Shown piece after piece: positions 1 to 64,000 of a stretch of 64,000 nucleotides of DNA. The stretch covers positions 1 to 64,000 of the forward strand of contig JANLSU010000047.1 of the NCBI GenBank assembly GCA_031362565.1, written 5' to 3'. The notes below the pieces were generated by a model that did not search any database, was not told the origin of the DNA, and was given only the letters and a program-made list of their open reading frames with translations. The stretch comes from a bacterium. GTDB taxonomy: Bacteria; Krumholzibacteriota; Krumholzibacteriia; G020349025. The stretch's first letter is position 1. Every line of letters starts with the position of its first letter. Made by a program: the position numbers and the translations under genes.

Positions 1-67
1 AGTCTCGGACCGAGGGTGGGAGCAGCATGACCTGCTCGATGTTCCAGGGGCGGAAGGTTTTCGACAT
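1..67 (-). CDS. IS1182-family transposase, N-terminal 22 codons (partial)
   Basis: Hand translation MSKTFRPWNIEQVMLLPPSVRD. Too short to appear in the ORF track. Confidence 0.8.
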   Translation of the reverse strand, partial: MSKTFRPWNIEQVMLLPPSVRD

Positions 68-133
68 GCTGCATAAAAACCGCAATTCAGCCGGTCTGTC
101 TACCCTGAAATCGGGGATTACTCGGACAGGCTC
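1..133 (-). mobile_element. IS1182-family insertion sequence, left end (continues beyond window start)
   Basis: The minus strand from ATG at 67 reads MSKTFRPWNIEQVMLLPPSVRD, a typical IS1182 transposase N-terminus. Putative terminal IR GAGCCTGTCCGAGTAATCCCC begins at 133, next to CTAG (134-137, candidate 4-bp target duplication). Homology of the interrupted gene to its paralogs stops at this point. Confidence 0.8.
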
Positions 134-1813
134 CTAGGCGCCGGAACATCGGAGGACATTCAGAAGCTGGAAGTTTTGACTCCAAATCTCCTTCGAGGCG
201 TGGAGTTGCTTCAGGGTGGCACAGGCGGTCGCGGCGGTTCCTCGGGTGGCGGAAGCGGTTTGGTCGCGGGCGGAACCGGCGGGAATGGGGGCGGAGGCGG
301 TGGCGTTGTCGCAGTCCTCGCTCGTGAAATCACCGGTTCGGGGACGATTCGCGCACGAGGCGGAGCGGGAGCGAGCGGCGCAAGCGGCGGGTCCGGATTC
401 GGGGCAGGCGGAGGTGCTGGAGGAGGCGGTGGCGGTGTCATCTACATCGTATACGAAACCCTGGCGTCGCAAGTGACGACTGACGTCGGTGGTGGCTCTG
501 CCGGTCAAGGTGGAGGTGCGAGCGCGGGCGCTCCGGGAAATACTCTCAAGTTTCCACTGAGCAATGCCCTTGTAGACGCGACGGATTGGGGTTGTATTCC
601 GGATACGGGTAGCGACGCAACTTCGGCCATTCAGTATCTTTTCGACCATGTGCCCGATGGTAGTACGGTTTACTTTGCTCCCGGTGAGTACATACTCTCC
701 GCCTCGGTAACCATCGGCCTGCGCCGTTTCAGCTTAGAAGCAACGGGTGTCACGTTCAATTTCGGGACGAGCCCTCTGGCGGATGGATTTGGCGTTCGTT
801 GGGGATTTGCCTCGACGAATGCGTTCCAGCGTCTCTTTTTTCGCGGCCTTCGTGTCACGCGGACCCCGAGCGACGCGACACTCATGGGTCGCGAGTACGT
901 CGGAATAGAGTTTCTCTCAATCGTCTCATGTGTCGTTGACTCCTGCGTTGTCGAGAATTTCAAGGAGGGTTTCAGGGTGCGAGGCGACAGATCGCCACCC
1001 CCGGCTCCACCGTTGTCTGGCGGCTCCGGAAATACTCTGAACGCTTACTTGAGCCTTGTTACGCGGAACTGCCGTTACGGGATTCACGTCGCGGCGAACA
1101 TTGCGGAGCAGCCACTGGACCTTGGTTACGCCAACTCGAACAACTTCGTTGGCGGCGCCATGCTCCTGGACAGCGCGATCACTGACCCTCAAGTTGGTTG
1201 GGCAATCTGGGTCAGCCGGGAGGTGTCGACCGGAGGGACCGCGTTGAATCCGCCGAACAACAACTGCTTCTACGGCATCGACCTCAGTTCGCCATGGGGC
1301 ATCAAGGTCAAGTGCTCCACCACTTTGAACTACTGGTTTAACTGTGTGTACAGCGACGGTGGCGCAATCGATTTCACGAACGACCAGTCGCCTGGAGACC
1401 CGTCGGCGAACGCCGTGGCGTGGGGCCCCTACCTCGACACGACGATGATGACCGAGAGCGTGGCAAACGGGCTCTTGGAAAACCAGAAGCTCGACAGCCA
1501 GCTCGTCAAGCTCGGGTCAGCGAAAATCCTGAGCGCTCAGGCCAAGAACGGACTGAGTGTTGCGCGAATGACTGGATCGGGCGCTATCCCTGGCGATGCG
1601 ATCTACTATGGAGCCACCGGCAATGTCACCTTGCCGGATGTGTCCGATGTCGCGAATCGACTCCTGATCGTCCAGAATACGAGCGCCAGTTCGGTAACCG
1701 TGACCGCGGCAACAGGCGATCAGATCGACCAGTACGGCACCCAAAAAACCTTGGCCCCAAACTCGGTTCTGTGGTTGTACAGCGGCGGCTCCAGCACTTG
1801 GCTCGAGGTATAG
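134..1813 (+). pseudogene. IS-interrupted glycine-rich/beta-helix tailspike-like protein, paralog 1 (C-terminal fragment)
   Basis: In-frame sequence from 137 (GAGTSEDIQKLEVLTPNLLRGVELLQGGTGG) aligns with GAGTNTAIRKMETRVPNILSGVTLVQGGTGG of paralog 2. The ~130-aa N-terminus present in the other two paralogs is missing and there is an in-frame TAA at 74. The TTG at 176 is internal. Confidence 0.75.
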
Positions 1814-1884
1814 GCTCGAAGGTGCGCGCATTGCACCGCGGTATTCATCCATGTCACGGGTCGTCCGCTCTTGGAGGTTGAACA

Positions 1885-3933
1885 ATGCCGTCTCCGCTCG
1901 TCTCGACAGATCTATTTGGTAATGGATCCGACGGGGACAAGTCGTTGACCGCCGATTTTTCGCTGCCGAGTGACATGTATTACCACGACGTCACAATTCC
2001 GACGGGACGAGTCTTGAGCACGAACGGCTACAAACTCTTCGTCACAGGTCGGCTCGAGGTGTTCGGAACGATTCGAAACAACGGCAGCGACGGTCAATTG
2101 GGAGGAAGCGGCGGTGTCGGCGCCACGGCGCACACGGTCGGCGGCAGCACTGCGGGTACCCAAGGCGCGGCGGCGACCGAAGGGCGAGGGACGGTCGCGA
2201 CGTCGCCGGTTGCCGCGCAAGGGGCCGGTGGAAATGGTGGTGGCGGTGGTCCCGGTGGTTGGGCGGAAAACCGGGGCGGCGCGGCAGGCGCTGGAACAAA
2301 CACGGCGATTCGAAAAATGGAAACGCGAGTCCCCAACATTCTTTCTGGGGTCACGCTGGTGCAAGGCGGCACTGGCGGTCGTGGTGGGTCATCGGGCGGC
2401 GGGCAAGTAGGGGCTTTGAGCGGTGGCGGTGGCGGCGGCGGCAGTGGCGGTGGTGTCGTCGCGATCTTTGCGCGCGAGATTGTTGTCAAAACCGGCGGTG
2501 CGATTCAGTGCCGCGGCGGTCGAGGCGGGGACGGCACGAGTCGCTTGGACCCCAATCTAAACGTCGGTGGTGGTGGCGGTGGAGGTGGAGGCGGCGGTGG
2601 CGCAGTCTATCTCGTGTACGAATCGCTCACAATCGAGGCGAACGCGCAGGTGGACGCAACGGGTGGGGCCGCGGGTGCAGGGGGCGCAGTCACCGGGCAG
2701 GGGCTTCCAGGAGGCGCGGGGACAGTGGGCGCGGAGGGTACCGTTCTCAAGTTCCCGCAACCCAACGCATTTCTGAGCGCGCGGAATTGGGGCGTCGTGC
2801 CTGGGTCGGACGCAACGGATGCGCTTCAGGCGTTGGTCGCGTCTGCTCCAACGTACAGCACCATTTTCATCGAGCCCGGAACCTATCCGATGCATGCGCC
2901 ATTGGTGATCGACCGGCCTCTCAACATTCACGCGATCGGCGTTACCCTCGATTTTGGCAACACGGATCTCGGGAGCTCCCCTGCTGTTCAATGGGGCTCG
3001 TCGGCAACACCGAAGTACGTGCGCTTGACGCTGCGTGGCCTTTGGATCAAACGTACCGCCGCTGACAACACGACCCTCTCACGCCTCTATATCGGCTTTC
3101 AATTCACGGGCCTGTCGTCGTGCCAAGTGGAAGCGTGCCAGTCCGAAAATTTTGGAACCGGATATCGGTTTGACGCAACACCGACCGTTCCGAACTCCGC
3201 GAATACCTATGTGGGGCTGGTCAATCGGAATTGCAAAGTGGGGTTGCAGCTTACGGCGAGAGTCGATGCAAACACGTTTGTTGGAGGAAGGAATCTCCTC
3301 GCGCTGACCGATCCGCAGAATGCGAACGCACTGCGGCTCGAATCGGATGAAATGGGTACCGCCCCGTTCAACAATCTCTTCCTTGGCATGGATATCGAGA
3401 ATCCATGGGGCAGGAAGATCTATTGCGAAGGACAGAACAACCACTGGCTCGCGTGTCGCTACGAGATTCCCATTGGCTCGCAGGTGATTGAATTTACAGG
3501 GAATGCGGCCGGCAATGTTCTGGCGTGGGGATACGACCTCTCGCAACTCTCTCCGAACCTGGCGAGTTCGAGCGGCGCCGCCAACCAGCAGCTGGATGCA
3601 AGCAAGGCGGATTTCGGGAGCGCAGCGATCTCGCCAACACTGCTGCGAGACGGGGTTCGCCTCACGCGGACGGCCGTGACGGTGCAGAACGTCACGCTGG
3701 GAGGGACCGAAGTGTATGTTGGCTTGACATCAACGGGCACACCACACAATGTGACGCTTCCAGCAAGTACGAAGCCAGGACGTCTTCTTTTCATCAAGTG
3801 CGAAGGCAACGTGACTGCGACCATCACGGCGCCCAGCGGTGGCAGCATCGACGGTGTGGCGGCGATTTCGCTTGGCGCTTGGGGAAGGGCACGGCTGATG
3901 GCAATTAGCTCGGCGAACTGGGTGACCACTTGA
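1885..3933 (+). CDS. Glycine-rich, pectin-lyase-fold (right-handed beta-helix) tailspike/tail-fibre-like protein, paralog 2 (682 aa)
   Basis: RBS GGAGG. N-terminal FGNGSDG...DMYY...STNGYKLFV, then poly-Gly tracts, then WGVVPGSDATDALQ...TIFIEPGTY (pectate_lyase_3-like start), then C-terminal TLPA...GRLLFIK...IDG...W domain. No signal peptide. Confidence 0.75.
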   Translation: MPSPLVSTDLFGNGSDGDKSLTADFSLPSDMYYHDVTIPTGRVLSTNGYKLFVTGRLEVFGTIRNNGSDGQLGGSGGVGATAHTVGGSTAGTQGAAATEGRGTVATSPVAAQGAGGNGGGGGPGGWAENRGGAAGAGTNTAIRKMETRVPNILSGVTLVQGGTGGRGGSSGGGQVGALSGGGGGGGSGGGVVAIFAREIVVKTGGAIQCRGGRGGDGTSRLDPNLNVGGGGGGGGGGGGAVYLVYESLTIEANAQVDATGGAAGAGGAVTGQGLPGGAGTVGAEGTVLKFPQPNAFLSARNWGVVPGSDATDALQALVASAPTYSTIFIEPGTYPMHAPLVIDRPLNIHAIGVTLDFGNTDLGSSPAVQWGSSATPKYVRLTLRGLWIKRTAADNTTLSRLYIGFQFTGLSSCQVEACQSENFGTGYRFDATPTVPNSANTYVGLVNRNCKVGLQLTARVDANTFVGGRNLLALTDPQNANALRLESDEMGTAPFNNLFLGMDIENPWGRKIYCEGQNNHWLACRYEIPIGSQVIEFTGNAAGNVLAWGYDLSQLSPNLASSSGAANQQLDASKADFGSAAISPTLLRDGVRLTRTAVTVQNVTLGGTEVYVGLTSTGTPHNVTLPASTKPGRLLFIKCEGNVTATITAPSGGSIDGVAAISLGAWGRARLMAISSANWVTT

Positions 3934-3940
3934 GCAGCAC

Positions 3941-3966
3941 ACCGTCGGAGCCGGCGAGGTTTTTTT
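3941..3966 (+). terminator. Possible weak intrinsic terminator/attenuator between paralogs 2 and 3
   Basis: Short imperfect GC hairpin (ccgtcggagccggcgagg) followed by a T7 run directly after the stop codon. Confidence 0.3.
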
Positions 3967-4036
3967 ACGAATGGTGCACGCGTTGTTGTCGCAACCGCGG
4001 AAGTAGCTGAGGGTTCGTTTGGGAGCGAGGTAGTCG

Positions 4037-6175
4037 ATGCCCACACTGATTTCTTCGACGCTTTTCGGAAGTGCCTCAGACGGCAGTCCGGCACTGACAT
4101 CCGATCTTGCGTTGTCGCGGGACATGTACTACGAGGACCTGATCGTGCCGACGGGGCGCACGATCAGCACGAACGGCTACAAACTATTTGTCCGCGGCAC
4201 GCTGGATGTATGGGGCACCATCAAGAACAACGGTGGGGATGGACAGCTCGGTGTCGGAGCGACCGGTGGCGCGGCGGGAACACGCGCCGCGGGTTCGGTT
4301 GGTGGCGGCACGTCAGGCAGCCCCGGAGCCCTTGGGATTGTAGGTGCTGGAAGCGAAGGCATCGCGCCGGTCAGTGCGACCGGAATTGGCGGCGATGGTG
4401 GGTCCGGGGGCAAGGGCGGCGATGGGCGGTCGTCAGGCGCGTCTCAGGGACCCAACACGACGACGACGACGCGCAAAGTAGAGGTCGAGACACCGCACCT
4501 CATTCACGGTCTTGATTTGGTTCAAGGTGGCACGGGCGGAAGCGGTGGATCATCCGGCGGTGGCGACTCTGTGACGTCGTCTCCCGGCTGTGGAGGAGGC
4601 GGTGGCGGGGCAGGAGGTGGCGTCGTAGGGGTGTTCGCGCGCGTCATCTTGTTGGAGACGGGCGGGTCGATTCAAGCACGTGGCGGAAAGGGCGGTGATG
4701 GGGCGGGCAGTGCGGCCTCGGGCGTCAAGGTTGGTGGCGGCGGTGGAGGCGGCGGCGGCGGCGGCGGGGCGATCTATGTGGTTTACGAAGCGCTCACGAT
4801 GGCTGCGGAAGGACAACTCGATGTGGGCAGCGGCTCCCCTGGTGCCGGCGGGATCGTGACTGGGACGGGGCAAGTTGGATCGGTTGGGACTGCGGGAGTC
4901 GAAGGCACAGTCATCAGGCTTCCCCAAAGTCGTGCCACGGTAAGCGCCCTCGAGTGGGGTTGCGTGCCGCACACGGGCGCCGTCATGACGGACAATCTAC
5001 GACACTTGTTCGCATCGGTGCCCCAGCACACGACGATCTACTTCGAGCCTGGTGAGTACATCGTCGACGCCACGATCACGATTCACGGAGCGGTGAGTGT
5101 GATTGCGAAGGGCGTGACCTTCAACTTTGGCAACGCGAATCTCTCCGAGCCGGGATCTCTTGGCTGCGCCGTGATGTGGAACCCTCAGAATCCTGAGAAT
5201 CTCCCTCAGCCGCTACTCCTAAGCGGAATTTCGATCATTCGTGACGCGAATAGTGACACTCTTGCTACTGGGCGTCTTTTCGTTGGCCTCGCGTTGGTCG
5301 CACTGAGTTCGTGCGTTTTGGAGGATTGCTCTGTCTCGAACTTCGCAGTGGGGTTCTCGCTGGAAGACAACCAGTTCCAGCCGGTCTTTCCAGGGAATTC
5401 TCGAAACGTGTACCGGAACCTGCGCACTCTCAACTGTGCGGTAGGAATTCGGGCTCAGACGTCATTGCCGGGAGACGTGATCGCAAACAACATCTTTATC
5501 AGCGGGCAGATGAAGCTCGACGGAAATGTCTCCGACCCCAACTTCGGTATCGCAATCTTGATCACCAGCGATGTCCAGCCGAATGCACCCCACGGGAACG
5601 TCTTTTATGGAATGGATCTGAGTTCGCCGTGGGGCACCAAGATTGTCTGCGCGGGGCCATCGAACGCGTGGCTGTTCTGCAACTACAAGGATCTGCCGGG
5701 TGGCGGCCAACCTGCGATCCAGTTCTCTTCAACAACGGGTACCGGCAACACCGTGGCGTGGGGGTACTTCCTCGGAGCTCAGACAATGGCAGAATCGGGA
5801 CTTCCGGCGGGTGCCGTACGCAACCAGAAGATCGACGACACGCTGGCGCATTTTGGCTCGGCATCGATCTCCAGGGCTTTCTTCGATAAAGGCCTCTTTC
5901 TAGAACGGCGATCCGGCACGGCCCCAGTAACCCTACTGTCCGACACGATCTATTTCGGCGTGACCAACAGCAGCGGCGCCGTGACGCTGCCAACCGCGGC
6001 AAGCGCTGGTGACGGGCGTTTGTTGATTGTCAAGGCGGAGTCCAACACTACGGGATCTCGCTCGATCGCCGCCCAAGCAGGCGATTCGATCCAGGGAGTG
6101 ACGACGGGAATTAACGCTGCGTGGGGTCTTGTGCGTCTCGTTAGCGACGGCGTGACAACATGGCGTGTGGCGTGA
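4037..6175 (+). CDS. Glycine-rich beta-helix tailspike-like protein, paralog 3 (712 aa)
   Basis: Same architecture as 1885-3933 (FGSASDG...DMYY...STNGYKLFV; WGCVPHTG...TIYFEPGEY; FYGMDLSSPWG; TLPTAA...GRLLIVK...SDGVTTW). RBS GAGG. Confidence 0.75.
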   Translation: MPTLISSTLFGSASDGSPALTSDLALSRDMYYEDLIVPTGRTISTNGYKLFVRGTLDVWGTIKNNGGDGQLGVGATGGAAGTRAAGSVGGGTSGSPGALGIVGAGSEGIAPVSATGIGGDGGSGGKGGDGRSSGASQGPNTTTTTRKVEVETPHLIHGLDLVQGGTGGSGGSSGGGDSVTSSPGCGGGGGGAGGGVVGVFARVILLETGGSIQARGGKGGDGAGSAASGVKVGGGGGGGGGGGGAIYVVYEALTMAAEGQLDVGSGSPGAGGIVTGTGQVGSVGTAGVEGTVIRLPQSRATVSALEWGCVPHTGAVMTDNLRHLFASVPQHTTIYFEPGEYIVDATITIHGAVSVIAKGVTFNFGNANLSEPGSLGCAVMWNPQNPENLPQPLLLSGISIIRDANSDTLATGRLFVGLALVALSSCVLEDCSVSNFAVGFSLEDNQFQPVFPGNSRNVYRNLRTLNCAVGIRAQTSLPGDVIANNIFISGQMKLDGNVSDPNFGIAILITSDVQPNAPHGNVFYGMDLSSPWGTKIVCAGPSNAWLFCNYKDLPGGGQPAIQFSSTTGTGNTVAWGYFLGAQTMAESGLPAGAVRNQKIDDTLAHFGSASISRAFFDKGLFLERRSGTAPVTLLSDTIYFGVTNSSGAVTLPTAASAGDGRLLIVKAESNTTGSRSIAAQAGDSIQGVTTGINAAWGLVRLVSDGVTTWRVA

Positions 6176-6340
6176 CGATGTACCGGAAGGGTGAGCGCGG
6201 CCGGTGTCGCTAGCCGCGGCCGCTGCCCTGCAGGAATCACGCGATTTCTTGCGCTCCGGCCTTCTTCTGGCTGGCGCAATTCGACGAGCCCGGCGTCGCT
6301 GACTTTTTCGAGGCCATCCTGGTCGGGAAATGACGCGGCT

Positions 6341-6748
6341 TCAGCGCGGCTTCGATGCCCTTGCAGCCCGCCGCCGCTGCACGAGGCGGCGATATGCGAT
6401 TCCACCCGCGATCGTCGCCAGCATCAGCGTGGCGCTTCCGAGCAGTTCGAACCAACGCGGCTGCGAGCTGGGCCGCGACAAGACCACCGCGGTATCGAGC
6501 ACGAGGAAGAGCAGCACCGCCGCGGCGTGCCGAACGGGCGCTCGCCCCGCGACCCAGGCAGCCATCGCGCCGCCGGCGAGACCGGACGAGACCGCGACCA
6601 GCGTTGCCAGGATGTGAGTTCGAAGCGGCGCATCGAGTCGAACGATCGTGCCGAGCGGCTTGAATCCGACGCTTGTGCCAAAGAAGATCACGGCATATCC
6701 ACAGACGGCCGCGGCGATGCTTCGCAGGAGCGCGATGAGTCTTTGCAT
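6341..6748 (-). CDS. Small integral membrane protein (about 4 TM, 135 aa)
   Basis: ATG at 6748 follows GGAGG. Four hydrophobic segments. Lies downstream of the AraC regulator. Confidence 0.7.
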   Translation of the reverse strand: MQRLIALLRSIAAAVCGYAVIFFGTSVGFKPLGTIVRLDAPLRTHILATLVAVSSGLAGGAMAAWVAGRAPVRHAAAVLLFLVLDTAVVLSRPSSQPRWFELLGSATLMLATIAGGIAYRRLVQRRRAARASKPR

Positions 6749-6837
6749 TGCAACCTCCGGCCACCAGCATCGCGGATCGCGGCCGTTGGAAATAGGACGA
6801 GCGAAGCGTCGAGTGGGACGAACCGATCCGGGAGGTT

Positions 6838-7653
6838 TCAAGCCGAACGGCGAAACGCTCCCGGAGACACGCCGAAGCGCTGCCGGAAGACTCGGCCCAG
6901 GTGAGACTCGTCGTAGAAGCCGGCCCGAATGGCGATCGCCGCGATCGAATCGTGCGTCTGCAGCAATTCACGCCGTGCTTGATCGATGCGCAGATCCAGA
7001 ATGTACTGTCCGACCGACCGGCCGAGGAAGCGGCGGAAGGCGCTCGCCAGCGTAACCGGGTGGACCTGGGCGGCGCGCGCGACTTCCGAGACCGCAAGAC
7101 TCTGCGTGTACGAGGCTCGCACGAACTCGAGAGCCCGCTCGAGCCACGGCGGCCGTTGCTGTTTGCCCAGGTCTGCGTAGCGGCCGGCACGTGCAGTGAG
7201 AAGCAGCAGCAGGGCTTCCAACGCGAGCCGCGAGAATTCGTCGCGTTGGCTGAGCTCGCGCGCGATCTCGCCATGAATCTCGGCGAACACGCCGGGCGCG
7301 AAGTAGGTCGACCGTGGGGCGCCATGGCCCTGCCCGCCGGCACGGCCGGGATCCAGATCCACCAACAACGCATGAACCTCGTCACCGCCGACGGTGTTCG
7401 CATGCGGATCGCCGGCCGGCCGCCAAAGGACGCTGCCCGCGACCAGCGGCACCGTGCGGTCCGGCGTCGACTCCTCGTAGCGGCCTTCCAAGACGACGCA
7501 AAGTTGGTCGCATTCATGGGCGTGCGGTGCGAGAGTCAGGCGCGGCGGCAACGTCACGGACGAAACCGTCCAACCATCCTTCGAGAGGACGGTGTCGCAG
7601 CGGCCAAACGCGCGCGGTGCGCATGCCGCCTGCGGCGGATGGTGCCGGTGCAT
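6838..7653 (-). CDS. AraC-family transcriptional regulator with cupin sensor domain
   Basis: N-terminal cupin (PHAHE...VVLEGRYEE). C-terminal AraC HTH (IAIRAGFYDESHLGRVFRQRFGVSPGAFR). RBS GGAGG. Confidence 0.92.
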   Translation of the reverse strand: MHRHHPPQAACAPRAFGRCDTVLSKDGWTVSSVTLPPRLTLAPHAHECDQLCVVLEGRYEESTPDRTVPLVAGSVLWRPAGDPHANTVGGDEVHALLVDLDPGRAGGQGHGAPRSTYFAPGVFAEIHGEIARELSQRDEFSRLALEALLLLLTARAGRYADLGKQQRPPWLERALEFVRASYTQSLAVSEVARAAQVHPVTLASAFRRFLGRSVGQYILDLRIDQARRELLQTHDSIAAIAIRAGFYDESHLGRVFRQRFGVSPGAFRRSA

Positions 7654-7662
7654 GCAGCCTCC

Positions 7663-8439
7663 CTAGGGGAGCCGGGTCGACGCGATGACGAGATTCGTCG
7701 ATACAAGTGGTTCGAAGGGCGTGTTCGACATCGTCCCGAACAGTTCGACGTTTCCGAGGCCGTGCGCTGCCAACGCCGGCAGGAGTTCGGTCCGCGTCCA
7801 GGCGCGGAGTTCGGCGCGGCGCGTCCGCACGACTTGGACGGGGTCCTCGCGGTCGGAGTGAACCTGCAGCGTCGTTGGCATGAAGATGACCCGGCCGTTG
7901 TCGCGCAGCTCGAGCAGGCGCAGAAAGACGATCTCGCCGTCCGGCGCGGGCCGGAAGTTGACCGGCAAGTACCGCTCGTTCTTCGCGTACAGGCGTTCGT
8001 AATTGAGAATCTGGAACAAGAAACGGCCGCCGGGTAACAGGAGCCGCGCCACAGCACCGATGGCGCGATGCAGATCCGCTTCCGAATCCAAGAACGAGAG
8101 TGTGTTGCCCAAGCAAATGGTGGCGCCGAACTTCGCGTTCAGAAGGCGATCGGCATCCCGCAGATCGCCGTGCACGAAGCGCAATCCCGCCGGCAACGGC
8201 TCGTCGAACGCCGATTCCAGCATCGATTCCGAAGTGTCGAGTCCCGTGGCGCGGTAGCCCTGGGCCGCGAAGTGCCGCGAATGTTCGCCGGTGCCACAAC
8301 CGAGGTCCGCGATGGAGCGCTCGGGGATCGCCGCGAACACCTGGTCGAAGAACGGCGCTTCGCGCTCGATCCGCGGTCCCCAGGCGATCACGCTCCGGTA
8401 TTCGGACCGCGCGAACGGATCCTTGGATTCGGCTGTCAT
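7663..8439 (-). CDS. Class I SAM-dependent methyltransferase
   Basis: Motif I DLGCGTG, GLDTSESML, ICLGNT, LLPGGRF. Start placed at MTAESKDPF. Confidence 0.88.
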   Translation of the reverse strand: MTAESKDPFARSEYRSVIAWGPRIEREAPFFDQVFAAIPERSIADLGCGTGEHSRHFAAQGYRATGLDTSESMLESAFDEPLPAGLRFVHGDLRDADRLLNAKFGATICLGNTLSFLDSEADLHRAIGAVARLLLPGGRFLFQILNYERLYAKNERYLPVNFRPAPDGEIVFLRLLELRDNGRVIFMPTTLQVHSDREDPVQVVRTRRAELRAWTRTELLPALAAHGLGNVELFGTMSNTPFEPLVSTNLVIASTRLP

Positions 8440-8713
8440 GGCCGAGACTCGAAACCGGTGTATTTGCTGTGTTTCAGCTCGCGCTCCTTTGGGTCGCCTG
8501 ACACGGATGGAACACCCAAAGCGGGTCACTGCGCAACGCCACCCCCCGCGTGCCGGCGACACCATCCGTTGTGACGGTGACAACGGCGATTCGTCACCCA
8601 TGGTCGCCGGCGCGCCACAAGTTGGCGAGTTGGCGGCGATTCGTCGATCTCTGCGGAACGGCACGGAGGATGCTCGGTGGCGCGACGAGGCTCAAAAATC
8701 GGAAGGAGGCGCT

Positions 8714-9514
8714 GTGGACTTCGAGTTCTCGCGTCCCGGGATGCACCGGCTGGGCGCGGCAATGACGACTCTCGCTCTATTTTCAGGCTGTGCCGAGCCC
8801 GCGCGCACCCTGCGCCTCGAACCGCTCGATCCAGCCGTTCGATGGGTGAGTGGCCAACCTTGGGTCCAGTCCGAGAAGGAAGGCGTTCTGGTTCGCCTCG
8901 GTTACCGCGACACGGCGCCGGGCCCAGTGGTCTTCGATCTCGAGATCATGAACGCCAGTGCAACCGATCTGATGTTTCGCCCCGAGGCGAGCTTGCTTCT
9001 CGAGGATCGACTCGGAGCCAAACCCGTGGGCGCGATCGATCCGGAGGCGACATTGCTCGCACTCGACGAGCACCGGGCCGAGGTCGAGGCGCTCGAGGCA
9101 GACAGCGCCGGATTGAATGCAGTCGCAGGGCTCTTCGATTTGGCGGCGGCATTCGTGAATGCGAATGAACCGCGGACGGCGGCAGAGGCGACACGCGATC
9201 AGATCGCGGCGCAGCAGGCGGAGGCGAATCAACGGGAGCGCGACCAAGCGCACGAACGCACGCTGCAAGACATCGACGCGCGACGGCGCGAAACCGCCAC
9301 GACGTCGATGCGCCGCACGACGCTCGCCGCCGGGCAGTCGGCGCGCGGCGCGCTACGGTTCCCGGCGCCGGTTGGCGATGGGCCGTTCACAGTGCTCGTG
9401 AACGCAGGGTCGCAGCAGTTCCGGTTCCGTTTCCAACCGCGGTGGCAGGGCGGCCGGAAGCCGGCCCCGCGAGGATGGCCGCGGGCGGCCGAGACGGGAA
9501 CGACTCGGCCTTGA
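8714..9514 (+). CDS. Hypothetical lipoprotein
   Basis: GTG after GGAGG (alternative ATG at 8741). Lipobox LFSG-C. Central coiled-coil-like segment. Confidence 0.7.
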   Translation: MDFEFSRPGMHRLGAAMTTLALFSGCAEPARTLRLEPLDPAVRWVSGQPWVQSEKEGVLVRLGYRDTAPGPVVFDLEIMNASATDLMFRPEASLLLEDRLGAKPVGAIDPEATLLALDEHRAEVEALEADSAGLNAVAGLFDLAAAFVNANEPRTAAEATRDQIAAQQAEANQRERDQAHERTLQDIDARRRETATTSMRRTTLAAGQSARGALRFPAPVGDGPFTVLVNAGSQQFRFRFQPRWQGGRKPAPRGWPRAAETGTTRP

Positions 9515-9556
9515 GCACTGCGTCTTGTGCCGGCAACCCGAGAGGACGAGTCAGAG

Positions 9557-10615
9557 TCAAGGCAGGTCGGTCGTGGTCGGATTCCAGCCGAGCTGGAGGA
9601 CTTCGAAGTCGTCGGCGAGGAGGCTGCCGAACGCCGGGTTCAAGACATCGTTGTCCCAGAGAGCGTCCATCGTTCCGCTGATGTACATGTCGCTGCCGTT
9701 GTCGGCCAGGATGATCCCGTACGTCTGCATGGCTCGGAAGATCTTCTGCACCTGTGGCGGATAGCCCGTCAAGTTCTTGCTCGCCCGAAGACGCAGGCGC
9801 GTGCCCATGGGCGGTGCGGCGGGATTGGAGCCCGCGGTATGCGACGCCGGCCAGACGTGGCCGTTCGTGTCGCGGGTCGTGAACCGGAACGCGTGGTGAA
9901 TCTCATTCGGGCCCGCGACCTCGTCATAGCGTACGAGCCCCGGGAAGATCGCCAGCCCGGCGGCGTCCGCCGAAGTCCAGCCCTCCGGCCGGCGCGCATT
10001 CGAAGCCAGATCGAAAACGGCGCCCGATCCAGCGTCCCAGCGCGACAGGCCGCTGTTCCAACGCGTCGCATAGAGCTCGAAGAGCCAGCGGTGATCGCGG
10101 TCGATGATCAAGAGATGCCGGTCACCGCTCGGACCGCCGCCGGGAATGCCTCCTTCGATGTAGTTCGGCAGCGTTCGCGCCTCGGTGGGAATCGGATAGC
10201 CCGCGGGCTGCCCGGGTGCACCGACATCGCTCTGGCTCGGGTACGACACGAACGTCACGTTCAGGGGTGTTTGTGAACCTGCAACGCTGACGTAGGGGAT
10301 GCCATAGGGCGGCGGGCCGAAGTCGGGATGCAGGGCGCGCGTCGCGGTGGGATTTGCAACCGAACGGCCGCTGATCCAGTCGATGAATTCCTGCGAACGC
10401 GGATCCAGCGGCGCTTGGCGAACGTCCAGGTTCCACCAATTGCTCGTTGGGAAGACTTGCAGCGCTGTCAGATTCTCGTTCAGCACCACACCGGCATCGG
10501 CCGGTGCGGTGGGCGAATTAGTGCGGCGTTCGGCAGCCGGATCGTTGGCGTTGCAGCCGGCGCACAAGAGGCCAAACTGCAAGATGGCGGCCGCCCTTCG
10601 AGGTACGAGTATCAC
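9557..10615 (-). CDS. Conserved hypothetical lipoprotein
   Basis: GTG after a purine-rich RBS. Lipobox LCAG-C. Globular body (YGIPY, GDRH, WTSADAAGL, YGIILADNGS) with strong high-GC coding bias. Confidence 0.8.
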   Translation of the reverse strand: MILVPRRAAAILQFGLLCAGCNANDPAAERRTNSPTAPADAGVVLNENLTALQVFPTSNWWNLDVRQAPLDPRSQEFIDWISGRSVANPTATRALHPDFGPPPYGIPYVSVAGSQTPLNVTFVSYPSQSDVGAPGQPAGYPIPTEARTLPNYIEGGIPGGGPSGDRHLLIIDRDHRWLFELYATRWNSGLSRWDAGSGAVFDLASNARRPEGWTSADAAGLAIFPGLVRYDEVAGPNEIHHAFRFTTRDTNGHVWPASHTAGSNPAAPPMGTRLRLRASKNLTGYPPQVQKIFRAMQTYGIILADNGSDMYISGTMDALWDNDVLNPAFGSLLADDFEVLQLGWNPTTTDLP

Positions 10616-10928
10616 GAACCCTCCCTCTCGCGCCCGCCGATCGTGACTGCAGCGCCTTGGTTGCAACAGTTGTTCCCGCCGGCACTCTACGGCTCCGAAG
10701 ATGAACGGAAGCAGTGGACGCCGATGACAGCTCCGTCACGGGCGACAATCCGGCTTGCCTCAAATCGGCCAACGGCTCGAATGAGTTCGCTTGAATGCGG
10801 TGTGGCGGCCAGGCGCTGGTTCGTAGATGCTGGGCCGGCAATCAGTTCGCGTGCACGCTGGCCGGGCACGCGTCTTGAGATGCGAAGCGGGCAGCAGCGC
10901 GCCGGCAACACCCCCAGGAGGACTCGGA

Positions 10929-12437
10929 ATGCACGTCAGCACTCGACGCATCGTGAACGTCGTTCTCATAGCGCTTGCGGCGGTACTCTTGGTCGGACCG
11001 GGCGCGGTCGTCACGGTGCGCGCGCAAGCGCCGCAAGAAACGCCCGCCACGGCACTTCTCGGGCGCTTGTTCGACGCCGTGAACTCCAAGGATGCAGCCA
11101 AGATGACGGCGTTCGCGGCGGCTGATTGCTCTCAGGACGTTCCCGCCGATCAGCGTGCGTTGCGATTGGGGCGGCTGGCCGAAAACGGCGCGCCGTTCAA
11201 GGTGATCCGCGTCACGGGCAGTACCGCGGAGGCGCTCACGGGGCTCATGGAGGACGGCCACGGTGAACAGTTCACGTTCATCATGAATCTGACCGGGAGC
11301 GCCGACGCGCCGCGCATGGCGTCGATGCGCCTGGGGCCTCCGGAAGATGCGGACGCGAAGCCGCCCCGCGATTACACCGGCTGGACCGACCTGCACACGC
11401 TCGCAGCCGCCATTCGCGCCGATACCGAGAGTCCGGCCATCGGCATCGCATTGATCCGCGATGGTAAGACCGAGGTCGTGACCGACGGTGTCCGCGAACT
11501 CGGCAAACCGGAAACCGTCGGGCGCGACGAACCGTGGAGCATCGGTTCCATCGGCAAGCCCATTTGCAGCACGATCATCGGCAAACTGATCGAGATGGGG
11601 AAGCTGCAGTTCGAGACGACGCTCGCGCAAGCCTTGCCCGGCATCCCGATGCAGGCCGGATATCAAACTGTGACGCTCGAGCAGGTGATGCATCACCGCG
11701 GCGGCATTCCCGAGGATCCGGGCATGCGCAAGCCGCAAGTCGAGGCGATCGTCGGCAGCGAGACCGATCCGGTGAAGATGCGCGACCGGTACGGGCGCGA
11801 TATTCTGTCGCGCGACCCGATCGCCAAGCCCGGTGAGCGGTTTGCGTACTCGAACGCCGGATACGCGCTCTTGGCCCACATCATCGAGCTGCAACTGGGG
11901 AAGCCGTACGAGCAAGCCGTCCGTGACCTCGTCTTCAAACCGCTCGGCCTGCAACACAGCTATATCGCGGCGTCGACCTATCCGAAGGATTTTCCGGCGG
12001 GGCACATGCCGGGCCCAAAGGGACTCGAGCCGGTGAATTTCCGTGGCCCGCTCGAAGTGTTGTTCGCGGGCGCCGGTGGCGGCCTCTACATGTCGGTGGG
12101 GGATCTGGCGACGTTCGGCGCGGCCCACCTCACCGGGTTGCAGGGCAGGGACGGTTATCTGAAGGCCGCAACCGTGGCCCGTTTGCATCAATCCGAACCC
12201 GAAGGCGGTCCCGCCGGCCATCGGTACGCGTGCGGTTGGGGGATCGAGAACACCCCGGGCCTCGAACCGTGGCATGGGCACAACGGCTCGAACGGCACGT
12301 TTCGCGCCGAACTCGCAGTGTTCCCGCAGGCCAACATGGTCGCGGTGGCAATCGTCAATCGCGGCGGTGAGTCCGATCCTTCGCCGTCACTACAAGCCGT
12401 GACTGCGATCGCCAAGCGCTTCGCGCGCCGCGACTAG
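10929..12437 (+). CDS. Secreted serine hydrolase, beta-lactamase/AmpC-like family
   Basis: Signal peptide. SxxK (SIGK), YSN and HNG motifs. RBS AGGAGG. Confidence 0.9.
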   Translation: MHVSTRRIVNVVLIALAAVLLVGPGAVVTVRAQAPQETPATALLGRLFDAVNSKDAAKMTAFAAADCSQDVPADQRALRLGRLAENGAPFKVIRVTGSTAEALTGLMEDGHGEQFTFIMNLTGSADAPRMASMRLGPPEDADAKPPRDYTGWTDLHTLAAAIRADTESPAIGIALIRDGKTEVVTDGVRELGKPETVGRDEPWSIGSIGKPICSTIIGKLIEMGKLQFETTLAQALPGIPMQAGYQTVTLEQVMHHRGGIPEDPGMRKPQVEAIVGSETDPVKMRDRYGRDILSRDPIAKPGERFAYSNAGYALLAHIIELQLGKPYEQAVRDLVFKPLGLQHSYIAASTYPKDFPAGHMPGPKGLEPVNFRGPLEVLFAGAGGGLYMSVGDLATFGAAHLTGLQGRDGYLKAATVARLHQSEPEGGPAGHRYACGWGIENTPGLEPWHGHNGSNGTFRAELAVFPQANMVAVAIVNRGGESDPSPSLQAVTAIAKRFARRD

Positions 12438-12464
12438 CGCCACCGGCACTATCCGGTGCCGTGA

Positions 12465-13304
12465 TCAGCGCGGCGTGCGATACAACGATTTCACCTTCGA
12501 CCACGATCTGGAATCGACTGCCAGCAGCCGGTCGGTCGTGAACGACCAGACCGGACTCGTGGCACTTGCACAGCCCTCGATGACGACGCGCCAGTAGTAG
12601 GTCGTTTCGGGCTGCAGCCCGGGCGGATCGAATGGGACCTCGGCTCTTGGTCTTGCGATCAGCGGCGGGTTCGTTTCGGTCCCGAAATAGATGCTGATGT
12701 CATCGACTCCGTCGCACCCGCAGCTCCCGCCGCCGCTCCGGCTCCAACTCAGAGGCGTGCCGAGCGGTACGGCGTTCGCCCGGTCGGCAGGTTGCGGACT
12801 CACAATTCGGAGGGTCGACGGTTGGAGGACCCGGCGCGCGCAATGGAAAGCCGCGTCGCAGCCGCGAATGTTGGGGCAGTCGGTGCCGGGTGGGGTCGGC
12901 TGCGGATGCGCGACGACCTGAAGTTCAAACGGGCCAACGGGACCGAATGCGAGCAGGATCGCCCGATACAGCACGACCTCGGTTCCGGACCAACAGTCCA
13001 AGAGCGCGATACGGGCCCCACCCGGACCGAACGGTGTGCCCTCGGTCGAAAACGCCGCGGAACTTGCTGCGACATTGAGAACGAAGACATTGGCGGGCAC
13101 CCCCACAATCGCGAACTCGGCGCCTTGAACGCCGGGCTCGCCGAGTGGAGCAAACGCCGTGATGTCGATGTCGACGACGCCCCCCGGGATCGTCATCGTG
13201 CCGTCGCACCGGATCCCCGGGGAGTGGATCCCAATGGAGGGTGTGGCCTGGGCCAGGCCGGCGAACGCTAGAGACGAGCCAAGGGCAATTGCGACAATTC
13301 GCAT
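12465..13304 (-). CDS. Secreted Cys-containing protein with FN3-like domain and C-terminal SWSKVKSLYR tail
   Basis: Signal peptide MRIVAIALG...AQA. LQPETTYYWRV...WSFTT (FN3-like). Ends LAVDSRSWSKVKSLYRTPR. RBS GGAGG. Confidence 0.8.
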   Translation of the reverse strand: MRIVAIALGSSLAFAGLAQATPSIGIHSPGIRCDGTMTIPGGVVDIDITAFAPLGEPGVQGAEFAIVGVPANVFVLNVAASSAAFSTEGTPFGPGGARIALLDCWSGTEVVLYRAILLAFGPVGPFELQVVAHPQPTPPGTDCPNIRGCDAAFHCARRVLQPSTLRIVSPQPADRANAVPLGTPLSWSRSGGGSCGCDGVDDISIYFGTETNPPLIARPRAEVPFDPPGLQPETTYYWRVVIEGCASATSPVWSFTTDRLLAVDSRSWSKVKSLYRTPR

Positions 13305-13390
13305 CGCGTGCCTCCCCGCCGGGTTTTGTCGTGAACGGGATGATGCGCTCTTCCGCCGCGTGCCGCCAGGTGTTCTCAGCGGATGCATCG

Positions 13391-14008
13391 CTAGGGCGGC
13401 GTGAGAGGAGCCGCGGGGGCGCTGACGAACCCGCCCTCGAGTCTCCGGGCGCGGACAACGAAGCGCTGTGGCGCCGGTCCTACATAATAAAAGGGATAGC
13501 ACGTCACCAGCGTCAGTAGCGCCGAGTCCGATGGGGCGAGGACAGCCATGGACTCCGGCGTCACGACTCGTTTCCAATCCACCACGTAGTGGTACTGGTG
13601 CTTGGGTGTCGTGATGACGATGGTGTCCGCAACGGCGATGAGACGCAGATTGCGAAAGTACGTGTCGCGATGGCCGGCCAGACCGACATTACCGGCCCCG
13701 CCGAGGCGTGCCGTCCCCCGAATGAAACCCACGCCGCGCTGCAGGCTCTTATGGTCATCGCCGGCCGCGATCATCGACGTGATGCCGATGCGTGGGATGT
13801 CGATGCGCGCCAGGCCGGAATCAGGCTCGCCAATACCCGCGCCCCGGACCACAACGCTAATCGTGTCCGGCGTCTCGGGACTGCGAGCAATGATCAAAGC
13901 CTGCGCAGCGTGGGTCTGATACGCCGCCGCGTCCCATCGCTCTTGCCCCAAGAAGACAAGACCGAGAACGCCCGTGACAATCAACAGCGCCGCCGCAATA
14001 CGAATCAC
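13391..14008 (-). CDS. Class D sortase
   Basis: N-terminal TM anchor. GNVGLAGHRDT (catalytic His), LTLVTCYP (catalytic Cys), downstream Arg (QRFVV). Confidence 0.92.
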   Translation of the reverse strand: MIRIAAALLIVTGVLGLVFLGQERWDAAAYQTHAAQALIIARSPETPDTISVVVRGAGIGEPDSGLARIDIPRIGITSMIAAGDDHKSLQRGVGFIRGTARLGGAGNVGLAGHRDTYFRNLRLIAVADTIVITTPKHQYHYVVDWKRVVTPESMAVLAPSDSALLTLVTCYPFYYVGPAPQRFVVRARRLEGGFVSAPAAPLTPP

Positions 14009-14023
14009 GTGTCGATTCTCCGT

Positions 14024-14281
14024 TTATGGCCCGAGAGGCCGCGGCGCGGTCCGCAGCGGCACCTCGCGGATGTGTTCCGCGTCGCGATCGCCTTCGCCCT
14101 CGCGCGGTTCGCCTTCGCGGCGTTTCTCAACCGCGGGAAATGGATCGTCGGCTCCGAGGCGGCGATCTTCGCGATCCTCTCGCCCCGGGCGAATCGCGGG
14201 CTCTTTGTGCGTGTCGCCGTCGCGCGCCGGCCCCGGGGTGCGGCGTTTCTTTGCGGGCGGGGCGTGCTTCTTTGTCGTCAT
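14024..14281 (-). CDS. Small highly charged hydrophilic protein (85 aa)
   Basis: AGGAGG RBS before ATG 14281. Directly upstream of the sortase in the same orientation. Confidence 0.5.
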   Translation of the reverse strand: MTTKKHAPPAKKRRTPGPARDGDTHKEPAIRPGREDREDRRLGADDPFPAVEKRREGEPREGEGDRDAEHIREVPLRTAPRPLGP

Positions 14282-14486
14282 GACGAACACCTCCTACCGC
14301 GCATTCTGCCCACTGGACGATGACATGTTGGTGACCGATGCATGACAACTTGTTCATTAAGATTCTGACATCGCACCACACGCATAGTTTCTCATTTGCA
14401 AACGCTGAAATGCGCGAGCCACGATGGGGGCTTCTGCTAAGCTGCGTTGCGTTTTCGTTCCTCACATACTTGCACGGAGGCCCCCC

Positions 14487-17400
14487 GTGGGAACCGCACC
14501 TCAATCACCGCGCTGCCAGCATCTCATTCGTCGATGCGTTCGAACGGCCGTTCCCGTTGTTGCCATCTATGCCGCATTCGCCGCCAACGCGCCGGCTGCG
14601 ACGCCGGATCAAGTGGGGCAATGGGGTGCAGTGCTCAACTGGGGAGTGCAAGGGAAACACATGGTGTTGCAGCCAACGGGCAAGGTGCTCGTGTGGCCAA
14701 CGGGCGACGATGCACGAGTGTGGGATCCCGCCACTGGGACGTTTGTGCAGACGCCGGCGACGTTCGGCGACCTGCATTGTGCCGCGCAAGCGATGCTGGC
14801 GGATGGGCGAACGATCGTCTGCGGCGGCGTGCTCGTGACGCCGCATGTCGGAACGCGCGTCACCGCATTGTTCGATCCGGCCACCAACACGTGGTCGCGC
14901 GGCGCTCCCATGCACTATGCCCGCTGGTACGGCACCGTCACGGTGTTGCCGGACGGCAAAGTGCTCGCCGCTTCGGGAGACGACGAGAACGGCAACCGCG
15001 TCACGCGCCCGGAGATCTACGATCCGGCCACGAATACCTGGACCATCTTGAACACCGCCCCCGTTCGCACCCAGAACCTCTACCCGTTCATGTATGTACT
15101 GCCGAACGGCAAGGTCTACGAGGCGGGGACACGTACCGATACGGCATCGCTCGATGTGGCCACCGGTGCTTGGAGCGCCGGGCCGACGAATCCGTTTGGG
15201 AGCGCCGGGTATGCCGAGTGCCAGGCCATGTACTCGCGGGGCAAGATCGTTCGGGCCGGCGGTGGTGATCCGGCGTTCGCTCGGACCTCGGTAATCGACA
15301 TGCAGGCCGCTACGCCGCGCTGGCGCGAAATCGCGCCGATGGCGTTCCCGCGCCGCCGCCACAACATGGTGATTCTGGCGGACGGCAGTGTGCTGGCGAC
15401 GGGCGGCACGCGCGCCGCTGACGACGCGAGCAAGGCGATTCTCGCCCCCGAAATGTGGAACCCCGTGACCGAAGCATGGTCGACGATGGCGGCGATGACC
15501 GAGGCACGCATGTACCATTCGGCGGCGGTGCTCCTGCCCGACGGGCGTGTAGTTACGGCCGGTGGCGAAGCCACCGGCCGTCTCCATGCGCAGATCTTTT
15601 CGCCGCCCTATCTATTCAAAGGTGCCCGCCCGGCGATCACTTCGTCGCCGGATCTCGCGCCATACGGATCGCAGTTCGCGCTGCAGACACCGGACGCGGC
15701 GAGTATCGATCGTGTCGCCCTCTTGCGGCCTTGTGCGGCGACGCACGCCATCGACATGAATGAGCGCTACGTGCCGCTTGCCTTTACGGTGGGCACGGGG
15801 AGCCTGCAGGTCACCACACCGGCGAACGCCAACGAGGCGCCGCCGGGCTATTACATGTTGGTGATCCGCAACATGGCCGGCGTGCCCTCGGTCGCGGCGT
15901 GGCTGCGGCTCGACTCGAATGCGAATCTCTCGCCCGGCACGGTCACGGGCCGGGTCACGAACGCCACCTCCGGTCTCGGAATCGCCGGCGCGCAGGTTGC
16001 CTTTTCGGGCGGTTCGACGACGACGAGCGGTACCGGCGCTTACACGCTCGGTAACGTGCTTCCCGGCGAGCACAGCGTCTCAGCTGCGGCGACGGGCTTT
16101 GCTACGGTCCGTAAGCCTCTCATCGTGACTCCGGGTAGCCAAGTCACGCTCGACTTTGCACTCGCGGTTCCCGGCGGCGTCACTGGCCGGGTCACCGACG
16201 CAGGCACGGGACTGCCGCTTGCCGCGACGATTACCTCGGACGGCGGTTCGGTCACGACCGACGGCAATGGGAACTACTCGGTCACCGGCATCGCACCGGG
16301 AACGCAAACACTTTCGGCAGTGTCGACCGGGTACACGAGCGCGACCCGCGATGTCGCCGTCGTCTCGAGTGCGGTCGCGACCGCGAACTTCGCCCTCACC
16401 CGCGAGGCGCCGCATCTCGAGGGGGAGATCCACGACGCGACGACGCGCCAGGCGATCGCCGGCGCCGTGGTCTCGTACTCCGGCGGCAGTGCGGTGAGCA
16501 ACAGTATTGGATTCTACCGAATCGACAATGTATTGCCTGGAACCTACACACTCACGGCCAGGGCGCCCGGCTACGCGAGTCTCGATCACACGGTCATCGT
16601 CACCCTCGGGTCGTGGACGGCGTCGTCGTTCGACTTGGCGCCGAGCGGCGGGAGTGCCATCACGCTTGTGCCTGTCGCGGATGCGCTCACCGTGAGCGCC
16701 TCGATCAAGAACCATGGTTTGGAACCAGCGTTGCGAGTGCATGCCGGCTCCCCGGTGTACAACAGCTTCCTGCAGTTCGTGCTGCCGGTGCTCGGTGGAC
16801 CCGTTACATCCGCCAAGCTGCGCCTGTATTGCACCGATCCGAGCGATGTCGGTGGGCAACTGTTCGTGGTCGCCAATGGATGGACCGAGACCGGCATCAA
16901 CTCCGTCAATGCGCCGGTCATGGCCGGCACCCCACTCGGCCAACTCGCCGCAGTTGTTGCTGCAAGTTGGGTCGAGTTCGACGTGACATCCGTCATCACG
17001 AGCAACACGACGATCAGCTTCGGCCTCTCGAGCCCGTCCACCAACAGTGCGTACTACGGGGCGCGCGAGAGCGCACAGCCGCCACAACTCGTGGTGCAAG
17101 CGGTGCGACGGGCTTCGATCACCGGCTTCACGCCGGAGACTGCCCGGGCCGGTACGGAGATCATGATCATGGGCGACAATCTTGGCGCGGTCTCTGCGGT
17201 ACGCTTCAACGGCCTGGCGGCGAGCTTCAGCTTGCAGTCCGCGACGATGGTTCATGCGGTGGTACCGGTGGGTGCGACCACCGGCCCGATCGAAGTCGCG
17301 ACCCCCACCGGAAACGCCTCGAGCGCGACGAACTTCGTGGTCATCGCCAGCACGCCGACGGCGTTCGTCTTTCACCCGAGCCAGGACGCCTCGGTGTTTT

Positions 17401-18170
17401 CGGGCGGCCAGAACCTGAACTACGGCACCGAGCCGGTCTTGCGCGCCCGCAAGAAGAAGACCTCCTACAAAGCGTACGTGAAGTTCGATGTGACCGGAGT
17501 GGGGCGCGCGGTCACGAGCGCCAAGTTGCGCCTCTACGCGACCGATGCCAGCTCTGCCGGTGGCACGGTGAGCGTGGTTGGAAACTCCTACAAAGGCAGT
17601 ACCGCGCTGTGGACGGAAACGGGCCTCAATTGGAACAACTCTCCGGCGGTGCCGAAGCGGGCGCTCGCGACCGTTGGACGCGTCGTCGCAGAGACCTGGG
17701 TCGAGTGGGATGTCACTGCGGCGGTCCAGGGGAACGGCACGGTGAGCCTGGCGCTCACCAGCAATTCGTCGAGCAGCGCGTACTACAGTTCGAAGGAAGG
17801 CGCCCACGCGCCTGAGCTCGTCTTGCAAACGGCGGCCGCGGCGCTGACGATCGCGACCAAGAGCGAACCGGCGAGCGAAACGCAATTGCCGTTGCGGTTC
17901 GAGGCCTTTGCCGGCTTTCCGAATCCGTTCGCATCACGGACGACGTTCGCATATGCGCTGCCGCGGTCGGGGCGTGTTCAACTCGAGATCTACGACGTTG
18001 CGGGGCGCCTCATTCGCACCCTCGTGGACGGGAACGAGACTGCGGGGCGCAAACGAGTCGCCTGGGACAGCCAGGATTCCAGCGGGCGGCGTTCTAGCAA
18101 CGGCATCTACTTCTACCGTCTGCGCTACGAGCGCGAGGTTCGTACCGGCAAGCTGTTGCTGCGGCGCTAG
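14487..18170 (+). CDS. Secreted copper-radical oxidase (galactose/glyoxal oxidase-like, AA5) with Kelch propeller, DUF1929, three carboxypeptidase-regulatory-like repeats, two DNRLRE/CBM96-like modules, IPT/TIG and C-terminal FlgD-Ig domain
   Basis: Cu/radical residues present: LHCA (Cys), NLYP (Tyr), RMYHS (Tyr-His), ATHA (His). APPGYYML. Two modules with SAKLRLY...WTETG...WVE.DVT...PxLV. Ends PNPF...YDVAGR...WD...GIYFYRL. GTG after GGAGG. Confidence 0.9.
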   Translation: MGTAPQSPRCQHLIRRCVRTAVPVVAIYAAFAANAPAATPDQVGQWGAVLNWGVQGKHMVLQPTGKVLVWPTGDDARVWDPATGTFVQTPATFGDLHCAAQAMLADGRTIVCGGVLVTPHVGTRVTALFDPATNTWSRGAPMHYARWYGTVTVLPDGKVLAASGDDENGNRVTRPEIYDPATNTWTILNTAPVRTQNLYPFMYVLPNGKVYEAGTRTDTASLDVATGAWSAGPTNPFGSAGYAECQAMYSRGKIVRAGGGDPAFARTSVIDMQAATPRWREIAPMAFPRRRHNMVILADGSVLATGGTRAADDASKAILAPEMWNPVTEAWSTMAAMTEARMYHSAAVLLPDGRVVTAGGEATGRLHAQIFSPPYLFKGARPAITSSPDLAPYGSQFALQTPDAASIDRVALLRPCAATHAIDMNERYVPLAFTVGTGSLQVTTPANANEAPPGYYMLVIRNMAGVPSVAAWLRLDSNANLSPGTVTGRVTNATSGLGIAGAQVAFSGGSTTTSGTGAYTLGNVLPGEHSVSAAATGFATVRKPLIVTPGSQVTLDFALAVPGGVTGRVTDAGTGLPLAATITSDGGSVTTDGNGNYSVTGIAPGTQTLSAVSTGYTSATRDVAVVSSAVATANFALTREAPHLEGEIHDATTRQAIAGAVVSYSGGSAVSNSIGFYRIDNVLPGTYTLTARAPGYASLDHTVIVTLGSWTASSFDLAPSGGSAITLVPVADALTVSASIKNHGLEPALRVHAGSPVYNSFLQFVLPVLGGPVTSAKLRLYCTDPSDVGGQLFVVANGWTETGINSVNAPVMAGTPLGQLAAVVAASWVEFDVTSVITSNTTISFGLSSPSTNSAYYGARESAQPPQLVVQAVRRASITGFTPETARAGTEIMIMGDNLGAVSAVRFNGLAASFSLQSATMVHAVVPVGATTGPIEVATPTGNASSATNFVVIASTPTAFVFHPSQDASVFSGGQNLNYGTEPVLRARKKKTSYKAYVKFDVTGVGRAVTSAKLRLYATDASSAGGTVSVVGNSYKGSTALWTETGLNWNNSPAVPKRALATVGRVVAETWVEWDVTAAVQGNGTVSLALTSNSSSSAYYSSKEGAHAPELVLQTAAAALTIATKSEPASETQLPLRFEAFAGFPNPFASRTTFAYALPRSGRVQLEIYDVAGRLIRTLVDGNETAGRKRVAWDSQDSSGRRSSNGIYFYRLRYEREVRTGKLLLRR

Positions 18171-18557
18171 GGTCGAACTCATGCGGTCCTCTCGGGGGAC
18201 TCGATTCGCGATCTTTTGATCCCCCAAATCTGAAATTGATTGCGAACCCGTCACACGCTCCATAGAGCGTCTAAGCACCAAATGACGGCCCACGGCGGCC
18301 CAGGGGCCACCTCGAGGCGGTCGCAAAACTCAGGCGACCTCCGGGATACTGTTGCGCATTTCTACGCAGGCCCGTATATAACCGGGTGCAGGGCCGTCAC
18401 CATGTGGCTAACTTCTTGCACGGCCTGTGTTTTGCCGATATCGAACCGCGCCACCCCAGTGGCAGTGTTTCTCGATGCAAGGCACCCGTCGCCTCGCGTC
18501 TAATCCGATCCACAGCACGAATCCCGGCGTCCCGGGCGTGACGCGAGAGGTGAAGCG

Positions 18558-20651
18558 ATGCGGCTGGTATCGGCATCGGTATGGCGTATTCCGATCGTCT
18601 GGGCTCTGACCGTTGGACTTGCGTTGAGCCCCGGGCGCTCTCAGGCCCAAGGGAGTCCGTATCCGCGTCTCGCGAACATGTACCTGCAAGGCGCGGTCAA
18701 CGCGGCTGACATTCCCGCTCTGGCGCGCTGGGACGTCTTGATCTTGGATGCCTCCTGGTCGAGCGCCAATCTGCAATTGCTGCGGGTTCTGAATCCCAAC
18801 ATCAAGCTGTTTTACTATGTGTGCGCGTACTGCACCGAGACGGTGCCGCCGCCGGCGAATAGCTGGCGCCGGGTGAACTACGACTATGCCACCGCCAACG
18901 ACATGTGGTGGCGAAACTGGAATCTGACGATCGCCAGCGATTGGCCCGGTGCGCAGCTCCTGAACATCACCGACTTGGGTCCCGCCGGCCCGCAGGGCAA
19001 ATGGCGGCAGTTCATGGCTGCCCGCGTCGAGCAACTGGTACGCGACAATCCGGAAATCGACGGGGTGTTCTACGACAACTTTTGGAAGTCGATTGGCTGG
19101 GAGCAGGGCGGTGCCATCCAGGTCGACTCCGATTGCAACCCGACCCACAACCCGGTCGGGTGCAACGGGCTCATGGATTCCGATGCCCAGGTCGATACGC
19201 TCTGGAACCATGCCCTGCGTGCCTTGGCGCAGGACACGCGCACCCGGTTCGACACGGTGGTCGCGCAGCGTGGCGGCCGGCCACTCGCGGTCATCAGCAA
19301 CAGCTCGACGGATTACTTCGCCTGGCTGAACGGCACCTTGCACGAATATTTTCCGACGACGCTGGCGAATCCCGATCCTGGGAATGCCTATGGCTACGAT
19401 TGGAATCAGCAGATGCTTGCCGTCCCGGGCGGCTATCTCGTGGCGCCGTTCCGGCCGGCGCCGTATCTGGCCTCGGTGCTGAACGCCGACTGGTCCGGGA
19501 CGTGGACGGCGCCGGATCGCTCCGCGGAGTTCGAGCGCCACAAGCGCTTCACGCTGGCGTCGGCGCTGCTCGGTGACGGTTACTACAGTCTCGACGCGGC
19601 GCAAACCGGCCACGGCAGCATCTGGTGGGAGCCGGAGTTCGACCACGCCGGACGCGGCAAGGGATACCTGGGATATCCACTGGGTCCCATGAGCCGCGTC
19701 GGCGTACCGAATGGGCCCGAGCTGGTCACCAATGGCAGTTTCAACGGCGTGGGTGCCCCGTGGTTGTCGCTCGCGACGCTCGCCACCGGCAGTTGGCGTG
19801 TCGACACGGCGAGCTTTCACACCGCGCCCAGTTCGGCACGCATCGACGTCACGAGCCTGTTGCCCGGGGGGTCCTTCAAACTCTATGAGACGGTGCCAGT
19901 TCAGGGTGGGCACGGGTACACGATCAGCTTCTGGGCCCGCGCCACGGCGGCCCAACAATTGGAACTGCACCTTTACTCGCCCAGCTGCCCCAGCGTTCGT
20001 TGCCTTGGGGACCAGTGGGTGACTCTGGGGACGGCGTGGGCGCGCTACGAGATCCCGTTCGTGGCGACGGGTACCGCGAGTGCCGGGTTCAACCTCTTCG
20101 TTCAATCGGTGGGGACGGTGTGGATCGACGACGTATCCCTCCGTGAGGGCGATACGTCGGTCTATCGGCGTGACTTCGACAAGGGGACCGTCATTCTGAA
20201 CTACACGACGATCCCGCAGACGGTGGCCCTGGGTGGGAATTTCCATCACCTGAGCGTGCCCGGGTCGGCGCTCTATGACGGCGCGGTCGTGACGAGCGAA
20301 CTCCTGCAGCCCTCGGACGCCCGCATCCTGCTGAACGGCTCGAATCCGACGGCCGCCCTGCCGCTGGCACCCGTGGCCCGGGTTCTCGACAACGAACCGA
20401 ATCCGTTCAATCCCACGACACGGATTCGCTATTCGGTGGACCGCGACGAGCTGGTGCAACTCCAGGTCTATGATTTGGCCGGGCGCTTGGTGCGGTCGCT
20501 CGTCAACGAGCGCGTCCGCAGTGGAGTCGAGCACGGCGTGACTTGGGACGGCAAGGACGGTGCGGGCGTACGCGTGCGCTCGGGCGTCTATTTCGCCCGC
20601 ATTTCCACGCCCAGCTTCAGCGCCGCGCACAAGATGATCTTGTTGAAGTGA
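18558..20651 (+). CDS. Secreted putative glycoside hydrolase (TIM-barrel, GHL15-like) with CBM4/9-like module and C-terminal FlgD-Ig domain
   Basis: Signal peptide. LNPNIKL, DGVFYDN, YRRDFDKG...N. Inserted ELVTNGSF...YTISFWAR...VWIDDVSL carbohydrate-binding module. PNPFNPTT...SGVYF tail. Confidence 0.75.
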   Translation: MRLVSASVWRIPIVWALTVGLALSPGRSQAQGSPYPRLANMYLQGAVNAADIPALARWDVLILDASWSSANLQLLRVLNPNIKLFYYVCAYCTETVPPPANSWRRVNYDYATANDMWWRNWNLTIASDWPGAQLLNITDLGPAGPQGKWRQFMAARVEQLVRDNPEIDGVFYDNFWKSIGWEQGGAIQVDSDCNPTHNPVGCNGLMDSDAQVDTLWNHALRALAQDTRTRFDTVVAQRGGRPLAVISNSSTDYFAWLNGTLHEYFPTTLANPDPGNAYGYDWNQQMLAVPGGYLVAPFRPAPYLASVLNADWSGTWTAPDRSAEFERHKRFTLASALLGDGYYSLDAAQTGHGSIWWEPEFDHAGRGKGYLGYPLGPMSRVGVPNGPELVTNGSFNGVGAPWLSLATLATGSWRVDTASFHTAPSSARIDVTSLLPGGSFKLYETVPVQGGHGYTISFWARATAAQQLELHLYSPSCPSVRCLGDQWVTLGTAWARYEIPFVATGTASAGFNLFVQSVGTVWIDDVSLREGDTSVYRRDFDKGTVILNYTTIPQTVALGGNFHHLSVPGSALYDGAVVTSELLQPSDARILLNGSNPTAALPLAPVARVLDNEPNPFNPTTRIRYSVDRDELVQLQVYDLAGRLVRSLVNERVRSGVEHGVTWDGKDGAGVRVRSGVYFARISTPSFSAAHKMILLK

Positions 20652-20887
20652 ATCTGCTGGGCCCGAAGAATTTTTTTTCTGCACGAGGCGCATCGCGCAC
20701 TGCCTGCTGGACTGCGATTCCGGTCGATGAATGCACTGTAACGCAGAAGTCATCCGGCGCTTATCTACAGTCCGTACAGTGACCACACTCGCGGGCGGCT
20801 GTTGAATGGCTGCGCTCGTCCAGGAAGTCCGCTTCCGCCTTCTCCCGACAAGAGAGCGGACTGACTCGGAGAGAATGCGAACGAATG

Positions 20888-20921
20888 CAATGCCCGGCCG
20901 CCTTCTGACGGCCGGGTATTG
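20888..20921. terminator. Hairpin between convergent genes, putative bidirectional terminator
   Basis: caatgcccggccg / cggccgggtattg: 13-bp stem with one G-U pair and an 8-nt loop. Confidence 0.5.
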
Positions 20922-21064
20922 TCATTGGTGTACCGGGGCATCGCAGCGCTGGGTGGAGATGCGTGGCGCGGGGGTGGCGCCGGGCCCAGTGTTCGACCGA
21001 GCCGGCGCCCGAACTCGAGCGACTCAGCGGCCGAATCGCATCCCTTTGGAGTACGCCCGCAAGC

Positions 21065-21970
21065 TCAAGATCCGAAGCGCTTGGTGTACACGTAAGTAAA
21101 TTCGGCGCCCAGAAAGAAGATTTGCGCCGAGTAGTACACCCACAGCAGCAGGATGGCCAGCGATCCCGCCGCGCCGAACATCGAAGCGGTAGCGCTCTTG
21201 CCCAGATAGAGCCCGATCAGCCACTTGCCGATTACGAACAGCACGGTCGTGGCCATGGCGCCGATGCGTACTTCCTGCCAGGAAAGGCGCACGTCGGGCA
21301 GGACCTTGTACATCAAGGAAAAGAGGACGAAGACCATGAGGAGCGAAATGACGAGGTTGGCGCCCTCGAGTACACCGGGCGGCAACGCCAGCGAAGCACC
21401 CCAGTATTCGTTCAGAGCGGTGATGCCGGCGCTCGCGACCAACGAAACGAGAAGCAAGAACCCCGTCGCCAAGACGAGTCCGAACGACAGAACGCGATGC
21501 CGGACCAGCCGCAGGATCGAGCTGCCCGTTGAGCGCGCCTTGACGCCCCACATCGTATTCAGTGAATCATGGAGATCACCGAACGCCGCCGTCGCCGTGA
21601 GGAACAAGGTGACGATGCTGACCAGTGTCGCCAGCGGTCCGGCGCGGTCCGTGTAGAGGTTCGTGATCGCCGTCTCGACGAGACGGGCGCCCTCGGGCCC
21701 TACCAAGCCGGCGATTTCACCGACAATGCGCCCCTGGGCGGCGTCGCGTCCGAAAAATAGACCGGCGAGTGCGACGCTGATGACCAGAAGGGGTGCCATC
21801 GAGAAGATCGTCAGGTAGGAAAGCGCCGCTGCAAGCTTCGGGACGTTGTCCTTGCGGCACTCACGCAGAGTCTCCTGCGCCACATCGCACCAGCCTCGTA
21901 ACCCATTCGCCGATGGGCGTGCCCGGAGTGCCGACGAGGCGCGGGCGCGCGCCTCGTCGACGGTGGTCAC
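21065..21970 (-). CDS. YihY/virulence factor BrkB family membrane protein
   Basis: LAAALSY..IFSMAPLL, YKVLPD, FGAAGSL..LLLWVYYSAQIFFLGAEF. GTG overlaps the stop of the upstream gene (GTGA). Confidence 0.92.
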   Translation of the reverse strand: MTTVDEARARASSALRARPSANGLRGWCDVAQETLRECRKDNVPKLAAALSYLTIFSMAPLLVISVALAGLFFGRDAAQGRIVGEIAGLVGPEGARLVETAITNLYTDRAGPLATLVSIVTLFLTATAAFGDLHDSLNTMWGVKARSTGSSILRLVRHRVLSFGLVLATGFLLLVSLVASAGITALNEYWGASLALPPGVLEGANLVISLLMVFVLFSLMYKVLPDVRLSWQEVRIGAMATTVLFVIGKWLIGLYLGKSATASMFGAAGSLAILLLWVYYSAQIFFLGAEFTYVYTKRFGS

Positions 21971-22302
21971 TTGCGCATCCGTCGCGCCAGCAAGAGTCCG
22001 GCGAGCACACCGATACCGGCGGTCAAGAGCAGGGTGCGCGTTGGGTTGTCTTGCAGTCCCTGCGCGACGCGGGCGCGGCCATCTTGAACGCTGCCGACCA
22101 AGTTGTCCTTGGCATCCACAACACGCTCCTGCAAGTGCTGCCGGGTGGCATCGATCTCGTGCGCCTTGTCGCGCAGGCCCGTCGACAGACGGTCTCCGGC
22201 CTCGTCGGCCTTGCGTCCGAGTTCGCGTCCCTTGTTCTCCATCATACCCGCGGATGCCGCGGCGGCACTCGCCCCGCTTCTCGAGCCCTGTTCGATCGCC
22301 AT
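21967..22302 (-). CDS. DUF883/ElaB-YqjD-like tail-anchored protein
   Basis: Helical hydrophilic body, then NP-TM segment-RR C-terminus. RBS GGAGGAG. Confidence 0.75.
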   Translation of the reverse strand: MAIEQGSRSGASAAAASAGMMENKGRELGRKADEAGDRLSTGLRDKAHEIDATRQHLQERVVDAKDNLVGSVQDGRARVAQGLQDNPTRTLLLTAGIGVLAGLLLARRMRK

Positions 22303-22504
22303 GATGCAACTCCTCCATGTAGGGTCATCGGAGTGCTGATCGTGACGCTTCACGCCCAAGACTCCGTTTGCACTTTAACACACGGCTGCGGCACGAAGCA
22401 CGGAACGACGTCACAAATGCAGCTCGGATCGTGACGAGTCTGTCATGTCGACGTCACGGCGGCGTCATCGTGATCGCAGTAGGTTTGGCGTGAGGTGTTG
22501 CTTC

Positions 22505-22717
22505 ATGGCCAAGCATCGCGAAGAGCAGAATCAGAAACGCGAGAATGACGCAGTCCCGTCAAGTGATCAAAGCGGGGACGAGCGTGTGCCTGCCAAAAAG
22601 ACCAACGAATCGCGCCGCGGCAATCGTGACGAGGACCGCCGAGCACGCGAACGCTTCGACGCCGAAGGTGGCAGCCAGATGCACGGCGGCAAGCCGCGCC
22701 CGCCGTCCGAGTTGTAG
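22505..22717 (+). CDS. Small hydrophilic (stress-type) protein, 70 aa
   Basis: ATG after GAGGTG. Highly charged and likely disordered. Confidence 0.5.
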   Translation: MAKHREEQNQKRENDAVPSSDQSGDERVPAKKTNESRRGNRDEDRRARERFDAEGGSQMHGGKPRPPSEL

Positions 22718-22825
22718 AGACACCGAGGTTCGGCTGACCGGTGCTCCGCCGCGCCGGGAAACTGCGCTTCAGCACTCACCACGCCGGGGGCTCCGACTCC
22801 GGCACTACAGAAAAGGGAATTACTC

Positions 22826-23461
22826 ATGCGAAGTACGAGTTCGGTACTCCAAAAAGCGATCCTCGCACCGGCCGTCGCCGTGGCCTTGATCGCAGTCGGG
22901 CCACTGGCCGGAGGCACCGCGTGGAGCCAAACCTCCTACGCGGTCCTCGGCGCGCATGTCTCGCACAATCAGGTGCGGGATGCGAACGACGGCAATTTCC
23001 TGGGCGGCGTACACGGCGAACTGCGGCCGATCCCGATGCTCGGCCTCAATGCCTCGGTTGATTTCCGCTCCGACGAGCAGTTCGACGTTCAGATGGGAAC
23101 AACGAACGCCGCGCTACACGTTCGGACCGTGCCGATCACGCTTTCTGGAAAGCTCTATCTGCCGATCGCACCGGTGGTAACGCCGTACGGAATGGTCGGC
23201 GCCGGCTGGTACCACCAGGTCTTCGACTACTCATCGGACCTCGAGGCGCTTGGACTTCGCGATCACGACGAGACGACGTTCGGTTGGCATGTCGGCCTGG
23301 GGGCCAATCTAAATCTACAACCGCGGTTCGGCGTCTACGCCGACGCGCGCTGGATCTTCCTGGATCCGAATCGTAGCGTCGATAGCCAGACGAGCGACCA
23401 GGTCAAGAATTTCGACTTCAACTCGATGAATGTACAAGCTGGCGTGAACTTCCTGTTCTAG
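22826..23461 (+). CDS. Outer-membrane beta-barrel protein (OmpA/OmpW-like, about 8 strands)
   Basis: Signal peptide. TPYGMVGAGWY, FGWHVGLGA. C-terminal AGVNFLF barrel signature. Confidence 0.85.
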   Translation: MRSTSSVLQKAILAPAVAVALIAVGPLAGGTAWSQTSYAVLGAHVSHNQVRDANDGNFLGGVHGELRPIPMLGLNASVDFRSDEQFDVQMGTTNAALHVRTVPITLSGKLYLPIAPVVTPYGMVGAGWYHQVFDYSSDLEALGLRDHDETTFGWHVGLGANLNLQPRFGVYADARWIFLDPNRSVDSQTSDQVKNFDFNSMNVQAGVNFLF

Positions 23462-23476
23462 GCGCCACCGACGGAT

Positions 23477-24187
23477 TCAGGCGGCACCGCGGGCCGTGAC
23501 GACGGCACCGACGGTGCGCGCCAGAATCCGGAGGTCCAGCCACATGGAACGATGCCGCCAGTAGGCGATGTCGAGCCGCACGCGATCATCGAAGTCCAAG
23601 TCATTGCGCCCCGAAACCTGCCACAACCCCGTCAGTCCAGGCTGCAATTCGAGCCGCGCCGTATGCCAAGGCTTGTACGTACTCGAGGCGAACGATGTCG
23701 GCCGCGGGCCCACCAGGCTCATCTCGCCACGCAGGATGTTCACCACTTGCGGTAGTTCGTCGAGGCTCGAACGGCGCAGGAAGCGGCCGATGCGTGTCAT
23801 GCGCGGGTCATCGTGAATCTTGAAGTCCGGATAGCTCAGTTCGTTCATATGCATGTACTGCTGTTTGAGCTCCTCGGCATTCGCATGCATGGTCCGGAGC
23901 TTGAGCATCTTGAAGCGCCTCCCGCCCTTGCCGGTTCGCACCTGCAGGAAGAACATCGGCCCCGGCGAATCCAACTTCACGAGCACGGCGCACATCGCGA
24001 CAAGTGGTAGCACCACGGGCAGCATCACGCTGGTGGCTGCGACATCGAGGGCGCGTTTGAGGGCCGGATAGGCGCGATCCGACCCGGGCGCGACATGGGC
24101 GGGGCGCGCGTACCAGGGCCCACGGCGGGTGTGGTAGGGAACCCCCGTTGCGGCATTGCTCTGAGAACGAAGTGGGATGGAAGTCAT
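23477..24187 (-). CDS. Priming (initiating) sugar-phosphate transferase, Bac_transf family
   Basis: KRALD, SPGP.F.Q.R.GKGG..F...[51 protein letters not shown]. Confidence 0.95.
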
Positions 24188-24254
24188 GTGACACCTTCGT
24201 GGGCTCGCGTGCAGCGAGCGTTCGTCCGCGTGCAGAATAGCACCGCACATCCGC

Positions 24255-24276
24255 GAGTGAAAGCTTGCTTTCACTC
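24255..24276. promoter_or_regulatory. Palindromic operator candidate in the divergent EPS promoter region
   Basis: GAGTGAAAGC-TT-GCTTTCACTC: perfect 10-bp inverted repeat with a 2-nt spacer. Confidence 0.55.
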
Positions 24277-24388
24277 ACAAGTCAAATGGCATGACGGATG
24301 GGGCGACGAAACGCGGCTTGAAGGCCTGTCCAAGATTACAAATTGTTCATTTCATACGTGTAATGTCGCGAAAAAACACGCCGCAAAC

Positions 24389-24417
24389 TTGACCGCGCCG
24401 CGCCTGTTCGCTATGAT
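24389..24417 (+). promoter_or_regulatory. Sigma70-type promoter of the comA-EPS operon
   Basis: TTGACC (24389-24394), 17-nt spacer, TATGAT (24412-24417). AT-rich sequence upstream. Confidence 0.65.
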
Positions 24418-24552
24418 CGCGAACACCAGCGACGCGACGACATGCCGCGGTCAACGGAAGTTCGTCGGCGCGGAAACCCTGCACACACGCGCACTCTCGA
24501 CTCGGAACCGGTTCACGAGTGCAGCCGCACCGAAACATCAGGATTGCTCGAC

Positions 24553-25380
24553 ATGGAACCTTTCGCACCCAGACCAAACACGACGAGCTACCTCCGTTCA
24601 ATCGGTGTCCGTGACTTGCCGCCGCGGACATGTCCGTTCGACCCCGGGTATGACGCTCTGACTCTGCGCGGCCATCTCGAGCAAAGCGCGCACTTGATGT
24701 CGACGCTCAAGATCTCGATGGCGTGCTGGCTGGTCGCGAAGGAACAGGTGACGCGCGAAAAGATCGCCATGGCGCGCCGGCATCGTGTCCCCACGGTCAC
24801 CGGCGGCGGGCCGTTCGAGATCGCCGCCGCTCAAGGGCATGTGCGCGAGTATCTCGATTTGTGTGCCGACATCGGCGTGACGCGAATCGAAGCCGGCGAA
24901 GGGTTCACGGACCTGACGCTGGCTCCCGGCGCGGTCATGAGCATGGCGCGCGAGCGCGGGCTCGAGGTGCAGTTCGAGCTGGGGAAGAAGCATGCCGGGG
25001 CGTTCGACAGCGGCATGGTCGGCGACCTCATCGACCAGGGCCGCAGCTGGCTGGACGCTGGAGCGGTGCAACTGGTCATCGAGGCCCGCGAAAGTGCTGC
25101 GGGTGTCGGCCTGTTCGACATTTCTGGAGCCCTGAACCGGGCGTTCGCGGACCGCTTTGTGAGCGCCTTCGGTTTCGAGGTCGCGGTATTCGAAGCGCCG
25201 AACAAGCCGAGCCAGTTTGCGCTGCTCGAACATTTTGGATCCGAAGTGCACCTGAGCAACGTGCGCCTCGAGGAATTGTTACGGGTTGAAATCTACCGGC
25301 GGGGATTGCACTCGGATGCGTTCGAGAAGGCAAATCTGCGGCCGCGCGTTCCCGGCGAGGAAACTCCTGCACGCGCTTGA
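24553..25380 (+). CDS. comA: Phosphosulfolactate synthase (ComA family)
   Basis: DPG, LKIS, GGGPFE, FELGKK, LVIEARES, FEAP, NV...EIYRRGLHSD match the ComA TIM-barrel motif series. Confidence 0.88.
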   Translation: MEPFAPRPNTTSYLRSIGVRDLPPRTCPFDPGYDALTLRGHLEQSAHLMSTLKISMACWLVAKEQVTREKIAMARRHRVPTVTGGGPFEIAAAQGHVREYLDLCADIGVTRIEAGEGFTDLTLAPGAVMSMARERGLEVQFELGKKHAGAFDSGMVGDLIDQGRSWLDAGAVQLVIEARESAAGVGLFDISGALNRAFADRFVSAFGFEVAVFEAPNKPSQFALLEHFGSEVHLSNVRLEELLRVEIYRRGLHSDAFEKANLRPRVPGEETPARA

Positions 25381-25422
25381 GCCAGCGGAACGCACCGAGT
25401 CCCGGAGGAGGGTCGTACCAGC

Positions 25423-26160
25423 GTGAATCACATCGTACGCGTCGATTGTTTCAACGATGACCTGCCGTTATACGGCGACGACTACGCAGTCATCGCTGTG
25501 GATGTGATGCGTTCCACGACGACAGCGGTCACCGCGGTCGCGACGGGACGCCGCTGTTTTCCAGTGGCCTCAATCGAAGGCGCACTACGCCTCGCGAGCG
25601 TGTTGCCCAATGCCCTGCTCGTGGGCGAGCAGGGCGGTGGCATGCCCTACGGCTTCGCCTTCACGAACAGTCCGTACGAAATGCACCGCCGTGACTATGA
25701 CCTGAGCCGTCCGGCGGTCTTGCTGTCGAGTTCGGGGACCAAGCTCCTTTGCGCCGCTGCCGAGCGTCATGCGACCGTCTATGCAGCTTGCCTACGCAAT
25801 GCCCGCGCGACGGCCGCATGGGTGGCGGCGCATCATACCCATGTGGCAATTGTCGGGGCCGGCACCCGCGGTGAGTTCCGCGAGGAAGACCAGCTGGCCT
25901 GCGCCTGGATTGCCGCGACCCTGGTGACGCACGGATTCGAAGCCGGCGCCCTGGCCGCCGCCATCATCGAGCGCTGGCAGTCGGCGCCGGTGCACCTGAT
26001 TGCCGATGGCAAGAGTGCCGCATACCTGCGTCGATCCGGACAAACCTTCGACCTGCATTTTGTCCTCTCGCATATCAACGACCTCGACCTGGTGTGCGCG
26101 TTGCAAAACGACGAGATCGTCGTCGCGGACCGCGTGCCGATCCAAGAGGTGGCGGCATGA
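25423..26160 (+). CDS. comB: 2-phosphosulfolactate phosphatase (ComB family)
   Basis: VDVMRSTTT, GEQGG, NSP, SSSGT, ACLRNA, EEDQLACA. Confidence 0.92.
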   Translation: MNHIVRVDCFNDDLPLYGDDYAVIAVDVMRSTTTAVTAVATGRRCFPVASIEGALRLASVLPNALLVGEQGGGMPYGFAFTNSPYEMHRRDYDLSRPAVLLSSSGTKLLCAAAERHATVYAACLRNARATAAWVAAHHTHVAIVGAGTRGEFREEDQLACAWIAATLVTHGFEAGALAAAIIERWQSAPVHLIADGKSAAYLRRSGQTFDLHFVLSHINDLDLVCALQNDEIVVADRVPIQEVAA

Positions 26161-27437
26161 AGGAGCCATGGCGTGCGATACAGCGCTCGACTCCGGTGCT
26201 GCTTCTCAAAGGGGTCGCGGACCCTCTGCAGCAGTCGGGGGTGGCGATCGCGCGCAGCCTGGGGCGGCTCGGCGTCGCGGTGCACGGTGTGTACGATGCC
26301 GTCGATGTTCCCGGCGCCCGGTCGCGCTACGTCCAAAGCCGCAGCGCCTGGGATGTGGCACGGTCGGCGCGGGAAGCAACGCTGCGGCACTTGCGAGACC
26401 GGGCTGACGATATTGGCGGCGTACCGCTGCTCATCCCGACCGACGATGTCGCGACCCTGTTCGTCGACGAACAGGCCGACACCTTGCGCCTGACGTTCGG
26501 GTTTCCCGGCCAACCGCGTGGCCTGCCGCGCCAACTCGCCGACAAGCGGTCGATGCAAATGCTTTGCGCCGCGCACGGCGTCGACACCGCACGCTGTGCC
26601 TATCCAACGTCGCGCCGCGATCTGTTGCACATTCTCCAGGACTGGCAGTTCCCGGCCGTGCTGAAGAGCATGGACCCGGCACTGCTGCGCCAGCGTCCTG
26701 GGGCGAAGAGCGTCACGATCGCGGCCACCGCACCGGAACTCCTTGCCGCCTATGACGCGATGGAAGTGCCGGGACATCCGAACCTTATGCTGCAGGAATA
26801 CATTCCCGGGGACGCCGAGTCGGTGTGGATGTTCAACGGCTATTTCGATGCGGATTCGGATTGTCTGTTCGGAGTCACCGGCCGAAAAATCCGTCAGAGC
26901 CCGCCGCATACCGGCGCGACCTCGCTTGGAGTCTGCCTCCATAACGGCGTCGTGTTCGAGAAAACGCGGCGGTTCATGAAGGCGATCGGCTATCAGGGCA
27001 GCCTCGATCTCGGGTTCCGGTATGACCTGCGGGACGGCCGCTACAAGTTGCTCGACGTCAATCCGCGCATCGGCGCCACCTTCCGGCTCTTCGTCGACGC
27101 CAACGGCATGGACGTGGCGCGCGCTCAGTACCTGGATCACACCGGACAGCCGGTTCCCGCTTCGGCGCCGGTTCCGGGGCGCCGCTGGCTGGTCGAAATG
27201 CGCGACTTGAGCTCGGCGCACCAACTGCGGCGCGCGGATGAACTCACGGCGTGGTCCTGGCTCCGCTCGTATGCCGGCGTGCGCGAGACGGCGTGGTTTG
27301 CCGCCGACGACATGGGCCCCTTCCGCGCCGTGCTCGGCTACTACATGTCGCGCGCCGTTCGCCGGTCGCAAGCCCCGGCGCAAGCCCGCGAGCGCGGCCC
27401 GCGGATGCAGATCGCTCCCAAGGTGGTGCGCCCATGA
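26157..27437 (+). CDS. ATP-grasp carboxylate-amine ligase (D-aspartate-ligase-like)
   Basis: ARSLGRLG, LIPTDD, DK, FPAVLK, QEYIPG, DLRDGRYKLLDVNPR. ATGA overlap with comB. Confidence 0.88.
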   Translation: MKEPWRAIQRSTPVLLLKGVADPLQQSGVAIARSLGRLGVAVHGVYDAVDVPGARSRYVQSRSAWDVARSAREATLRHLRDRADDIGGVPLLIPTDDVATLFVDEQADTLRLTFGFPGQPRGLPRQLADKRSMQMLCAAHGVDTARCAYPTSRRDLLHILQDWQFPAVLKSMDPALLRQRPGAKSVTIAATAPELLAAYDAMEVPGHPNLMLQEYIPGDAESVWMFNGYFDADSDCLFGVTGRKIRQSPPHTGATSLGVCLHNGVVFEKTRRFMKAIGYQGSLDLGFRYDLRDGRYKLLDVNPRIGATFRLFVDANGMDVARAQYLDHTGQPVPASAPVPGRRWLVEMRDLSSAHQLRRADELTAWSWLRSYAGVRETAWFAADDMGPFRAVLGYYMSRAVRRSQAPAQARERGPRMQIAPKVVRP

Positions 27438-27973
27438 AAACGGCACTGCATGGCGAATACCGTTGCCGTCGCACCGTCGCTCTGGTGCTTCGCACCTGGG
27501 TGGGCGCGGTCGCGCTGTGGGCATTGCAGGGCGCGCCGCGTGCGTGCGCTCAGGAAGACAATCGCTATTTGCTCGGACAGGACCGGCAACTCGAAATGAT
27601 CGTCCATATCATTGGTGAAGTGAAGGCGCCGGGTGAGTACCGGGTGCACGACAACACGACCGCTCTCGAACTGCTGTCCAAAGCCGGCGGCCCGACGGAG
27701 TTCGCGAACCTGGGCGCCATCCTCATTCGCCATACCCAACCGGGCGGCCCGGGCGCCGCCCTGGCTGCCGGGCCGTCAGTTCAGAAGATCAACTTGGGGA
27801 AATACCTGCACGACAGCACCGCCACGCCACCGCCGGTCTTGCAACCGGGCGACTTTGTCTCCGTCCCCGGCAATCGCTGGCGGACCTGGCGCAGCGGTTT
27901 CTCGGTCGTGCGTGACCTCGCCGTGGTGGCTTCGGCCTATTTTCTTTATCTCCGAGCCCACAACAACAACTGA
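27434..27973 (+). CDS. SLBB-domain polysaccharide export protein (short Wza/OPX-like)
   Basis: HIIGEVKAPGEY...LLSKAGG...LQPGD.V.VP. C-terminal amphipathic/hydrophobic helix. ATGA overlap with the ligase gene. Confidence 0.85.
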   Translation: MKTALHGEYRCRRTVALVLRTWVGAVALWALQGAPRACAQEDNRYLLGQDRQLEMIVHIIGEVKAPGEYRVHDNTTALELLSKAGGPTEFANLGAILIRHTQPGGPGAALAAGPSVQKINLGKYLHDSTATPPPVLQPGDFVSVPGNRWRTWRSGFSVVRDLAVVASAYFLYLRAHNNN

Positions 27974-27985
27974 TGAGGAGGGTGG

Positions 27986-30253
27986 ATGCGTTCCCGCGAA
28001 GCAGATCTCATCATGGCCCGGCTGCGGCGGGCCTTCCGGCGCCGCAAACGCTGGATCGTGGCGTGCACCGCCATCACGTTGTTGCCGATCGTCGCCTACA
28101 ACGAGCTGAGTACGCCCGTCTACGAAGCGACGACGTCGATCGTGTTCGACGATGCATCGAATGCCCCGACCGGCAGCAATGAAGCACTGCGGGCCCGCGA
28201 TATCGCCATCGCTAACCGGGTGCAGGAGTTATCGAGCTACTCGTTTGCGGCCGAGGTCGCAGCGACGATCGCTCCCGAGCACTTGCAGCGCATCCCGCCG
28301 CCGCGCGATCCGAAGCCCGACTTCGATTCGAAGCGCTACGTCATCGATACGATTCGCGAGAGCATCACCGCCGAGCCGGTGCGTAATTCCAACATCATCA
28401 CGTTGGGTGTCGTTCTTCCGGACGCCGAGCTGGCGACCGAAGTCGCCAACGCCGCTGGACACATCTACGAATTGCGTTCACAGCGGATCAAGCAGGAGGG
28501 CGTCGGCGGTTTGCGTCAATTCATCGAGCAACAGCTCGAGCGCACCCGGACGCAGCTCGAGCAAGCCGAGAATGACCTGAAAACGTACAAGGAAAAGAAT
28601 CAAATCACGTCGTTCGACAGCGAAACGCAGGAAGTGCTGCGGCGCGTCACGGATGCCGAGGTGCTCTACAACGGCGCCATCTCCAAGCGGCGCTCCCTGG
28701 AAGATAAATTGACGGCAGCCCAGAAACAGATCGAGTCGCAGCGCCAGGGTCTCGTGGCCGCAGTCACCGAGGCGACCACGCCGCGCGCCCAACGCCTCAA
28801 GGAGAAGCTCGTCGGCCTGCAACTGCAGTACACCGATCTCCAAGTCCAGAACTACGCGCTCAACCACCCCAAGATGGTGCAGCTCGAGAAGGAGCTCGGA
28901 GACACCAAGGCGAGCCTCACGGAGGAGGCTCGCAAGATCGCCGTCGGCCTGACCGTGGCCGACCCAATCGCCCAGATGGAACAGTTGATCAGCGATTCCG
29001 TGTCGATGGGAATCGAGGTGCAGGCACTGCGGGCCCAGGAAGGTGCCTTGCAGAAGATCATCCATCAGTATGACGCCGACATGGGCAAGCTGCCCGAACG
29101 CGAGTTCAACCTGGCGCGCTTGACGCGCGACCGCGATGTTGGGCAAAAGGTGTATTCCATGCTGCGCGAGCGTCTCGAGGACAGCAAGATCAACGAGGCT
29201 CAGAACCTCCCGAGCCTGCGCGTCCTGGATGCGGCGATGCTGCCCCAGGATCCGCTGCGGCCACGCAAGGCGATCAATCTCGCGATTGGCATCGTCCTCG
29301 GCCTGATCTTTGGAATCGGCGCGGCGTTCGCGCGCGAAAATCTCGGTACGGGAGTCGATCATACCGGCGAGATCGAATCGCTGACCGGATGGCCGTTCTT
29401 GGCATCGATCCCGCGGGTGGAGCACTTGGCGCGTGGCACCGTCGGGCACGCCAAAGGGATGGGCGCTGCCGATGCCCGGCGCATGCGGCGTGCCCTCCTG
29501 TCGCTCACCGATCCTAATTGCGGTGGGGCGGAAGCCTATCGCATGTTGCGAACCAATCTGCAGTTCCGCGGTTTCGGCAAGGACTTCAACAGCCTTGCCG
29601 TAACCAGCGTTAGTTCCACCGACGGCAAGTCGATGACCGCCTCGAACCTGGCGATCGCCTCGGCGGCGGTCGGCCTGCGCACTCTGCTCGTGGATGCCGA
29701 GGTGCGCCGGCCGGGCATGCACACGGTGTTCGGCGTCGATCTCGTGCCGGGTGTCAGTGACCTGATGAACGCGCGCCTACGAGATGCAGCAGCCGAACGT
29801 CCCTGGCGCGAAGCCTCTGCCGCCGCGAATGGCGGCCCGGTGGCCACCAAGACCACTACGGCGGCTACGACCGCGACGAACGACTTCGTGCGCCGCACGG
29901 CACTGCCCAACCTGTCGATTCTCACCGCCGGAACCCCGATCGACAACGTGCATGAAGCCATCTCGCGTTGGGCAGCGGACCTCGCCCGGCTGCTGGCGAC
30001 CTTGAAGCAGGACTACGACATCGTGATTCTCGACTCACCGCCGCTTGGAATCGTGCATGACGCCGCGGTGCTGGCCCAGCTCGCCGATCGCGTCCTGTTC
30101 GTGGTCAATGGCCTGCGCGTCGATGCAGAGCAACTCCAGAACGCCAAGCGGCTCCTCGATGGGGCCGGGGCCCGCGTCGTCGGGTCGGTGCTGAATCACA
30201 TGGACCCCTACGGCGTGTACGAGAGGAGCCCGTACTTCCAAACGACGGCTTGA
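27986..30253 (+). CDS. wzc: Polysaccharide co-polymerase / BY-kinase (Wzc/GumC type)
   Basis: TM1 then PVYEAT, long coiled coil, P..P..P TM2, AEAYRMLRTN, Walker A DGKS, LLVDA, Walker B ILDSPP, Tyr-containing tail. Confidence 0.92.
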   Translation: MRSREADLIMARLRRAFRRRKRWIVACTAITLLPIVAYNELSTPVYEATTSIVFDDASNAPTGSNEALRARDIAIANRVQELSSYSFAAEVAATIAPEHLQRIPPPRDPKPDFDSKRYVIDTIRESITAEPVRNSNIITLGVVLPDAELATEVANAAGHIYELRSQRIKQEGVGGLRQFIEQQLERTRTQLEQAENDLKTYKEKNQITSFDSETQEVLRRVTDAEVLYNGAISKRRSLEDKLTAAQKQIESQRQGLVAAVTEATTPRAQRLKEKLVGLQLQYTDLQVQNYALNHPKMVQLEKELGDTKASLTEEARKIAVGLTVADPIAQMEQLISDSVSMGIEVQALRAQEGALQKIIHQYDADMGKLPEREFNLARLTRDRDVGQKVYSMLRERLEDSKINEAQNLPSLRVLDAAMLPQDPLRPRKAINLAIGIVLGLIFGIGAAFARENLGTGVDHTGEIESLTGWPFLASIPRVEHLARGTVGHAKGMGAADARRMRRALLSLTDPNCGGAEAYRMLRTNLQFRGFGKDFNSLAVTSVSSTDGKSMTASNLAIASAAVGLRTLLVDAEVRRPGMHTVFGVDLVPGVSDLMNARLRDAAAERPWREASAAANGGPVATKTTTAATTATNDFVRRTALPNLSILTAGTPIDNVHEAISRWAADLARLLATLKQDYDIVILDSPPLGIVHDAAVLAQLADRVLFVVNGLRVDAEQLQNAKRLLDGAGARVVGSVLNHMDPYGVYERSPYFQTTA

Positions 30254-30310
30254 ACTGGTGCGCCTCAGGATGAAACACCCAAGGATGCCACGAAGGTAGT
30301 GCCAAGTCCC

Positions 30311-30964
30311 ATGAACACGTTCCGCGACATTCCACCCCTCGTCCTCCTCACTTCGGTGATTGCGCTTCTTGGCAGCGCGGTGGTGATCTTCGCGACGCGC
30401 CGAATTGCCCGTGATCTCGTTGCCGCCTTCTGGACGCCGGATTCCGGACTCCCGACGTACCGCAAATGGCTCGACGTTTTGCATCGCGAGCTGAACCGCG
30501 CGCGCCGCTATCACCACCCGCTCGCAGTGGTCGTGACCCGCCTGACCGACAGCGGCTCTCTCGGTGACGTGAGCCGTGAGCGCGCCTCGGCATCGCGGCG
30601 CCGGCAGCTGGCGACGATGCGGGCCGGGTTCTTGATGCGTGAATTGCTGCGCGACACCGACGTGGTCACGTACGACCCGGCGGACAACAGGTTTGTCTTG
30701 CTGCTCACGGAAACCGATCCGGCCCAGGCGCGCGCCGCCATGGCCCGTCTCGATGCCATTGTCCTCGAGCGCGCCGGGGCTCGCCTCCGAAGTGGGATTG
30801 CAATGTTCCCGGCGGATGGCCTCATCACCGAGGACTTGGTGATGCTGGCGTCGGCCCATTGCGCGGGAGAAAAGGCCGGCACGCCGATCAGTGCGCTCGC
30901 GAAATACCCGGCGGCAGCCGCGGCGATCGCCACCGTGAAGCCCAACGCGGCACGGACTGCCTGA
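30311..30964 (+). CDS. Membrane-anchored degenerate GGDEF-domain protein
   Basis: N-terminal TM. DSGLP, RELNRARRY..PL, RDTD, FVLLL.ETD, SGIAMFP.DG. The GGDEF motif is replaced by DPADNRF. Confidence 0.75.
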   Translation: MNTFRDIPPLVLLTSVIALLGSAVVIFATRRIARDLVAAFWTPDSGLPTYRKWLDVLHRELNRARRYHHPLAVVVTRLTDSGSLGDVSRERASASRRRQLATMRAGFLMRELLRDTDVVTYDPADNRFVLLLTETDPAQARAAMARLDAIVLERAGARLRSGIAMFPADGLITEDLVMLASAHCAGEKAGTPISALAKYPAAAAAIATVKPNAARTA

Positions 30965-30974
30965 GGAGAGCGAC

Positions 30975-32168
30975 GTGGACATCAACCCGCCGGCGGTCGC
31001 ACTCGTCGTCTTCGTGGGGTCGGTGGCCGTGCTCGCCTATGTCTATGTTGGCTTTCCACTTCTGGTCCTGCTGTGGGGTGCAGTCCGGCCGCGCCGCGTT
31101 CACATCGCTGCCGTCACCCCCCGCGTCAGTTTGATCATCGCGGCGCACAACGAAGCGGCAAGTGCCACCGCCAAGGTGCAAAACTGCCTCGATGTCGACT
31201 ATCCGCCCGCGGCAATCGAAGTGGTGTTCGCAAGCGATGGTTCCACCGACCGCACGGAAGAGATCGTGCGCCGCTTCGCGGCGCGCGGCGTCCGGCTCCT
31301 ATCTCTGCCGCGCCAGGGCAAGCTGGCGGCGGTGCACGCCGCCGTCGAGGCTTCGACGGGCGAGATTCTCGTGTTCTCCGATGCCAACACGTACTTTCAT
31401 CCCGACGCGGTGCGCATGCTGGCGCGCAACTTCGCCGATCCGGCAGTCGGCGGCGTGTGTGGGAATCTGCAAGTCCGCTCCCGCGACCGCGGCCGCGACC
31501 GCGCCGATTCGAGCGGCGCCGGCGAGTCCTGGTATTGGGAACTCGACAAGGCATTGAAACGCATGCAAAGCCGCAGCGGCAGTATCGTGGCCGCGGACGG
31601 GGCGATCTACGCCATCCGGCGCCATCTGTACACGCGGCCGGAACACACGGCAGTGACCGATGATTTTGCGATCTCGACCGGCGTCGTGGCGCGCGGCTAC
31701 CGCTTGGTCTTCGAGCCTGAGGCGCTGGCGTGGGAACCGAGCGCCGGCCGCGCCGGCCTGGAGTTCTCGCGCAAAGTGCGCATCGTCAATCGCGGTCTGC
31801 GCGGCGTGCTGCTGCGCCGCCAACTCCTGAACCCGCGCCGTTATGGGTTCTATGCGGTCATCCTGTTCTCGCACAAAGTACTGCGGCGTGTGGCGCCGCT
31901 CTTTCTCATGAGTCTCTTGGCGAGCACTCTGGCGCTCGCCGCCCACGGGACAGGATTCGCGATCGCGCTCTATGCACAGTTGGCGTTCTACGCCACGGCG
32001 CTGGCGGGTTGGATGCTGCGAGGCAGGGCGTTTGGCCGCCAAAAGCTGCTGCTCGCGCCCTTTTACTACTGTCTCGCCAATGCCGCGGCGCTCGCCGGTT
32101 TGTGTTCGCTCGCCACCGGACAGCGCATCGAGCGTTGGGAGCCGCAGCGTACGGGGGCCGCGTCATGA
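30975..32168 (+). CDS. Glycosyltransferase family 2
   Basis: IIAAHNE, SDGSTD, GK, FSDAN (DxD region), GAIYAIRR, TDDF, SHKVLR. Confidence 0.93.
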   Translation: MDINPPAVALVVFVGSVAVLAYVYVGFPLLVLLWGAVRPRRVHIAAVTPRVSLIIAAHNEAASATAKVQNCLDVDYPPAAIEVVFASDGSTDRTEEIVRRFAARGVRLLSLPRQGKLAAVHAAVEASTGEILVFSDANTYFHPDAVRMLARNFADPAVGGVCGNLQVRSRDRGRDRADSSGAGESWYWELDKALKRMQSRSGSIVAADGAIYAIRRHLYTRPEHTAVTDDFAISTGVVARGYRLVFEPEALAWEPSAGRAGLEFSRKVRIVNRGLRGVLLRRQLLNPRRYGFYAVILFSHKVLRRVAPLFLMSLLASTLALAAHGTGFAIALYAQLAFYATALAGWMLRGRAFGRQKLLLAPFYYCLANAAALAGLCSLATGQRIERWEPQRTGAAS

Positions 32169-35100
32169 GCCCGCCGTTTGCGGCTGTCGAGACCGGCGAC
32201 CCTGGGCGCCGCCAGATTCGCGGTTCGAGCCTGCTGCTTCTCGGCCGTGGGATTTCACTGCCGCTGAGCTTGTGCGCGCAAGTGCTCCTGGTCCGTTACC
32301 TGGCCAAGGCGGACTATGGAGCACTCGCGTACGGGCTCGCGGTGGTGACGTTCTTCGACGGCCTCGCCGGTCTCGGCCTCGAAACGGCGCTGTCGAGATT
32401 CATCCCGATCTATCACGAGCGCCGCGATTGGGGCCGGTTCTTCGGGGTGATCGCGCTCACGGTTACGGTGATCCTCGCCATGGGCGCGGTGATCATTCTT
32501 GCCATCTGGGCGTCACCGGACTTGCCGGCGAAGTTGATACGCGAGGTCGGGAAGTCGTCGAGCGTGCTGCTCGTCATCGCGTTCTTGATTCCACTCGAAG
32601 CCCTCGACCAGGCGCTAGTGGCGCTCTTCGCCAGTCTGGCGAACCCGCGCTTCATTCTGCTGCGCCGCAGTCTCATCGCACCGGTGTTGAAGTTGGCCGT
32701 GATCCTGATCGCCATCGCCGGCGCCAAGGACGTGCGCTTCGTGGCGTTGGGCTACGTCATCAGCTCGGCGATCGGCATCGTGGTTCTGTCGCTCTTCTTC
32801 GCGCGTTATCTGCACCGCGCCGGACTGTTGCACCACTGGCGCTCCACCCGGCTCGAGATCCCGGTACGCGAGGTCCTCGGGTTCAGCATTCCACTCATGG
32901 CGACCGACATGGTCTCGACCCTGATTCCACTCACCAGCACGATGGTGCTCGGCTACTTCCACGGCAACGCTTCGGTGGCGAGTTATCGCGTCATTCTGCC
33001 CTTGACCGGCATGATTCACGTGATCATGCGGAGCTTCAACCTGCTCTACACGCCGCACGCGTCGCGGCTCTTCGCTCGCGATGACCCGGATGGTGTCGGC
33101 GCGTTGTACTGGCACTCCGCGAGCTGGCTCGCAGTGGCGACATTTCCGTTGTTCGCCGCCATCTTTCTCTGTGCGGAGCCGCTGACCGTGCGCCTGTACG
33201 GTGAACGGTATGCGAGTTCCGCCGGCGTCCTGCAGATCCTCGCCATGGCCTACTACTTCCACGTCGCCCTGGGCATGAACGGGTTGACGCTGCGTGTCTT
33301 GGGCAAGGTGCGCGCGGTTGTGGCGACCACGGCGGCGGCACAACTCGTCGGCACCGCGGTCGCTTTCCTGCTGATTCCTGGGCGAGCGGCGATGGGTGCG
33401 GCGATCGCCACCGCGGTCGCGATGTGCGCCGATACGCTGCTCAAGCAAGGGTTACTCATGAAGGCGAATGCCGCCGTCGGCCGGGGGGCGGGCAGGCAAG
33501 GCTTCTACGGCGCGATCGGTGCGGCCGTCGGCATCGTCCTGTTGACCCGCTGGGTGTTGCATCCGGGTCTGGTCGCGAGCGCGGGCATCGTAGTCGGTGC
33601 GTCGCTCTTCTTGCTGACCGCATTGTGGCGGCGCTTGCGCGTCTACGAATGCTTTCCGGAGCTGCTGCGCGTGCGGCGCGCGGCTTTGAAGCTCTTCTCC
33701 CGCGGCTCGGGCGGCGGCGCCGGCGATCGACCTGGCTCCGCCGGCACGCCGGCGGTTCTGCGCCGTATTCGGGTCTGGATTGCGGCTCTCGGCGCCGCGT
33801 TCATCGTGCTGACAATCGCCGGTTCGGCGTGGTCGGCACCGCTCGGGTTTCCGGGCGCGGATCGCATCCCACTGGTCATTGGTGCTCTTGTCATGGTGAT
33901 CGCGGCCGCAGCGGTCGTCTGCGGGTTATTCCTGTGGCCGGACACTGCCGTGATCGCCGGCGTGTTGCTTCTCTATGCGAACATTCCCGTGATTCTCGGC
34001 GAGCGCATCGGCAGCCCGATGGCCGTCGGCATCGCCATCGTTACCCTGATCGCGCTGGCGGCATTCGGCCGCGCTGTCGTGCATCGCGACGGACCGGCGA
34101 TCGATCTGCCGTTCTTGGGGCTCATCGTGTTTCTGGGCGCGGGTTTGTTGTCGACGCTCTTCGCCCGCGATCCGGCGGTCGCCTTCGGGTGGCTCGGCAC
34201 GTTCACGGTCGAAGTCGTCGCTCTGTACCTGTTGCTCTTGAACGCGGTGCGGAGTGCCCGAAGCCTGCGGCGCGTCTTCCGGGCACTGGTGTTCGGGGCG
34301 GCGGTTCTCGCCCTGCTCGGCGCCTCTCAGGAAGTGAGCGGCAACTACTCGCAGCAGTTCATGGGTCTCGCACACCGCAACTTGTCGCTCTTGAACGACG
34401 ACCCCAACGCCGCGACCGGGATGGAGCGTCCGGCGGGCGGCGTGCGGCTCGCGCAACGCGGCTCGGGCCCCATCGGCGAGCCCAACCGTTGGGCGCAAAC
34501 GCTGCTTTTTCTGCTGCCGCTCGGCCTGCTCGGGATCCGCCACGAACCTTCCGCCGGCCGGAAAGTGACGCTGGCAGCGGCCTCCACGTTGATCGCCGGC
34601 GGCGTGTTTCTGACCTACTCGCGCGGCGCGCTCGTTACGATCGCTGGACTCGCGGCCGGGTTGGCCGTCCTGCGGGTCGTGCGCGTACGCGTCCTGTTGG
34701 CGGGCGGCATCGGCATCGCGGTGGCGGCGGCATGCATGGCACCGAACACCGTCGCGCGGCTCGGCACCTTCGGCGGGATCGAGAGTCTGTTCGGGCATCA
34801 GAAGAGTGCGAAGCCAGCCGATAACGCCATCCGCGGGCGCATGACCGAAATGCTGGCGGCCGGTCTCGTGGCGCTCGATCATCCGCTCGTCGGCGTCGGG
34901 CCCGGCCATTTCACGCCATATTATTCACTCGAGTACATGGCGACTCCCGGCATCGCGTTTCGCGACATCGACAAGACGCGCCGCGCCCACTCGTTGTACC
35001 TCGAGATGGCGGCGGAAACCGGCATCATCGGTCTCGCGGCATTTCTCGCCGTGCCGGTCCTGCTGGCAGTACGCCTTTGGAAGTGGCACCGCCGGTTGCG

Positions 35101-35383
35101 TGTCAGCCGCCCCGACCTGGCCGACCTCGCAGCCGGATGCCTGTTGGCATTGATGGCGTATCTCGGCACCGGCGTGTTCTTGCACCTGTCGTATCAGCGG
35201 TACTACGGCCTGCTGCTGGGACTGTGCGGCTGTTGTGTGGCGGTTTTGGACGTGGAGACGAAGGCACTCGGCGGGGGCGTGGAAGAGGGCCGCATCGTGC
35301 GTGGCGTCTTTATGCCGGCACCACGACCACTCGATCTCGAGCCACTCGAGGCGCCGGGCGCCAACCGCCTGGCCCATCTCTAG
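32165..35383 (+). CDS. Fused Wzx-type flippase and O-antigen ligase/Wzy-type polymerase (1072 aa)
   Basis: N-half: LLVRYL...DYG...GLETALSRFIP (MOP flippase). Gly-rich linker at about 33690-33770. C-half: GPIGEPN, TYSRG, DHPLVGVGPG, AHSLYLEMAAETGIIG (Wzy_C). Single uninterrupted frame with ATGA overlap at the start. Confidence 0.85.
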   Translation: MSPPFAAVETGDPGRRQIRGSSLLLLGRGISLPLSLCAQVLLVRYLAKADYGALAYGLAVVTFFDGLAGLGLETALSRFIPIYHERRDWGRFFGVIALTVTVILAMGAVIILAIWASPDLPAKLIREVGKSSSVLLVIAFLIPLEALDQALVALFASLANPRFILLRRSLIAPVLKLAVILIAIAGAKDVRFVALGYVISSAIGIVVLSLFFARYLHRAGLLHHWRSTRLEIPVREVLGFSIPLMATDMVSTLIPLTSTMVLGYFHGNASVASYRVILPLTGMIHVIMRSFNLLYTPHASRLFARDDPDGVGALYWHSASWLAVATFPLFAAIFLCAEPLTVRLYGERYASSAGVLQILAMAYYFHVALGMNGLTLRVLGKVRAVVATTAAAQLVGTAVAFLLIPGRAAMGAAIATAVAMCADTLLKQGLLMKANAAVGRGAGRQGFYGAIGAAVGIVLLTRWVLHPGLVASAGIVVGASLFLLTALWRRLRVYECFPELLRVRRAALKLFSRGSGGGAGDRPGSAGTPAVLRRIRVWIAALGAAFIVLTIAGSAWSAPLGFPGADRIPLVIGALVMVIAAAAVVCGLFLWPDTAVIAGVLLLYANIPVILGERIGSPMAVGIAIVTLIALAAFGRAVVHRDGPAIDLPFLGLIVFLGAGLLSTLFARDPAVAFGWLGTFTVEVVALYLLLLNAVRSARSLRRVFRALVFGAAVLALLGASQEVSGNYSQQFMGLAHRNLSLLNDDPNAATGMERPAGGVRLAQRGSGPIGEPNRWAQTLLFLLPLGLLGIRHEPSAGRKVTLAAASTLIAGGVFLTYSRGALVTIAGLAAGLAVLRVVRVRVLLAGGIGIAVAAACMAPNTVARLGTFGGIESLFGHQKSAKPADNAIRGRMTEMLAAGLVALDHPLVGVGPGHFTPYYSLEYMATPGIAFRDIDKTRRAHSLYLEMAAETGIIGLAAFLAVPVLLAVRLWKWHRRLRVSRPDLADLAAGCLLALMAYLGTGVFLHLSYQRYYGLLLGLCGCCVAVLDVETKALGGGVEEGRIVRGVFMPAPRPLDLEPLEAPGANRLAHL

Positions 35384-35391
35384 GGAAGTTC

Positions 35392-36333
35392 ATGCTGCGC
35401 ATTCTCACCTATCACCGCGTCGACGTCCGGAAGGACGACGAGACCTTGTCGCCGCGCATGGTGAGTGCCGAGCCGCAAGTCTTCGAGGCGCAAATGCGCT
35501 GGGTCGCGCAGCACTACGAAACGGTGTCTCTCGCCGACGTGTTGCAGGCCGTGCACGGTGCCCGCCGGCTCCCGAATCGTGCGGTGCTCGTGACGTTCGA
35601 CGATGCGTACCGCGATTTTCGCACCCACGCGTGGCCGATTCTCGCGGCCCGCAGAATCCCGGTGGTGCTCTTCGTACCCACGGCATTCCCTGGCCGACGC
35701 AACTTCCATTTCTGGTGGGACCGGCTCTTCCGTGCCTTCCAGGGAACCACCGCCCCGATGCTCGCCCACACGCCGCTTGGCGGCCTGCCGACGGATACGC
35801 CCAGCCATCGCGCCCAATCGCAACGGCGGCTCGAAACGTATCTAAAGTCGATTTCACACGACGCCGCAATGCGCTGGGTCGAGCACGTGTGTTCCGAAGC
35901 GGGGGTCGTCGATCCGGGCGACAACGGCGTGCTCACCTGGGACGAACTGCGGGATCTCCACACCGCCGGGGTCACGATGGCGTCGCATTCACACGAGCAT
36001 CCAGTGCTGACGCGCGTGCCGCCGGACCGGGTCCGCGAGGAATTGCTCCGGTCGCGCGGCGCTCTGCTCCGGGAACTGGGGGAGTGCCCGCCCGTGTTGA
36101 GCTATCCCGCCGGTGCGCATGACGCACATGTGGCGGCACAGTTGCAAGAGACCGGCTACGAACTGGGGCTGACGCAGCGCGACGGCCACAACGACCTGCA
36201 ATCGCACGACCTCTTGGCTCTATGTCGAACCAATCTCACGCGCAAGACGACGCCACTGATTCTCGAACTCCGCCTGCAGCCGTGGACCCAGCGGATCGAG
36301 CGCTTGCGCCATCACGCGCACGCGAGTTCATGA
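35392..36333 (+). CDS. Polysaccharide deacetylase (CE4/NodB family)
   Basis: ILTYHRV, VTFDDAY, SHSHEHP, SYPAG. Confidence 0.92.
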   Translation: MLRILTYHRVDVRKDDETLSPRMVSAEPQVFEAQMRWVAQHYETVSLADVLQAVHGARRLPNRAVLVTFDDAYRDFRTHAWPILAARRIPVVLFVPTAFPGRRNFHFWWDRLFRAFQGTTAPMLAHTPLGGLPTDTPSHRAQSQRRLETYLKSISHDAAMRWVEHVCSEAGVVDPGDNGVLTWDELRDLHTAGVTMASHSHEHPVLTRVPPDRVREELLRSRGALLRELGECPPVLSYPAGAHDAHVAAQLQETGYELGLTQRDGHNDLQSHDLLALCRTNLTRKTTPLILELRLQPWTQRIERLRHHAHASS

Positions 36334-37673
36334 GCCATGCGACTGGAGCCGTCATGATGAATCCACAACGTGCAACCGCCGCCGGAAACGGTGCGTCCGC
36401 TGCGCCACGGCCGCTGCGTGTCGCTTACATCGTGTCGCGCTTTCCAAAAGTGACCGAAACGTTCGTGCTGTTCGAGATGCAAGCCATGGAACGCCTCGGG
36501 GTGCAGGTCGAGTTCTTCCCGTTGCTGCGCGAGCGCGAGACGGTCATGCATCCGGAAGCCGCGCGCTGGATGCAACGGGCCCACTATATGCCGTTTGTTT
36601 CGCTGCCCATTCTGTGGGCGCAATTGTGGTTCCTGGCGCGGTCACCGCGCCGCTACATGGGAATGTGGCTCGAGGTTCTGCGCCGCACCTTCGGCAGTGC
36701 GAATTTCTTCGTCGGAGCTCTCGGGACCGTTCCGAAGTCGGTCCGTTTCGCGTATGAGATGCGGCGCCTCGGCATCGAGCATGTGCACGCGCACTTCGCC
36801 AGCCACCCCACCGTCGCGGCATTCGTGATCCGCCGCTTGACGGGCATTCCTTACAGCTTCACGGCGCACGGCGCGGATCTGCATGTCGATCGACACATGT
36901 TGCGTGAAAAAATGCGCGAGGCGGCATTTTCGGTGCCGATCTCGGAATACAACCGGCGGCTCATGCTGGCGGCGTGCGATGAAGATCTCGCCGACCGGAC
37001 GCATATCGTGCATTGCGGTGTCGACGTCGGCGTCTTCTTGCCGCGCGCCGCGGACCGTGCTCCGGCACCGCGGTTCCAGATGCTCTGCGTGGCGCGGTTC
37101 GAGACCGCCAAGGGGCACCGCTATCTCATCGAGGCCTGCCGGATTCTGGCGGCCGGCGGCTGGGATTTCGACTGCCACCTCATTGGTGACGGCCCCCGGC
37201 GGCAGGACATCGCGGCGCAGGTGGCGACAGCTGATCTAGGCGCCCGGCTGCATCTGCACGGCGCGCGGACCCGCGCCGAAGTGGTGCAGTGGATGGCCAA
37301 GGCGGATGTCGTCGTATTGCCGAGCACACCGATGCCTTCCGGCCGGCGCGAGGGAATTCCCGTCGTCCTCATGGAGGCCATGGCGAGCGAACTGCCCGTC
37401 GTCTCGACTGCGACATCGGGGATTCCGGAACTCGTCGAGGACGGAGTGTCCGGCCTGCTCGTTGCGCCTGAAGATCCGATTGCGTTGGCTGCGGCGCTTG
37501 AACGCCTCATGGCGAGCCCGGATCTGCGGCAAGCGTTCGGCCGGGCGGGGCGCGCCCGGGTGGCGCGGGATTTCGATCTGTACCGTAACGCCGCCGAACT
37601 TGCGGCGCTGTTTACCTCACGCGGAACAAAGCCCACGCCGGCGGATGCGAATGCGTTGGGCGTGCCAGTCTAG
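36330..37673 (+). CDS. Glycosyltransferase family 4 (WcaL-like)
   Basis: FPKVTETF, HVHAHFA, FTAHG.D, ARF...KG, EGIPVVLMEAMA. ATGA overlap. Confidence 0.93.
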   Translation: MSHATGAVMMNPQRATAAGNGASAAPRPLRVAYIVSRFPKVTETFVLFEMQAMERLGVQVEFFPLLRERETVMHPEAARWMQRAHYMPFVSLPILWAQLWFLARSPRRYMGMWLEVLRRTFGSANFFVGALGTVPKSVRFAYEMRRLGIEHVHAHFASHPTVAAFVIRRLTGIPYSFTAHGADLHVDRHMLREKMREAAFSVPISEYNRRLMLAACDEDLADRTHIVHCGVDVGVFLPRAADRAPAPRFQMLCVARFETAKGHRYLIEACRILAAGGWDFDCHLIGDGPRRQDIAAQVATADLGARLHLHGARTRAEVVQWMAKADVVVLPSTPMPSGRREGIPVVLMEAMASELPVVSTATSGIPELVEDGVSGLLVAPEDPIALAAALERLMASPDLRQAFGRAGRARVARDFDLYRNAAELAALFTSRGTKPTPADANALGVPV

Positions 37674-37685
37674 AAATCGGGCGAG

Positions 37686-38750
37686 GTGACTCCGTTGAAC
37701 CGAAGAAGTCTGCGGCGGATGGCATGCCTCGGATGCACCGTCGTTGGAATTGGCATCGGACCCGCGCCGGCTTCGGCAATCGCGCCGCTGGCGGCACATT
37801 CCGGCATCTGGATCAGCCGTGAGGAAATCGCCGCGTTGCCCATGTCCGGCCCTGCCTGGGAGTACCTGCAGCGTGACGCCCACCAAAAGATCCCGCCGCC
37901 GGACCTGTCGAACCAGAACGATCGCACCAACGTCATCGTCGTCGCCAAAGCTTTCGTCTTCGCCCGTACCGGCGACGAGTCGTATCGCAGCGAAGTGCGG
38001 CAGGCGATCCGTGCGGCGATGGGCACCGAGCGCGGCGGCCGGACGTTGTCGCTGGCGCGTCAGCTCGGCTCGTACGTCATTGCGGCTGAATTGATCGGCC
38101 TGCCGCCCGACGAAGACGACATTTTCCGCACCTGGTTGCGCTCGACTCTCGATTTCGATCTCGAAGGGCGCACGCTCCGCACGACGCACGAACTGCGGCC
38201 GAACAATTGGGGCACCCATGCCGGAGCGAGCCGGCTCGCCGCCGCGCTGTACGTGGGCTGGACGCCGGAAGTCGAACGCTGTGCACAGGTGTTCCGCGGC
38301 TGGCTCGGCGAGCGTGCGTCGTACGCCGGATTCGAGTTCGGCGACCTGTCGTGGCAATCGGATCCGGCGCATCCGGTCGGCATCAACCCGCTCGGTGCGA
38401 CCCGTGACGGGTATTTGATCGATGGCGTGCTGCCGGACGACCAACGGCGGGCGAGTCCGTTCACGTGGCCGCCACCGCACGAGAACTATGTCTACGAAGC
38501 GCTGCAAGGCGCTGTCGCGCAGGCCGTAATGTTGGAGCGCGCCGGTTACCCGGTCTGGGCTTGGAGTGATCGCGCCCTGCTGCGAGCTTTCCTGTGGCTG
38601 CAGAGTAGGGCGAACTATCCGGCCACCGGCGACGATACGTGGCTCCTACCAATTGTCGATCGTGCCTACGGTACGCAGTTCTGGGACGGCGGTCCGACGC
38701 ATCCCGGAAAAAGCATCGGCTGGACGGATTGGACGCATGCACGACGTTGA
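37686..38750 (+). CDS. Periplasmic alginate-lyase-family (alpha/alpha toroid) polysaccharide lyase
   Basis: Signal peptide. AAELI...FRTWL, PNNWGTHA, DQRR...NY.YE, matching AlgL-like lyase features. Confidence 0.7.
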   Translation: MTPLNRRSLRRMACLGCTVVGIGIGPAPASAIAPLAAHSGIWISREEIAALPMSGPAWEYLQRDAHQKIPPPDLSNQNDRTNVIVVAKAFVFARTGDESYRSEVRQAIRAAMGTERGGRTLSLARQLGSYVIAAELIGLPPDEDDIFRTWLRSTLDFDLEGRTLRTTHELRPNNWGTHAGASRLAAALYVGWTPEVERCAQVFRGWLGERASYAGFEFGDLSWQSDPAHPVGINPLGATRDGYLIDGVLPDDQRRASPFTWPPPHENYVYEALQGAVAQAVMLERAGYPVWAWSDRALLRAFLWLQSRANYPATGDDTWLLPIVDRAYGTQFWDGGPTHPGKSIGWTDWTHARR

Positions 38751-38788
38751 ACCGTCCGGCGCGTAGTTCGCAACAAAGGAGAAGAAAG

Positions 38789-39337
38789 ATGTCATTCATT
38801 CGAACGAGTGCAGCTTGGAAATTCACACTGGCGGCGGTGTTGTGTACCGGTCTGCTGCCCCAAATAGCCGCGGCACACACCTGGGACGTCGCGGCAAAGA
38901 TCGGTGTCGGCATCCCGGTCGGCAGCCTGAGCGACGGTTATGACCCGGGACTCGGGTTGTCGCTTGCCACGACACGCTGGTTTGGACCGCGGGTCGGACT
39001 CCGCTTCGGAGGCGCCGGCAACTTGTTGGGCGGCACGACCAACGGTATTCCCGATGTCACGTTCTGGCACTACGACGTCGGACCGGAGTTCGATCTCCTT
39101 CCCCCAGCCAACAAATTGATGCTGCATGGCAATGTCGGGCTGGGCGGTACGACGGAGCAGGCCAGTGGCGGCAACAGTGCCACCGACTTTACGCTGAACT
39201 TCGGTTTGAACCTCGAGTACCCGCTCAACGAATACTTCCATCTGATGGGCGGTCCGGCGCTGTACATGGTTTTCGCCGATAAGACCCAATACATCATGCC
39301 AATCACCGTGGGCTTCCGCTATCTCTTCGCGGACTAA
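38789..39337 (+). CDS. Small outer-membrane beta-barrel protein
   Basis: RBS AAGGAG. Signal peptide, alternating aromatic strands, ends ITVGFRYLFAD. Confidence 0.8.
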   Translation: MSFIRTSAAWKFTLAAVLCTGLLPQIAAAHTWDVAAKIGVGIPVGSLSDGYDPGLGLSLATTRWFGPRVGLRFGGAGNLLGGTTNGIPDVTFWHYDVGPEFDLLPPANKLMLHGNVGLGGTTEQASGGNSATDFTLNFGLNLEYPLNEYFHLMGGPALYMVFADKTQYIMPITVGFRYLFAD

Positions 39338-39343
39338 TCAGAA

Positions 39344-39385
39344 GGCGGCCGCAAAGCCCGGGCGATCCCGGGCGATGCGGCCGCC
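39344..39385. terminator. Long GC hairpin between convergent genes (end of EPS operon)
   Basis: ggcggccgca-aa-gcccggg-cgat-cccgggc-ga-tgcggccgcc: 17 bp paired, followed by aaaa (U-tract on the minus strand). Confidence 0.75.
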
Positions 39386-39398
39386 AAAACGAAACCAC

Positions 39399-40184
39399 TC
39401 AGCGTTGCCGGTACGCGACCTGGGCTTCGGGCATCCACTTCTCGAGATCTTGAACCCGCTTTTCGTCCGACGGGTGGTCACTCAAGAATGCCGGCGGCGC
39501 TCCGCCCTTGGATGACGCGATCATGCGCCGCCAGAAGGCCGGCGCCGCTTGCGGGTCGTATCCGGCCTTCGCCATGAGCACGAGACCGATGTGATCGGCT
39601 TCACTCTCCTGGGAGCGGCTAAACGGCAGGACCACACCGACCGCCGTTCCGACGCCGAAGGCCGTCATGACCACTTGCTGCATCACCGGACTTTTTGTCT
39701 GCAGCAATTGCTGCAGTCCCGCGCCGCCGAGCTGCAATGCCAGATCGTCGGTCATGCGTTCGGAGCCATGGCGGGCGACGGCGTGACCGATCTCGTGCGC
39801 CAGCACGACCGCGAGCCCGCTCTCATCTTGGGTGACCGGCAGAATACCGCTGTAAACCGCGACCTTGCCACCCGGCAGACAGAACGCGTTGACCGTCTTG
39901 GGATCGTCGAGCAACACGAACTCCCATTCGAAGCTCGGAGCATCCGAGACAGCGGCGATGCGCTTGCCCACTCGCAGAACTTGGTCGTACTGCGCACCAC
40001 TGGTGATCAGTTTCGAGTCCTTCTTGACCTTGGCGTACGCCTCCAGCCCGAGGGCATTCGCCTGGCTGTCCGGCACTAAATTGAAGGAATGGCGTCCGGT
40101 CACGGGGACCGTGCTGCATCCCGTACCGATCGATGTGACCAACGCCAACCCCAACAGACCGCTGCAAACTCGTGTCGCCTTCAT
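39399..40184 (-). CDS. M48-family metallopeptidase lipoprotein
   Basis: Lipobox GTG-C. NAFCLPGG, HEIGH, ESEAD, AGYDP, SDHP. Confidence 0.93.
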   Translation of the reverse strand: MKATRVCSGLLGLALVTSIGTGCSTVPVTGRHSFNLVPDSQANALGLEAYAKVKKDSKLITSGAQYDQVLRVGKRIAAVSDAPSFEWEFVLLDDPKTVNAFCLPGGKVAVYSGILPVTQDESGLAVVLAHEIGHAVARHGSERMTDDLALQLGGAGLQQLLQTKSPVMQQVVMTAFGVGTAVGVVLPFSRSQESEADHIGLVLMAKAGYDPQAAPAFWRRMIASSKGGAPPAFLSDHPSDEKRVQDLEKWMPEAQVAYRQR

Positions 40185-40383
40185 GATTCTTTCCTTTGGC
40201 AAGTCCCTCAGGCTCGGCCGCCGAAGCGCCGCGCACGTGATCCGCGCCCATCATGCCAGACCGCCGCTGACGCGCCGATGAACGCAGAATGACAATCGAG
40301 TCATTGCGCCTGGAATCGGATCTTGACCAAGGACTGCTGCGGGTGTTCAATTGTATGAGCCCGATCCGCGTGTGGGGGACACC

Positions 40384-41106
40384 GTGAAAAATCACGCCAT
40401 TGCGGCGATCATTGCGCTCTGCCTCGCGCTCCCGGCATGGGCCGCGGACGGTAACATCGGTCTTTACTTCGATGCCAACTTGGGCTCCTGCCAGATGAAC
40501 ATCCCGTGCCATTGCCTGGGACGTCTTTACGTCTACGGTCGCTTGGAGGGAGCGAGCGCCGGCGGCATTACCGGCGCCGAGTACAAGATCGCGGTCGGAC
40601 CCAACTCGAATGCCGATCCGGGCTGGCTCTTTTCGGAAACGTTCGATCCCGGCGCGACGGTGATCGGCGCCGGTGCCCTCAACGCCGCAGACCCGTTGGG
40701 GCGTGGCGTCGATGTGGCCTGGCCCGCCTGCCAAACCGGTGGTGGGATCGGAGTCGCGGTCCTGATCGAGACCGTCGAGATTTTCAACCTGGACTGCCCC
40801 TCCGGGGACATGCGTCTCCAGGTCGTCAAGCACGACGCGCCTTCGAACCCGTTCTTCCAGTGCCCGCTGGTCGTTCTGTGCGACGCGCCGGTCTTTACGA
40901 AGGTGTGCGTCGGCTCGAATCTGACCGTCTGCCGCAACCCCGAACCGCCGTTTCCGAACAATGCAACGTGCTCGACGAGCGGCGAGGGTTGGATCAACCG
41001 TGAGCACCCACTCTGCTGTACGCATTGTCTACCGGTGTTCGCCAACTGCACGATCGCAGTCCAGAGCAAGGCGTGGTCAGCGGTGAAGTCGCTCTACCGC
41101 GACTGA
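40384..41106 (+). CDS. Secreted Cys-rich protein with C-terminal AWSAVKSLYR tail
   Basis: Signal peptide ending AWA. IGLYFD, GITGAEY, many Cys. Ends IAVQSKAWSAVKSLYRD. Confidence 0.82.
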   Translation: MKNHAIAAIIALCLALPAWAADGNIGLYFDANLGSCQMNIPCHCLGRLYVYGRLEGASAGGITGAEYKIAVGPNSNADPGWLFSETFDPGATVIGAGALNAADPLGRGVDVAWPACQTGGGIGVAVLIETVEIFNLDCPSGDMRLQVVKHDAPSNPFFQCPLVVLCDAPVFTKVCVGSNLTVCRNPEPPFPNNATCSTSGEGWINREHPLCCTHCLPVFANCTIAVQSKAWSAVKSLYRD

Positions 41107-41134
41107 CGCACAGGGTCGCGGTCCCCGGCCTCGC

Positions 41135-42338
41135 TCACAGCTCCGAGAACACCCGGTACACGACTTGGTTGATCGCCGGCATCGTGATGGGCGCGGCGAT
41201 GCGCACCCAGATCATCACATACACTTGCCGCCCCTCGATCGTCAGCGCGACGATGCGCGGCGAGTGATCCGCAGTGCCAAGCGTGGACGTGAGAAGGCGC
41301 GCCTGGCTCGGGTAGGTCGCGCGGTCCGCAACCGGCATCTGGACGATGTCCTCGGTGGGATCGCCGAAGTGCGTCGAGCTCCAGGCGATCCGCGCGGCTC
41401 CCAGGTGATCGAAAAACAACGACGCAGCGAGGTCATTCTGATCATCGGCGAGGTCGGTGGTCACGGGCGTCACGTTCACGCCGTGGCGTCATTCGATTCG
41501 CAGTAGACGAGATCGGCCGACAGATCCAACACATCGTTGGAGGGTTCGAGCTTCCAGCGCTCGAGCACCCCGCCGAACGATCCATTCGCCAGTTTGATGA
41601 TCCACGGCAGGCCCGACTGCTGGTGCCGGTGTCAAGCGACGGGACCGCGGTGGGCGCCTGCCAGGTGCGGCCGCTGTCCGCCGAAGCGGAAACGAACATG
41701 TCGTTCTTGCCGAAGGTGCCGCGGGTGTGCGACCCGAAATAGATCCGCAGATCGTTGTCGGCGACGCTGACGATGTTCGGGAAGCGATCGAAATGCGGTC
41801 CCGTGGTGACGTTTCTCTCGATCGCCGCCGTCCACCCTGGCGCCGTGCCGTCGCTCTTCATGTACAGGATGTGCGATTGATTGCTCAGATCCCAACGATG
41901 CCACGCAACGTGCTGGATGCCGGCGTGATCAATGAACAGCGACGGGAAGTTGTCACCTTGCGTGGGCGGTGGAAAGTCGACGGGAGAATTGTGGGTGATT
42001 TGGATTGGCGCCGACCAGGTGATGATGCCCGAAACAAGGTCCACTCCGAGCGAATGAACGGCATAGAGGTCCTTGGTGCCGTCGCGGTCTGAAAACCAGA
42101 CCACGTAGATGTTGCCGGCCGCGTCCAGTGCGACGGTGGGATCATCGTCCTGGCCCGCGAGATTCCCGGTGGCGAGCAGCGTCACGGGGCCGTTGACTGG
42201 TGGAGCGGGACTCATGGGCTGCGCATTCTTCGTGCCGCAGCCGCTGCCGGCGAGGCCCATCGCCACAATCAGCAGCTCCCGCCAGCCGCGGCCGGCGCGT
42301 CGCAGGTCCTCTCCGTGTTGCATTGCCGGCATGCGCAC
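41135..42338 (-). pseudogene. BNR/Asp-box (sialidase-like propeller) lipoprotein broken by two frameshifts
   Basis: Lipobox AGSG-C and Asp-box SADSGRTW. The protein-like frame shifts near 41625 into HQQSGLPWIIKLANG...DLVYCESNDATA*, then shifts again near 41478 into ORF 41135-41479. Could also be assembly indels. Confidence 0.65.
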
Positions 42339-42392
42339 CAGACAGGTTCCTTTTTGAAGGCAAAACCGCCGCGCGATACGGCCGCGCGGAGT

Positions 42393-45300
42393 CTACTTCA
42401 AAAGCAGCAACCGGCGCGTCTGAGTGAACGCACCACTCTGCATGCGATAGAAGTACACGCCGGACGGCAACGTCCGGCCGCGCGCATCACGGCCATTCCA
42501 ATCGACCGTATAACGTCCCGCGCTGTACGCGGCGTGTACGAGCCGCCGCACGTGTTGCCCGGCCGCGTCGAACACATCCAGTTGAACCCAGCCGGTCGAC
42601 GGCAACTCGAATGGAATCAACGTGCTCGGATTGAACGGATTCGGCGTGTTCTGCAAGAGCGCATAGGCACGCGGCAGCAGTGCCGGCTCGGTGTCCGTCG
42701 TCCCGCGTTCGAGTCCGAACGGCGCGTCCGTTGCATCGCGGGCCAGGAAGCCCTCTGCATCGGCCAAGACCACACGCACGCGCGCCGTAGTCGTCGGCAG
42801 ATTGGGCGGGGTCCACGTGACGCTCGTCCCGGTGACATCGGCGGCGATCGTCGCCCAGGTCGCACCGTCATCCGGGGACCACGAGATCTCGGCACGAGTG
42901 CCCGTCCACCCGAGCGGCAAGGACCAACGGATGGTGTACGGCCGTCCGCATGCCACCCGCTCGCCGCCGCGCGGTGCGGTGACGATGTGGCGGACGATGG
43001 TCACCGGGGCCGACCGGCGAAAGCCGCGCCCGTCCGTGTACTGGCCGCTGATTTCGAGGGCGGGAGATCCGGTGTCGCTGAAGGTCCGCTGCACGGCAGC
43101 GCGGTCGAAGCACAGCACGAGGTCCGGAATCCCATTGCCGTCCTGGTCGCCGATCACCGGCGCCGTCGCAAGCGGCGCAACCTCGCCGCCGACTCGCAGG
43201 CTCGCAACCACCACGTCCGACGGCAATAGCGGCGCCGGCGGTTCGAGGCGGATCGAGACGTCGCCGCTCCGCACGCGCAGGTCGAGCGGTTGCGGCGTGA
43301 CCGCTGCGCCCGTACTCACCTCGTCCACGACGTGCAGGCGCGCCGCACCCCTCAACGTTGGGCGGTCCGGATCGTTGGTACTGATCAACAGCACGGCGTT
43401 CTTGTCACCGATCGGGAGATTCGCGGCGTCGAACGCTACCTTCAGCGACAGACAGGCGCCGGCTGCGACGACCCCGGTGGTGGGCGTCACCTTCACCCAG
43501 GGGAGCACCGGCCGGGTGATGCGAATCGCCAGACTCGGGTGCAGGTAGGGGGCGTTGAACACCACGGTGAGACCGTCCGTCCGGTCGCCGTTCTGCATAC
43601 CGGTCGTGCAACTGTTCAGGACAGCGCCCACTACCTTGTACTGGTACACGATGTCGCCGTTCGCGAACAGGATGATTTGGAACGTGTTGGGGGTGCCGGC
43701 GCCGCCGCTGAAGCGGGTCACCTTGTCATACTGAATCACCAAGCGCGTGGCATCGCTTTGGTACAGGATGCGGGCCCCATTGGCTGCCGACACCAACAGG
43801 TCGTCCCAGAATGCGGCGAGCAGATTCTCCGGTGCCGCCGGATCCGATGATGGGAGCACCTGGTTGCCGTAGATCGAGTTGCTGTTGGTGAAACTGATAT
43901 AGCCGTTGGTGCACACCCGGAACGACGCGAAGGTTTCACCATAGAACGGGAACGCGAAACCGATTGGAAACGGTCCGACGTTTTGCTCGTCCGCGAAAGG
44001 TTGCAACGGAACGAGCGCCCCGGTGTTCGAAATGTCGATCCATCCGAACGCCGGGCCGCCGGGGTCGTCACTGTCAGTCCATCGATAACCGAACGCATCC
44101 GGGCCGCCGTGACCCAGGATTCCATCGCGGGGATCTGTTGCCTCCTTCGGCAGCCAGAGTGCCGCGTGAGTTGCCACGGGCGTCGCCGCCGGAGGCACTG
44201 CGGTCGCGGTGAAATGCAGGTCGCTGCCGCCGGTGTTGCAGATCTGCAGCGACTTGACCACCTCGCGTCCGGCCGTTGTGGTTGCCTCGATGATCGGGGG
44301 CTGCACTGCAGCGACCGGCGCGGGTGCCGCCGTCGCCACGATCGGCACCACGAGCAGCGATTCCGGCGATGTGTTGGTGAAGGTCAGACTCGTGCTGCGG
44401 TTGCCGGATTGGGTGGGGAAGGCGACGAAAAGCAGCGCTTGCGACTGCCCAGGCTGCAGCGTGAAAACCTGCGGTCCGGCGTTGAAGTCCGGCAGCCCGC
44501 TCGTGATCGCCGACACCGCCAGCGGCGCCAGCCCGGTGTTCACCGCCGTCATGGCGCGAATGACCGGCCGGTTCAGGAAGATCGTGCCCAAGTCCAACGT
44601 CGCCGGTGAGATGGTGAGCCGGCCCGTTGTCGTGATATTCAAGATCACCGGCAGATTGATTTGCAACTCGTCCGAGTCGTTGGTCGCGAAGATCAGCGAC
44701 GTGCGGTGTTGGCCGGGTGGAAGGTTCCTGGCATCGAGCCCAATCTGGACGAACTGCGACTGCCCACCGAGAACGAGCCCGGATGTCGGTGTGATCGTCA
44801 GCCACGGAATGGGGGACGAGAGGCACTGCCACGCCAGAGGGTATGAGTTGGGTACGACATTGGAGATCGTCAGCGTTTGGCTGACGACGGCGCCCGGGGA
44901 CACGGTCACCGCGATCGAGTCGGGCTCCAGGTCCACATCCGGCGCCAAGACTCCAAGGCCGCTCAACCCTACGGGCAACGAGGGCTCGTCCGGATCATCG
45001 CTCGTCAGCGTCAACACGCCCGTCGCGACTCCTGAGGCGAGCGGTGAGAACGTGACTTGCAAGGCGTGGAAACTGCCTGCCGCGACGTCGAAACCGAGTG
45101 AATCGGCGCCAAAAAACGGATTGTTTGTTTGCACCCGGGTGATGTGCAACACGTCAGTTCCAACGTTTGCGACCCGGAGATCGTGTCGGCTTGTCGAGTT
45201 CACAAACGTCAGACCAAAGTCGATGGGCGCATTTGGCGTGTCGATGTCCGGGGAGCCGGTGACGTGCAATGACGCGAACACGTTGCGGACGTCGTCGGGG

Positions 45301-48300
45301 TCGTTGCTCTGCACCTCGGCCCGGACGCGGTAGTCGCCGCCGATCAGGCTATGGGCGTCGAACAAGACTCGCACCGGCTGATTGCCGCCCGGTGCGACCG
45401 TGCCGCCGGTGGGTTGGAAACGCAGGAACGGGATATCCGGCACATAGCGCCCAAATCCGAAACCGTTGGACCCTTCGGCGAAGTACACGCCGCGATTCAC
45501 TCCTTGGCTTAGGAACGTCACGCCGCCATTCGACACGTAGAACAGCGGATTCGATTCGGTGCTCCACGATTGTGTCACGAAGTCGTAGACCTGCCAGCCC
45601 GTGCCGCCTGCCGCATAGTAGCGGTGGCTCAATGGATCGACGGCGCTGCCGACACCCGCATACCCAGGCACGTTCGCGAGCCCTGCCCATTGGTTCGTCG
45701 CCGGGTCGAACACCAAGAAGGTGAAGCCCTGGTGGACATACAAGCGGCCCTGGTAGAACTGCATGCCGCCCGGCCAATCCAGGAACACCGGCGGTGCCGG
45801 CAGTGGCTGAATCTGGCCTGTCGCAGGGTTGTAGCGCATGAACAGATTCGATCGCGCCGCGTACAGGTACGTCCCATCGGTGGCGATCAAGGTCGTACTC
45901 GCGAACAGTGGGCTGTTGATCTGCGACCAACTGTTGGCCGCGATGTCGTAGATCCGCAGCGCGATGTCGCTGCTACTCACCGCGTACAGAGTGCCGTTCA
46001 GTACGACGGCACCGGCAGCGATCAGCGCCTGCGGTTGCGGCGCGAGGGGTGTCCAGGTTGCAATGCTGGGCTCGTACCGCGCAAAGCCGGTGCCGAACGT
46101 TTGAAATGCGTAGATGGCTCCAGTTGCCGGATCCGTGGTGAGTCCGTTCAAGAGGGACGGCGACGGCGATAGGGGTGCGAACGTGCCTGCGGCAGCCGGC
46201 GTCGCGTCCCTTCCGGCCTTGATCTGCGCACCAGGCTCCACGCCGTGGACTGCTGCCTCCGGATGCAAGACGATGGTCCAGTCGAGCGCCGATCCACCGG
46301 TGTTCGAAATGTTCACCACGGTCGAATCCACACCGTTGGTGAACAGGTCGGCGTGAATGGAATCCGGAGCAACTCCGATCTGTGGCGGGATCAGGCCGAT
46401 ACCGCTGAGCGCGACCGCGACCTGCGGGTCGTCAGGATCGTTGCTGCTGAGGATCAGGGTCAGGGCGGAGGGTCCGGGCGTCACCGGATCGAAGCGCACG
46501 GGCAAGACCGTTTGTTGGCCCACGGCCAGCGTGAATGGCGTCGCGGTGACCGAGAACGGTGGGTCCGTCACGACGCTCGAGACCTGCAGCATATCGGTCC
46601 CGGCATTCGTGACCTGCAGGTCCAAACTGCGTGTCCCGCCGACGAACACGCTGCCAAAGTCGAGATGCGTCGTGGAAAGAGATACTTCTGGGGCGCCGGT
46701 GACGTGCAGCGTGGCAGCGACGCGCACCGGATTCTCGTCGGGATCATTGCTCCCGATCTCGACCGTGGCGCGATAGTCGCCGCCGATGAGCCCGGCGGCG
46801 TCAAAGACGGCGGCGATTTCTTGCTGCTCTCCCGGCAGCACGCTCCCGGACGCGGGCTCGGTGCGCAGCCATCCCGCCGACAACTCGTACCGTCCGAACC
46901 CAACCCCACCCTCGCCTTGCACGAAGTACACACCGCCGGGTCCGGGTCCGCGCACGACGGCCATGCCGCCGTCGGACACGGGGAACAACGGTTCGGTCAC
47001 GGCGCTCCATTGTCCGGTTGCGATATCGAACGCGTACCAGTTCGACCCGCCGTACGACCCATGGGCGTAGTAAACGCTCGAGGCGGGATCGACGCAGCTT
47101 CCCAGTACAGCGCCACCGGGCAGCGGCGGCAACGATGCCCATTGGTTATTGGCAATGTCATAGGTTTCGAATCCTTGGAACCCATCGCCTTGGTGGCCAT
47201 ACAACTTGCCCGCATGGAACTGCAGGCCGCCCCATGCGGTGAATCCCGCCACCGGTTGCGCCATGAACGTCCACTGCGATGTGACGGGGTCATGGCGCAC
47301 GAATCCGGAGGGACCGGCGAGATAAATGTACTGGCCGTCGGTCGCGATGTTGCCGGTTGCGTTCCCCAGGCCGTTGGCAAGGGTCGTCCAGGTGTTCGTG
47401 ACAATGTCATACACACCGAGTTGCGAGCCATTGCCCGTGTACACCGTGTAGATCTTGCCATTGAGGATCATGGCTCCACCGTTGTTACCACTGAACAACG
47501 GACACGCCGCAAGCGGCTCCCAACTGTTCGTCGCCCGGCGGTAACGGTAGAAAGCAAACCCTTCATTTTGCTGCGCGTAGATGAAACCGCTGCCCGGATC
47601 GGCGGTGACACACGTCATCGGCACGGGACAAGACGCCAGGGGCTGGAAAGCACCCAGCGCCAGCGGATACGCGCCGCGAACTTGGCTCGAGACAGTGGTG
47701 CCGTGGTTGCTGGTTCCAGTCGTTGCGGTTGCCGGTGCCACATAGAGCGCCCCTGCGGCCGCTAACGCGCTCGCGGACCAGATCAGCGGGCTCCCGCCGG
47801 TGTTCGCGATGGTGATCGTGCGCGTCGCCGTCGCGCCGGTGAACAAGTCGGCATGGATGGAGTCGGGCTGCACCGCAATATCCGGCGCGATAACCGACAA
47901 TCCCCGCAGCTCGATCGACACGCTTGCCTCGTCCGGATCGTCGCTCTGCACCAACAGGGTGCCGTGCTCACTCGCCGGCACTGGCGGGCAGAACTGCAGA
48001 GTCACGTTCTGGCTGGCGCCCGGGGCCAGCGCGAAGCTGCCGGGGCTCGCAGTGAACACCGGATTCGCACTCGCGATGGAACTGACGGTCAAAGGGTCGG
48101 TTCCGGGGTTCGAAACGATGAGATGCCGGGTCACGCACCCGCCCGCAAACACGGTTCCGAAATCGATCGAGTCGACGGCCGCCGGGTAGGTGACGCGCAC
48201 CGTGTGTTGGTTGATGGTGCAAAAGACATTCACGTCGAAGGTGTTCTGTACTTGCGCTTGAATCACGCCGTCGAGAGCGAGAGTTCTGAGCAAGGGCAGG

Positions 48301-51300
48301 CTGGCGCTGAACGTGCCGCTGGCGGGGCTGCAGTCGCTCCCGGTGGACCCGGTCGACCCGATCGCAATGCCTTCCATGGTCAGCGTGGCACTTTCGACGA
48401 TATCACCGTAGTCGCCGTCGGCGACCAACTCGATCGTTCCGGGGCCGGCGGGTGGAAGAACGACGGGCAACGTGTGTTGGGTCATCGCCCCATCGACGAT
48501 GTACGTCTGCACCGACTGCAGCACGACGGGCTCGCCGGCGAGCGCAATGTCGGGTGCACCGGTCACATGCAACGCCACCGGAACCGTAACCGTGCCTTCA
48601 TCCGGATCGTTGCTCTGCACCAACACGTTGGCGCCATAGTCGCCACCATTGAGCCCAAGAGCATTGAACCCGACGGTGATGTCGACGCCTTGCCCCGGCG
48701 GGATCTGGCCTTGGGCCGGCTGCAGCGTCAGCCACGAAGGCGTTGTCGCCAGAGCGGCGCCCAGGAGGTTTTCGAGCACGAGCCCGGTGTCCTCACCCAA
48801 CGCCAAACCGAATTCGAGGTTGAGCGCCGAGGCGAATACGGTCCCGGCACCGACGCGATATTGCACCAGAGTCGGACGCTCGTGCGAATCGCTCATCAAG
48901 ACCGATGTCCGCGCCGCCAGGTGCGTGAAGAAACCAGCGCTCGCGAAGCTGCCGGTGATGACTGGCGACAAGTCCCGCGCCACGGGATGCTGGGTGTCGG
49001 TGACCTGGTTCTCGATGTCCGCACCGGGCGCGATCCGCAGCCCGTCCGGCATTTTCAAGCGTGCCGCGTCACCCTCCGAATAGCCCCAGCCGGCGGCGTG
49101 GATTTCGAGCACACCGCCGCCACGCAACCATGGCTCCAAGCGACCACCGGCCGCCGACCAGTTCTCATAGGCGCGCGTCGGCTGATCTCCAGCCAGCACG
49201 ATCAATCGGTACTTGGACAAGTCCGCCGCCGCGAGTCCCTCGGTGGTGAGGAGATCGAATGGCAGCGCCATTCCGGTGAGCACCGATTCATCCGCATGGC
49301 CGCCCCACGGTGCAACATCTTGCACCAGCGCGATGCGGGCCGCGGGGCGAAGCGCGCTCTGGATCTGGGCGGGATGGAAACCGGCGGGTGCCTGGTTCGA
49401 ACGCGCCTCGCGGTCTTCGCGCGCGCCGCTCGCATTGCGTGCCGGACGTGCGGCCAGGCGATGGGCCTTGCTCGTGCTGCTCGCGGCTGTCGTCGCGGGT
49501 GCGGGTGCCGTCTCGGCGGCGAGCGTGAAGTTGAGGTCGCTGAACCCCTCGTTCTGGATGTGCAGCGTCTGTTGCGACGTCGCACCCGACAAGAGCGATT
49601 CGGTCAAACTCTGGGGCGATACGGCGATGTCAGGTGGCACCAGGCCTTCGCCGCGTAGCGTCGCCGTCGACGAGATTTCATCCGGATCATCGCTCACGAT
49701 GGTGAGCAGCCCCGTTTCGACGCGGGCCTGGTTGGGGCAGAACTGCACGTTCACATCGCGGAATTCGCCGGGCGCCAATGCGAAGCCGGCGCCGTCCGGC
49801 GTGAACACCGGCGAGTTGCTGTTGACACTCGCGAGCGTCAGCAGATCGGTGCCGGTGTTACGGACGCGGATCGCGAGAGTCTTGCAGCCACCCAGGAACA
49901 CGGTATTGAAGTCCAGCGGGTCGAAACCAAGCGCGTAGCTCAAGACCACACGATGCTGATTCAAGGTGCAGAAGACGTTCACGGCGAACGAGTTCTGGAC
50001 CTGGACGTTGATGATGCCGTCGGCTGCGAAGGTGGCCAATTGGGCCGGTGTGAGAGGAAACGAGCCGTGGCCCTGGGTACAGTCGGCGCCCAGCGAACCG
50101 ACGGCTCCCAAGGTGGTGCCTTCGACCGTCACCGTCGCGGTCTCGACGCCGGCTCCATAGTCACCGTCTGCGAACAACTCCAGAGTTCCACCCAATGTCG
50201 GCGCGACGGGAACCGGCAACGCATGCTGGGTGAGCGCGCCGTCGACGGTGTACGTTTGCGTCGACTGAATGTTGAACTGTGGACCTTCCAATTGAATGTC
50301 GGGGGCACCCGTCACGTGCAGGTGCACCGGGACGTCGACCCGCGACTCATCCGGATCGTTGCTGCTCACTTGCAGCTCGGCGTCGTAGTTGCCGCCATTC
50401 AGGCCGGTGGCATCGAAAGTGAGGGTGAGATTCATCGACGCCCCCGGCGCCACGACGGCAGCGGCGGGATCCGCTGTCAGCCAACGGACGGCGTGGCCAC
50501 TCCAAGCGAGGGCGTTGTGAAGAACGCGTCCAACGTCGCCAGCGATGAATCCCGTGTTGCCCACATAGGCGTTGACGCCCACCACGATATCGTTCTTCGT
50601 CGCCACGAACGGCTGGCCATTGTCCCAGCTTGCAACCAACACTGCGCCTGGCGTCACCGTCGTCGCACCCAAGAGATCGCCGAACGCGCTGGTCACTCCC
50701 TCCATGATGGGGTGCCCTGCATCGAACGTTCCGAGGTTCGCGCTGCCGATCGGGCCACTGCCGAGGGTGAAGGGCAGATAGCCTCCTGAAACCAATCGTC
50801 CGGCGACCGCAAATCCACCGATAAAGGTCGGCACGGTCAGCACCACGCCGCCGCCTGCATCCGCGTAGTCCGCCAGCAGGTCACCGACGCCGGCAGCGTT
50901 TGGAATGGCCGTGTCGCTGGCCAGCATCACGGCGTCGTACGAATTGAGGTCCGCCAGAATCGGCGTGCCCTGCGACAGGTCGAAAACGTCGGTGACCGCG
51001 ACATCGGGATAGGCCGCGATCATTTGCCGGATCGCACTGACGTCGCCGCCCGCGTTCAAGATGAGGAATCGCAGGCCGCCCGTCTGAATGACGGGCGGAC
51101 GCCGGATCGGCCGCAGCGGGTCGGAGCGGCGGGGGACGGCGCCGGCCCGATACGACGGGTTTCGCCCTTCGAAAATGAACGGATGCGAAGCGGAGGGGCG
51201 CGCGATCGTGCGGGTTACAACCGCGGTTGCCTCGACTACAGTCGTACCGCGCACCTGTGCCGCGAGAACCAGGTCGCTGACGCCCAAGTTCTGAACGTTC

Positions 51301-52988
51301 AGAACTTCGGTTGCCGTTTGCCCGGTGAGAAGGTCGCCCGATGCCGACGACGGCGCGAGCGCGATGTCCGGTGGCCCGAGCGTCGTTGCGCTCGCGACAT
51401 TGGAAATCGGCCCCACACCGCCCAGCTCGTCCGCCGCCCGAATCGCGAAGTAGTACACGGTGGAGAAGGCGAGCCCGTTGACGGTCATCTGCTCGGCGCT
51501 CCCCGCCGTTTGCGGATTGGGTTCGCCATTGACCTGAGTGGCGGCCCCGAACGTCGTGTCGTCCAAGGGCGCTGTGGAATAACGCAGATCGTAGTTTGCG
51601 GCGCGGCCGGTCGCGCCGTCATCGCCGGTCGCCGTCCAGTGCAGCGTCATCGAACTGCCGCCCGGATCGACCGCGGTGAGATCCGTGATGGCGCCCGGCG
51701 GCAGGCTGTCGGGTTGGGCGATCGGCAAGAAGGCGTTCAAGCGGCCACCGGTCACGGTGCGGCCCGAGAGCGCTGGGATCGGATCGACGCGCGCCAGGAG
51801 CAGCGTCTTGGCGGACGCGGCGGTGATACTGGGATAGAAGCCGCGGATGAGCGCCATGACGCCGGCGACATGCGGCGTCGCCATCGAAGTGCCGCTCTTC
51901 AGGCCGTACGTGTTACCCGGCTGGGTGCTCAGAATGTCGACGCCCGGTGCGCCCAGATCCACGGTGGTCAGGCCCCAATTGGAGAACGATGCGAGCTGAT
52001 CGTTGTGATCGGTGGCGGCCACCGCAATGATGTTGGGTGAGTCGTAGTTGGACGGGTAGTTCGCGAACGTATCGTTGTCCGAACTGGCGTTGCCGGCGGC
52101 TGCGACGAACGAAATACCGGCCGTATCCGCAGCTCGAATCGCGTCTAACAGCGCCTGCGAGAACCCGCCGCCGCCCCAACTGTTGCTGGTCAGTTGAATG
52201 CCCATGGTCGTCGCGTAGTCCACGGCGCGGATGGCATTGTCCGTCGATCCGGATCCACCGGCGTCCAGGAACTTCAGCGCCATCAAGCGCACGTGCCAGT
52301 TCACCCCGGCGACCCCGATCCCGTTGTCGCCGACCCCACCGATGGTTCCCGCGCAGTGCGTCCCGTGGCTGTGGTCATCCATCGGATCGCCATCGTTGTT
52401 CACGAAGTCGTAGCCGTGGATGTCGTCGATGTAGCCGTTGTGATCGTCGTCGATCCCGTTGCCGGGAATCTCGTTGGGGTTGGTCCAAATGTTAGCGGCA
52501 AGATCGGGATGGGTGTAGTCGATGCCGGAGTCGATGATGCCGACGACGACCGCGGTTGATCCCGTGAACTCGTGCCAGGCCGCTGTCGCCGAGATATCCG
52601 CGCCCGGCGTGCCGCCTGTTTGCCCGGTGTTCTGCATGCCCCAGAGTTCATCGAACCGGGGATCATTCGGGACGTCTAAAGCGTGGTAGATGAAGTTCGG
52701 CTCGATGAACTCGAGATTGGGATCGTGGCGGTGGCGTGCGATGGCTTGCTCGACCGTCAGGCCGCCGATATGCGCCAGCAAAACTTTGGTGCGCCCCAGC
52801 TCCTCAATGTCACGGGCGGCAAGGTCGCCGAGCACTTGGGCGCGATAGGAGGCCGTCGCGGTCTGGCGGAACTTCAGGAGGACTTCGGATTCTTTATATT
52901 GTGCGGGAGCGTTTTGCGCTCGCACCGCCGTGGCCGACAACAACAGGCACAACGCACCAGCCAGGCGAGTTTTTCCAAACGTCGACAT
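42393..52988 (-). CDS. Giant secreted S8 subtilisin-like protease (3531 aa) with FN3, repeated Ig-like (ASH/choice-of-anchor-type) modules, two Kelch propellers and C-terminal FlgD-Ig domain
   Basis: Signal peptide MSTFGKTRL...VRA. Catalytic triad GIIDSG / HGTHCAG / GTSMATP and oxyanion AAAGN. Repeated SNDPDE...LHVTG.PDI. Tail QNTPNPFNPST...SGVYFYR...LLLK. Confidence 0.93.
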   Translation of the reverse strand: MSTFGKTRLAGALCLLLSATAVRAQNAPAQYKESEVLLKFRQTATASYRAQVLGDLAARDIEELGRTKVLLAHIGGLTVEQAIARHRHDPNLEFIEPNFIYHALDVPNDPRFDELWGMQNTGQTGGTPGADISATAAWHEFTGSTAVVVGIIDSGIDYTHPDLAANIWTNPNEIPGNGIDDDHNGYIDDIHGYDFVNNDGDPMDDHSHGTHCAGTIGGVGDNGIGVAGVNWHVRLMALKFLDAGGSGSTDNAIRAVDYATTMGIQLTSNSWGGGGFSQALLDAIRAADTAGISFVAAAGNASSDNDTFANYPSNYDSPNIIAVAATDHNDQLASFSNWGLTTVDLGAPGVDILSTQPGNTYGLKSGTSMATPHVAGVMALIRGFYPSITAASAKTLLLARVDPIPALSGRTVTGGRLNAFLPIAQPDSLPPGAITDLTAVDPGGSSMTLHWTATGDDGATGRAANYDLRYSTAPLDDTTFGAATQVNGEPNPQTAGSAEQMTVNGLAFSTVYYFAIRAADELGGVGPISNVASATTLGPPDIALAPSSASGDLLTGQTATEVLNVQNLGVSDLVLAAQVRGTTVVEATAVVTRTIARPSASHPFIFEGRNPSYRAGAVPRRSDPLRPIRRPPVIQTGGLRFLILNAGGDVSAIRQMIAAYPDVAVTDVFDLSQGTPILADLNSYDAVMLASDTAIPNAAGVGDLLADYADAGGGVVLTVPTFIGGFAVAGRLVSGGYLPFTLGSGPIGSANLGTFDAGHPIMEGVTSAFGDLLGATTVTPGAVLVASWDNGQPFVATKNDIVVGVNAYVGNTGFIAGDVGRVLHNALAWSGHAVRWLTADPAAAVVAPGASMNLTLTFDATGLNGGNYDAELQVSSNDPDESRVDVPVHLHVTGAPDIQLEGPQFNIQSTQTYTVDGALTQHALPVPVAPTLGGTLELFADGDYGAGVETATVTVEGTTLGAVGSLGADCTQGHGSFPLTPAQLATFAADGIINVQVQNSFAVNVFCTLNQHRVVLSYALGFDPLDFNTVFLGGCKTLAIRVRNTGTDLLTLASVNSNSPVFTPDGAGFALAPGEFRDVNVQFCPNQARVETGLLTIVSDDPDEISSTATLRGEGLVPPDIAVSPQSLTESLLSGATSQQTLHIQNEGFSDLNFTLAAETAPAPATTAASSTSKAHRLAARPARNASGAREDREARSNQAPAGFHPAQIQSALRPAARIALVQDVAPWGGHADESVLTGMALPFDLLTTEGLAAADLSKYRLIVLAGDQPTRAYENWSAAGGRLEPWLRGGGVLEIHAAGWGYSEGDAARLKMPDGLRIAPGADIENQVTDTQHPVARDLSPVITGSFASAGFFTHLAARTSVLMSDSHERPTLVQYRVGAGTVFASALNLEFGLALGEDTGLVLENLLGAALATTPSWLTLQPAQGQIPPGQGVDITVGFNALGLNGGDYGANVLVQSNDPDEGTVTVPVALHVTGAPDIALAGEPVVLQSVQTYIVDGAMTQHTLPVVLPPAGPGTIELVADGDYGDIVESATLTMEGIAIGSTGSTGSDCSPASGTFSASLPLLRTLALDGVIQAQVQNTFDVNVFCTINQHTVRVTYPAAVDSIDFGTVFAGGCVTRHLIVSNPGTDPLTVSSIASANPVFTASPGSFALAPGASQNVTLQFCPPVPASEHGTLLVQSDDPDEASVSIELRGLSVIAPDIAVQPDSIHADLFTGATATRTITIANTGGSPLIWSASALAAAGALYVAPATATTGTSNHGTTVSSQVRGAYPLALGAFQPLASCPVPMTCVTADPGSGFIYAQQNEGFAFYRYRRATNSWEPLAACPLFSGNNGGAMILNGKIYTVYTGNGSQLGVYDIVTNTWTTLANGLGNATGNIATDGQYIYLAGPSGFVRHDPVTSQWTFMAQPVAGFTAWGGLQFHAGKLYGHQGDGFQGFETYDIANNQWASLPPLPGGAVLGSCVDPASSVYYAHGSYGGSNWYAFDIATGQWSAVTEPLFPVSDGGMAVVRGPGPGGVYFVQGEGGVGFGRYELSAGWLRTEPASGSVLPGEQQEIAAVFDAAGLIGGDYRATVEIGSNDPDENPVRVAATLHVTGAPEVSLSTTHLDFGSVFVGGTRSLDLQVTNAGTDMLQVSSVVTDPPFSVTATPFTLAVGQQTVLPVRFDPVTPGPSALTLILSSNDPDDPQVAVALSGIGLIPPQIGVAPDSIHADLFTNGVDSTVVNISNTGGSALDWTIVLHPEAAVHGVEPGAQIKAGRDATPAAAGTFAPLSPSPSLLNGLTTDPATGAIYAFQTFGTGFARYEPSIATWTPLAPQPQALIAAGAVVLNGTLYAVSSSDIALRIYDIAANSWSQINSPLFASTTLIATDGTYLYAARSNLFMRYNPATGQIQPLPAPPVFLDWPGGMQFYQGRLYVHQGFTFLVFDPATNQWAGLANVPGYAGVGSAVDPLSHRYYAAGGTGWQVYDFVTQSWSTESNPLFYVSNGGVTFLSQGVNRGVYFAEGSNGFGFGRYVPDIPFLRFQPTGGTVAPGGNQPVRVLFDAHSLIGGDYRVRAEVQSNDPDDVRNVFASLHVTGSPDIDTPNAPIDFGLTFVNSTSRHDLRVANVGTDVLHITRVQTNNPFFGADSLGFDVAAGSFHALQVTFSPLASGVATGVLTLTSDDPDEPSLPVGLSGLGVLAPDVDLEPDSIAVTVSPGAVVSQTLTISNVVPNSYPLAWQCLSSPIPWLTITPTSGLVLGGQSQFVQIGLDARNLPPGQHRTSLIFATNDSDELQINLPVILNITTTGRLTISPATLDLGTIFLNRPVIRAMTAVNTGLAPLAVSAITSGLPDFNAGPQVFTLQPGQSQALLFVAFPTQSGNRSTSLTFTNTSPESLLVVPIVATAAPAPVAAVQPPIIEATTTAGREVVKSLQICNTGGSDLHFTATAVPPAATPVATHAALWLPKEATDPRDGILGHGGPDAFGYRWTDSDDPGGPAFGWIDISNTGALVPLQPFADEQNVGPFPIGFAFPFYGETFASFRVCTNGYISFTNSNSIYGNQVLPSSDPAAPENLLAAFWDDLLVSAANGARILYQSDATRLVIQYDKVTRFSGGAGTPNTFQIILFANGDIVYQYKVVGAVLNSCTTGMQNGDRTDGLTVVFNAPYLHPSLAIRITRPVLPWVKVTPTTGVVAAGACLSLKVAFDAANLPIGDKNAVLLISTNDPDRPTLRGAARLHVVDEVSTGAAVTPQPLDLRVRSGDVSIRLEPPAPLLPSDVVVASLRVGGEVAPLATAPVIGDQDGNGIPDLVLCFDRAAVQRTFSDTGSPALEISGQYTDGRGFRRSAPVTIVRHIVTAPRGGERVACGRPYTIRWSLPLGWTGTRAEISWSPDDGATWATIAADVTGTSVTWTPPNLPTTTARVRVVLADAEGFLARDATDAPFGLERGTTDTEPALLPRAYALLQNTPNPFNPSTLIPFELPSTGWVQLDVFDAAGQHVRRLVHAAYSAGRYTVDWNGRDARGRTLPSGVYFYRMQSGAFTQTRRLLLLK

Positions 52989-53307
52989 TAGTCTTCCCCC
53001 GGGGGCATCGGGTGACGGACTTGTACGGTCGACACGCGCAAGGGAACCCTCGGTTGCGGGCACAGATCTGCCAGCAACCGGTCGACGCATCGATCGCCGG
53101 CCAGAAAATCAGGGAGTGAAACCTGGCAAGAATCTAGCGCGATGGCGGTCAAGAATCCAGTGCGGAGTTAAGATTCCGAATCCGTCCGATGATGGCGGCG
53201 GCACTTCCGCCCCGGATACCGTTGCTTCCGGCGCGACCGCGGCATAGATTTGACCTGCATCGCGCTGCGTGTTTGTGCGTGGTTTCCTCCGTCCGAGGCG
53301 GGACAAC

Positions 53308-54393
53308 ATGTGTTTCCGGTGGCTGAGCGGTGCCCTTGCGCTGGCAATTGGAGCGTTGGCGGTGGGCGGCGCCCGGCCCGCAAGGGCGTGCTGTACCGTG
53401 TCCGCCGACGCGGCCTCGACAATCAATGGCAGTCAGTCCGTGTTGCTGATCTGGGATCCTCAGACCCAGACCGAACATTTCATCCGGCAGGCCTCGTTCA
53501 AGTCCGCGGTCGATCGCTTCGGATTTCTCGTTCCGACGCCGTCGCGGCCGGAGCTTGGAGAGGCGGACGCCGGGGTGTTCAAGCAATTGGCGACGATCAC
53601 CGCGGCCGAGCGCATCAAGAAGGGGCGGACGAAAGGTGGTCGCTCGGCCAAATCCGCAGCGGTGGCGCCCTCCGTCCGTGTCGTCGAACAACGGCTGGTC
53701 GCAGGGTACGACGCCGCGGTATTGCAAGCGTCCGGTGCCGCGGCACTCGTCGAATGGCTGCGGACGAATGGCTATGCATATTCGCCGGAGGTCGAGGCGT
53801 GGGCGAAGCCGTATGTCGACGCCGGCTGGATGATCACGGCGCTCAAGCTTGCCAAGGATACGGCGGCGCGCCCGTCCACCGATGTCGCAGCGGCCGCGCT
53901 ACGGCTGACGTTCAAGACCGACCGGCTGTTGTTTCCGTATCGCGAACCGGACTCGAAACTGCTGGCAGACAAACTCAATCGCGACGGGCGTCTGCTCCGG
54001 ATCTACGTCGTCGCCGATGCACGCTACGCGGGTTCGCTCGCGCCCGATCATCCCTGGACGGGGCGCGCCGTTTGGGCGGGAAAGCTCCGCAACGCGCGCC
54101 AGACGGAATTGCTGAAGACACTGGCATTGTCCGCCGAAAACGTCCGCGGCGATTGGTTCTTGACCGAGTTCGAAGATCCATGGCCCTACGGACTGGCGCC
54201 CGCGGATCTCTACTTTGCACGCGATGCGCTTCAGGACGAGATTCGCCGCCCGCCGGTCATCGAGTACGGCAGCATCGGTTGGCCTGAACGAACGCTGCGC
54301 AACCGCACCGCCATCGGTGCCGGTATCGGCATTGCCATCGCGGCACTGCTGACTGCTTTCCTCCGCTCCCGGCGCGGCTACTCGAACCAGTGA
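53308..54393 (+). CDS. DUF2330-family exported protein with C-terminal TM anchor
   Basis: Signal peptide ending ARA-CC. FGFLVPTP, WLRTNGY, PYV..GW...ALKL, FLTEFED. Terminal TM followed by RSRR. Confidence 0.75.
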   Translation: MCFRWLSGALALAIGALAVGGARPARACCTVSADAASTINGSQSVLLIWDPQTQTEHFIRQASFKSAVDRFGFLVPTPSRPELGEADAGVFKQLATITAAERIKKGRTKGGRSAKSAAVAPSVRVVEQRLVAGYDAAVLQASGAAALVEWLRTNGYAYSPEVEAWAKPYVDAGWMITALKLAKDTAARPSTDVAAAALRLTFKTDRLLFPYREPDSKLLADKLNRDGRLLRIYVVADARYAGSLAPDHPWTGRAVWAGKLRNARQTELLKTLALSAENVRGDWFLTEFEDPWPYGLAPADLYFARDALQDEIRRPPVIEYGSIGWPERTLRNRTAIGAGIGIAIAALLTAFLRSRRGYSNQ

Positions 54394-55571
54394 CCGAGCG
54401 GCGCGCGGAGGAATTGCTCGATCGGGATCCCGTCCCCACCGACCAGCAGCGGGCGGGCGCTGCGATTCGCGTCGAGAAATGCTTGGAGCCCGGAGCGCCG
54501 GTCGCGAGGCCGGCCACTCTTGACCTCCAGTGCCAGCACTTTGCGCCCATGCCGCAGCACGAAATCTACTTCGCGGTTTGCATCCCGCCAGTAGTAAACC
54601 TCCATGTTCGCATCTTCGGCGTGATTGACGAGGTGGGCGCCGATCGCCGACTCCACGACGCGTCCCCAGCGGCTGGGATCCGCGTGCCACTCGGCTTCGC
54701 TCGCTCCGGAAGTCGCGGTCATGAGGGCTGTATTGCGTGCCACGAGTTTCGGACTCGAAGCGCGCTGCCGGACCGCGGACCCGCTCCAGCGCTGGAGCCC
54801 GGTCAACAATCCGGCGCCGTTCAGAAGATCGAGATAGTGTGCGAGCGTCGTCACATTGCCGGCGTCATCCAACTGTCCCAGCATCTTGTTGAGTGACAGA
54901 ATTTGGCCGGAATACTCACAGCCGAGCCGGAACATTTGGCGCAGCAGTGCCGGCTTGTCGATGCGCGTCATGAGCAGGATGTCTTTTGAGACCGCGGTCT
55001 CGATCAACGAGTCGAGCACGTACCTCGTCCAGCGGGCCGGGTCAGCGACCAGCGCCGCGGCACCCGGGTAGCCGCCAAAGTAGAGGTATTGTTCGAGATC
55101 GAAGCCGAACGCCGCACTCATTTCGGACAATGTCCAATGCGTCAAACGCATGACCTCGAAACGTCCCGCAAGACTCTCGGTGAGGCCGCGCTGCACGAGC
55201 AGCGGACTGGATCCCAAGAGGAGCACGCGGAGTGGCACCTTGCGGCGCGTGTCTTCATCCCACAGCCGTTTGACGGTGGACGACCACAGAGGCACCTTTT
55301 GGATCTCATCCAAAACCAGCAGCGCGCCTGTTGCGCCAGCGTGCTGCGCCGCCGTCCGGCCGATTTGCCACTGTGTCTCGAGCCAAGCGCGGGTTTCCAA
55401 GCCGGGATCGTCGGCGCTCGCGGCGTGCACCGGCGCTGCAAGCTGCGCAGTGACCTGCCCGGCGAGCGTGGTCTTGCCGACCTGGCGCGGCCCCAACAAG
55501 ACCTGGATGAAACGGCGCGGCTCCGTCAGCCGCTGCGCCAGGGTCGCCGCTTTGGGATGCAAGTAGGGCAC
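54378..55571 (-). CDS. AAA_14 ATPase with DUF4143 (PD-(D/E)xK-like) C-terminal domain
   Basis: Walker A GPRQVGKTT, Walker B LDEIQ, LGSS, ESLAGR, GGYP, YWR...EVDFV...EVKSG. RBS AAGGAAGG. Confidence 0.92.
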   Translation of the reverse strand: MPYLHPKAATLAQRLTEPRRFIQVLLGPRQVGKTTLAGQVTAQLAAPVHAASADDPGLETRAWLETQWQIGRTAAQHAGATGALLVLDEIQKVPLWSSTVKRLWDEDTRRKVPLRVLLLGSSPLLVQRGLTESLAGRFEVMRLTHWTLSEMSAAFGFDLEQYLYFGGYPGAAALVADPARWTRYVLDSLIETAVSKDILLMTRIDKPALLRQMFRLGCEYSGQILSLNKMLGQLDDAGNVTTLAHYLDLLNGAGLLTGLQRWSGSAVRQRASSPKLVARNTALMTATSGASEAEWHADPSRWGRVVESAIGAHLVNHAEDANMEVYYWRDANREVDFVLRHGRKVLALEVKSGRPRDRRSGLQAFLDANRSARPLLVGGDGIPIEQFLRAPLGHWFE

Positions 55572-55589
55572 GGAGGCCTTCCTTAGACT

Positions 55590-55635
55590 TCTCAGTATAC
55601 TGAGATAATTTACTCAATGCATTGAGTAAAGTCAA
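55590..55635 (-). promoter_or_regulatory. Sigma70 promoter overlapped by two tandem perfect palindromes (CTCA-N6-TGAG core)
   Basis: TCTCAGTATACTGAGA (55590-55605) and TTTACTCAATGCATTGAGTAAA (55609-55630). Minus-strand TTGACT (55635-55630), 17 nt, TAAATT (55612-55607). Confidence 0.75.
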
Positions 55636-55710
55636 TGGTGGCCGCCGGGCCCGCGCCACGTGCGACTCCAGGCACGGGGACGTCGCGCTTCACGGAGTGC
55701 CGGCGCGGGT

Positions 55711-57195
55711 TTACCTGTCGAGCGCCCCATCCGGCAGGAACTCGAGCGGGACGTTTGCGTGGGTGGCGGCGTAGCGGGTGAGTTTCTCGAGGCCGCCGCT
55801 GAAGTTGTAGGCGTCGAGTCCAAGTTGGCGCATTTGGTACGCCAAATGCGCGCTCTTAAGGCCGAGTTCACAATAGGTCACGTACGATTTCGATTTATCG
55901 AGCTTGCTCACCAGCGCCAGCGCTTGCGCGAGCTCCAAATGCAATGCACCCGGGTAGTGCCACGCCCGGTAGGCGTGCACGCTTCGCAAATCGATGACTT
56001 CGGCGCCCGGCGGCACGACGTCGATTTCGAAATCCGGGATCGACAGATCTTCCTTGCCCAAGCGTCGCAAGTCGAGCACCCGCCGTTCCGACAAGAGCGC
56101 GTCGACGTCGAACTGCACCTTGTTTTCGTCTTGCTCGACGGCGTAGGCGTGGGCACCGGTCGCCGGCTTCTCGGGCACGATGTCGCAGTATTCCTTCACC
56201 GTCGCCGAAATATCGTAGGTGCCGATCTCGCGGGCTCGCGTGATGATCTCTTCCTTGTCCATGCCGACGAGCGGCCGCAGAACCGGCAGCGACAAGCGGC
56301 CGTCCAGCGCCCGCAGGTTGCGAAGCGTTTGCGACGACACTTGTCCAAGTGCTTCACCGGTCACGATCGCCTGGGCGCGGCGTTCGTGCGCTACGGCTTC
56401 GGCGGTGCGGTACATGAGGCGCTTCAAGACGAGTTGCCAAAGTTGCGGCTGCGCCGCGGCGCGAATCTGATGCACCACGCCTTCGAACGGCACGACATGA
56501 ATGCGCGCCGTGTCGCCATACTGCCAGCGGCTGCCAATGATCTGCATGACGCGCAGCGCCCCGATCTGATGCGTCGGTCCGCCGAGCCGGCAAAAAACGT
56601 AGTCGAGGGCCACACCGCGCCGCAGAATCATCCAGGCCGCGACCGCCGAATCGAAGCCGCCGGATACGAGTGCCACGGCGCGCCCCTCGCTACCGATGGG
56701 CAAGCCGCGCCATGCGGGCCGCGAATCGTGGAACAAGTAGGTGCGGTTGTCGCGCACTTCGACGTGGCACGTGTGCTCGGGATCCACGAGCTTGACCTTG
56801 CCGAAGGGCGCCAAGCGGGCACCGAGCGCGACTTCGATATCGCGCGAGCGATAGAGCGCGGCGCCCGACGTGCGGGCCCGGACCGCGAAGGTCTTGCCGG
56901 TCACTTGGCCACGAAAAACGGGTTCGGCGACGTCGACGAGTTCGTCGAGCGTACAAAGCGGATGTTCCTCGACCCGCGACACGGAATGCACCCCAAAGGT
57001 GCGGCGTGCCACCTCACCGGCGCGCTCATCCTCGGCCTCGACGACAAGCCGCACCCACCCAGGCTCGACGGTCGCCTCGATCCCTTCGACCCGAAAGGCG
57101 TCGCGCATATTAGCGATCAGCATCCGCAAGAAGCGCCGCCGCGTCTTGTCGGCCTTGGTCGTCAGGTCCGGGCTCAGTCGGATCAGGAACTTCAT
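55711..57195 (-). CDS. thiI: tRNA 4-thiouridine synthase ThiI with C-terminal rhodanese domain
   Basis: THUMP (TFAVRAR), GLPIG, PP-loop SGGFDS, TGEALGQVSSQT, EYC, rhodanese YCELG. Confidence 0.93.
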   Translation of the reverse strand: MKFLIRLSPDLTTKADKTRRRFLRMLIANMRDAFRVEGIEATVEPGWVRLVVEAEDERAGEVARRTFGVHSVSRVEEHPLCTLDELVDVAEPVFRGQVTGKTFAVRARTSGAALYRSRDIEVALGARLAPFGKVKLVDPEHTCHVEVRDNRTYLFHDSRPAWRGLPIGSEGRAVALVSGGFDSAVAAWMILRRGVALDYVFCRLGGPTHQIGALRVMQIIGSRWQYGDTARIHVVPFEGVVHQIRAAAQPQLWQLVLKRLMYRTAEAVAHERRAQAIVTGEALGQVSSQTLRNLRALDGRLSLPVLRPLVGMDKEEIITRAREIGTYDISATVKEYCDIVPEKPATGAHAYAVEQDENKVQFDVDALLSERRVLDLRRLGKEDLSIPDFEIDVVPPGAEVIDLRSVHAYRAWHYPGALHLELAQALALVSKLDKSKSYVTYCELGLKSAHLAYQMRQLGLDAYNFSGGLEKLTRYAATHANVPLEFLPDGALDR

Positions 57196-57334
57196 GAATT
57201 CTCCCTCGCACCACATTGTAGTGCGGCACGGCCCCGAGCGGTGGATTGCCTCCACGGGGACGCCGATCCCGCCGCGGGCGGGGATCGGGCATAATGGCCG
57301 GCGCGCCCACTTGGGTGGGGCGAGGAGGGCTCTT

Positions 57335-58126
57335 TTGGGACTGCTGTTCGCGATCCTGATCGGGGCGATCACGGCCGCGAGTGTCGTGCTGATGCACCGC
57401 GCCGGTGCCGAGATGCCGCCGCTTCTCTCCGACGCCGCACAGGCCGTCGATGCGCAACTTTTCCTGACGCTCGTGACGATCGGCGTCGCATTCGTGCTCG
57501 CGCAGGGCTTGCTCGCGTGGTTCGCGTGGCGCTACCGCGGCCGTGCCGGACGCACCGCGCGCTACGTCCACGGCCACAACCGTCTCGAGGTGGGCAGTTC
57601 GGTCGTGATCGGCGTCGTGTTCGTGACGCTCGCCATCATGGGCTCGCGCGTCTGGGCGCAACTGCATCTCGCGCAGCCGGCACCCGACACGCTCGTCATC
57701 GAAGTCATCGGCGAACAGTTTGCATGGAACGTCCACTACGCGGGCCCCGACGGCGTCTTTGGCCGCAGCGATCCCACGCTGTACGACCCGCAGTCCAACC
57801 CGCTCGGCCTGGTGCCGGACGATGCCGCCGGGCGGGACGACATCGTGACGCTGAACACGGTGGCCGTGCCGGTCGGCCGCCCGGTCGAATTGCGCCTCGG
57901 GTCGAAGGACGTGCTGCACAGTTTCTTCGTGCCGGCGCTCCGCATCAAACAGGACACCGTGCCGGGGTTGCGCATTCCGCTGCGTTTTCTGGCCAAGTAC
58001 ACCGGCAGCTTCGAAGTGCCGTGCGCGCAGTTGTGCGGCCTCGGGCACTATCGAATGAAGGGGACCTTGCGCGTTCTCGAGGCCGATGAGTTCGCCGCCT
58101 GGCTCGTCCAGCAGAAAGCAGAGTAG
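57335..58126 (+). CDS. coxB: Cytochrome c oxidase subunit II
   Basis: TTG after GAGGAGG. Two to three TM helices, QFAW, DVLHSF, CuA motif CAQLCGLGHYRM. Confidence 0.92.
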   Translation: MGLLFAILIGAITAASVVLMHRAGAEMPPLLSDAAQAVDAQLFLTLVTIGVAFVLAQGLLAWFAWRYRGRAGRTARYVHGHNRLEVGSSVVIGVVFVTLAIMGSRVWAQLHLAQPAPDTLVIEVIGEQFAWNVHYAGPDGVFGRSDPTLYDPQSNPLGLVPDDAAGRDDIVTLNTVAVPVGRPVELRLGSKDVLHSFFVPALRIKQDTVPGLRIPLRFLAKYTGSFEVPCAQLCGLGHYRMKGTLRVLEADEFAAWLVQQKAE

Positions 58127-58130
58127 CCGG

Positions 58131-59903
58131 ATGTCCGTACCGCACCCGCATTCCACGTCCCGGCCCCAGGGCTTCCTCGGGCGGTATGTGTTCAGCACCG
58201 ACCACAAGGTGATCGGCGTGCAGTACTGGCTCTTGGCATTGGTGGCCGTGGTGGTCGCAATGCTCTTGTCGGTTCTGATGCGCTTGCAGCTCGCGTTTCC
58301 AACCCACACCTGGCCGCTCCTCGCCAAGATCTTCCCGACCGGCATGAGCAGTGGCGTCATGGCGCCCGAGTTCTACCTCTCGCTCGTCACCATGCATGGC
58401 ACGATGATGGTGTTCTTCGTGTTGACGACAGCTCCCATGGGCGGCTTCGGGAATTTCATGTTGCCGTTGCAAATTGGCGCCCGCGACATGGCGTTTCCGC
58501 GCCTCAACATGCTGTCGTTCTGGGTGACCTGCACGGCGTTCGTGGTGCTCATGCTGGCCTTTTTCGTGCAGGGCGGCGCCCCGCTCGGCGGCTGGACAGC
58601 GTATCCGCCGCTTTCGGCGCTCGGCTCGATCGCTGGGCCCGGTGAGGGCGCCGGAATGACGCTTTGGATCATCAGCATCGCGCTCTTCTGTGCTGGTTCG
58701 GTCTTGAGTGCACTCAATTTCCTGGCGACAACGCTCGGTATGCGTTGCAAAGGCATGTCGATGGGCCGCCTGCCGCTCACCGCCTGGGCCTGGTTCACGA
58801 CCGCCGTTATCGCCTTGCTGGCCTTCCCGGTGCTGCTGGCAGGCGGCATCTTGCTGCTCCTCGACCGCAACGCCGGCACCAGCTTCTTCGTCCCCGGCGG
58901 CCTCGTAGTCGCCGGCAAGCTCATCGATCATCGCGGCGGTTCGCCGCTTCTCTGGCAACATCTGTTCTGGTATTTCGGCCATCCCGAGGTCTACATCGCC
59001 ATCCTGCCGGGCATGGGAGCCACATCGCAGATCTTGTCGGTGTTCTCTCGCAAGCCGCTCTTCGGCTACCGGGCCATGGTCGGCGCGCTCGTCGCGATCG
59101 GGCTCTTGGGATTCTTCGTCTGGGGCCATCACATGTTCGTGAGCGGCATGAGCCCCTATAGCGCCATTGCCTTCAGCATCTTAACACTCATCATCGGCGT
59201 GCCCTCGGCGCTCAAGACCGTCAACTGGCTGGGCACGATTTGGGGTGGTAACCTGCGCTTCACGACCGCCATGCTCTTTGCGCTCGGGTTCGTGTCGCTG
59301 TTCGTGAGCGGTGGCCTGACCGGCATCGCGCTCGGCCAGACCTCGCTCGATCTCTATTTGCACGACACGTTCTTTGTCGTCGGCCATTTCCATATCATTA
59401 TGGGAGTAGCGGCGGTGTTCGCGATGTTCGCGGCGACGTACTACTGGTTCCCGAAGATGTTTGGACGGCTCTTGCACGAAGGGCTCGGTAAAATTCATTT
59501 CGTGCTGACCCTGGTCGGCGTCTACGCCATCTTTGTCCCGATGCATATCCAAGGACTGATGGGGCATCCGCGCCGCTATTACGACGCGTCGAACTACACG
59601 TATCTGACGGCCGCCCAACCGTGGCATGTGGTGATCACCTGGGCGGCCGTGTTCACGGTTGCGGCCCAGGCCCTCTTCTTTGTCAATCTTGTTTGGAGCC
59701 TGCGGCGTGGGCCGCGCGCCACCGCCAATCCGTGGGAGGCGACGACTCTCGAGTGGACGACCGCATCCCCGCCGCCACACGACAATTTCACGGCCGATCC
59801 GGTCGTGTACCATGACCCCTACGAGTATTCGCGCCCGGGTGCGCCGCGGGACTACATCATGCAGAACGATCCGCCCGGCGCGTTCGCGGAAGGAAGCTCA
59901 TGA
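58131..59903 (+). CDS. coxA: Cytochrome c oxidase subunit I (A1 type)
   Basis: DHK.IG, TMHG, DMAFPRLN, GWTAYPPL, GHPEVY, WGHHM, HDT...HFH, PRRY. Confidence 0.96.
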   Translation: MSVPHPHSTSRPQGFLGRYVFSTDHKVIGVQYWLLALVAVVVAMLLSVLMRLQLAFPTHTWPLLAKIFPTGMSSGVMAPEFYLSLVTMHGTMMVFFVLTTAPMGGFGNFMLPLQIGARDMAFPRLNMLSFWVTCTAFVVLMLAFFVQGGAPLGGWTAYPPLSALGSIAGPGEGAGMTLWIISIALFCAGSVLSALNFLATTLGMRCKGMSMGRLPLTAWAWFTTAVIALLAFPVLLAGGILLLLDRNAGTSFFVPGGLVVAGKLIDHRGGSPLLWQHLFWYFGHPEVYIAILPGMGATSQILSVFSRKPLFGYRAMVGALVAIGLLGFFVWGHHMFVSGMSPYSAIAFSILTLIIGVPSALKTVNWLGTIWGGNLRFTTAMLFALGFVSLFVSGGLTGIALGQTSLDLYLHDTFFVVGHFHIIMGVAAVFAMFAATYYWFPKMFGRLLHEGLGKIHFVLTLVGVYAIFVPMHIQGLMGHPRRYYDASNYTYLTAAQPWHVVITWAAVFTVAAQALFFVNLVWSLRRGPRATANPWEATTLEWTTASPPPHDNFTADPVVYHDPYEYSRPGAPRDYIMQNDPPGAFAEGSS

Positions 59904-60568
59904 GTACCGGCACGCTCGATCCGACGCTTCCCGACATCACAACCGGTGGGCCGCCACCGGCGCGGCCGCCGGGACGCGGCAACGGCGGCGACGGTGGCGG
60001 CAGCGGCGACAATGACGGCGCGCGCCAACCCGATACGTCACCGCTCGCCATCTTCGGCATGTGGATCGCGCTAATCCCGATCCTAATGCTCTTTCTGGCC
60101 TTCGTAAGCGCCTACGTGTTGCGCCACGGGACCGGCACCGACTGGGTACAGGGTTCGGTGCCGCGCATCGTTTGGGTCAGTACCGTGCTTCTCCTGGCGA
60201 GCAGCGGTTTGCTCGAACGGGCGCGCCGGCTCGCCAAGCAGAACGGCGCATTTCGCCCGTGGGTCATCGGCACCCTGACCTTGGGCGTGGCGTTCGTCAT
60301 TGGGCAGGTCTTCGCGTGGCTTTCTCTGACGGCGCAAGGCGTGTACTTGAGCACGTCGCCGTATGCATCGTTCTTCTTCCTGCTGACGATCTCGCACGCC
60401 GTCCACGTGGCCGGCGGGCTCGCGGGGCTTGTCGCGGCGGCGCTCTGGCCCGAGCGCGGTTGGCGCGGCACGCCGCCTGCCACGTCGGTCCGCGTCATTG
60501 CGATCTACTGGCACTTCTTGGGGATTCTGTGGCTTTTGCTCTTCGGACTCCTCGAAATCTGGAGATGA
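59900..60568 (+). CDS. Cytochrome c oxidase subunit III-like protein (first copy)
   Basis: LF..F.SAY, LLLASS, FF.LT..HAVHV, YWHFL. ATGA overlap. Confidence 0.88.
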   Translation: MSTGTLDPTLPDITTGGPPPARPPGRGNGGDGGGSGDNDGARQPDTSPLAIFGMWIALIPILMLFLAFVSAYVLRHGTGTDWVQGSVPRIVWVSTVLLLASSGLLERARRLAKQNGAFRPWVIGTLTLGVAFVIGQVFAWLSLTAQGVYLSTSPYASFFFLLTISHAVHVAGGLAGLVAAALWPERGWRGTPPATSVRVIAIYWHFLGILWLLLFGLLEIWR

Positions 60569-61218
60569 CGGTGCAGAAGAGCCCGGCTGCTGAACGTTCG
60601 CCGTCTCTTTGGTCGGGCGGCACGCACCCGTTCGCGGTGTCGCATGCCAAGTTCGGCATGTGGCTCTTTCTGGTCTCGGATTCGCTGACCTTTGCGGCGG
60701 CGCTCTTTGGCTATGCGTATCTGCGGAACGCGAGTCCCAACTGGCCGGCACCGTTCCGCATGACCCCGTCGATCCTCGTCGCCACCGTGATGACGTTCTG
60801 CCTGCTGTCGAGCAGCTATACGATGGTTTTGGCGGTGCGCGCCGCACGCGCCGGTGACGCGACCCGCGCGGTGCGCGCCCTCATGGCAACGATGGCCGGC
60901 GGCGTGGCATTCCTGCTGCTGCATTTGAACGAGTGGCGCATGCTGTGGCACGAGGGCATGACGCTGCGCCACAATCCGTGGGGCGATCCGATGTTCGGCG
61001 GCACGTTCTTCACGCTGACCGGCATGCACATGCTGCACGTGGTGATCGGCGTCGTGGTGCTGGGGTCGATGGCCAGGCGCCTGGCCCGCGGCCGTACGAC
61101 CGCCGAGGGTGTCGAGATCGCCGGGCTCTACTGGCATTTCGTCGACCTGGTGTGGATGTTCTTGTTTCCGCTCGTGTACTTGCTGTCGGTCGGCACCGGG
61201 GGAGGCGCGGCGCGATGA
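60565..61218 (+). CDS. coxC: Cytochrome c oxidase subunit III (second copy)
   Basis: KFGMWLFL.SD..TF, FFTLTGMH..HV, GLYWHFVDLVW. ATGA overlap. Confidence 0.92.
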   Translation: MTVQKSPAAERSPSLWSGGTHPFAVSHAKFGMWLFLVSDSLTFAAALFGYAYLRNASPNWPAPFRMTPSILVATVMTFCLLSSSYTMVLAVRAARAGDATRAVRALMATMAGGVAFLLLHLNEWRMLWHEGMTLRHNPWGDPMFGGTFFTLTGMHMLHVVIGVVVLGSMARRLARGRTTAEGVEIAGLYWHFVDLVWMFLFPLVYLLSVGTGGGAAR

Positions 61219-61526
61219 ATCCGATGCTGCGCGTCTGGCTCGTGCTCTTAGCCCTGACGCTCGCCGAAGTAGCGCTCGCCGCTGCCGGTGCACGCGGCGG
61301 GGTCATGCTGGCCATTTTGCTCGCGCTCTCGACCGTCAAGGCGTGGCTCATCGTTGCCTGGTTCATGCACCTGCGCTTCGAGCGCCGCCACCTGGCGCTC
61401 GCGTTGCTGCCGGTGCTCATCGTCTGTATCTTGCTCCTGAACTTCATCTTTCCCGATAGTGTGCGGCTCGGTCGCATGAGTTCGGTTGGACCCCCGGAGG
61501 CCAGTCATTCGCAGAGCACCAAATAG
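61215..61526 (+). CDS. Cytochrome c oxidase subunit IV family protein
   Basis: LT..EV, KA.LIV..FMHLRFE. ATGA overlap. Confidence 0.88.
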   Translation: MNPMLRVWLVLLALTLAEVALAAAGARGGVMLAILLALSTVKAWLIVAWFMHLRFERRHLALALLPVLIVCILLLNFIFPDSVRLGRMSSVGPPEASHSQSTK

Positions 61527-61749
61527 GCAGCGCCTCGCCTGGGCGGCGGTGGCGGTCGCGCTCGTTTGCGACGGTCGCGCTACGGCATGGGCCCAGTGCG
61601 CGCTCTGCGGCCAAGGAACGTCGTACGCGGGTCGCGATGGATCGGGCGCCGCAGGTACATTCTTGGCCGCGACACTCGTCCTTCTCGTTCCGACCCTCGT
61701 CATCGTCGGTCTCATTGGACGTACGGTGTGGCAACAACGGCATCGCTGA
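61486..61749 (+). CDS. Small membrane protein with CxxC after a signal-like segment (true start probably further downstream)
   Basis: AWAQCALC followed by a TM helix. Located at the end of the cox operon. Confidence 0.55.
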   Translation: MDPRRPVIRRAPNRQRLAWAAVAVALVCDGRATAWAQCALCGQGTSYAGRDGSGAAGTFLAATLVLLVPTLVIVGLIGRTVWQQRHR

Positions 61750-62408
61750 TCAGGCGGTATCGAACGCGCGCTGCGGGCGTTCTCGCTTGCGGCCTCTTGG
61801 CGGGCTGTGGAGACGGCCCCGCCGGTCCCCGGGGGTTCGAAATCGCGGGTACGGTCGAGCTCGCAGGCATCACGACCGACAATATCGGCCAACTGAACGG
61901 AGAACGCACCCTCACGGATGCGACGGGCGTCCTGATCGATCTCGTGCAGGGCGACAGCGTGGTGGCGTCGGTTGAGTCCGAGAGCGGGGCATTTCGATTC
62001 GCGGGCTTGAGTTCGGGCTCCTACTTGGTTCGCACGCCGATTAACGACTTCACGTGGGTCGACCTTCCGGTCGTCGTGCAAGGCGCTTCAGTCCAACTTG
62101 CGGCGCCCTTGCGGCTCGAATCGTCGCCGGATCTACTCACTTATCCGAATGGATTCACGAGCGGGCAAGGTCTCAATATCTATTGCACGCCGGCGACCGC
62201 CGGGCCGGTGAACATCGAGGCGTGGACGCTCGGCAACCGCCGCGTTTGGCACCTGAGCTTCCCGGCGAGCTGGCCGCCGAACTCTCCCTTCCAAGTTCAC
62301 TGGCTCCCGATCAGCGACTACCATTTGCCGCTCTTCCCCGGCGCGTACTGGATTCGCGCCCGCTTCGACGGCCGCGAGATCGCCAATCTGGTGTTCTTGG
62401 AAATGTAG
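61728..62408 (+). CDS. Hypothetical lipoprotein with carboxypeptidase-regulatory-like and FlgD-like domains
   Basis: Lipobox LLAG-C. GAFRFAGLSSGSY; TYPN...WTLGNRRV...PGAYWIR. Start uncertain. Confidence 0.6.
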   Translation: MATTASLIRRYRTRAAGVLACGLLAGCGDGPAGPRGFEIAGTVELAGITTDNIGQLNGERTLTDATGVLIDLVQGDSVVASVESESGAFRFAGLSSGSYLVRTPINDFTWVDLPVVVQGASVQLAAPLRLESSPDLLTYPNGFTSGQGLNIYCTPATAGPVNIEAWTLGNRRVWHLSFPASWPPNSPFQVHWLPISDYHLPLFPGAYWIRARFDGREIANLVFLEM

Positions 62409-62428
62409 CGGACTTCGAACGGCCGCGT

Positions 62429-63778
62429 TCAATGCGACAGGTATCGCAACCACAGATAGACGTGGCAGATGGCGATGTGCATGAGCATGAGCGGGAACGC
62501 GTACTTGACGTAGGTCATGAAGCGGAAGGGGACGCCGTTCCGGTCGCCGATCCCCGCCACCGTCAGGTTCGCCGAGGCACCGATGAGCGTGCCGTTGCCG
62601 CCCAAGCAGGCACCCAGCGACAGCGCCCACCAGAGTGGCAACACGACCTCGGCGCCGCCGAGCGTCGGCGTCATGGCCTTGATGAGCGGGATCATCGTCG
62701 CCACAAACGGGATGTTGTCGACGATCGCCGACAGCACCGCCGAACTCCAAAGCACGGCGTAGACGGTCGTATTGCGGTCGCCGCCCGTCAATTGCACCAA
62801 ATGCCCGGCCGCCAATCGCAAGACTCCGGCAACATCGACGCCATGCACGATCACGAACAGCCCCACGAAAAAGAAGATCGTAATCCACTCGACCTCGTTG
62901 AAGGTGTGCATGACGCGGCGCGACTGTTCCTCGGCGCGGTGCCGGTAGTTGTCGAGCAGCATGAGGATGCTGGCACCAATCAACGCGATCGTCCCGGGTT
63001 CCAAGTGGATCCGGCGCGCGAAGATGAACAGCACCATGACGATTGCAAGCACGCTCACCGACTGAATCATGAGCGTGCGGTCCATGATCGCCTCGCGGAC
63101 CGAGAGATCCATGACGCGGGCTCGCGCGACCGGGGTCGCGTGCATCTTGCGGCCCCAGAGCACATGCGTCGCCAGCGCCTGAAAGGCCAGGATCACCAGG
63201 ATGATGGGCGCCAGGTTGACGACGAACTGATTGAAGCTCAGTCCAACGAGCGACCCGATCAGAATGTTGGGCGGGTCGCCGATGAGGGTCGCCGTGCCGC
63301 CGATGTTGGAGGCGAAGATCGTCGAAAAGAGAAACGGATAGGGCGGCACCTCCAACTCGCGGGTGATCGCCAGCGTGACCGGCGCCATGAGCAGCACGGT
63401 CGTGACGTTATCGAGCAGTGCCGAGAGCACCGCCGTCGTGACCGAGAGGATGACGAGCAGCGCCCATGGTGAAGCCTTCGCTCGCTGCGCCGCCCAGATC
63501 GCCACCGCCTGAAACAGCCCCGAGCGCCGCGAGATCCCCACCAGCACCATCATGCCCGTCAAGAGCGCGATGGTGTTGAAGTCGATGCCGCGGATCGCCT
63601 CTTCCTGGTTGAGGATGCCGAGCGCGATCATCGTGAGCGCGCCCAGGAGCGCCACGATGGCGCGGTTCAAGCGCTCGGCGATGATGAGCGCGTAGGCTGC
63701 GAGCAGAACAAGCGACGAAACCCAGAGCGGATTCCATCCGAACGGCGCGTGCGGCATCCAGGTGGCGGCAGCTTCCAT
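62429..63778 (-). CDS. ArsB/NhaD-family (IT superfamily) ion transporter
   Basis: IDFNTI.LL.GMM, SALLDNVTT, SNIGGTATLIGDPPN, SAIVDNIPF, GGNGTLIGASAN. Confidence 0.93.
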   Translation of the reverse strand: MEAAATWMPHAPFGWNPLWVSSLVLLAAYALIIAERLNRAIVALLGALTMIALGILNQEEAIRGIDFNTIALLTGMMVLVGISRRSGLFQAVAIWAAQRAKASPWALLVILSVTTAVLSALLDNVTTVLLMAPVTLAITRELEVPPYPFLFSTIFASNIGGTATLIGDPPNILIGSLVGLSFNQFVVNLAPIILVILAFQALATHVLWGRKMHATPVARARVMDLSVREAIMDRTLMIQSVSVLAIVMVLFIFARRIHLEPGTIALIGASILMLLDNYRHRAEEQSRRVMHTFNEVEWITIFFFVGLFVIVHGVDVAGVLRLAAGHLVQLTGGDRNTTVYAVLWSSAVLSAIVDNIPFVATMIPLIKAMTPTLGGAEVVLPLWWALSLGACLGGNGTLIGASANLTVAGIGDRNGVPFRFMTYVKYAFPLMLMHIAICHVYLWLRYLSH

Positions 63779-63908
63779 GGGCGGCGATGCTAGCAGAGGA
63801 TCGTCATACGAGACAGGCGTTTATCGGCGCTTTCCCGACGCGGTCCGGAGGTCCATACTCTCTTGCAGTCTCGCCCCTGAGGTGCGAAGGCACCACGAAG
63901 GAGGAGCC

Positions 63909-64000
63909 ATGAGGCTCGCACGCATCCTCCCGGCAATCGCGCTCGTGGCGATTTGCGCCTGCCGGCCGGAAACGCCGGCGCAAGTGACCCCATCACTCGA
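63909..64000 (+). CDS. Lipoprotein N-terminus (partial, runs off the window)
   Basis: AGGAGGAG RBS. Hand translation MRLARILPAIALVAICACRPETPAQVTPSL with lipobox ICA-C. Confidence 0.65.
   Translation, partial: MRLARILPAIALVAICACRPETPAQVTPSL

Follow-up and report, generated by a model that had tools for sequence, protein, structure and literature searches.

The locus

In the window (the whole stretch of 64,000 nucleotides that was analysed), Pfam and NCBIfam profile searches identify positions 24553-39337 of the + strand as a tightly packed exopolysaccharide (EPS) operon. Its genes run in the order comA, comB, ATP-grasp ligase, SLBB export protein, wzc, degenerate GGDEF protein, GT2, Wzx-Wzy fusion, CE4 deacetylase, GT4, lyase-like protein and a weakly matched beta-barrel protein (Table 1); the common orientation, the order and the families are as an earlier note, made from the sequence alone, had read them. 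The ATGA overlaps of comB with the ligase gene and of the ligase gene with the SLBB gene, which that note also listed, are real, and two more, at 32165 (GT2/Wzx-Wzy) and 36330 (CE4/GT4), make four in all. The GC3 of comA, comB and the ligase gene (0.74-0.78) reflects a codon bias that is common to the operon.

Table 1. Features of the EPS locus and its borders (positions in the window)
Feature	Position	Strand	Basis
Priming polyprenyl-phosphate hexose-1-phosphate transferase, small WbaP/WcaJ/EpsZ-type	23477..24274	-	PF02397 Bac_transf 210.8 bits
Putative sigma-70-like promoter motif TTGACC-17-TATGAT	24389..24417	+	278-bp divergent intergenic region; 10/12 matches
comA, phosphosulfolactate synthase family	24553..25380	+	PF02679 148 bits vs cut-off 25.2
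comB, 2-phosphosulfolactate phosphatase family	25423..26160	+	PF04029 123 bits
ATP-grasp ligase, ComAB-linked clade	26157..27437	+	ATGA overlap with comB; ATP-grasp fold
Short SLBB-domain outer-membrane polysaccharide export (OPX-like) protein	27434..27973	+	PF10531 36.8 bits, PF22461 27.8 bits
Wzc-type polysaccharide co-polymerase/tyrosine autokinase	27986..30253	+	GNVR, Wzz, AAA_31
Membrane-anchored degenerate GGDEF-like protein	30299..30964	+	PF00990 15.2 bits vs cut-off 23.8, E 0.019
Membrane GT2 glycosyltransferase, PgaC/IcaA/NodC-like	30975..32168	+	PF00535 85 bits
Wzx flippase-Wzy polymerase fusion, 1072 aa	32165..35383	+	Polysacc_synt + Wzy_C in one frame
Cytoplasmic CE4 polysaccharide de-N-acetylase	35392..36333	+	PF01522 68 bits
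GT4 glycosyltransferase, EpsE-like	36330..37673	+	PF00534 and PF13692, ~122 bits each
Alginate-lyase-family protein, polysaccharide lyase-like	37686..38750	+	PF05426 30.2 bits over cut-off 22.2
Possible outer-membrane beta-barrel protein, start uncertain	38639..39337	+	PF13505 (OMP_b-brl) 20.6 bits, below cut-off 28.7
GC-rich inverted repeat (GGCGGCCGC ... GCGGCCGCC)	39344..39385	.	Read directly from sequence; between operon end and convergent M48 peptidase gene

The gene divergent from comA encodes a priming transferase (NCBIfam EPS_sugtrans 266.6 bits, WbaP 241.6 bits) whose orthologs in relatives (56-63% identity) are located within the EPS operon, and it is part of the EPS system although it lies beyond the range 24553-39337. 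The motif between the two, described earlier as a good sigma70 promoter, is present, but such sites are no commoner here than by chance (two in 23000-41000, against 2.5 +/- 1.8 in shuffled sequence), and it is its position that suggests a promoter role. The inverted repeat at the other end is a likely terminator.

Most of the downstream genes have counterparts in related genomes. The SLBB product, only 179 aa long, has orthologs at 40-48% identity, and Wzc, which scores 160 bits with the NCBIfam model Wzc and 132 bits with eps_fam (cut-off 108), has orthologs in all six same-family genomes. The gene that follows wzc is conserved in relatives and encodes a protein with an N-terminal hydrophobic helix; its description as a degenerate GGDEF protein rests on a sub-threshold Pfam match, on ADNRF in the place of GGDEF, with RDTD upstream, and on its Atlas neighbours, 28 of 30 of which are GGDEF clusters. 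It is a candidate c-di-GMP receptor. The GT2 (PgaC_IcaA 88.7 bits, far under the cut-off of 422; NodC 47.5 bits) has orthologs at 56-61% identity. Flippase-Wzy_C fusions of 900-1100 aa form recurrent Atlas clusters, and in the corresponding place one relative (G003) has only the Wzy half. The start of the GT4 gene is most likely 36330, where its first codon shares an ATGA with the CE4 stop; the frame itself stays open back to 36222. An ortholog of 57% identity follows CE4 in another relative (G005). The lyase-like gene, with a 64% identical ortholog in G003, is a hint that the polymer may contain uronic acids; no homolog of the possible beta-barrel gene was seen in the relatives' loci.

The CE4 reading frame begins with the ATG 8 nt past the Wzx-Wzy stop. 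Its product (PgaB N-terminal-like, 95 bits; IcaB-like) has MLRILTYHRV at its N-terminus and lacks a signal peptide; the metal-binding motifs TFDD and HSHEH are retained. Since the enzyme is cytoplasmic by sequence, topology would allow an ATP-dependent acylation to follow de-N-acetylation.

ComA, ComB and the supply of sulfite

In methanogens, coenzyme M synthesis begins with the reactions of ComA and then ComB, and the Bacillus subtilis counterparts YitD/YitC provide spore sulfolactate. The ComA of this operon, which is the only one in the genome, shares 66-74% identity with ComA proteins from many phyla, and ComB matches PDB entries 2YYV and 1VR0 ('probable 2-phosphosulfolactate phosphatase'). 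The earlier note saw no comC or comDE in the window, and this extends to the whole genome (100% complete by markers), in which neither comC (Ldh_2) nor sulfopyruvate decarboxylase was found; the genes therefore do not serve coenzyme M synthesis.

Formation of sulfolactate requires sulfite, and a search of the same genome for PAPS_reduct, ATP-sulfurylase, NIR_SIR and the molybdenum sulfite oxidase family found none of them. The genome as sequenced is thus without a sulfate-reduction route to sulfite, which counts against sulfolactate as the product. Candidate sources of sulfite are a cysteine dioxygenase and two MBL-fold proteins that weakly resemble sulfur dioxygenases, one being a fusion with rhodanese domains. 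A ComA-like enzyme that uses another nucleophile or enol-phosphate, and makes a different hydroxy acid with no sulfonate, would fit the missing sulfate activation and reduction genes as well as scores below the equivalog cut-offs (148 bits vs 280 for archaeal ComA; 81 vs 175-235 for ComB). We consider this very unlikely: ComA aligns full-length and gap-poor, with conserved blocks, with the solved sulfolactate synthase of M. jannaschii (1QWG, E 7.8e-28), its strict pairing with ComB (see below) fits the known two-step route, and other sources of sulfite are plausible, an MBL-rhodanese gene also lying near a cassette locus elsewhere (L054).

The ATP-grasp ligase

The AF2 model of the ligase (pLDDT 91.3) retrieves PurK, biotin carboxylase and L-amino-acid ligases in Foldseek, with 11-19% identity to any solved structure; searching the PDB with its sequence gave no match. 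Residues K130, K170, E214, D290, N302 and R304, for nucleotide and metal, are invariant. Relatives of the ligase are fused to a priming transferase (P0107), to LarA-type domains (P0132, P0134), to UDP-glucose dehydrogenase (P0150) and, in five proteins, to FemAB-like Acetyltransf_6 domains. Its carboxylate substrate looks like an alpha-hydroxy acid, because LarA-type genes (hydroxy-acid racemase family) not only fuse to the ligase but also accompany the three-gene cassette (13/80 and 20/80 loci).

Linkage and distribution of the cassette

The survey of ComA/ComB neighbourhoods that the earlier note had proposed was carried out on relatives of ComA from species genomes, the best 80 being taken out of 255 (66-74% identity, spanning at least 10 phyla, archaeal bins among them). 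ComB adjoins ComA in all 80 of these, and 74 of the loci hold the ligase (73 at 41-70% identity, one at 25%). In the reverse direction, 80 metagenome contigs carrying a ligase relative (45-54% identity) were searched, and 65 of them also hold ComA or ComB; among contigs that extend at least 2 kb to either side of the ligase this applies to all 28, and with at least 5 kb to all 14. On this gene-order evidence from both search directions, comA-comB-ATP-grasp is a conserved, sporadically distributed functional unit. A methyltransferase accompanies it in 48 of 80 loci, and is missing here.

The expected recurrent linkage to EPS genes is found for polysaccharide hallmark genes, at least one of which lies in 42 of the 54 cassette loci of 15 kb or more (at least two in 29; none recognised in 12), but less so for amine-generating enzymes: a deacetylase or DegT sugar aminotransferase is recognised in only 28 of the 54, a count of cassette loci alone. 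CE4 or PIG-L deacetylases directly follow the ligase in Gemmatimonadota and archaeal loci.

A probable module swap in a conserved EPS locus

Comparison with relatives, which is new here, places the cassette in an older setting. Orthologous EPS genes are present in all six same-family genomes; relatives of this kind retain the locus, CE4 (45-47% identity), GT2, GT4 and lyase among its genes, but have neither comA nor comB in it. Among 60 relatives searched there is no real ComA (a single match, E 6.3e-4, 19 bits). Five of the six have a different ATP-grasp gene in or near the EPS locus (54-70% identity to each other), whose best match in this genome (G000) is 31%; by that measure the relatives' EPS-locus ligase is gone from it. 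G003 also has a PK-ATP-sulfurylase fusion and a sulfotransferase (Sulfotransfer_3) beside its orthologous locus; no homolog of the latter was found in this genome. Since the relatives, of sister genera, keep the EPS locus without comAB and with another ligase that is lacking here, the cassette appears to have come in by the swap of a module on an EPS that already had a deacetylase, with the tailoring part replaced and the backbone kept. CE4, being ancestral to the locus and present without the cassette, was not acquired with it, and its presence is no evidence of coupling.

The absence of the cassette from all of these relatives and the missing methyltransferase partner might also mark a recent insertion, a silent or decaying passenger at the 5' end of the operon. 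This is extremely improbable, the three ORFs being intact, with conserved catalytic positions, the codon bias of their surroundings and translational coupling to the genes downstream, and the family's own ligase being gone. We also regard as quite unlikely that the cassette makes free sulfolactate or a soluble conjugate (an osmolyte, spore-type storage or a piece of a cofactor) that is merely co-regulated with an EPS devoid of sulfonate. The B. subtilis homologs do make free sulfolactate, and the 12 long loci with no recognised polysaccharide gene would fit; the coupling of the ligase gene to an export gene, the glycan genes in the other 42, the ligase-priming transferase fusion and the replacement of a family-conserved EPS-locus ligase all argue otherwise.

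A proposed pathway

Gene content, operon packing, the linkage of the cassette, its glycan setting and the swap against the relatives are observed; each chemical step of the following route, its acceptor and its bond type we infer. ComA would join sulfite to phosphoenolpyruvate and ComB would remove the phosphate to give 3-sulfolactate, both reactions being those of their families. The ligase would use ATP to activate the carboxylate in the cytoplasm and couple sulfolactate to the growing repeat unit, to which the PgaC/NodC-like GT2 would add GlcNAc for CE4 to de-N-acetylate before flipping. The Wzx-Wzy fusion, Wzc and the SLBB protein would flip, polymerise and export the unit, yielding an EPS with a carbon-bonded sulfonate. 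That a horizontally acquired cassette heads a family-conserved Wzx/Wzy-type EPS operon and couples sulfolactate to its repeat unit has, in our judgement, an even chance of being correct; that some sulfolactate-derived group decorates this EPS we rate at even or slightly better. The acceptor is most likely the free amine of a hexosamine. The specific proposal of an N-sulfolactyl amide on the CE4-freed amine is tentative, and falls somewhat short of even chances. The sulfolactyl-EPS idea of the earlier note is thus partly supported: it gains from the cassette as a unit, its polysaccharide context, the lack of a coenzyme M pathway and the cytoplasmic CE4, and loses from CE4 not having been co-acquired, from the 28 of 54 long loci in which alone an amine-generating enzyme is recognised, and from the missing sulfate-reduction genes.

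ATP-grasp enzymes can form ester bonds as well, in which an alpha-hydroxy acid may act as nucleophile, as with VanA (the D-Ala-D-lactate ligase) and the microviridin ligases. Sulfolactate may accordingly be placed on the polysaccharide in another way: its 2-hydroxyl may attack an activated carboxylate, of a uronic acid or amino-acid linker, to form an ester, or the ligase may acylate an amine of another origin. The lyase-like gene with its suggestion of uronic acid, the fusions to UDP-glucose dehydrogenase and Acetyltransf_6, and the 26 of 54 long loci without a recognised deacetylase or aminotransferase lean this way, but deacetylases directly behind the ligase in several lineages do not, and Pfam and NCBIfam searches found no uronic-acid synthesis gene in the operon. 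The partner genes, LarA and the methyltransferase, do not tell these alternatives apart from the CE4-dependent amide; we hold the alternatives to be unlikely.

If the sulfolactyl EPS exists, it represents an undescribed way of giving a microbial surface polymer a negative charge that is permanent; in line with the earlier note, which knew of no such EPS pathway, a literature search found no paper on the comA-comB-ATP-grasp cassette or on a pathway built with it. The host is an uncultured sediment bacterium.

Comparison with known systems

As in methanogens and B. subtilis, PEP and sulfite should be converted to 3-sulfolactate by members of two protein families, encoded side by side. Unlike in either, the pair goes together with a dedicated ATP-grasp ligase and is set in glycan loci; the absence of ComC/ComDE and the missed archaeal cut-offs set it further apart from the methanogen enzymes.

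Deacetylation followed by reacylation is well known from NodC/NodB/NodA (Nod factors), MshB/MshC, BshB/BshC, LpxC/LpxD and heparan sulfate N-deacetylase/N-sulfotransferase. Here too a GlcNAc-type transferase, a cytoplasmic de-N-acetylase and a possible amine-capping enzyme are encoded together, the GT2 being weakly NodC/PgaC-like and CE4 weakly PgaB/IcaB-like, with scores below each of the named equivalogs; the proposed cap, in contrast, is an ATP-grasp ligase with a sulfonated hydroxy acid rather than a transferase dependent on acyl-ACP, acyl-CoA or PAPS. ATP-grasp amidoligases tailor capsular sugars, as in glucuronamide formation in Campylobacter jejuni HS:2. That enzyme and the Foldseek matches RizA, BL00235 and YwfE share the fold and presumably the acyl-phosphate chemistry, but the acid activated here would be sulfolactate, not, as in HS:2, the sugar's own carboxylate.

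PAPS-dependent sulfated EPS carries a strongly acidic sulfur group on the same kind of polymer, but as an O- or N-sulfate ester and not as a C-S sulfonate on a three-carbon acyl group, for which no sulfate activation would be needed (ATP-sulfurylase, as noted, was not found in this genome). Among routes to glycoconjugates with a carbon-bonded sulfonate, the only well-known one, to our knowledge, is that of sulfoquinovose (UDP-sulfoquinovose synthase), which likewise uses sulfite. It builds the sulfonate into the sugar itself, whereas the sulfonate proposed here would arrive as a separate, PEP-derived acyl substituent.

The rest of the operon resembles Wzx/Wzy-dependent systems such as Myxococcus Eps, with priming transferase, glycosyltransferases, flippase, polymerase, Wzc and SLBB export all present. 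The best names for its EPS proteins come from the Myxococcus Eps NCBIfam models, all of whose equivalog cut-offs are missed (e.g. NF041876 EpsE, 244 vs 400 bits for the GT4). It differs from that system in the fusion of Wzx with Wzy and in its very short OPX protein.

The operon and its enzymes

Contig C101 of the genome (G000; 5.4 Mb in 133 contigs, marker completeness 100%) begins with the window, 64 kb long. The twelve co-oriented ORFs of the EPS operon have a GC3 of 0.74-0.80, the codon bias of real genes. Pfam and NCBIfam searches place in it, in this order, ComA, ComB, an ATP-grasp ligase, a short SLBB export protein, Wzc and a protein with sub-threshold likeness to GGDEF, followed by a membrane GT2, Wzx and Wzy_C in a single ORF, CE4, GT4, an alginate-lyase-family protein and a weak beta-barrel candidate. 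comA and comB are separated by 42 nt, the other non-overlapping junctions measure 8-45 nt, and ATGA overlaps join comB to the ligase gene, ligase to SLBB, GT2 to Wzx-Wzy and CE4 to GT4. The earlier note had read this order and packing correctly, including the first two of these four overlaps; its account of the contents stands, although the CE4 and GT4 starts needed small corrections. A small priming transferase of WbaP/EpsZ type (Bac_transf match) diverges from comA. The "good sigma70 promoter" of the earlier note corresponds to TTGACC-17-TATGAT in the 278-bp gap between the two, but such a motif, taken alone, is expected by chance. A 9-bp GC stem, read from the sequence, lies 3' of the operon's last stop codon. 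The sequencing runs found to contain this stretch are all DNA runs of a single study, one of them possibly its source; no RNA run was among them. With Bac_transf, Polysacc_synt, Wzy_C, Wzz/GNVR/AAA_31 and SLBB all in the window, the Wzx/Wzy pathway set is complete. A PNAG (pga/ica) system was considered and rejected (PgaC_IcaA, 88.7 bits against 422; PgaB, 95 against 322, in its N-terminal part only).

ComA and ComB score well within their families (PF02679, 148 bits against a gathering score of 25.2; PF04029, 123.2 against 26.4). Residues 31-259 of ComA align full-length with residues 21-250 of 1QWG, the solved M. jannaschii ComA (E 7.8e-28), and ComB matches PDB 2YYV (E 3e-13). Since both fall below the NCBI equivalog cut-offs (ComA 148.3 bits against 280 for TIGR03849, the archaeal coenzyme M equivalog; ComB 81 bits against 175-235), they are best regarded as family members and not as coenzyme M orthologs. 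The reading that the window's ComA does not use sulfite, which that shortfall favours and the alignment with 1QWG disfavours, seems to us quite improbable. Coenzyme M biosynthesis is rejected: profile search of the whole genome found neither PF02615 (ComC, Ldh_2) nor TIGR03845 (sulfopyruvate decarboxylase, ComDE), which extends to the genome the absence of comC/comDE first remarked in the window.

The AF2 model of the ligase (45-sequence alignment; pLDDT 91.3, pTM 0.90) has the three-domain ATP-grasp fold. Foldseek matches it with probability 1.00 and TM 0.5-0.6 to PurK, biotin carboxylases, PurT and L-amino-acid ligases, at 11-19% identity; its profile matches are to carboxylases (E 1e-8). 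K130, K170, E214, D290, N302 and R304 are invariant in the 45 sequences; by analogy with other ATP-grasp enzymes, we take the two lysines to contact the ATP phosphates and the acidic/Asn/Arg set to serve Mg binding and catalysis. A sequence search of PDB chains gave no match, and no curated Pfam or NCBIfam model scores above its cut-off (best, ATPgrasp_Ter, 21.9 bits against 29.1; PRK12767-type models, far below). The ligase belongs to an unnamed ATP-grasp clade, and its substrate cannot be read from a solved homolog because its profile and fold relatives are only generic ATP-grasp enzymes.

The CE4 protein (PF01522, 68.2 bits) has TFDD and HSHEH, the metal-binding Asp/His/His motifs. It starts MLRILTYHRV and has no signal peptide; it should therefore work in the cytoplasm, the compartment that the ATP-dependent ligase also requires. 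ComA, ComB, the ligase and CE4 all look active by these features, and it is very hard to credit that the cassette is a non-functional passenger.

Coordinates of features in the window and in other contigs and loci
Feature	Sequence	Positions	Strand	Length (aa)
EPS operon, 12 ORFs	window	24553-39337	+	
SLBB-only export protein	window	27434-27973	+	179
GGDEF-like protein	window	30299-30964	+	221
Wzx-Wzy fusion	window	32165-35383	+	1072
Possible beta-barrel protein	window	38639-39337	+	
Galactose-oxidase-like/CBM96 protein	window	14424-18170		1248
GHL15 protein	window	18558-20651		
Secreted S8 subtilase	window	42393-53090	-	3565
Two tandem ATP-grasp paralogs	G000 contig C3	38567-41007	-	
Lactamase_B-rhodanese fusion	L054 (Bacteroidota cassette locus)	18640-19707		
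PK/PUA_2/ATP-sulfurylase fusion	L189 (G003; stretch with fusion and neighbouring genes)	16712-19897		757
PK/PUA_2/ATP-sulfurylase fusion and neighbouring genes	L192 (G003)	1-3672		

Linkage and distribution of the cassette

A ComA search of one genome per species returned 255 stretches with a relative, and the best 80 of the 255 were analysed. Their identity to the ComA of the window is 66-74%, and they come from Acidobacteriota, Ignavibacteriota/Bacteroidota, Pseudomonadota, Binatota, Chloroflexota, Gemmatimonadota, Nitrospirota and a Rubrobacter bin; eleven are from bins labelled Bathyarchaeota, and one carrier, Bradyrhizobium elkanii WSM2783 (L075, Pseudomonadota), is cultured. With the window's proteins as tblastn queries, ComB is found beside ComA in 80/80 loci. 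The ligase is present in 74/80, usually as the next gene (73 at 41-70% identity, one at 25%), so that the ATP-grasp linkage sought by the earlier note in a neighbourhood survey is indeed recurrent. Three of the six ligase-less loci end at or just after comB (L063, L077, L090) and L069 has about 0.8 kb left; L028 and L039 offer at least 2.5 kb downstream of comB with no ligase there. Searching in the other direction, with the ligase as query against metagenomes, yielded 80 contigs at 45-54% identity. ComA or ComB is on 65 of them, including 28/28 that extend 2 kb or more to either side of the ligase and 14/14 that extend 5 kb or more; the 15 without either are short or edge-cut. The trio is a unit.

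Polysaccharide genes are frequent around it. In the 54 loci that span 15 kb or more, counted conservatively from cluster membership plus tblastn matches, polysaccharide hallmark genes number at least one in 42, at least two in 29 and at least three in 21, figures to be read without an ordinary-locus baseline. The same proviso holds for genes that could furnish an amino sugar, with CE4 or PIG-L in 21 of the 54, DegT in 8 and either kind in 28. That the cassette makes a soluble product, an alternative to be weighed against this glycan context, strikes us as improbable.

No real ComA turned up in the 60 relatives of G000 (sole match E 6.3e-4, 19 bits), and the only ligase paralogs there, in 7/60, are distant (25-32% identity). 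The close ligase is also rare in the phylum of one cassette locus, L053, with none at E <= 1e-40 among 150 sampled genomes. In a quick ComA tree (SH-aLRT) phyla are interleaved (17 label changes against a minimum of 9), the archaeal clade branches beside an Ignavibacteriota sequence, and the ComA of the window, on a long branch, groups with no other sequence at good support. Because of the linkage, the patchy distribution and the interleaving of phyla, comA-comB-ligase is best described as a sporadic, transferred cassette.

Companions and fusions

ORFs of the best 80 genome loci were clustered and representatives profile-scanned for companions of the cassette.

Companions of the cassette in the best 80 ComA loci
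Companion	Occurrence	Remark
SAM methyltransferase	48/80	directly upstream of comA
GT4	27/80	
Priming transferase	19/80	
Epimerase/dehydratase	17/80	
CE4	15/80	
GT2	14/80	
LarA-type (Lar_N) protein	13/80	also 20/80 metagenome contigs
Export protein	13/80	
DegT aminotransferase	12/80	
PIG-L deacetylase	10/80	all archaeal bins, just after ligase
Wzz/GNVR	9/80	
Enolase-superfamily protein	6/80	Pseudomonadota and Binatota

The window has neither the SAM methyltransferase nor the LarA-type racemase; the only LarA of G000 is 22-25% identical to the cassette LarAs, and methyltransferase matches in that genome are only generic. Eight cassette loci were annotated with Pfam, and in five of them the genes around the cassette are as follows: PglF/PglE-like amino-sugar genes and a second DegT (L060); PIG-L, GT4 and GT2 (L043); LarA, CE4 and exosortase-type genes (L023); Wzx, GT4, CE4 and a FemAB-like protein (L054); and two CE4 with GT2 (L080). 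The domains to which relatives of the ligase are fused agree with this picture. Partners include methyltransferases (many), a second ATP-grasp, Acetyltransf_6 (5 proteins), Lar_N (P0132), Lar_N plus methyltransferase (P0134), UDP-glucose dehydrogenase (P0150) and a priming transferase (P0107). LarA homologs racemise alpha-hydroxy acids. The linkage and fusion of LarA to the ligase are accordingly the best indirect evidence that the ligase may handle the hydroxy acid made by ComA and ComB.

Two variants of the cassette deserve mention. The enolase-superfamily (MR_MLE) gene follows the ligase in L012, L029, L032, L035, L041 and L075; a FemAB-like Acetyltransf_6 gene is also present in most of them, and L046 has the latter only. 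The sulfolactate conjugate of this lineage may thus be more elaborate and perhaps contain an amino acid. Two ATP-grasp ligases stand in tandem or are fused (~900 aa) in L050, L057, L072, L085 and L088 and in proteins P0122-P0124, an arrangement that suggests two successive ligations.

The EPS locus in cassette-free relatives

Wzc orthologs are found in 6/6 genomes of the same family. The locus of G003, a complete chromosome, encodes, in order, SLBB, Wzc, a GGDEF-like protein, a priming transferase, GT2, Wzy and CE4, with the lyase on the opposite strand, at 35-64% identity to the window's proteins; it has no comA, comB or cassette ligase. Adjoining are a pyruvate-kinase/PUA/ATP-sulfurylase fusion (itself unusual), Sulfotransfer_3, an HprK-like gene and a second type of ATP-grasp, 27% identical to the window's ligase. 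This neighbourhood suggests a PAPS-sulfated EPS in the genus of G003 and, because G003 has a sulfotransferase set, that selection has favoured an acidic sulfur group on this polymer on more than one occasion. In G000 no PF01747 (ATP-sulfurylase) was found genome-wide, and the G003 sulfotransferase and PK-sulfurylase, as tblastn queries, had no match there, which speaks against PAPS-dependent sulfation.

G005 has, one after another, a priming transferase, GT2, Wzx, an APH-like kinase, the second-type ATP-grasp, a beta-helix protein, an uncharacterised protein, CE4 (47%) and GT4 (57%). Orthologs of the second-type ATP-grasp (54-70% identity) are in 5/6 family genomes, with G002 (71% complete) reaching 36%. 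The best match in G000 is 31% and lies on another contig; on contig C3 of that genome, two ATP-grasp paralogs in tandem share about 31% identity with the EPS-locus ligase of the relatives. Thus, the EPS backbone genes, CE4 among them, are ancestral, and G000 has the cassette at the operon head and lacks the family's own ligase; this looks like the exchange of one module for another. Acquisition of CE4 with the cassette is ruled out by its presence in cassette-free loci, and CE4 cannot be counted as co-acquired because it is ancestral to the locus. The pairing of CE4 with an ATP-grasp is conserved despite the change of ligase type, which fits a logic of freeing an amine and then capping it.

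A proposed pathway

The earlier note proposed that sulfolactate is amide-linked to a de-N-acetylated amino sugar. As we would now draw it, ComA and ComB would make sulfolactate, and the ligase would convert it to the acyl phosphate and pass the acyl group to an amine on the lipid-linked repeat unit. The acceptor would most simply be GlcN, which GT2 and the CE4, being cytoplasmic, would provide. Flipping, polymerisation and export of the decorated unit would then fall to the Wzx-Wzy fusion, Wzc and the SLBB protein. NodB/NodA, MshB/MshC, BshB/BshC and the heparan N-deacetylase/N-sulfotransferase work alike, but the likeness is one of logic: the window's genes belong to none of those families.

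On the genomic evidence, a sulfolactate-derived decoration of this EPS is as good as an even bet. Its specific form, a sulfolactyl group on a GlcN amine generated by GT2 and CE4, we hold with somewhat less assurance. Joining of sulfolactate as an ester, or to another acceptor, is rather unlikely. The broadest version of the amide-linked scheme is tentative, and we lean against it: the trio would be a mobile, cross-domain glycan sulfonation cassette that places N-sulfolactyl groups on amino sugars without sulfate activation, with the family's deacetylase-bearing backbone made anionic by interchangeable modules. These would be the family ATP-grasp with some acid, in one genus the PAPS sulfotransferase set, and in G000 sulfolactate.

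Where might the sulfite come from? Profile search of G000 found no gene of the PAPS_reduct, NIR_SIR, ATP-sulfurylase or Oxidored_molyb families. The lineage as a whole is similar: PAPS_reduct exceeds its cut-off in 4/20 relatives (three strong, one marginal) and ATP-sulfurylase is found in 6/20. Because the lineage is largely without assimilatory sulfate reduction, a dependence on reduced sulfur is implied. G000 does encode a candidate cysteine dioxygenase (C97; 60 bits) and two MBL-fold proteins, one rhodanese-fused (C2) and one not (C131), with weak likeness to sulfur dioxygenases; sulfite could possibly come from these, or from external sulfite or thiosulfate. As a single case, L054 has, some 5 kb downstream of its ligase, a Lactamase_B-rhodanese fusion built like persulfide dioxygenase fusions, a possible local source of sulfite.

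Novelty and implications

The earlier note knew of no EPS pathway built this way, and no description of a sulfolactyl-glycan or comAB-ligase EPS pathway was found in full-text literature, subscription journals being outside its scope; the passages seen of PMC7324677 and PMC11796062 concern transport and catabolism only. The finding would be one of glycan tailoring from known enzyme families in a new arrangement. If true, two "methanogen" enzymes together with their dedicated ligase would provide surface polymers with a PAPS-independent, hydrolysis-resistant sulfonate. Glycan chemistry would gain an acyl group, sulfolactate would have a new environmental source relevant to the organosulfonate cycle, and the scatter of ComA/ComB in non-methanogenic soil bacteria and archaea would be explained. 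Should the cassette also be mobile as proposed, sulfolactyl glycans would be a hidden, widespread organosulfonate sink in soils and sediments. G000 and its cassette-free kin form a natural control pair, and the cultured Bradyrhizobium carrier makes the idea directly testable.

Other features of the window

The Wzx-Wzy fusion is one ORF, and G003 has only a separate Wzy at that place; similar fusions (900-1100 aa) form Atlas clusters in several phyla. The very short SLBB-only protein at the start of the export genes and the possible beta-barrel protein at the operon end (a weak call, with no homolog in the relatives' loci) together resemble the composite OPX/beta-barrel translocon reportedly described in Myxococcus. 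In every family locus examined, the membrane-anchored GGDEF-like protein is encoded immediately downstream of wzc. It is rejected as a GGDEF diguanylate cyclase (15.2 bits against a Pfam cut-off of 23.8; ADNRF at the motif position, with RDTD just upstream) and, GGDEF-like by its Atlas neighbours, is likely to have no more than a degenerate domain without catalytic activity; a role as a PelD-like c-di-GMP receptor is conceivable.

Besides numerous Ig repeats of HYDIN/ASH type, the secreted S8 subtilase has FlgD_ig as its C-terminal domain. The galactose-oxidase-like/CBM96 protein and the GHL15 protein end in the same domain, as if the three shared a sorting tag.
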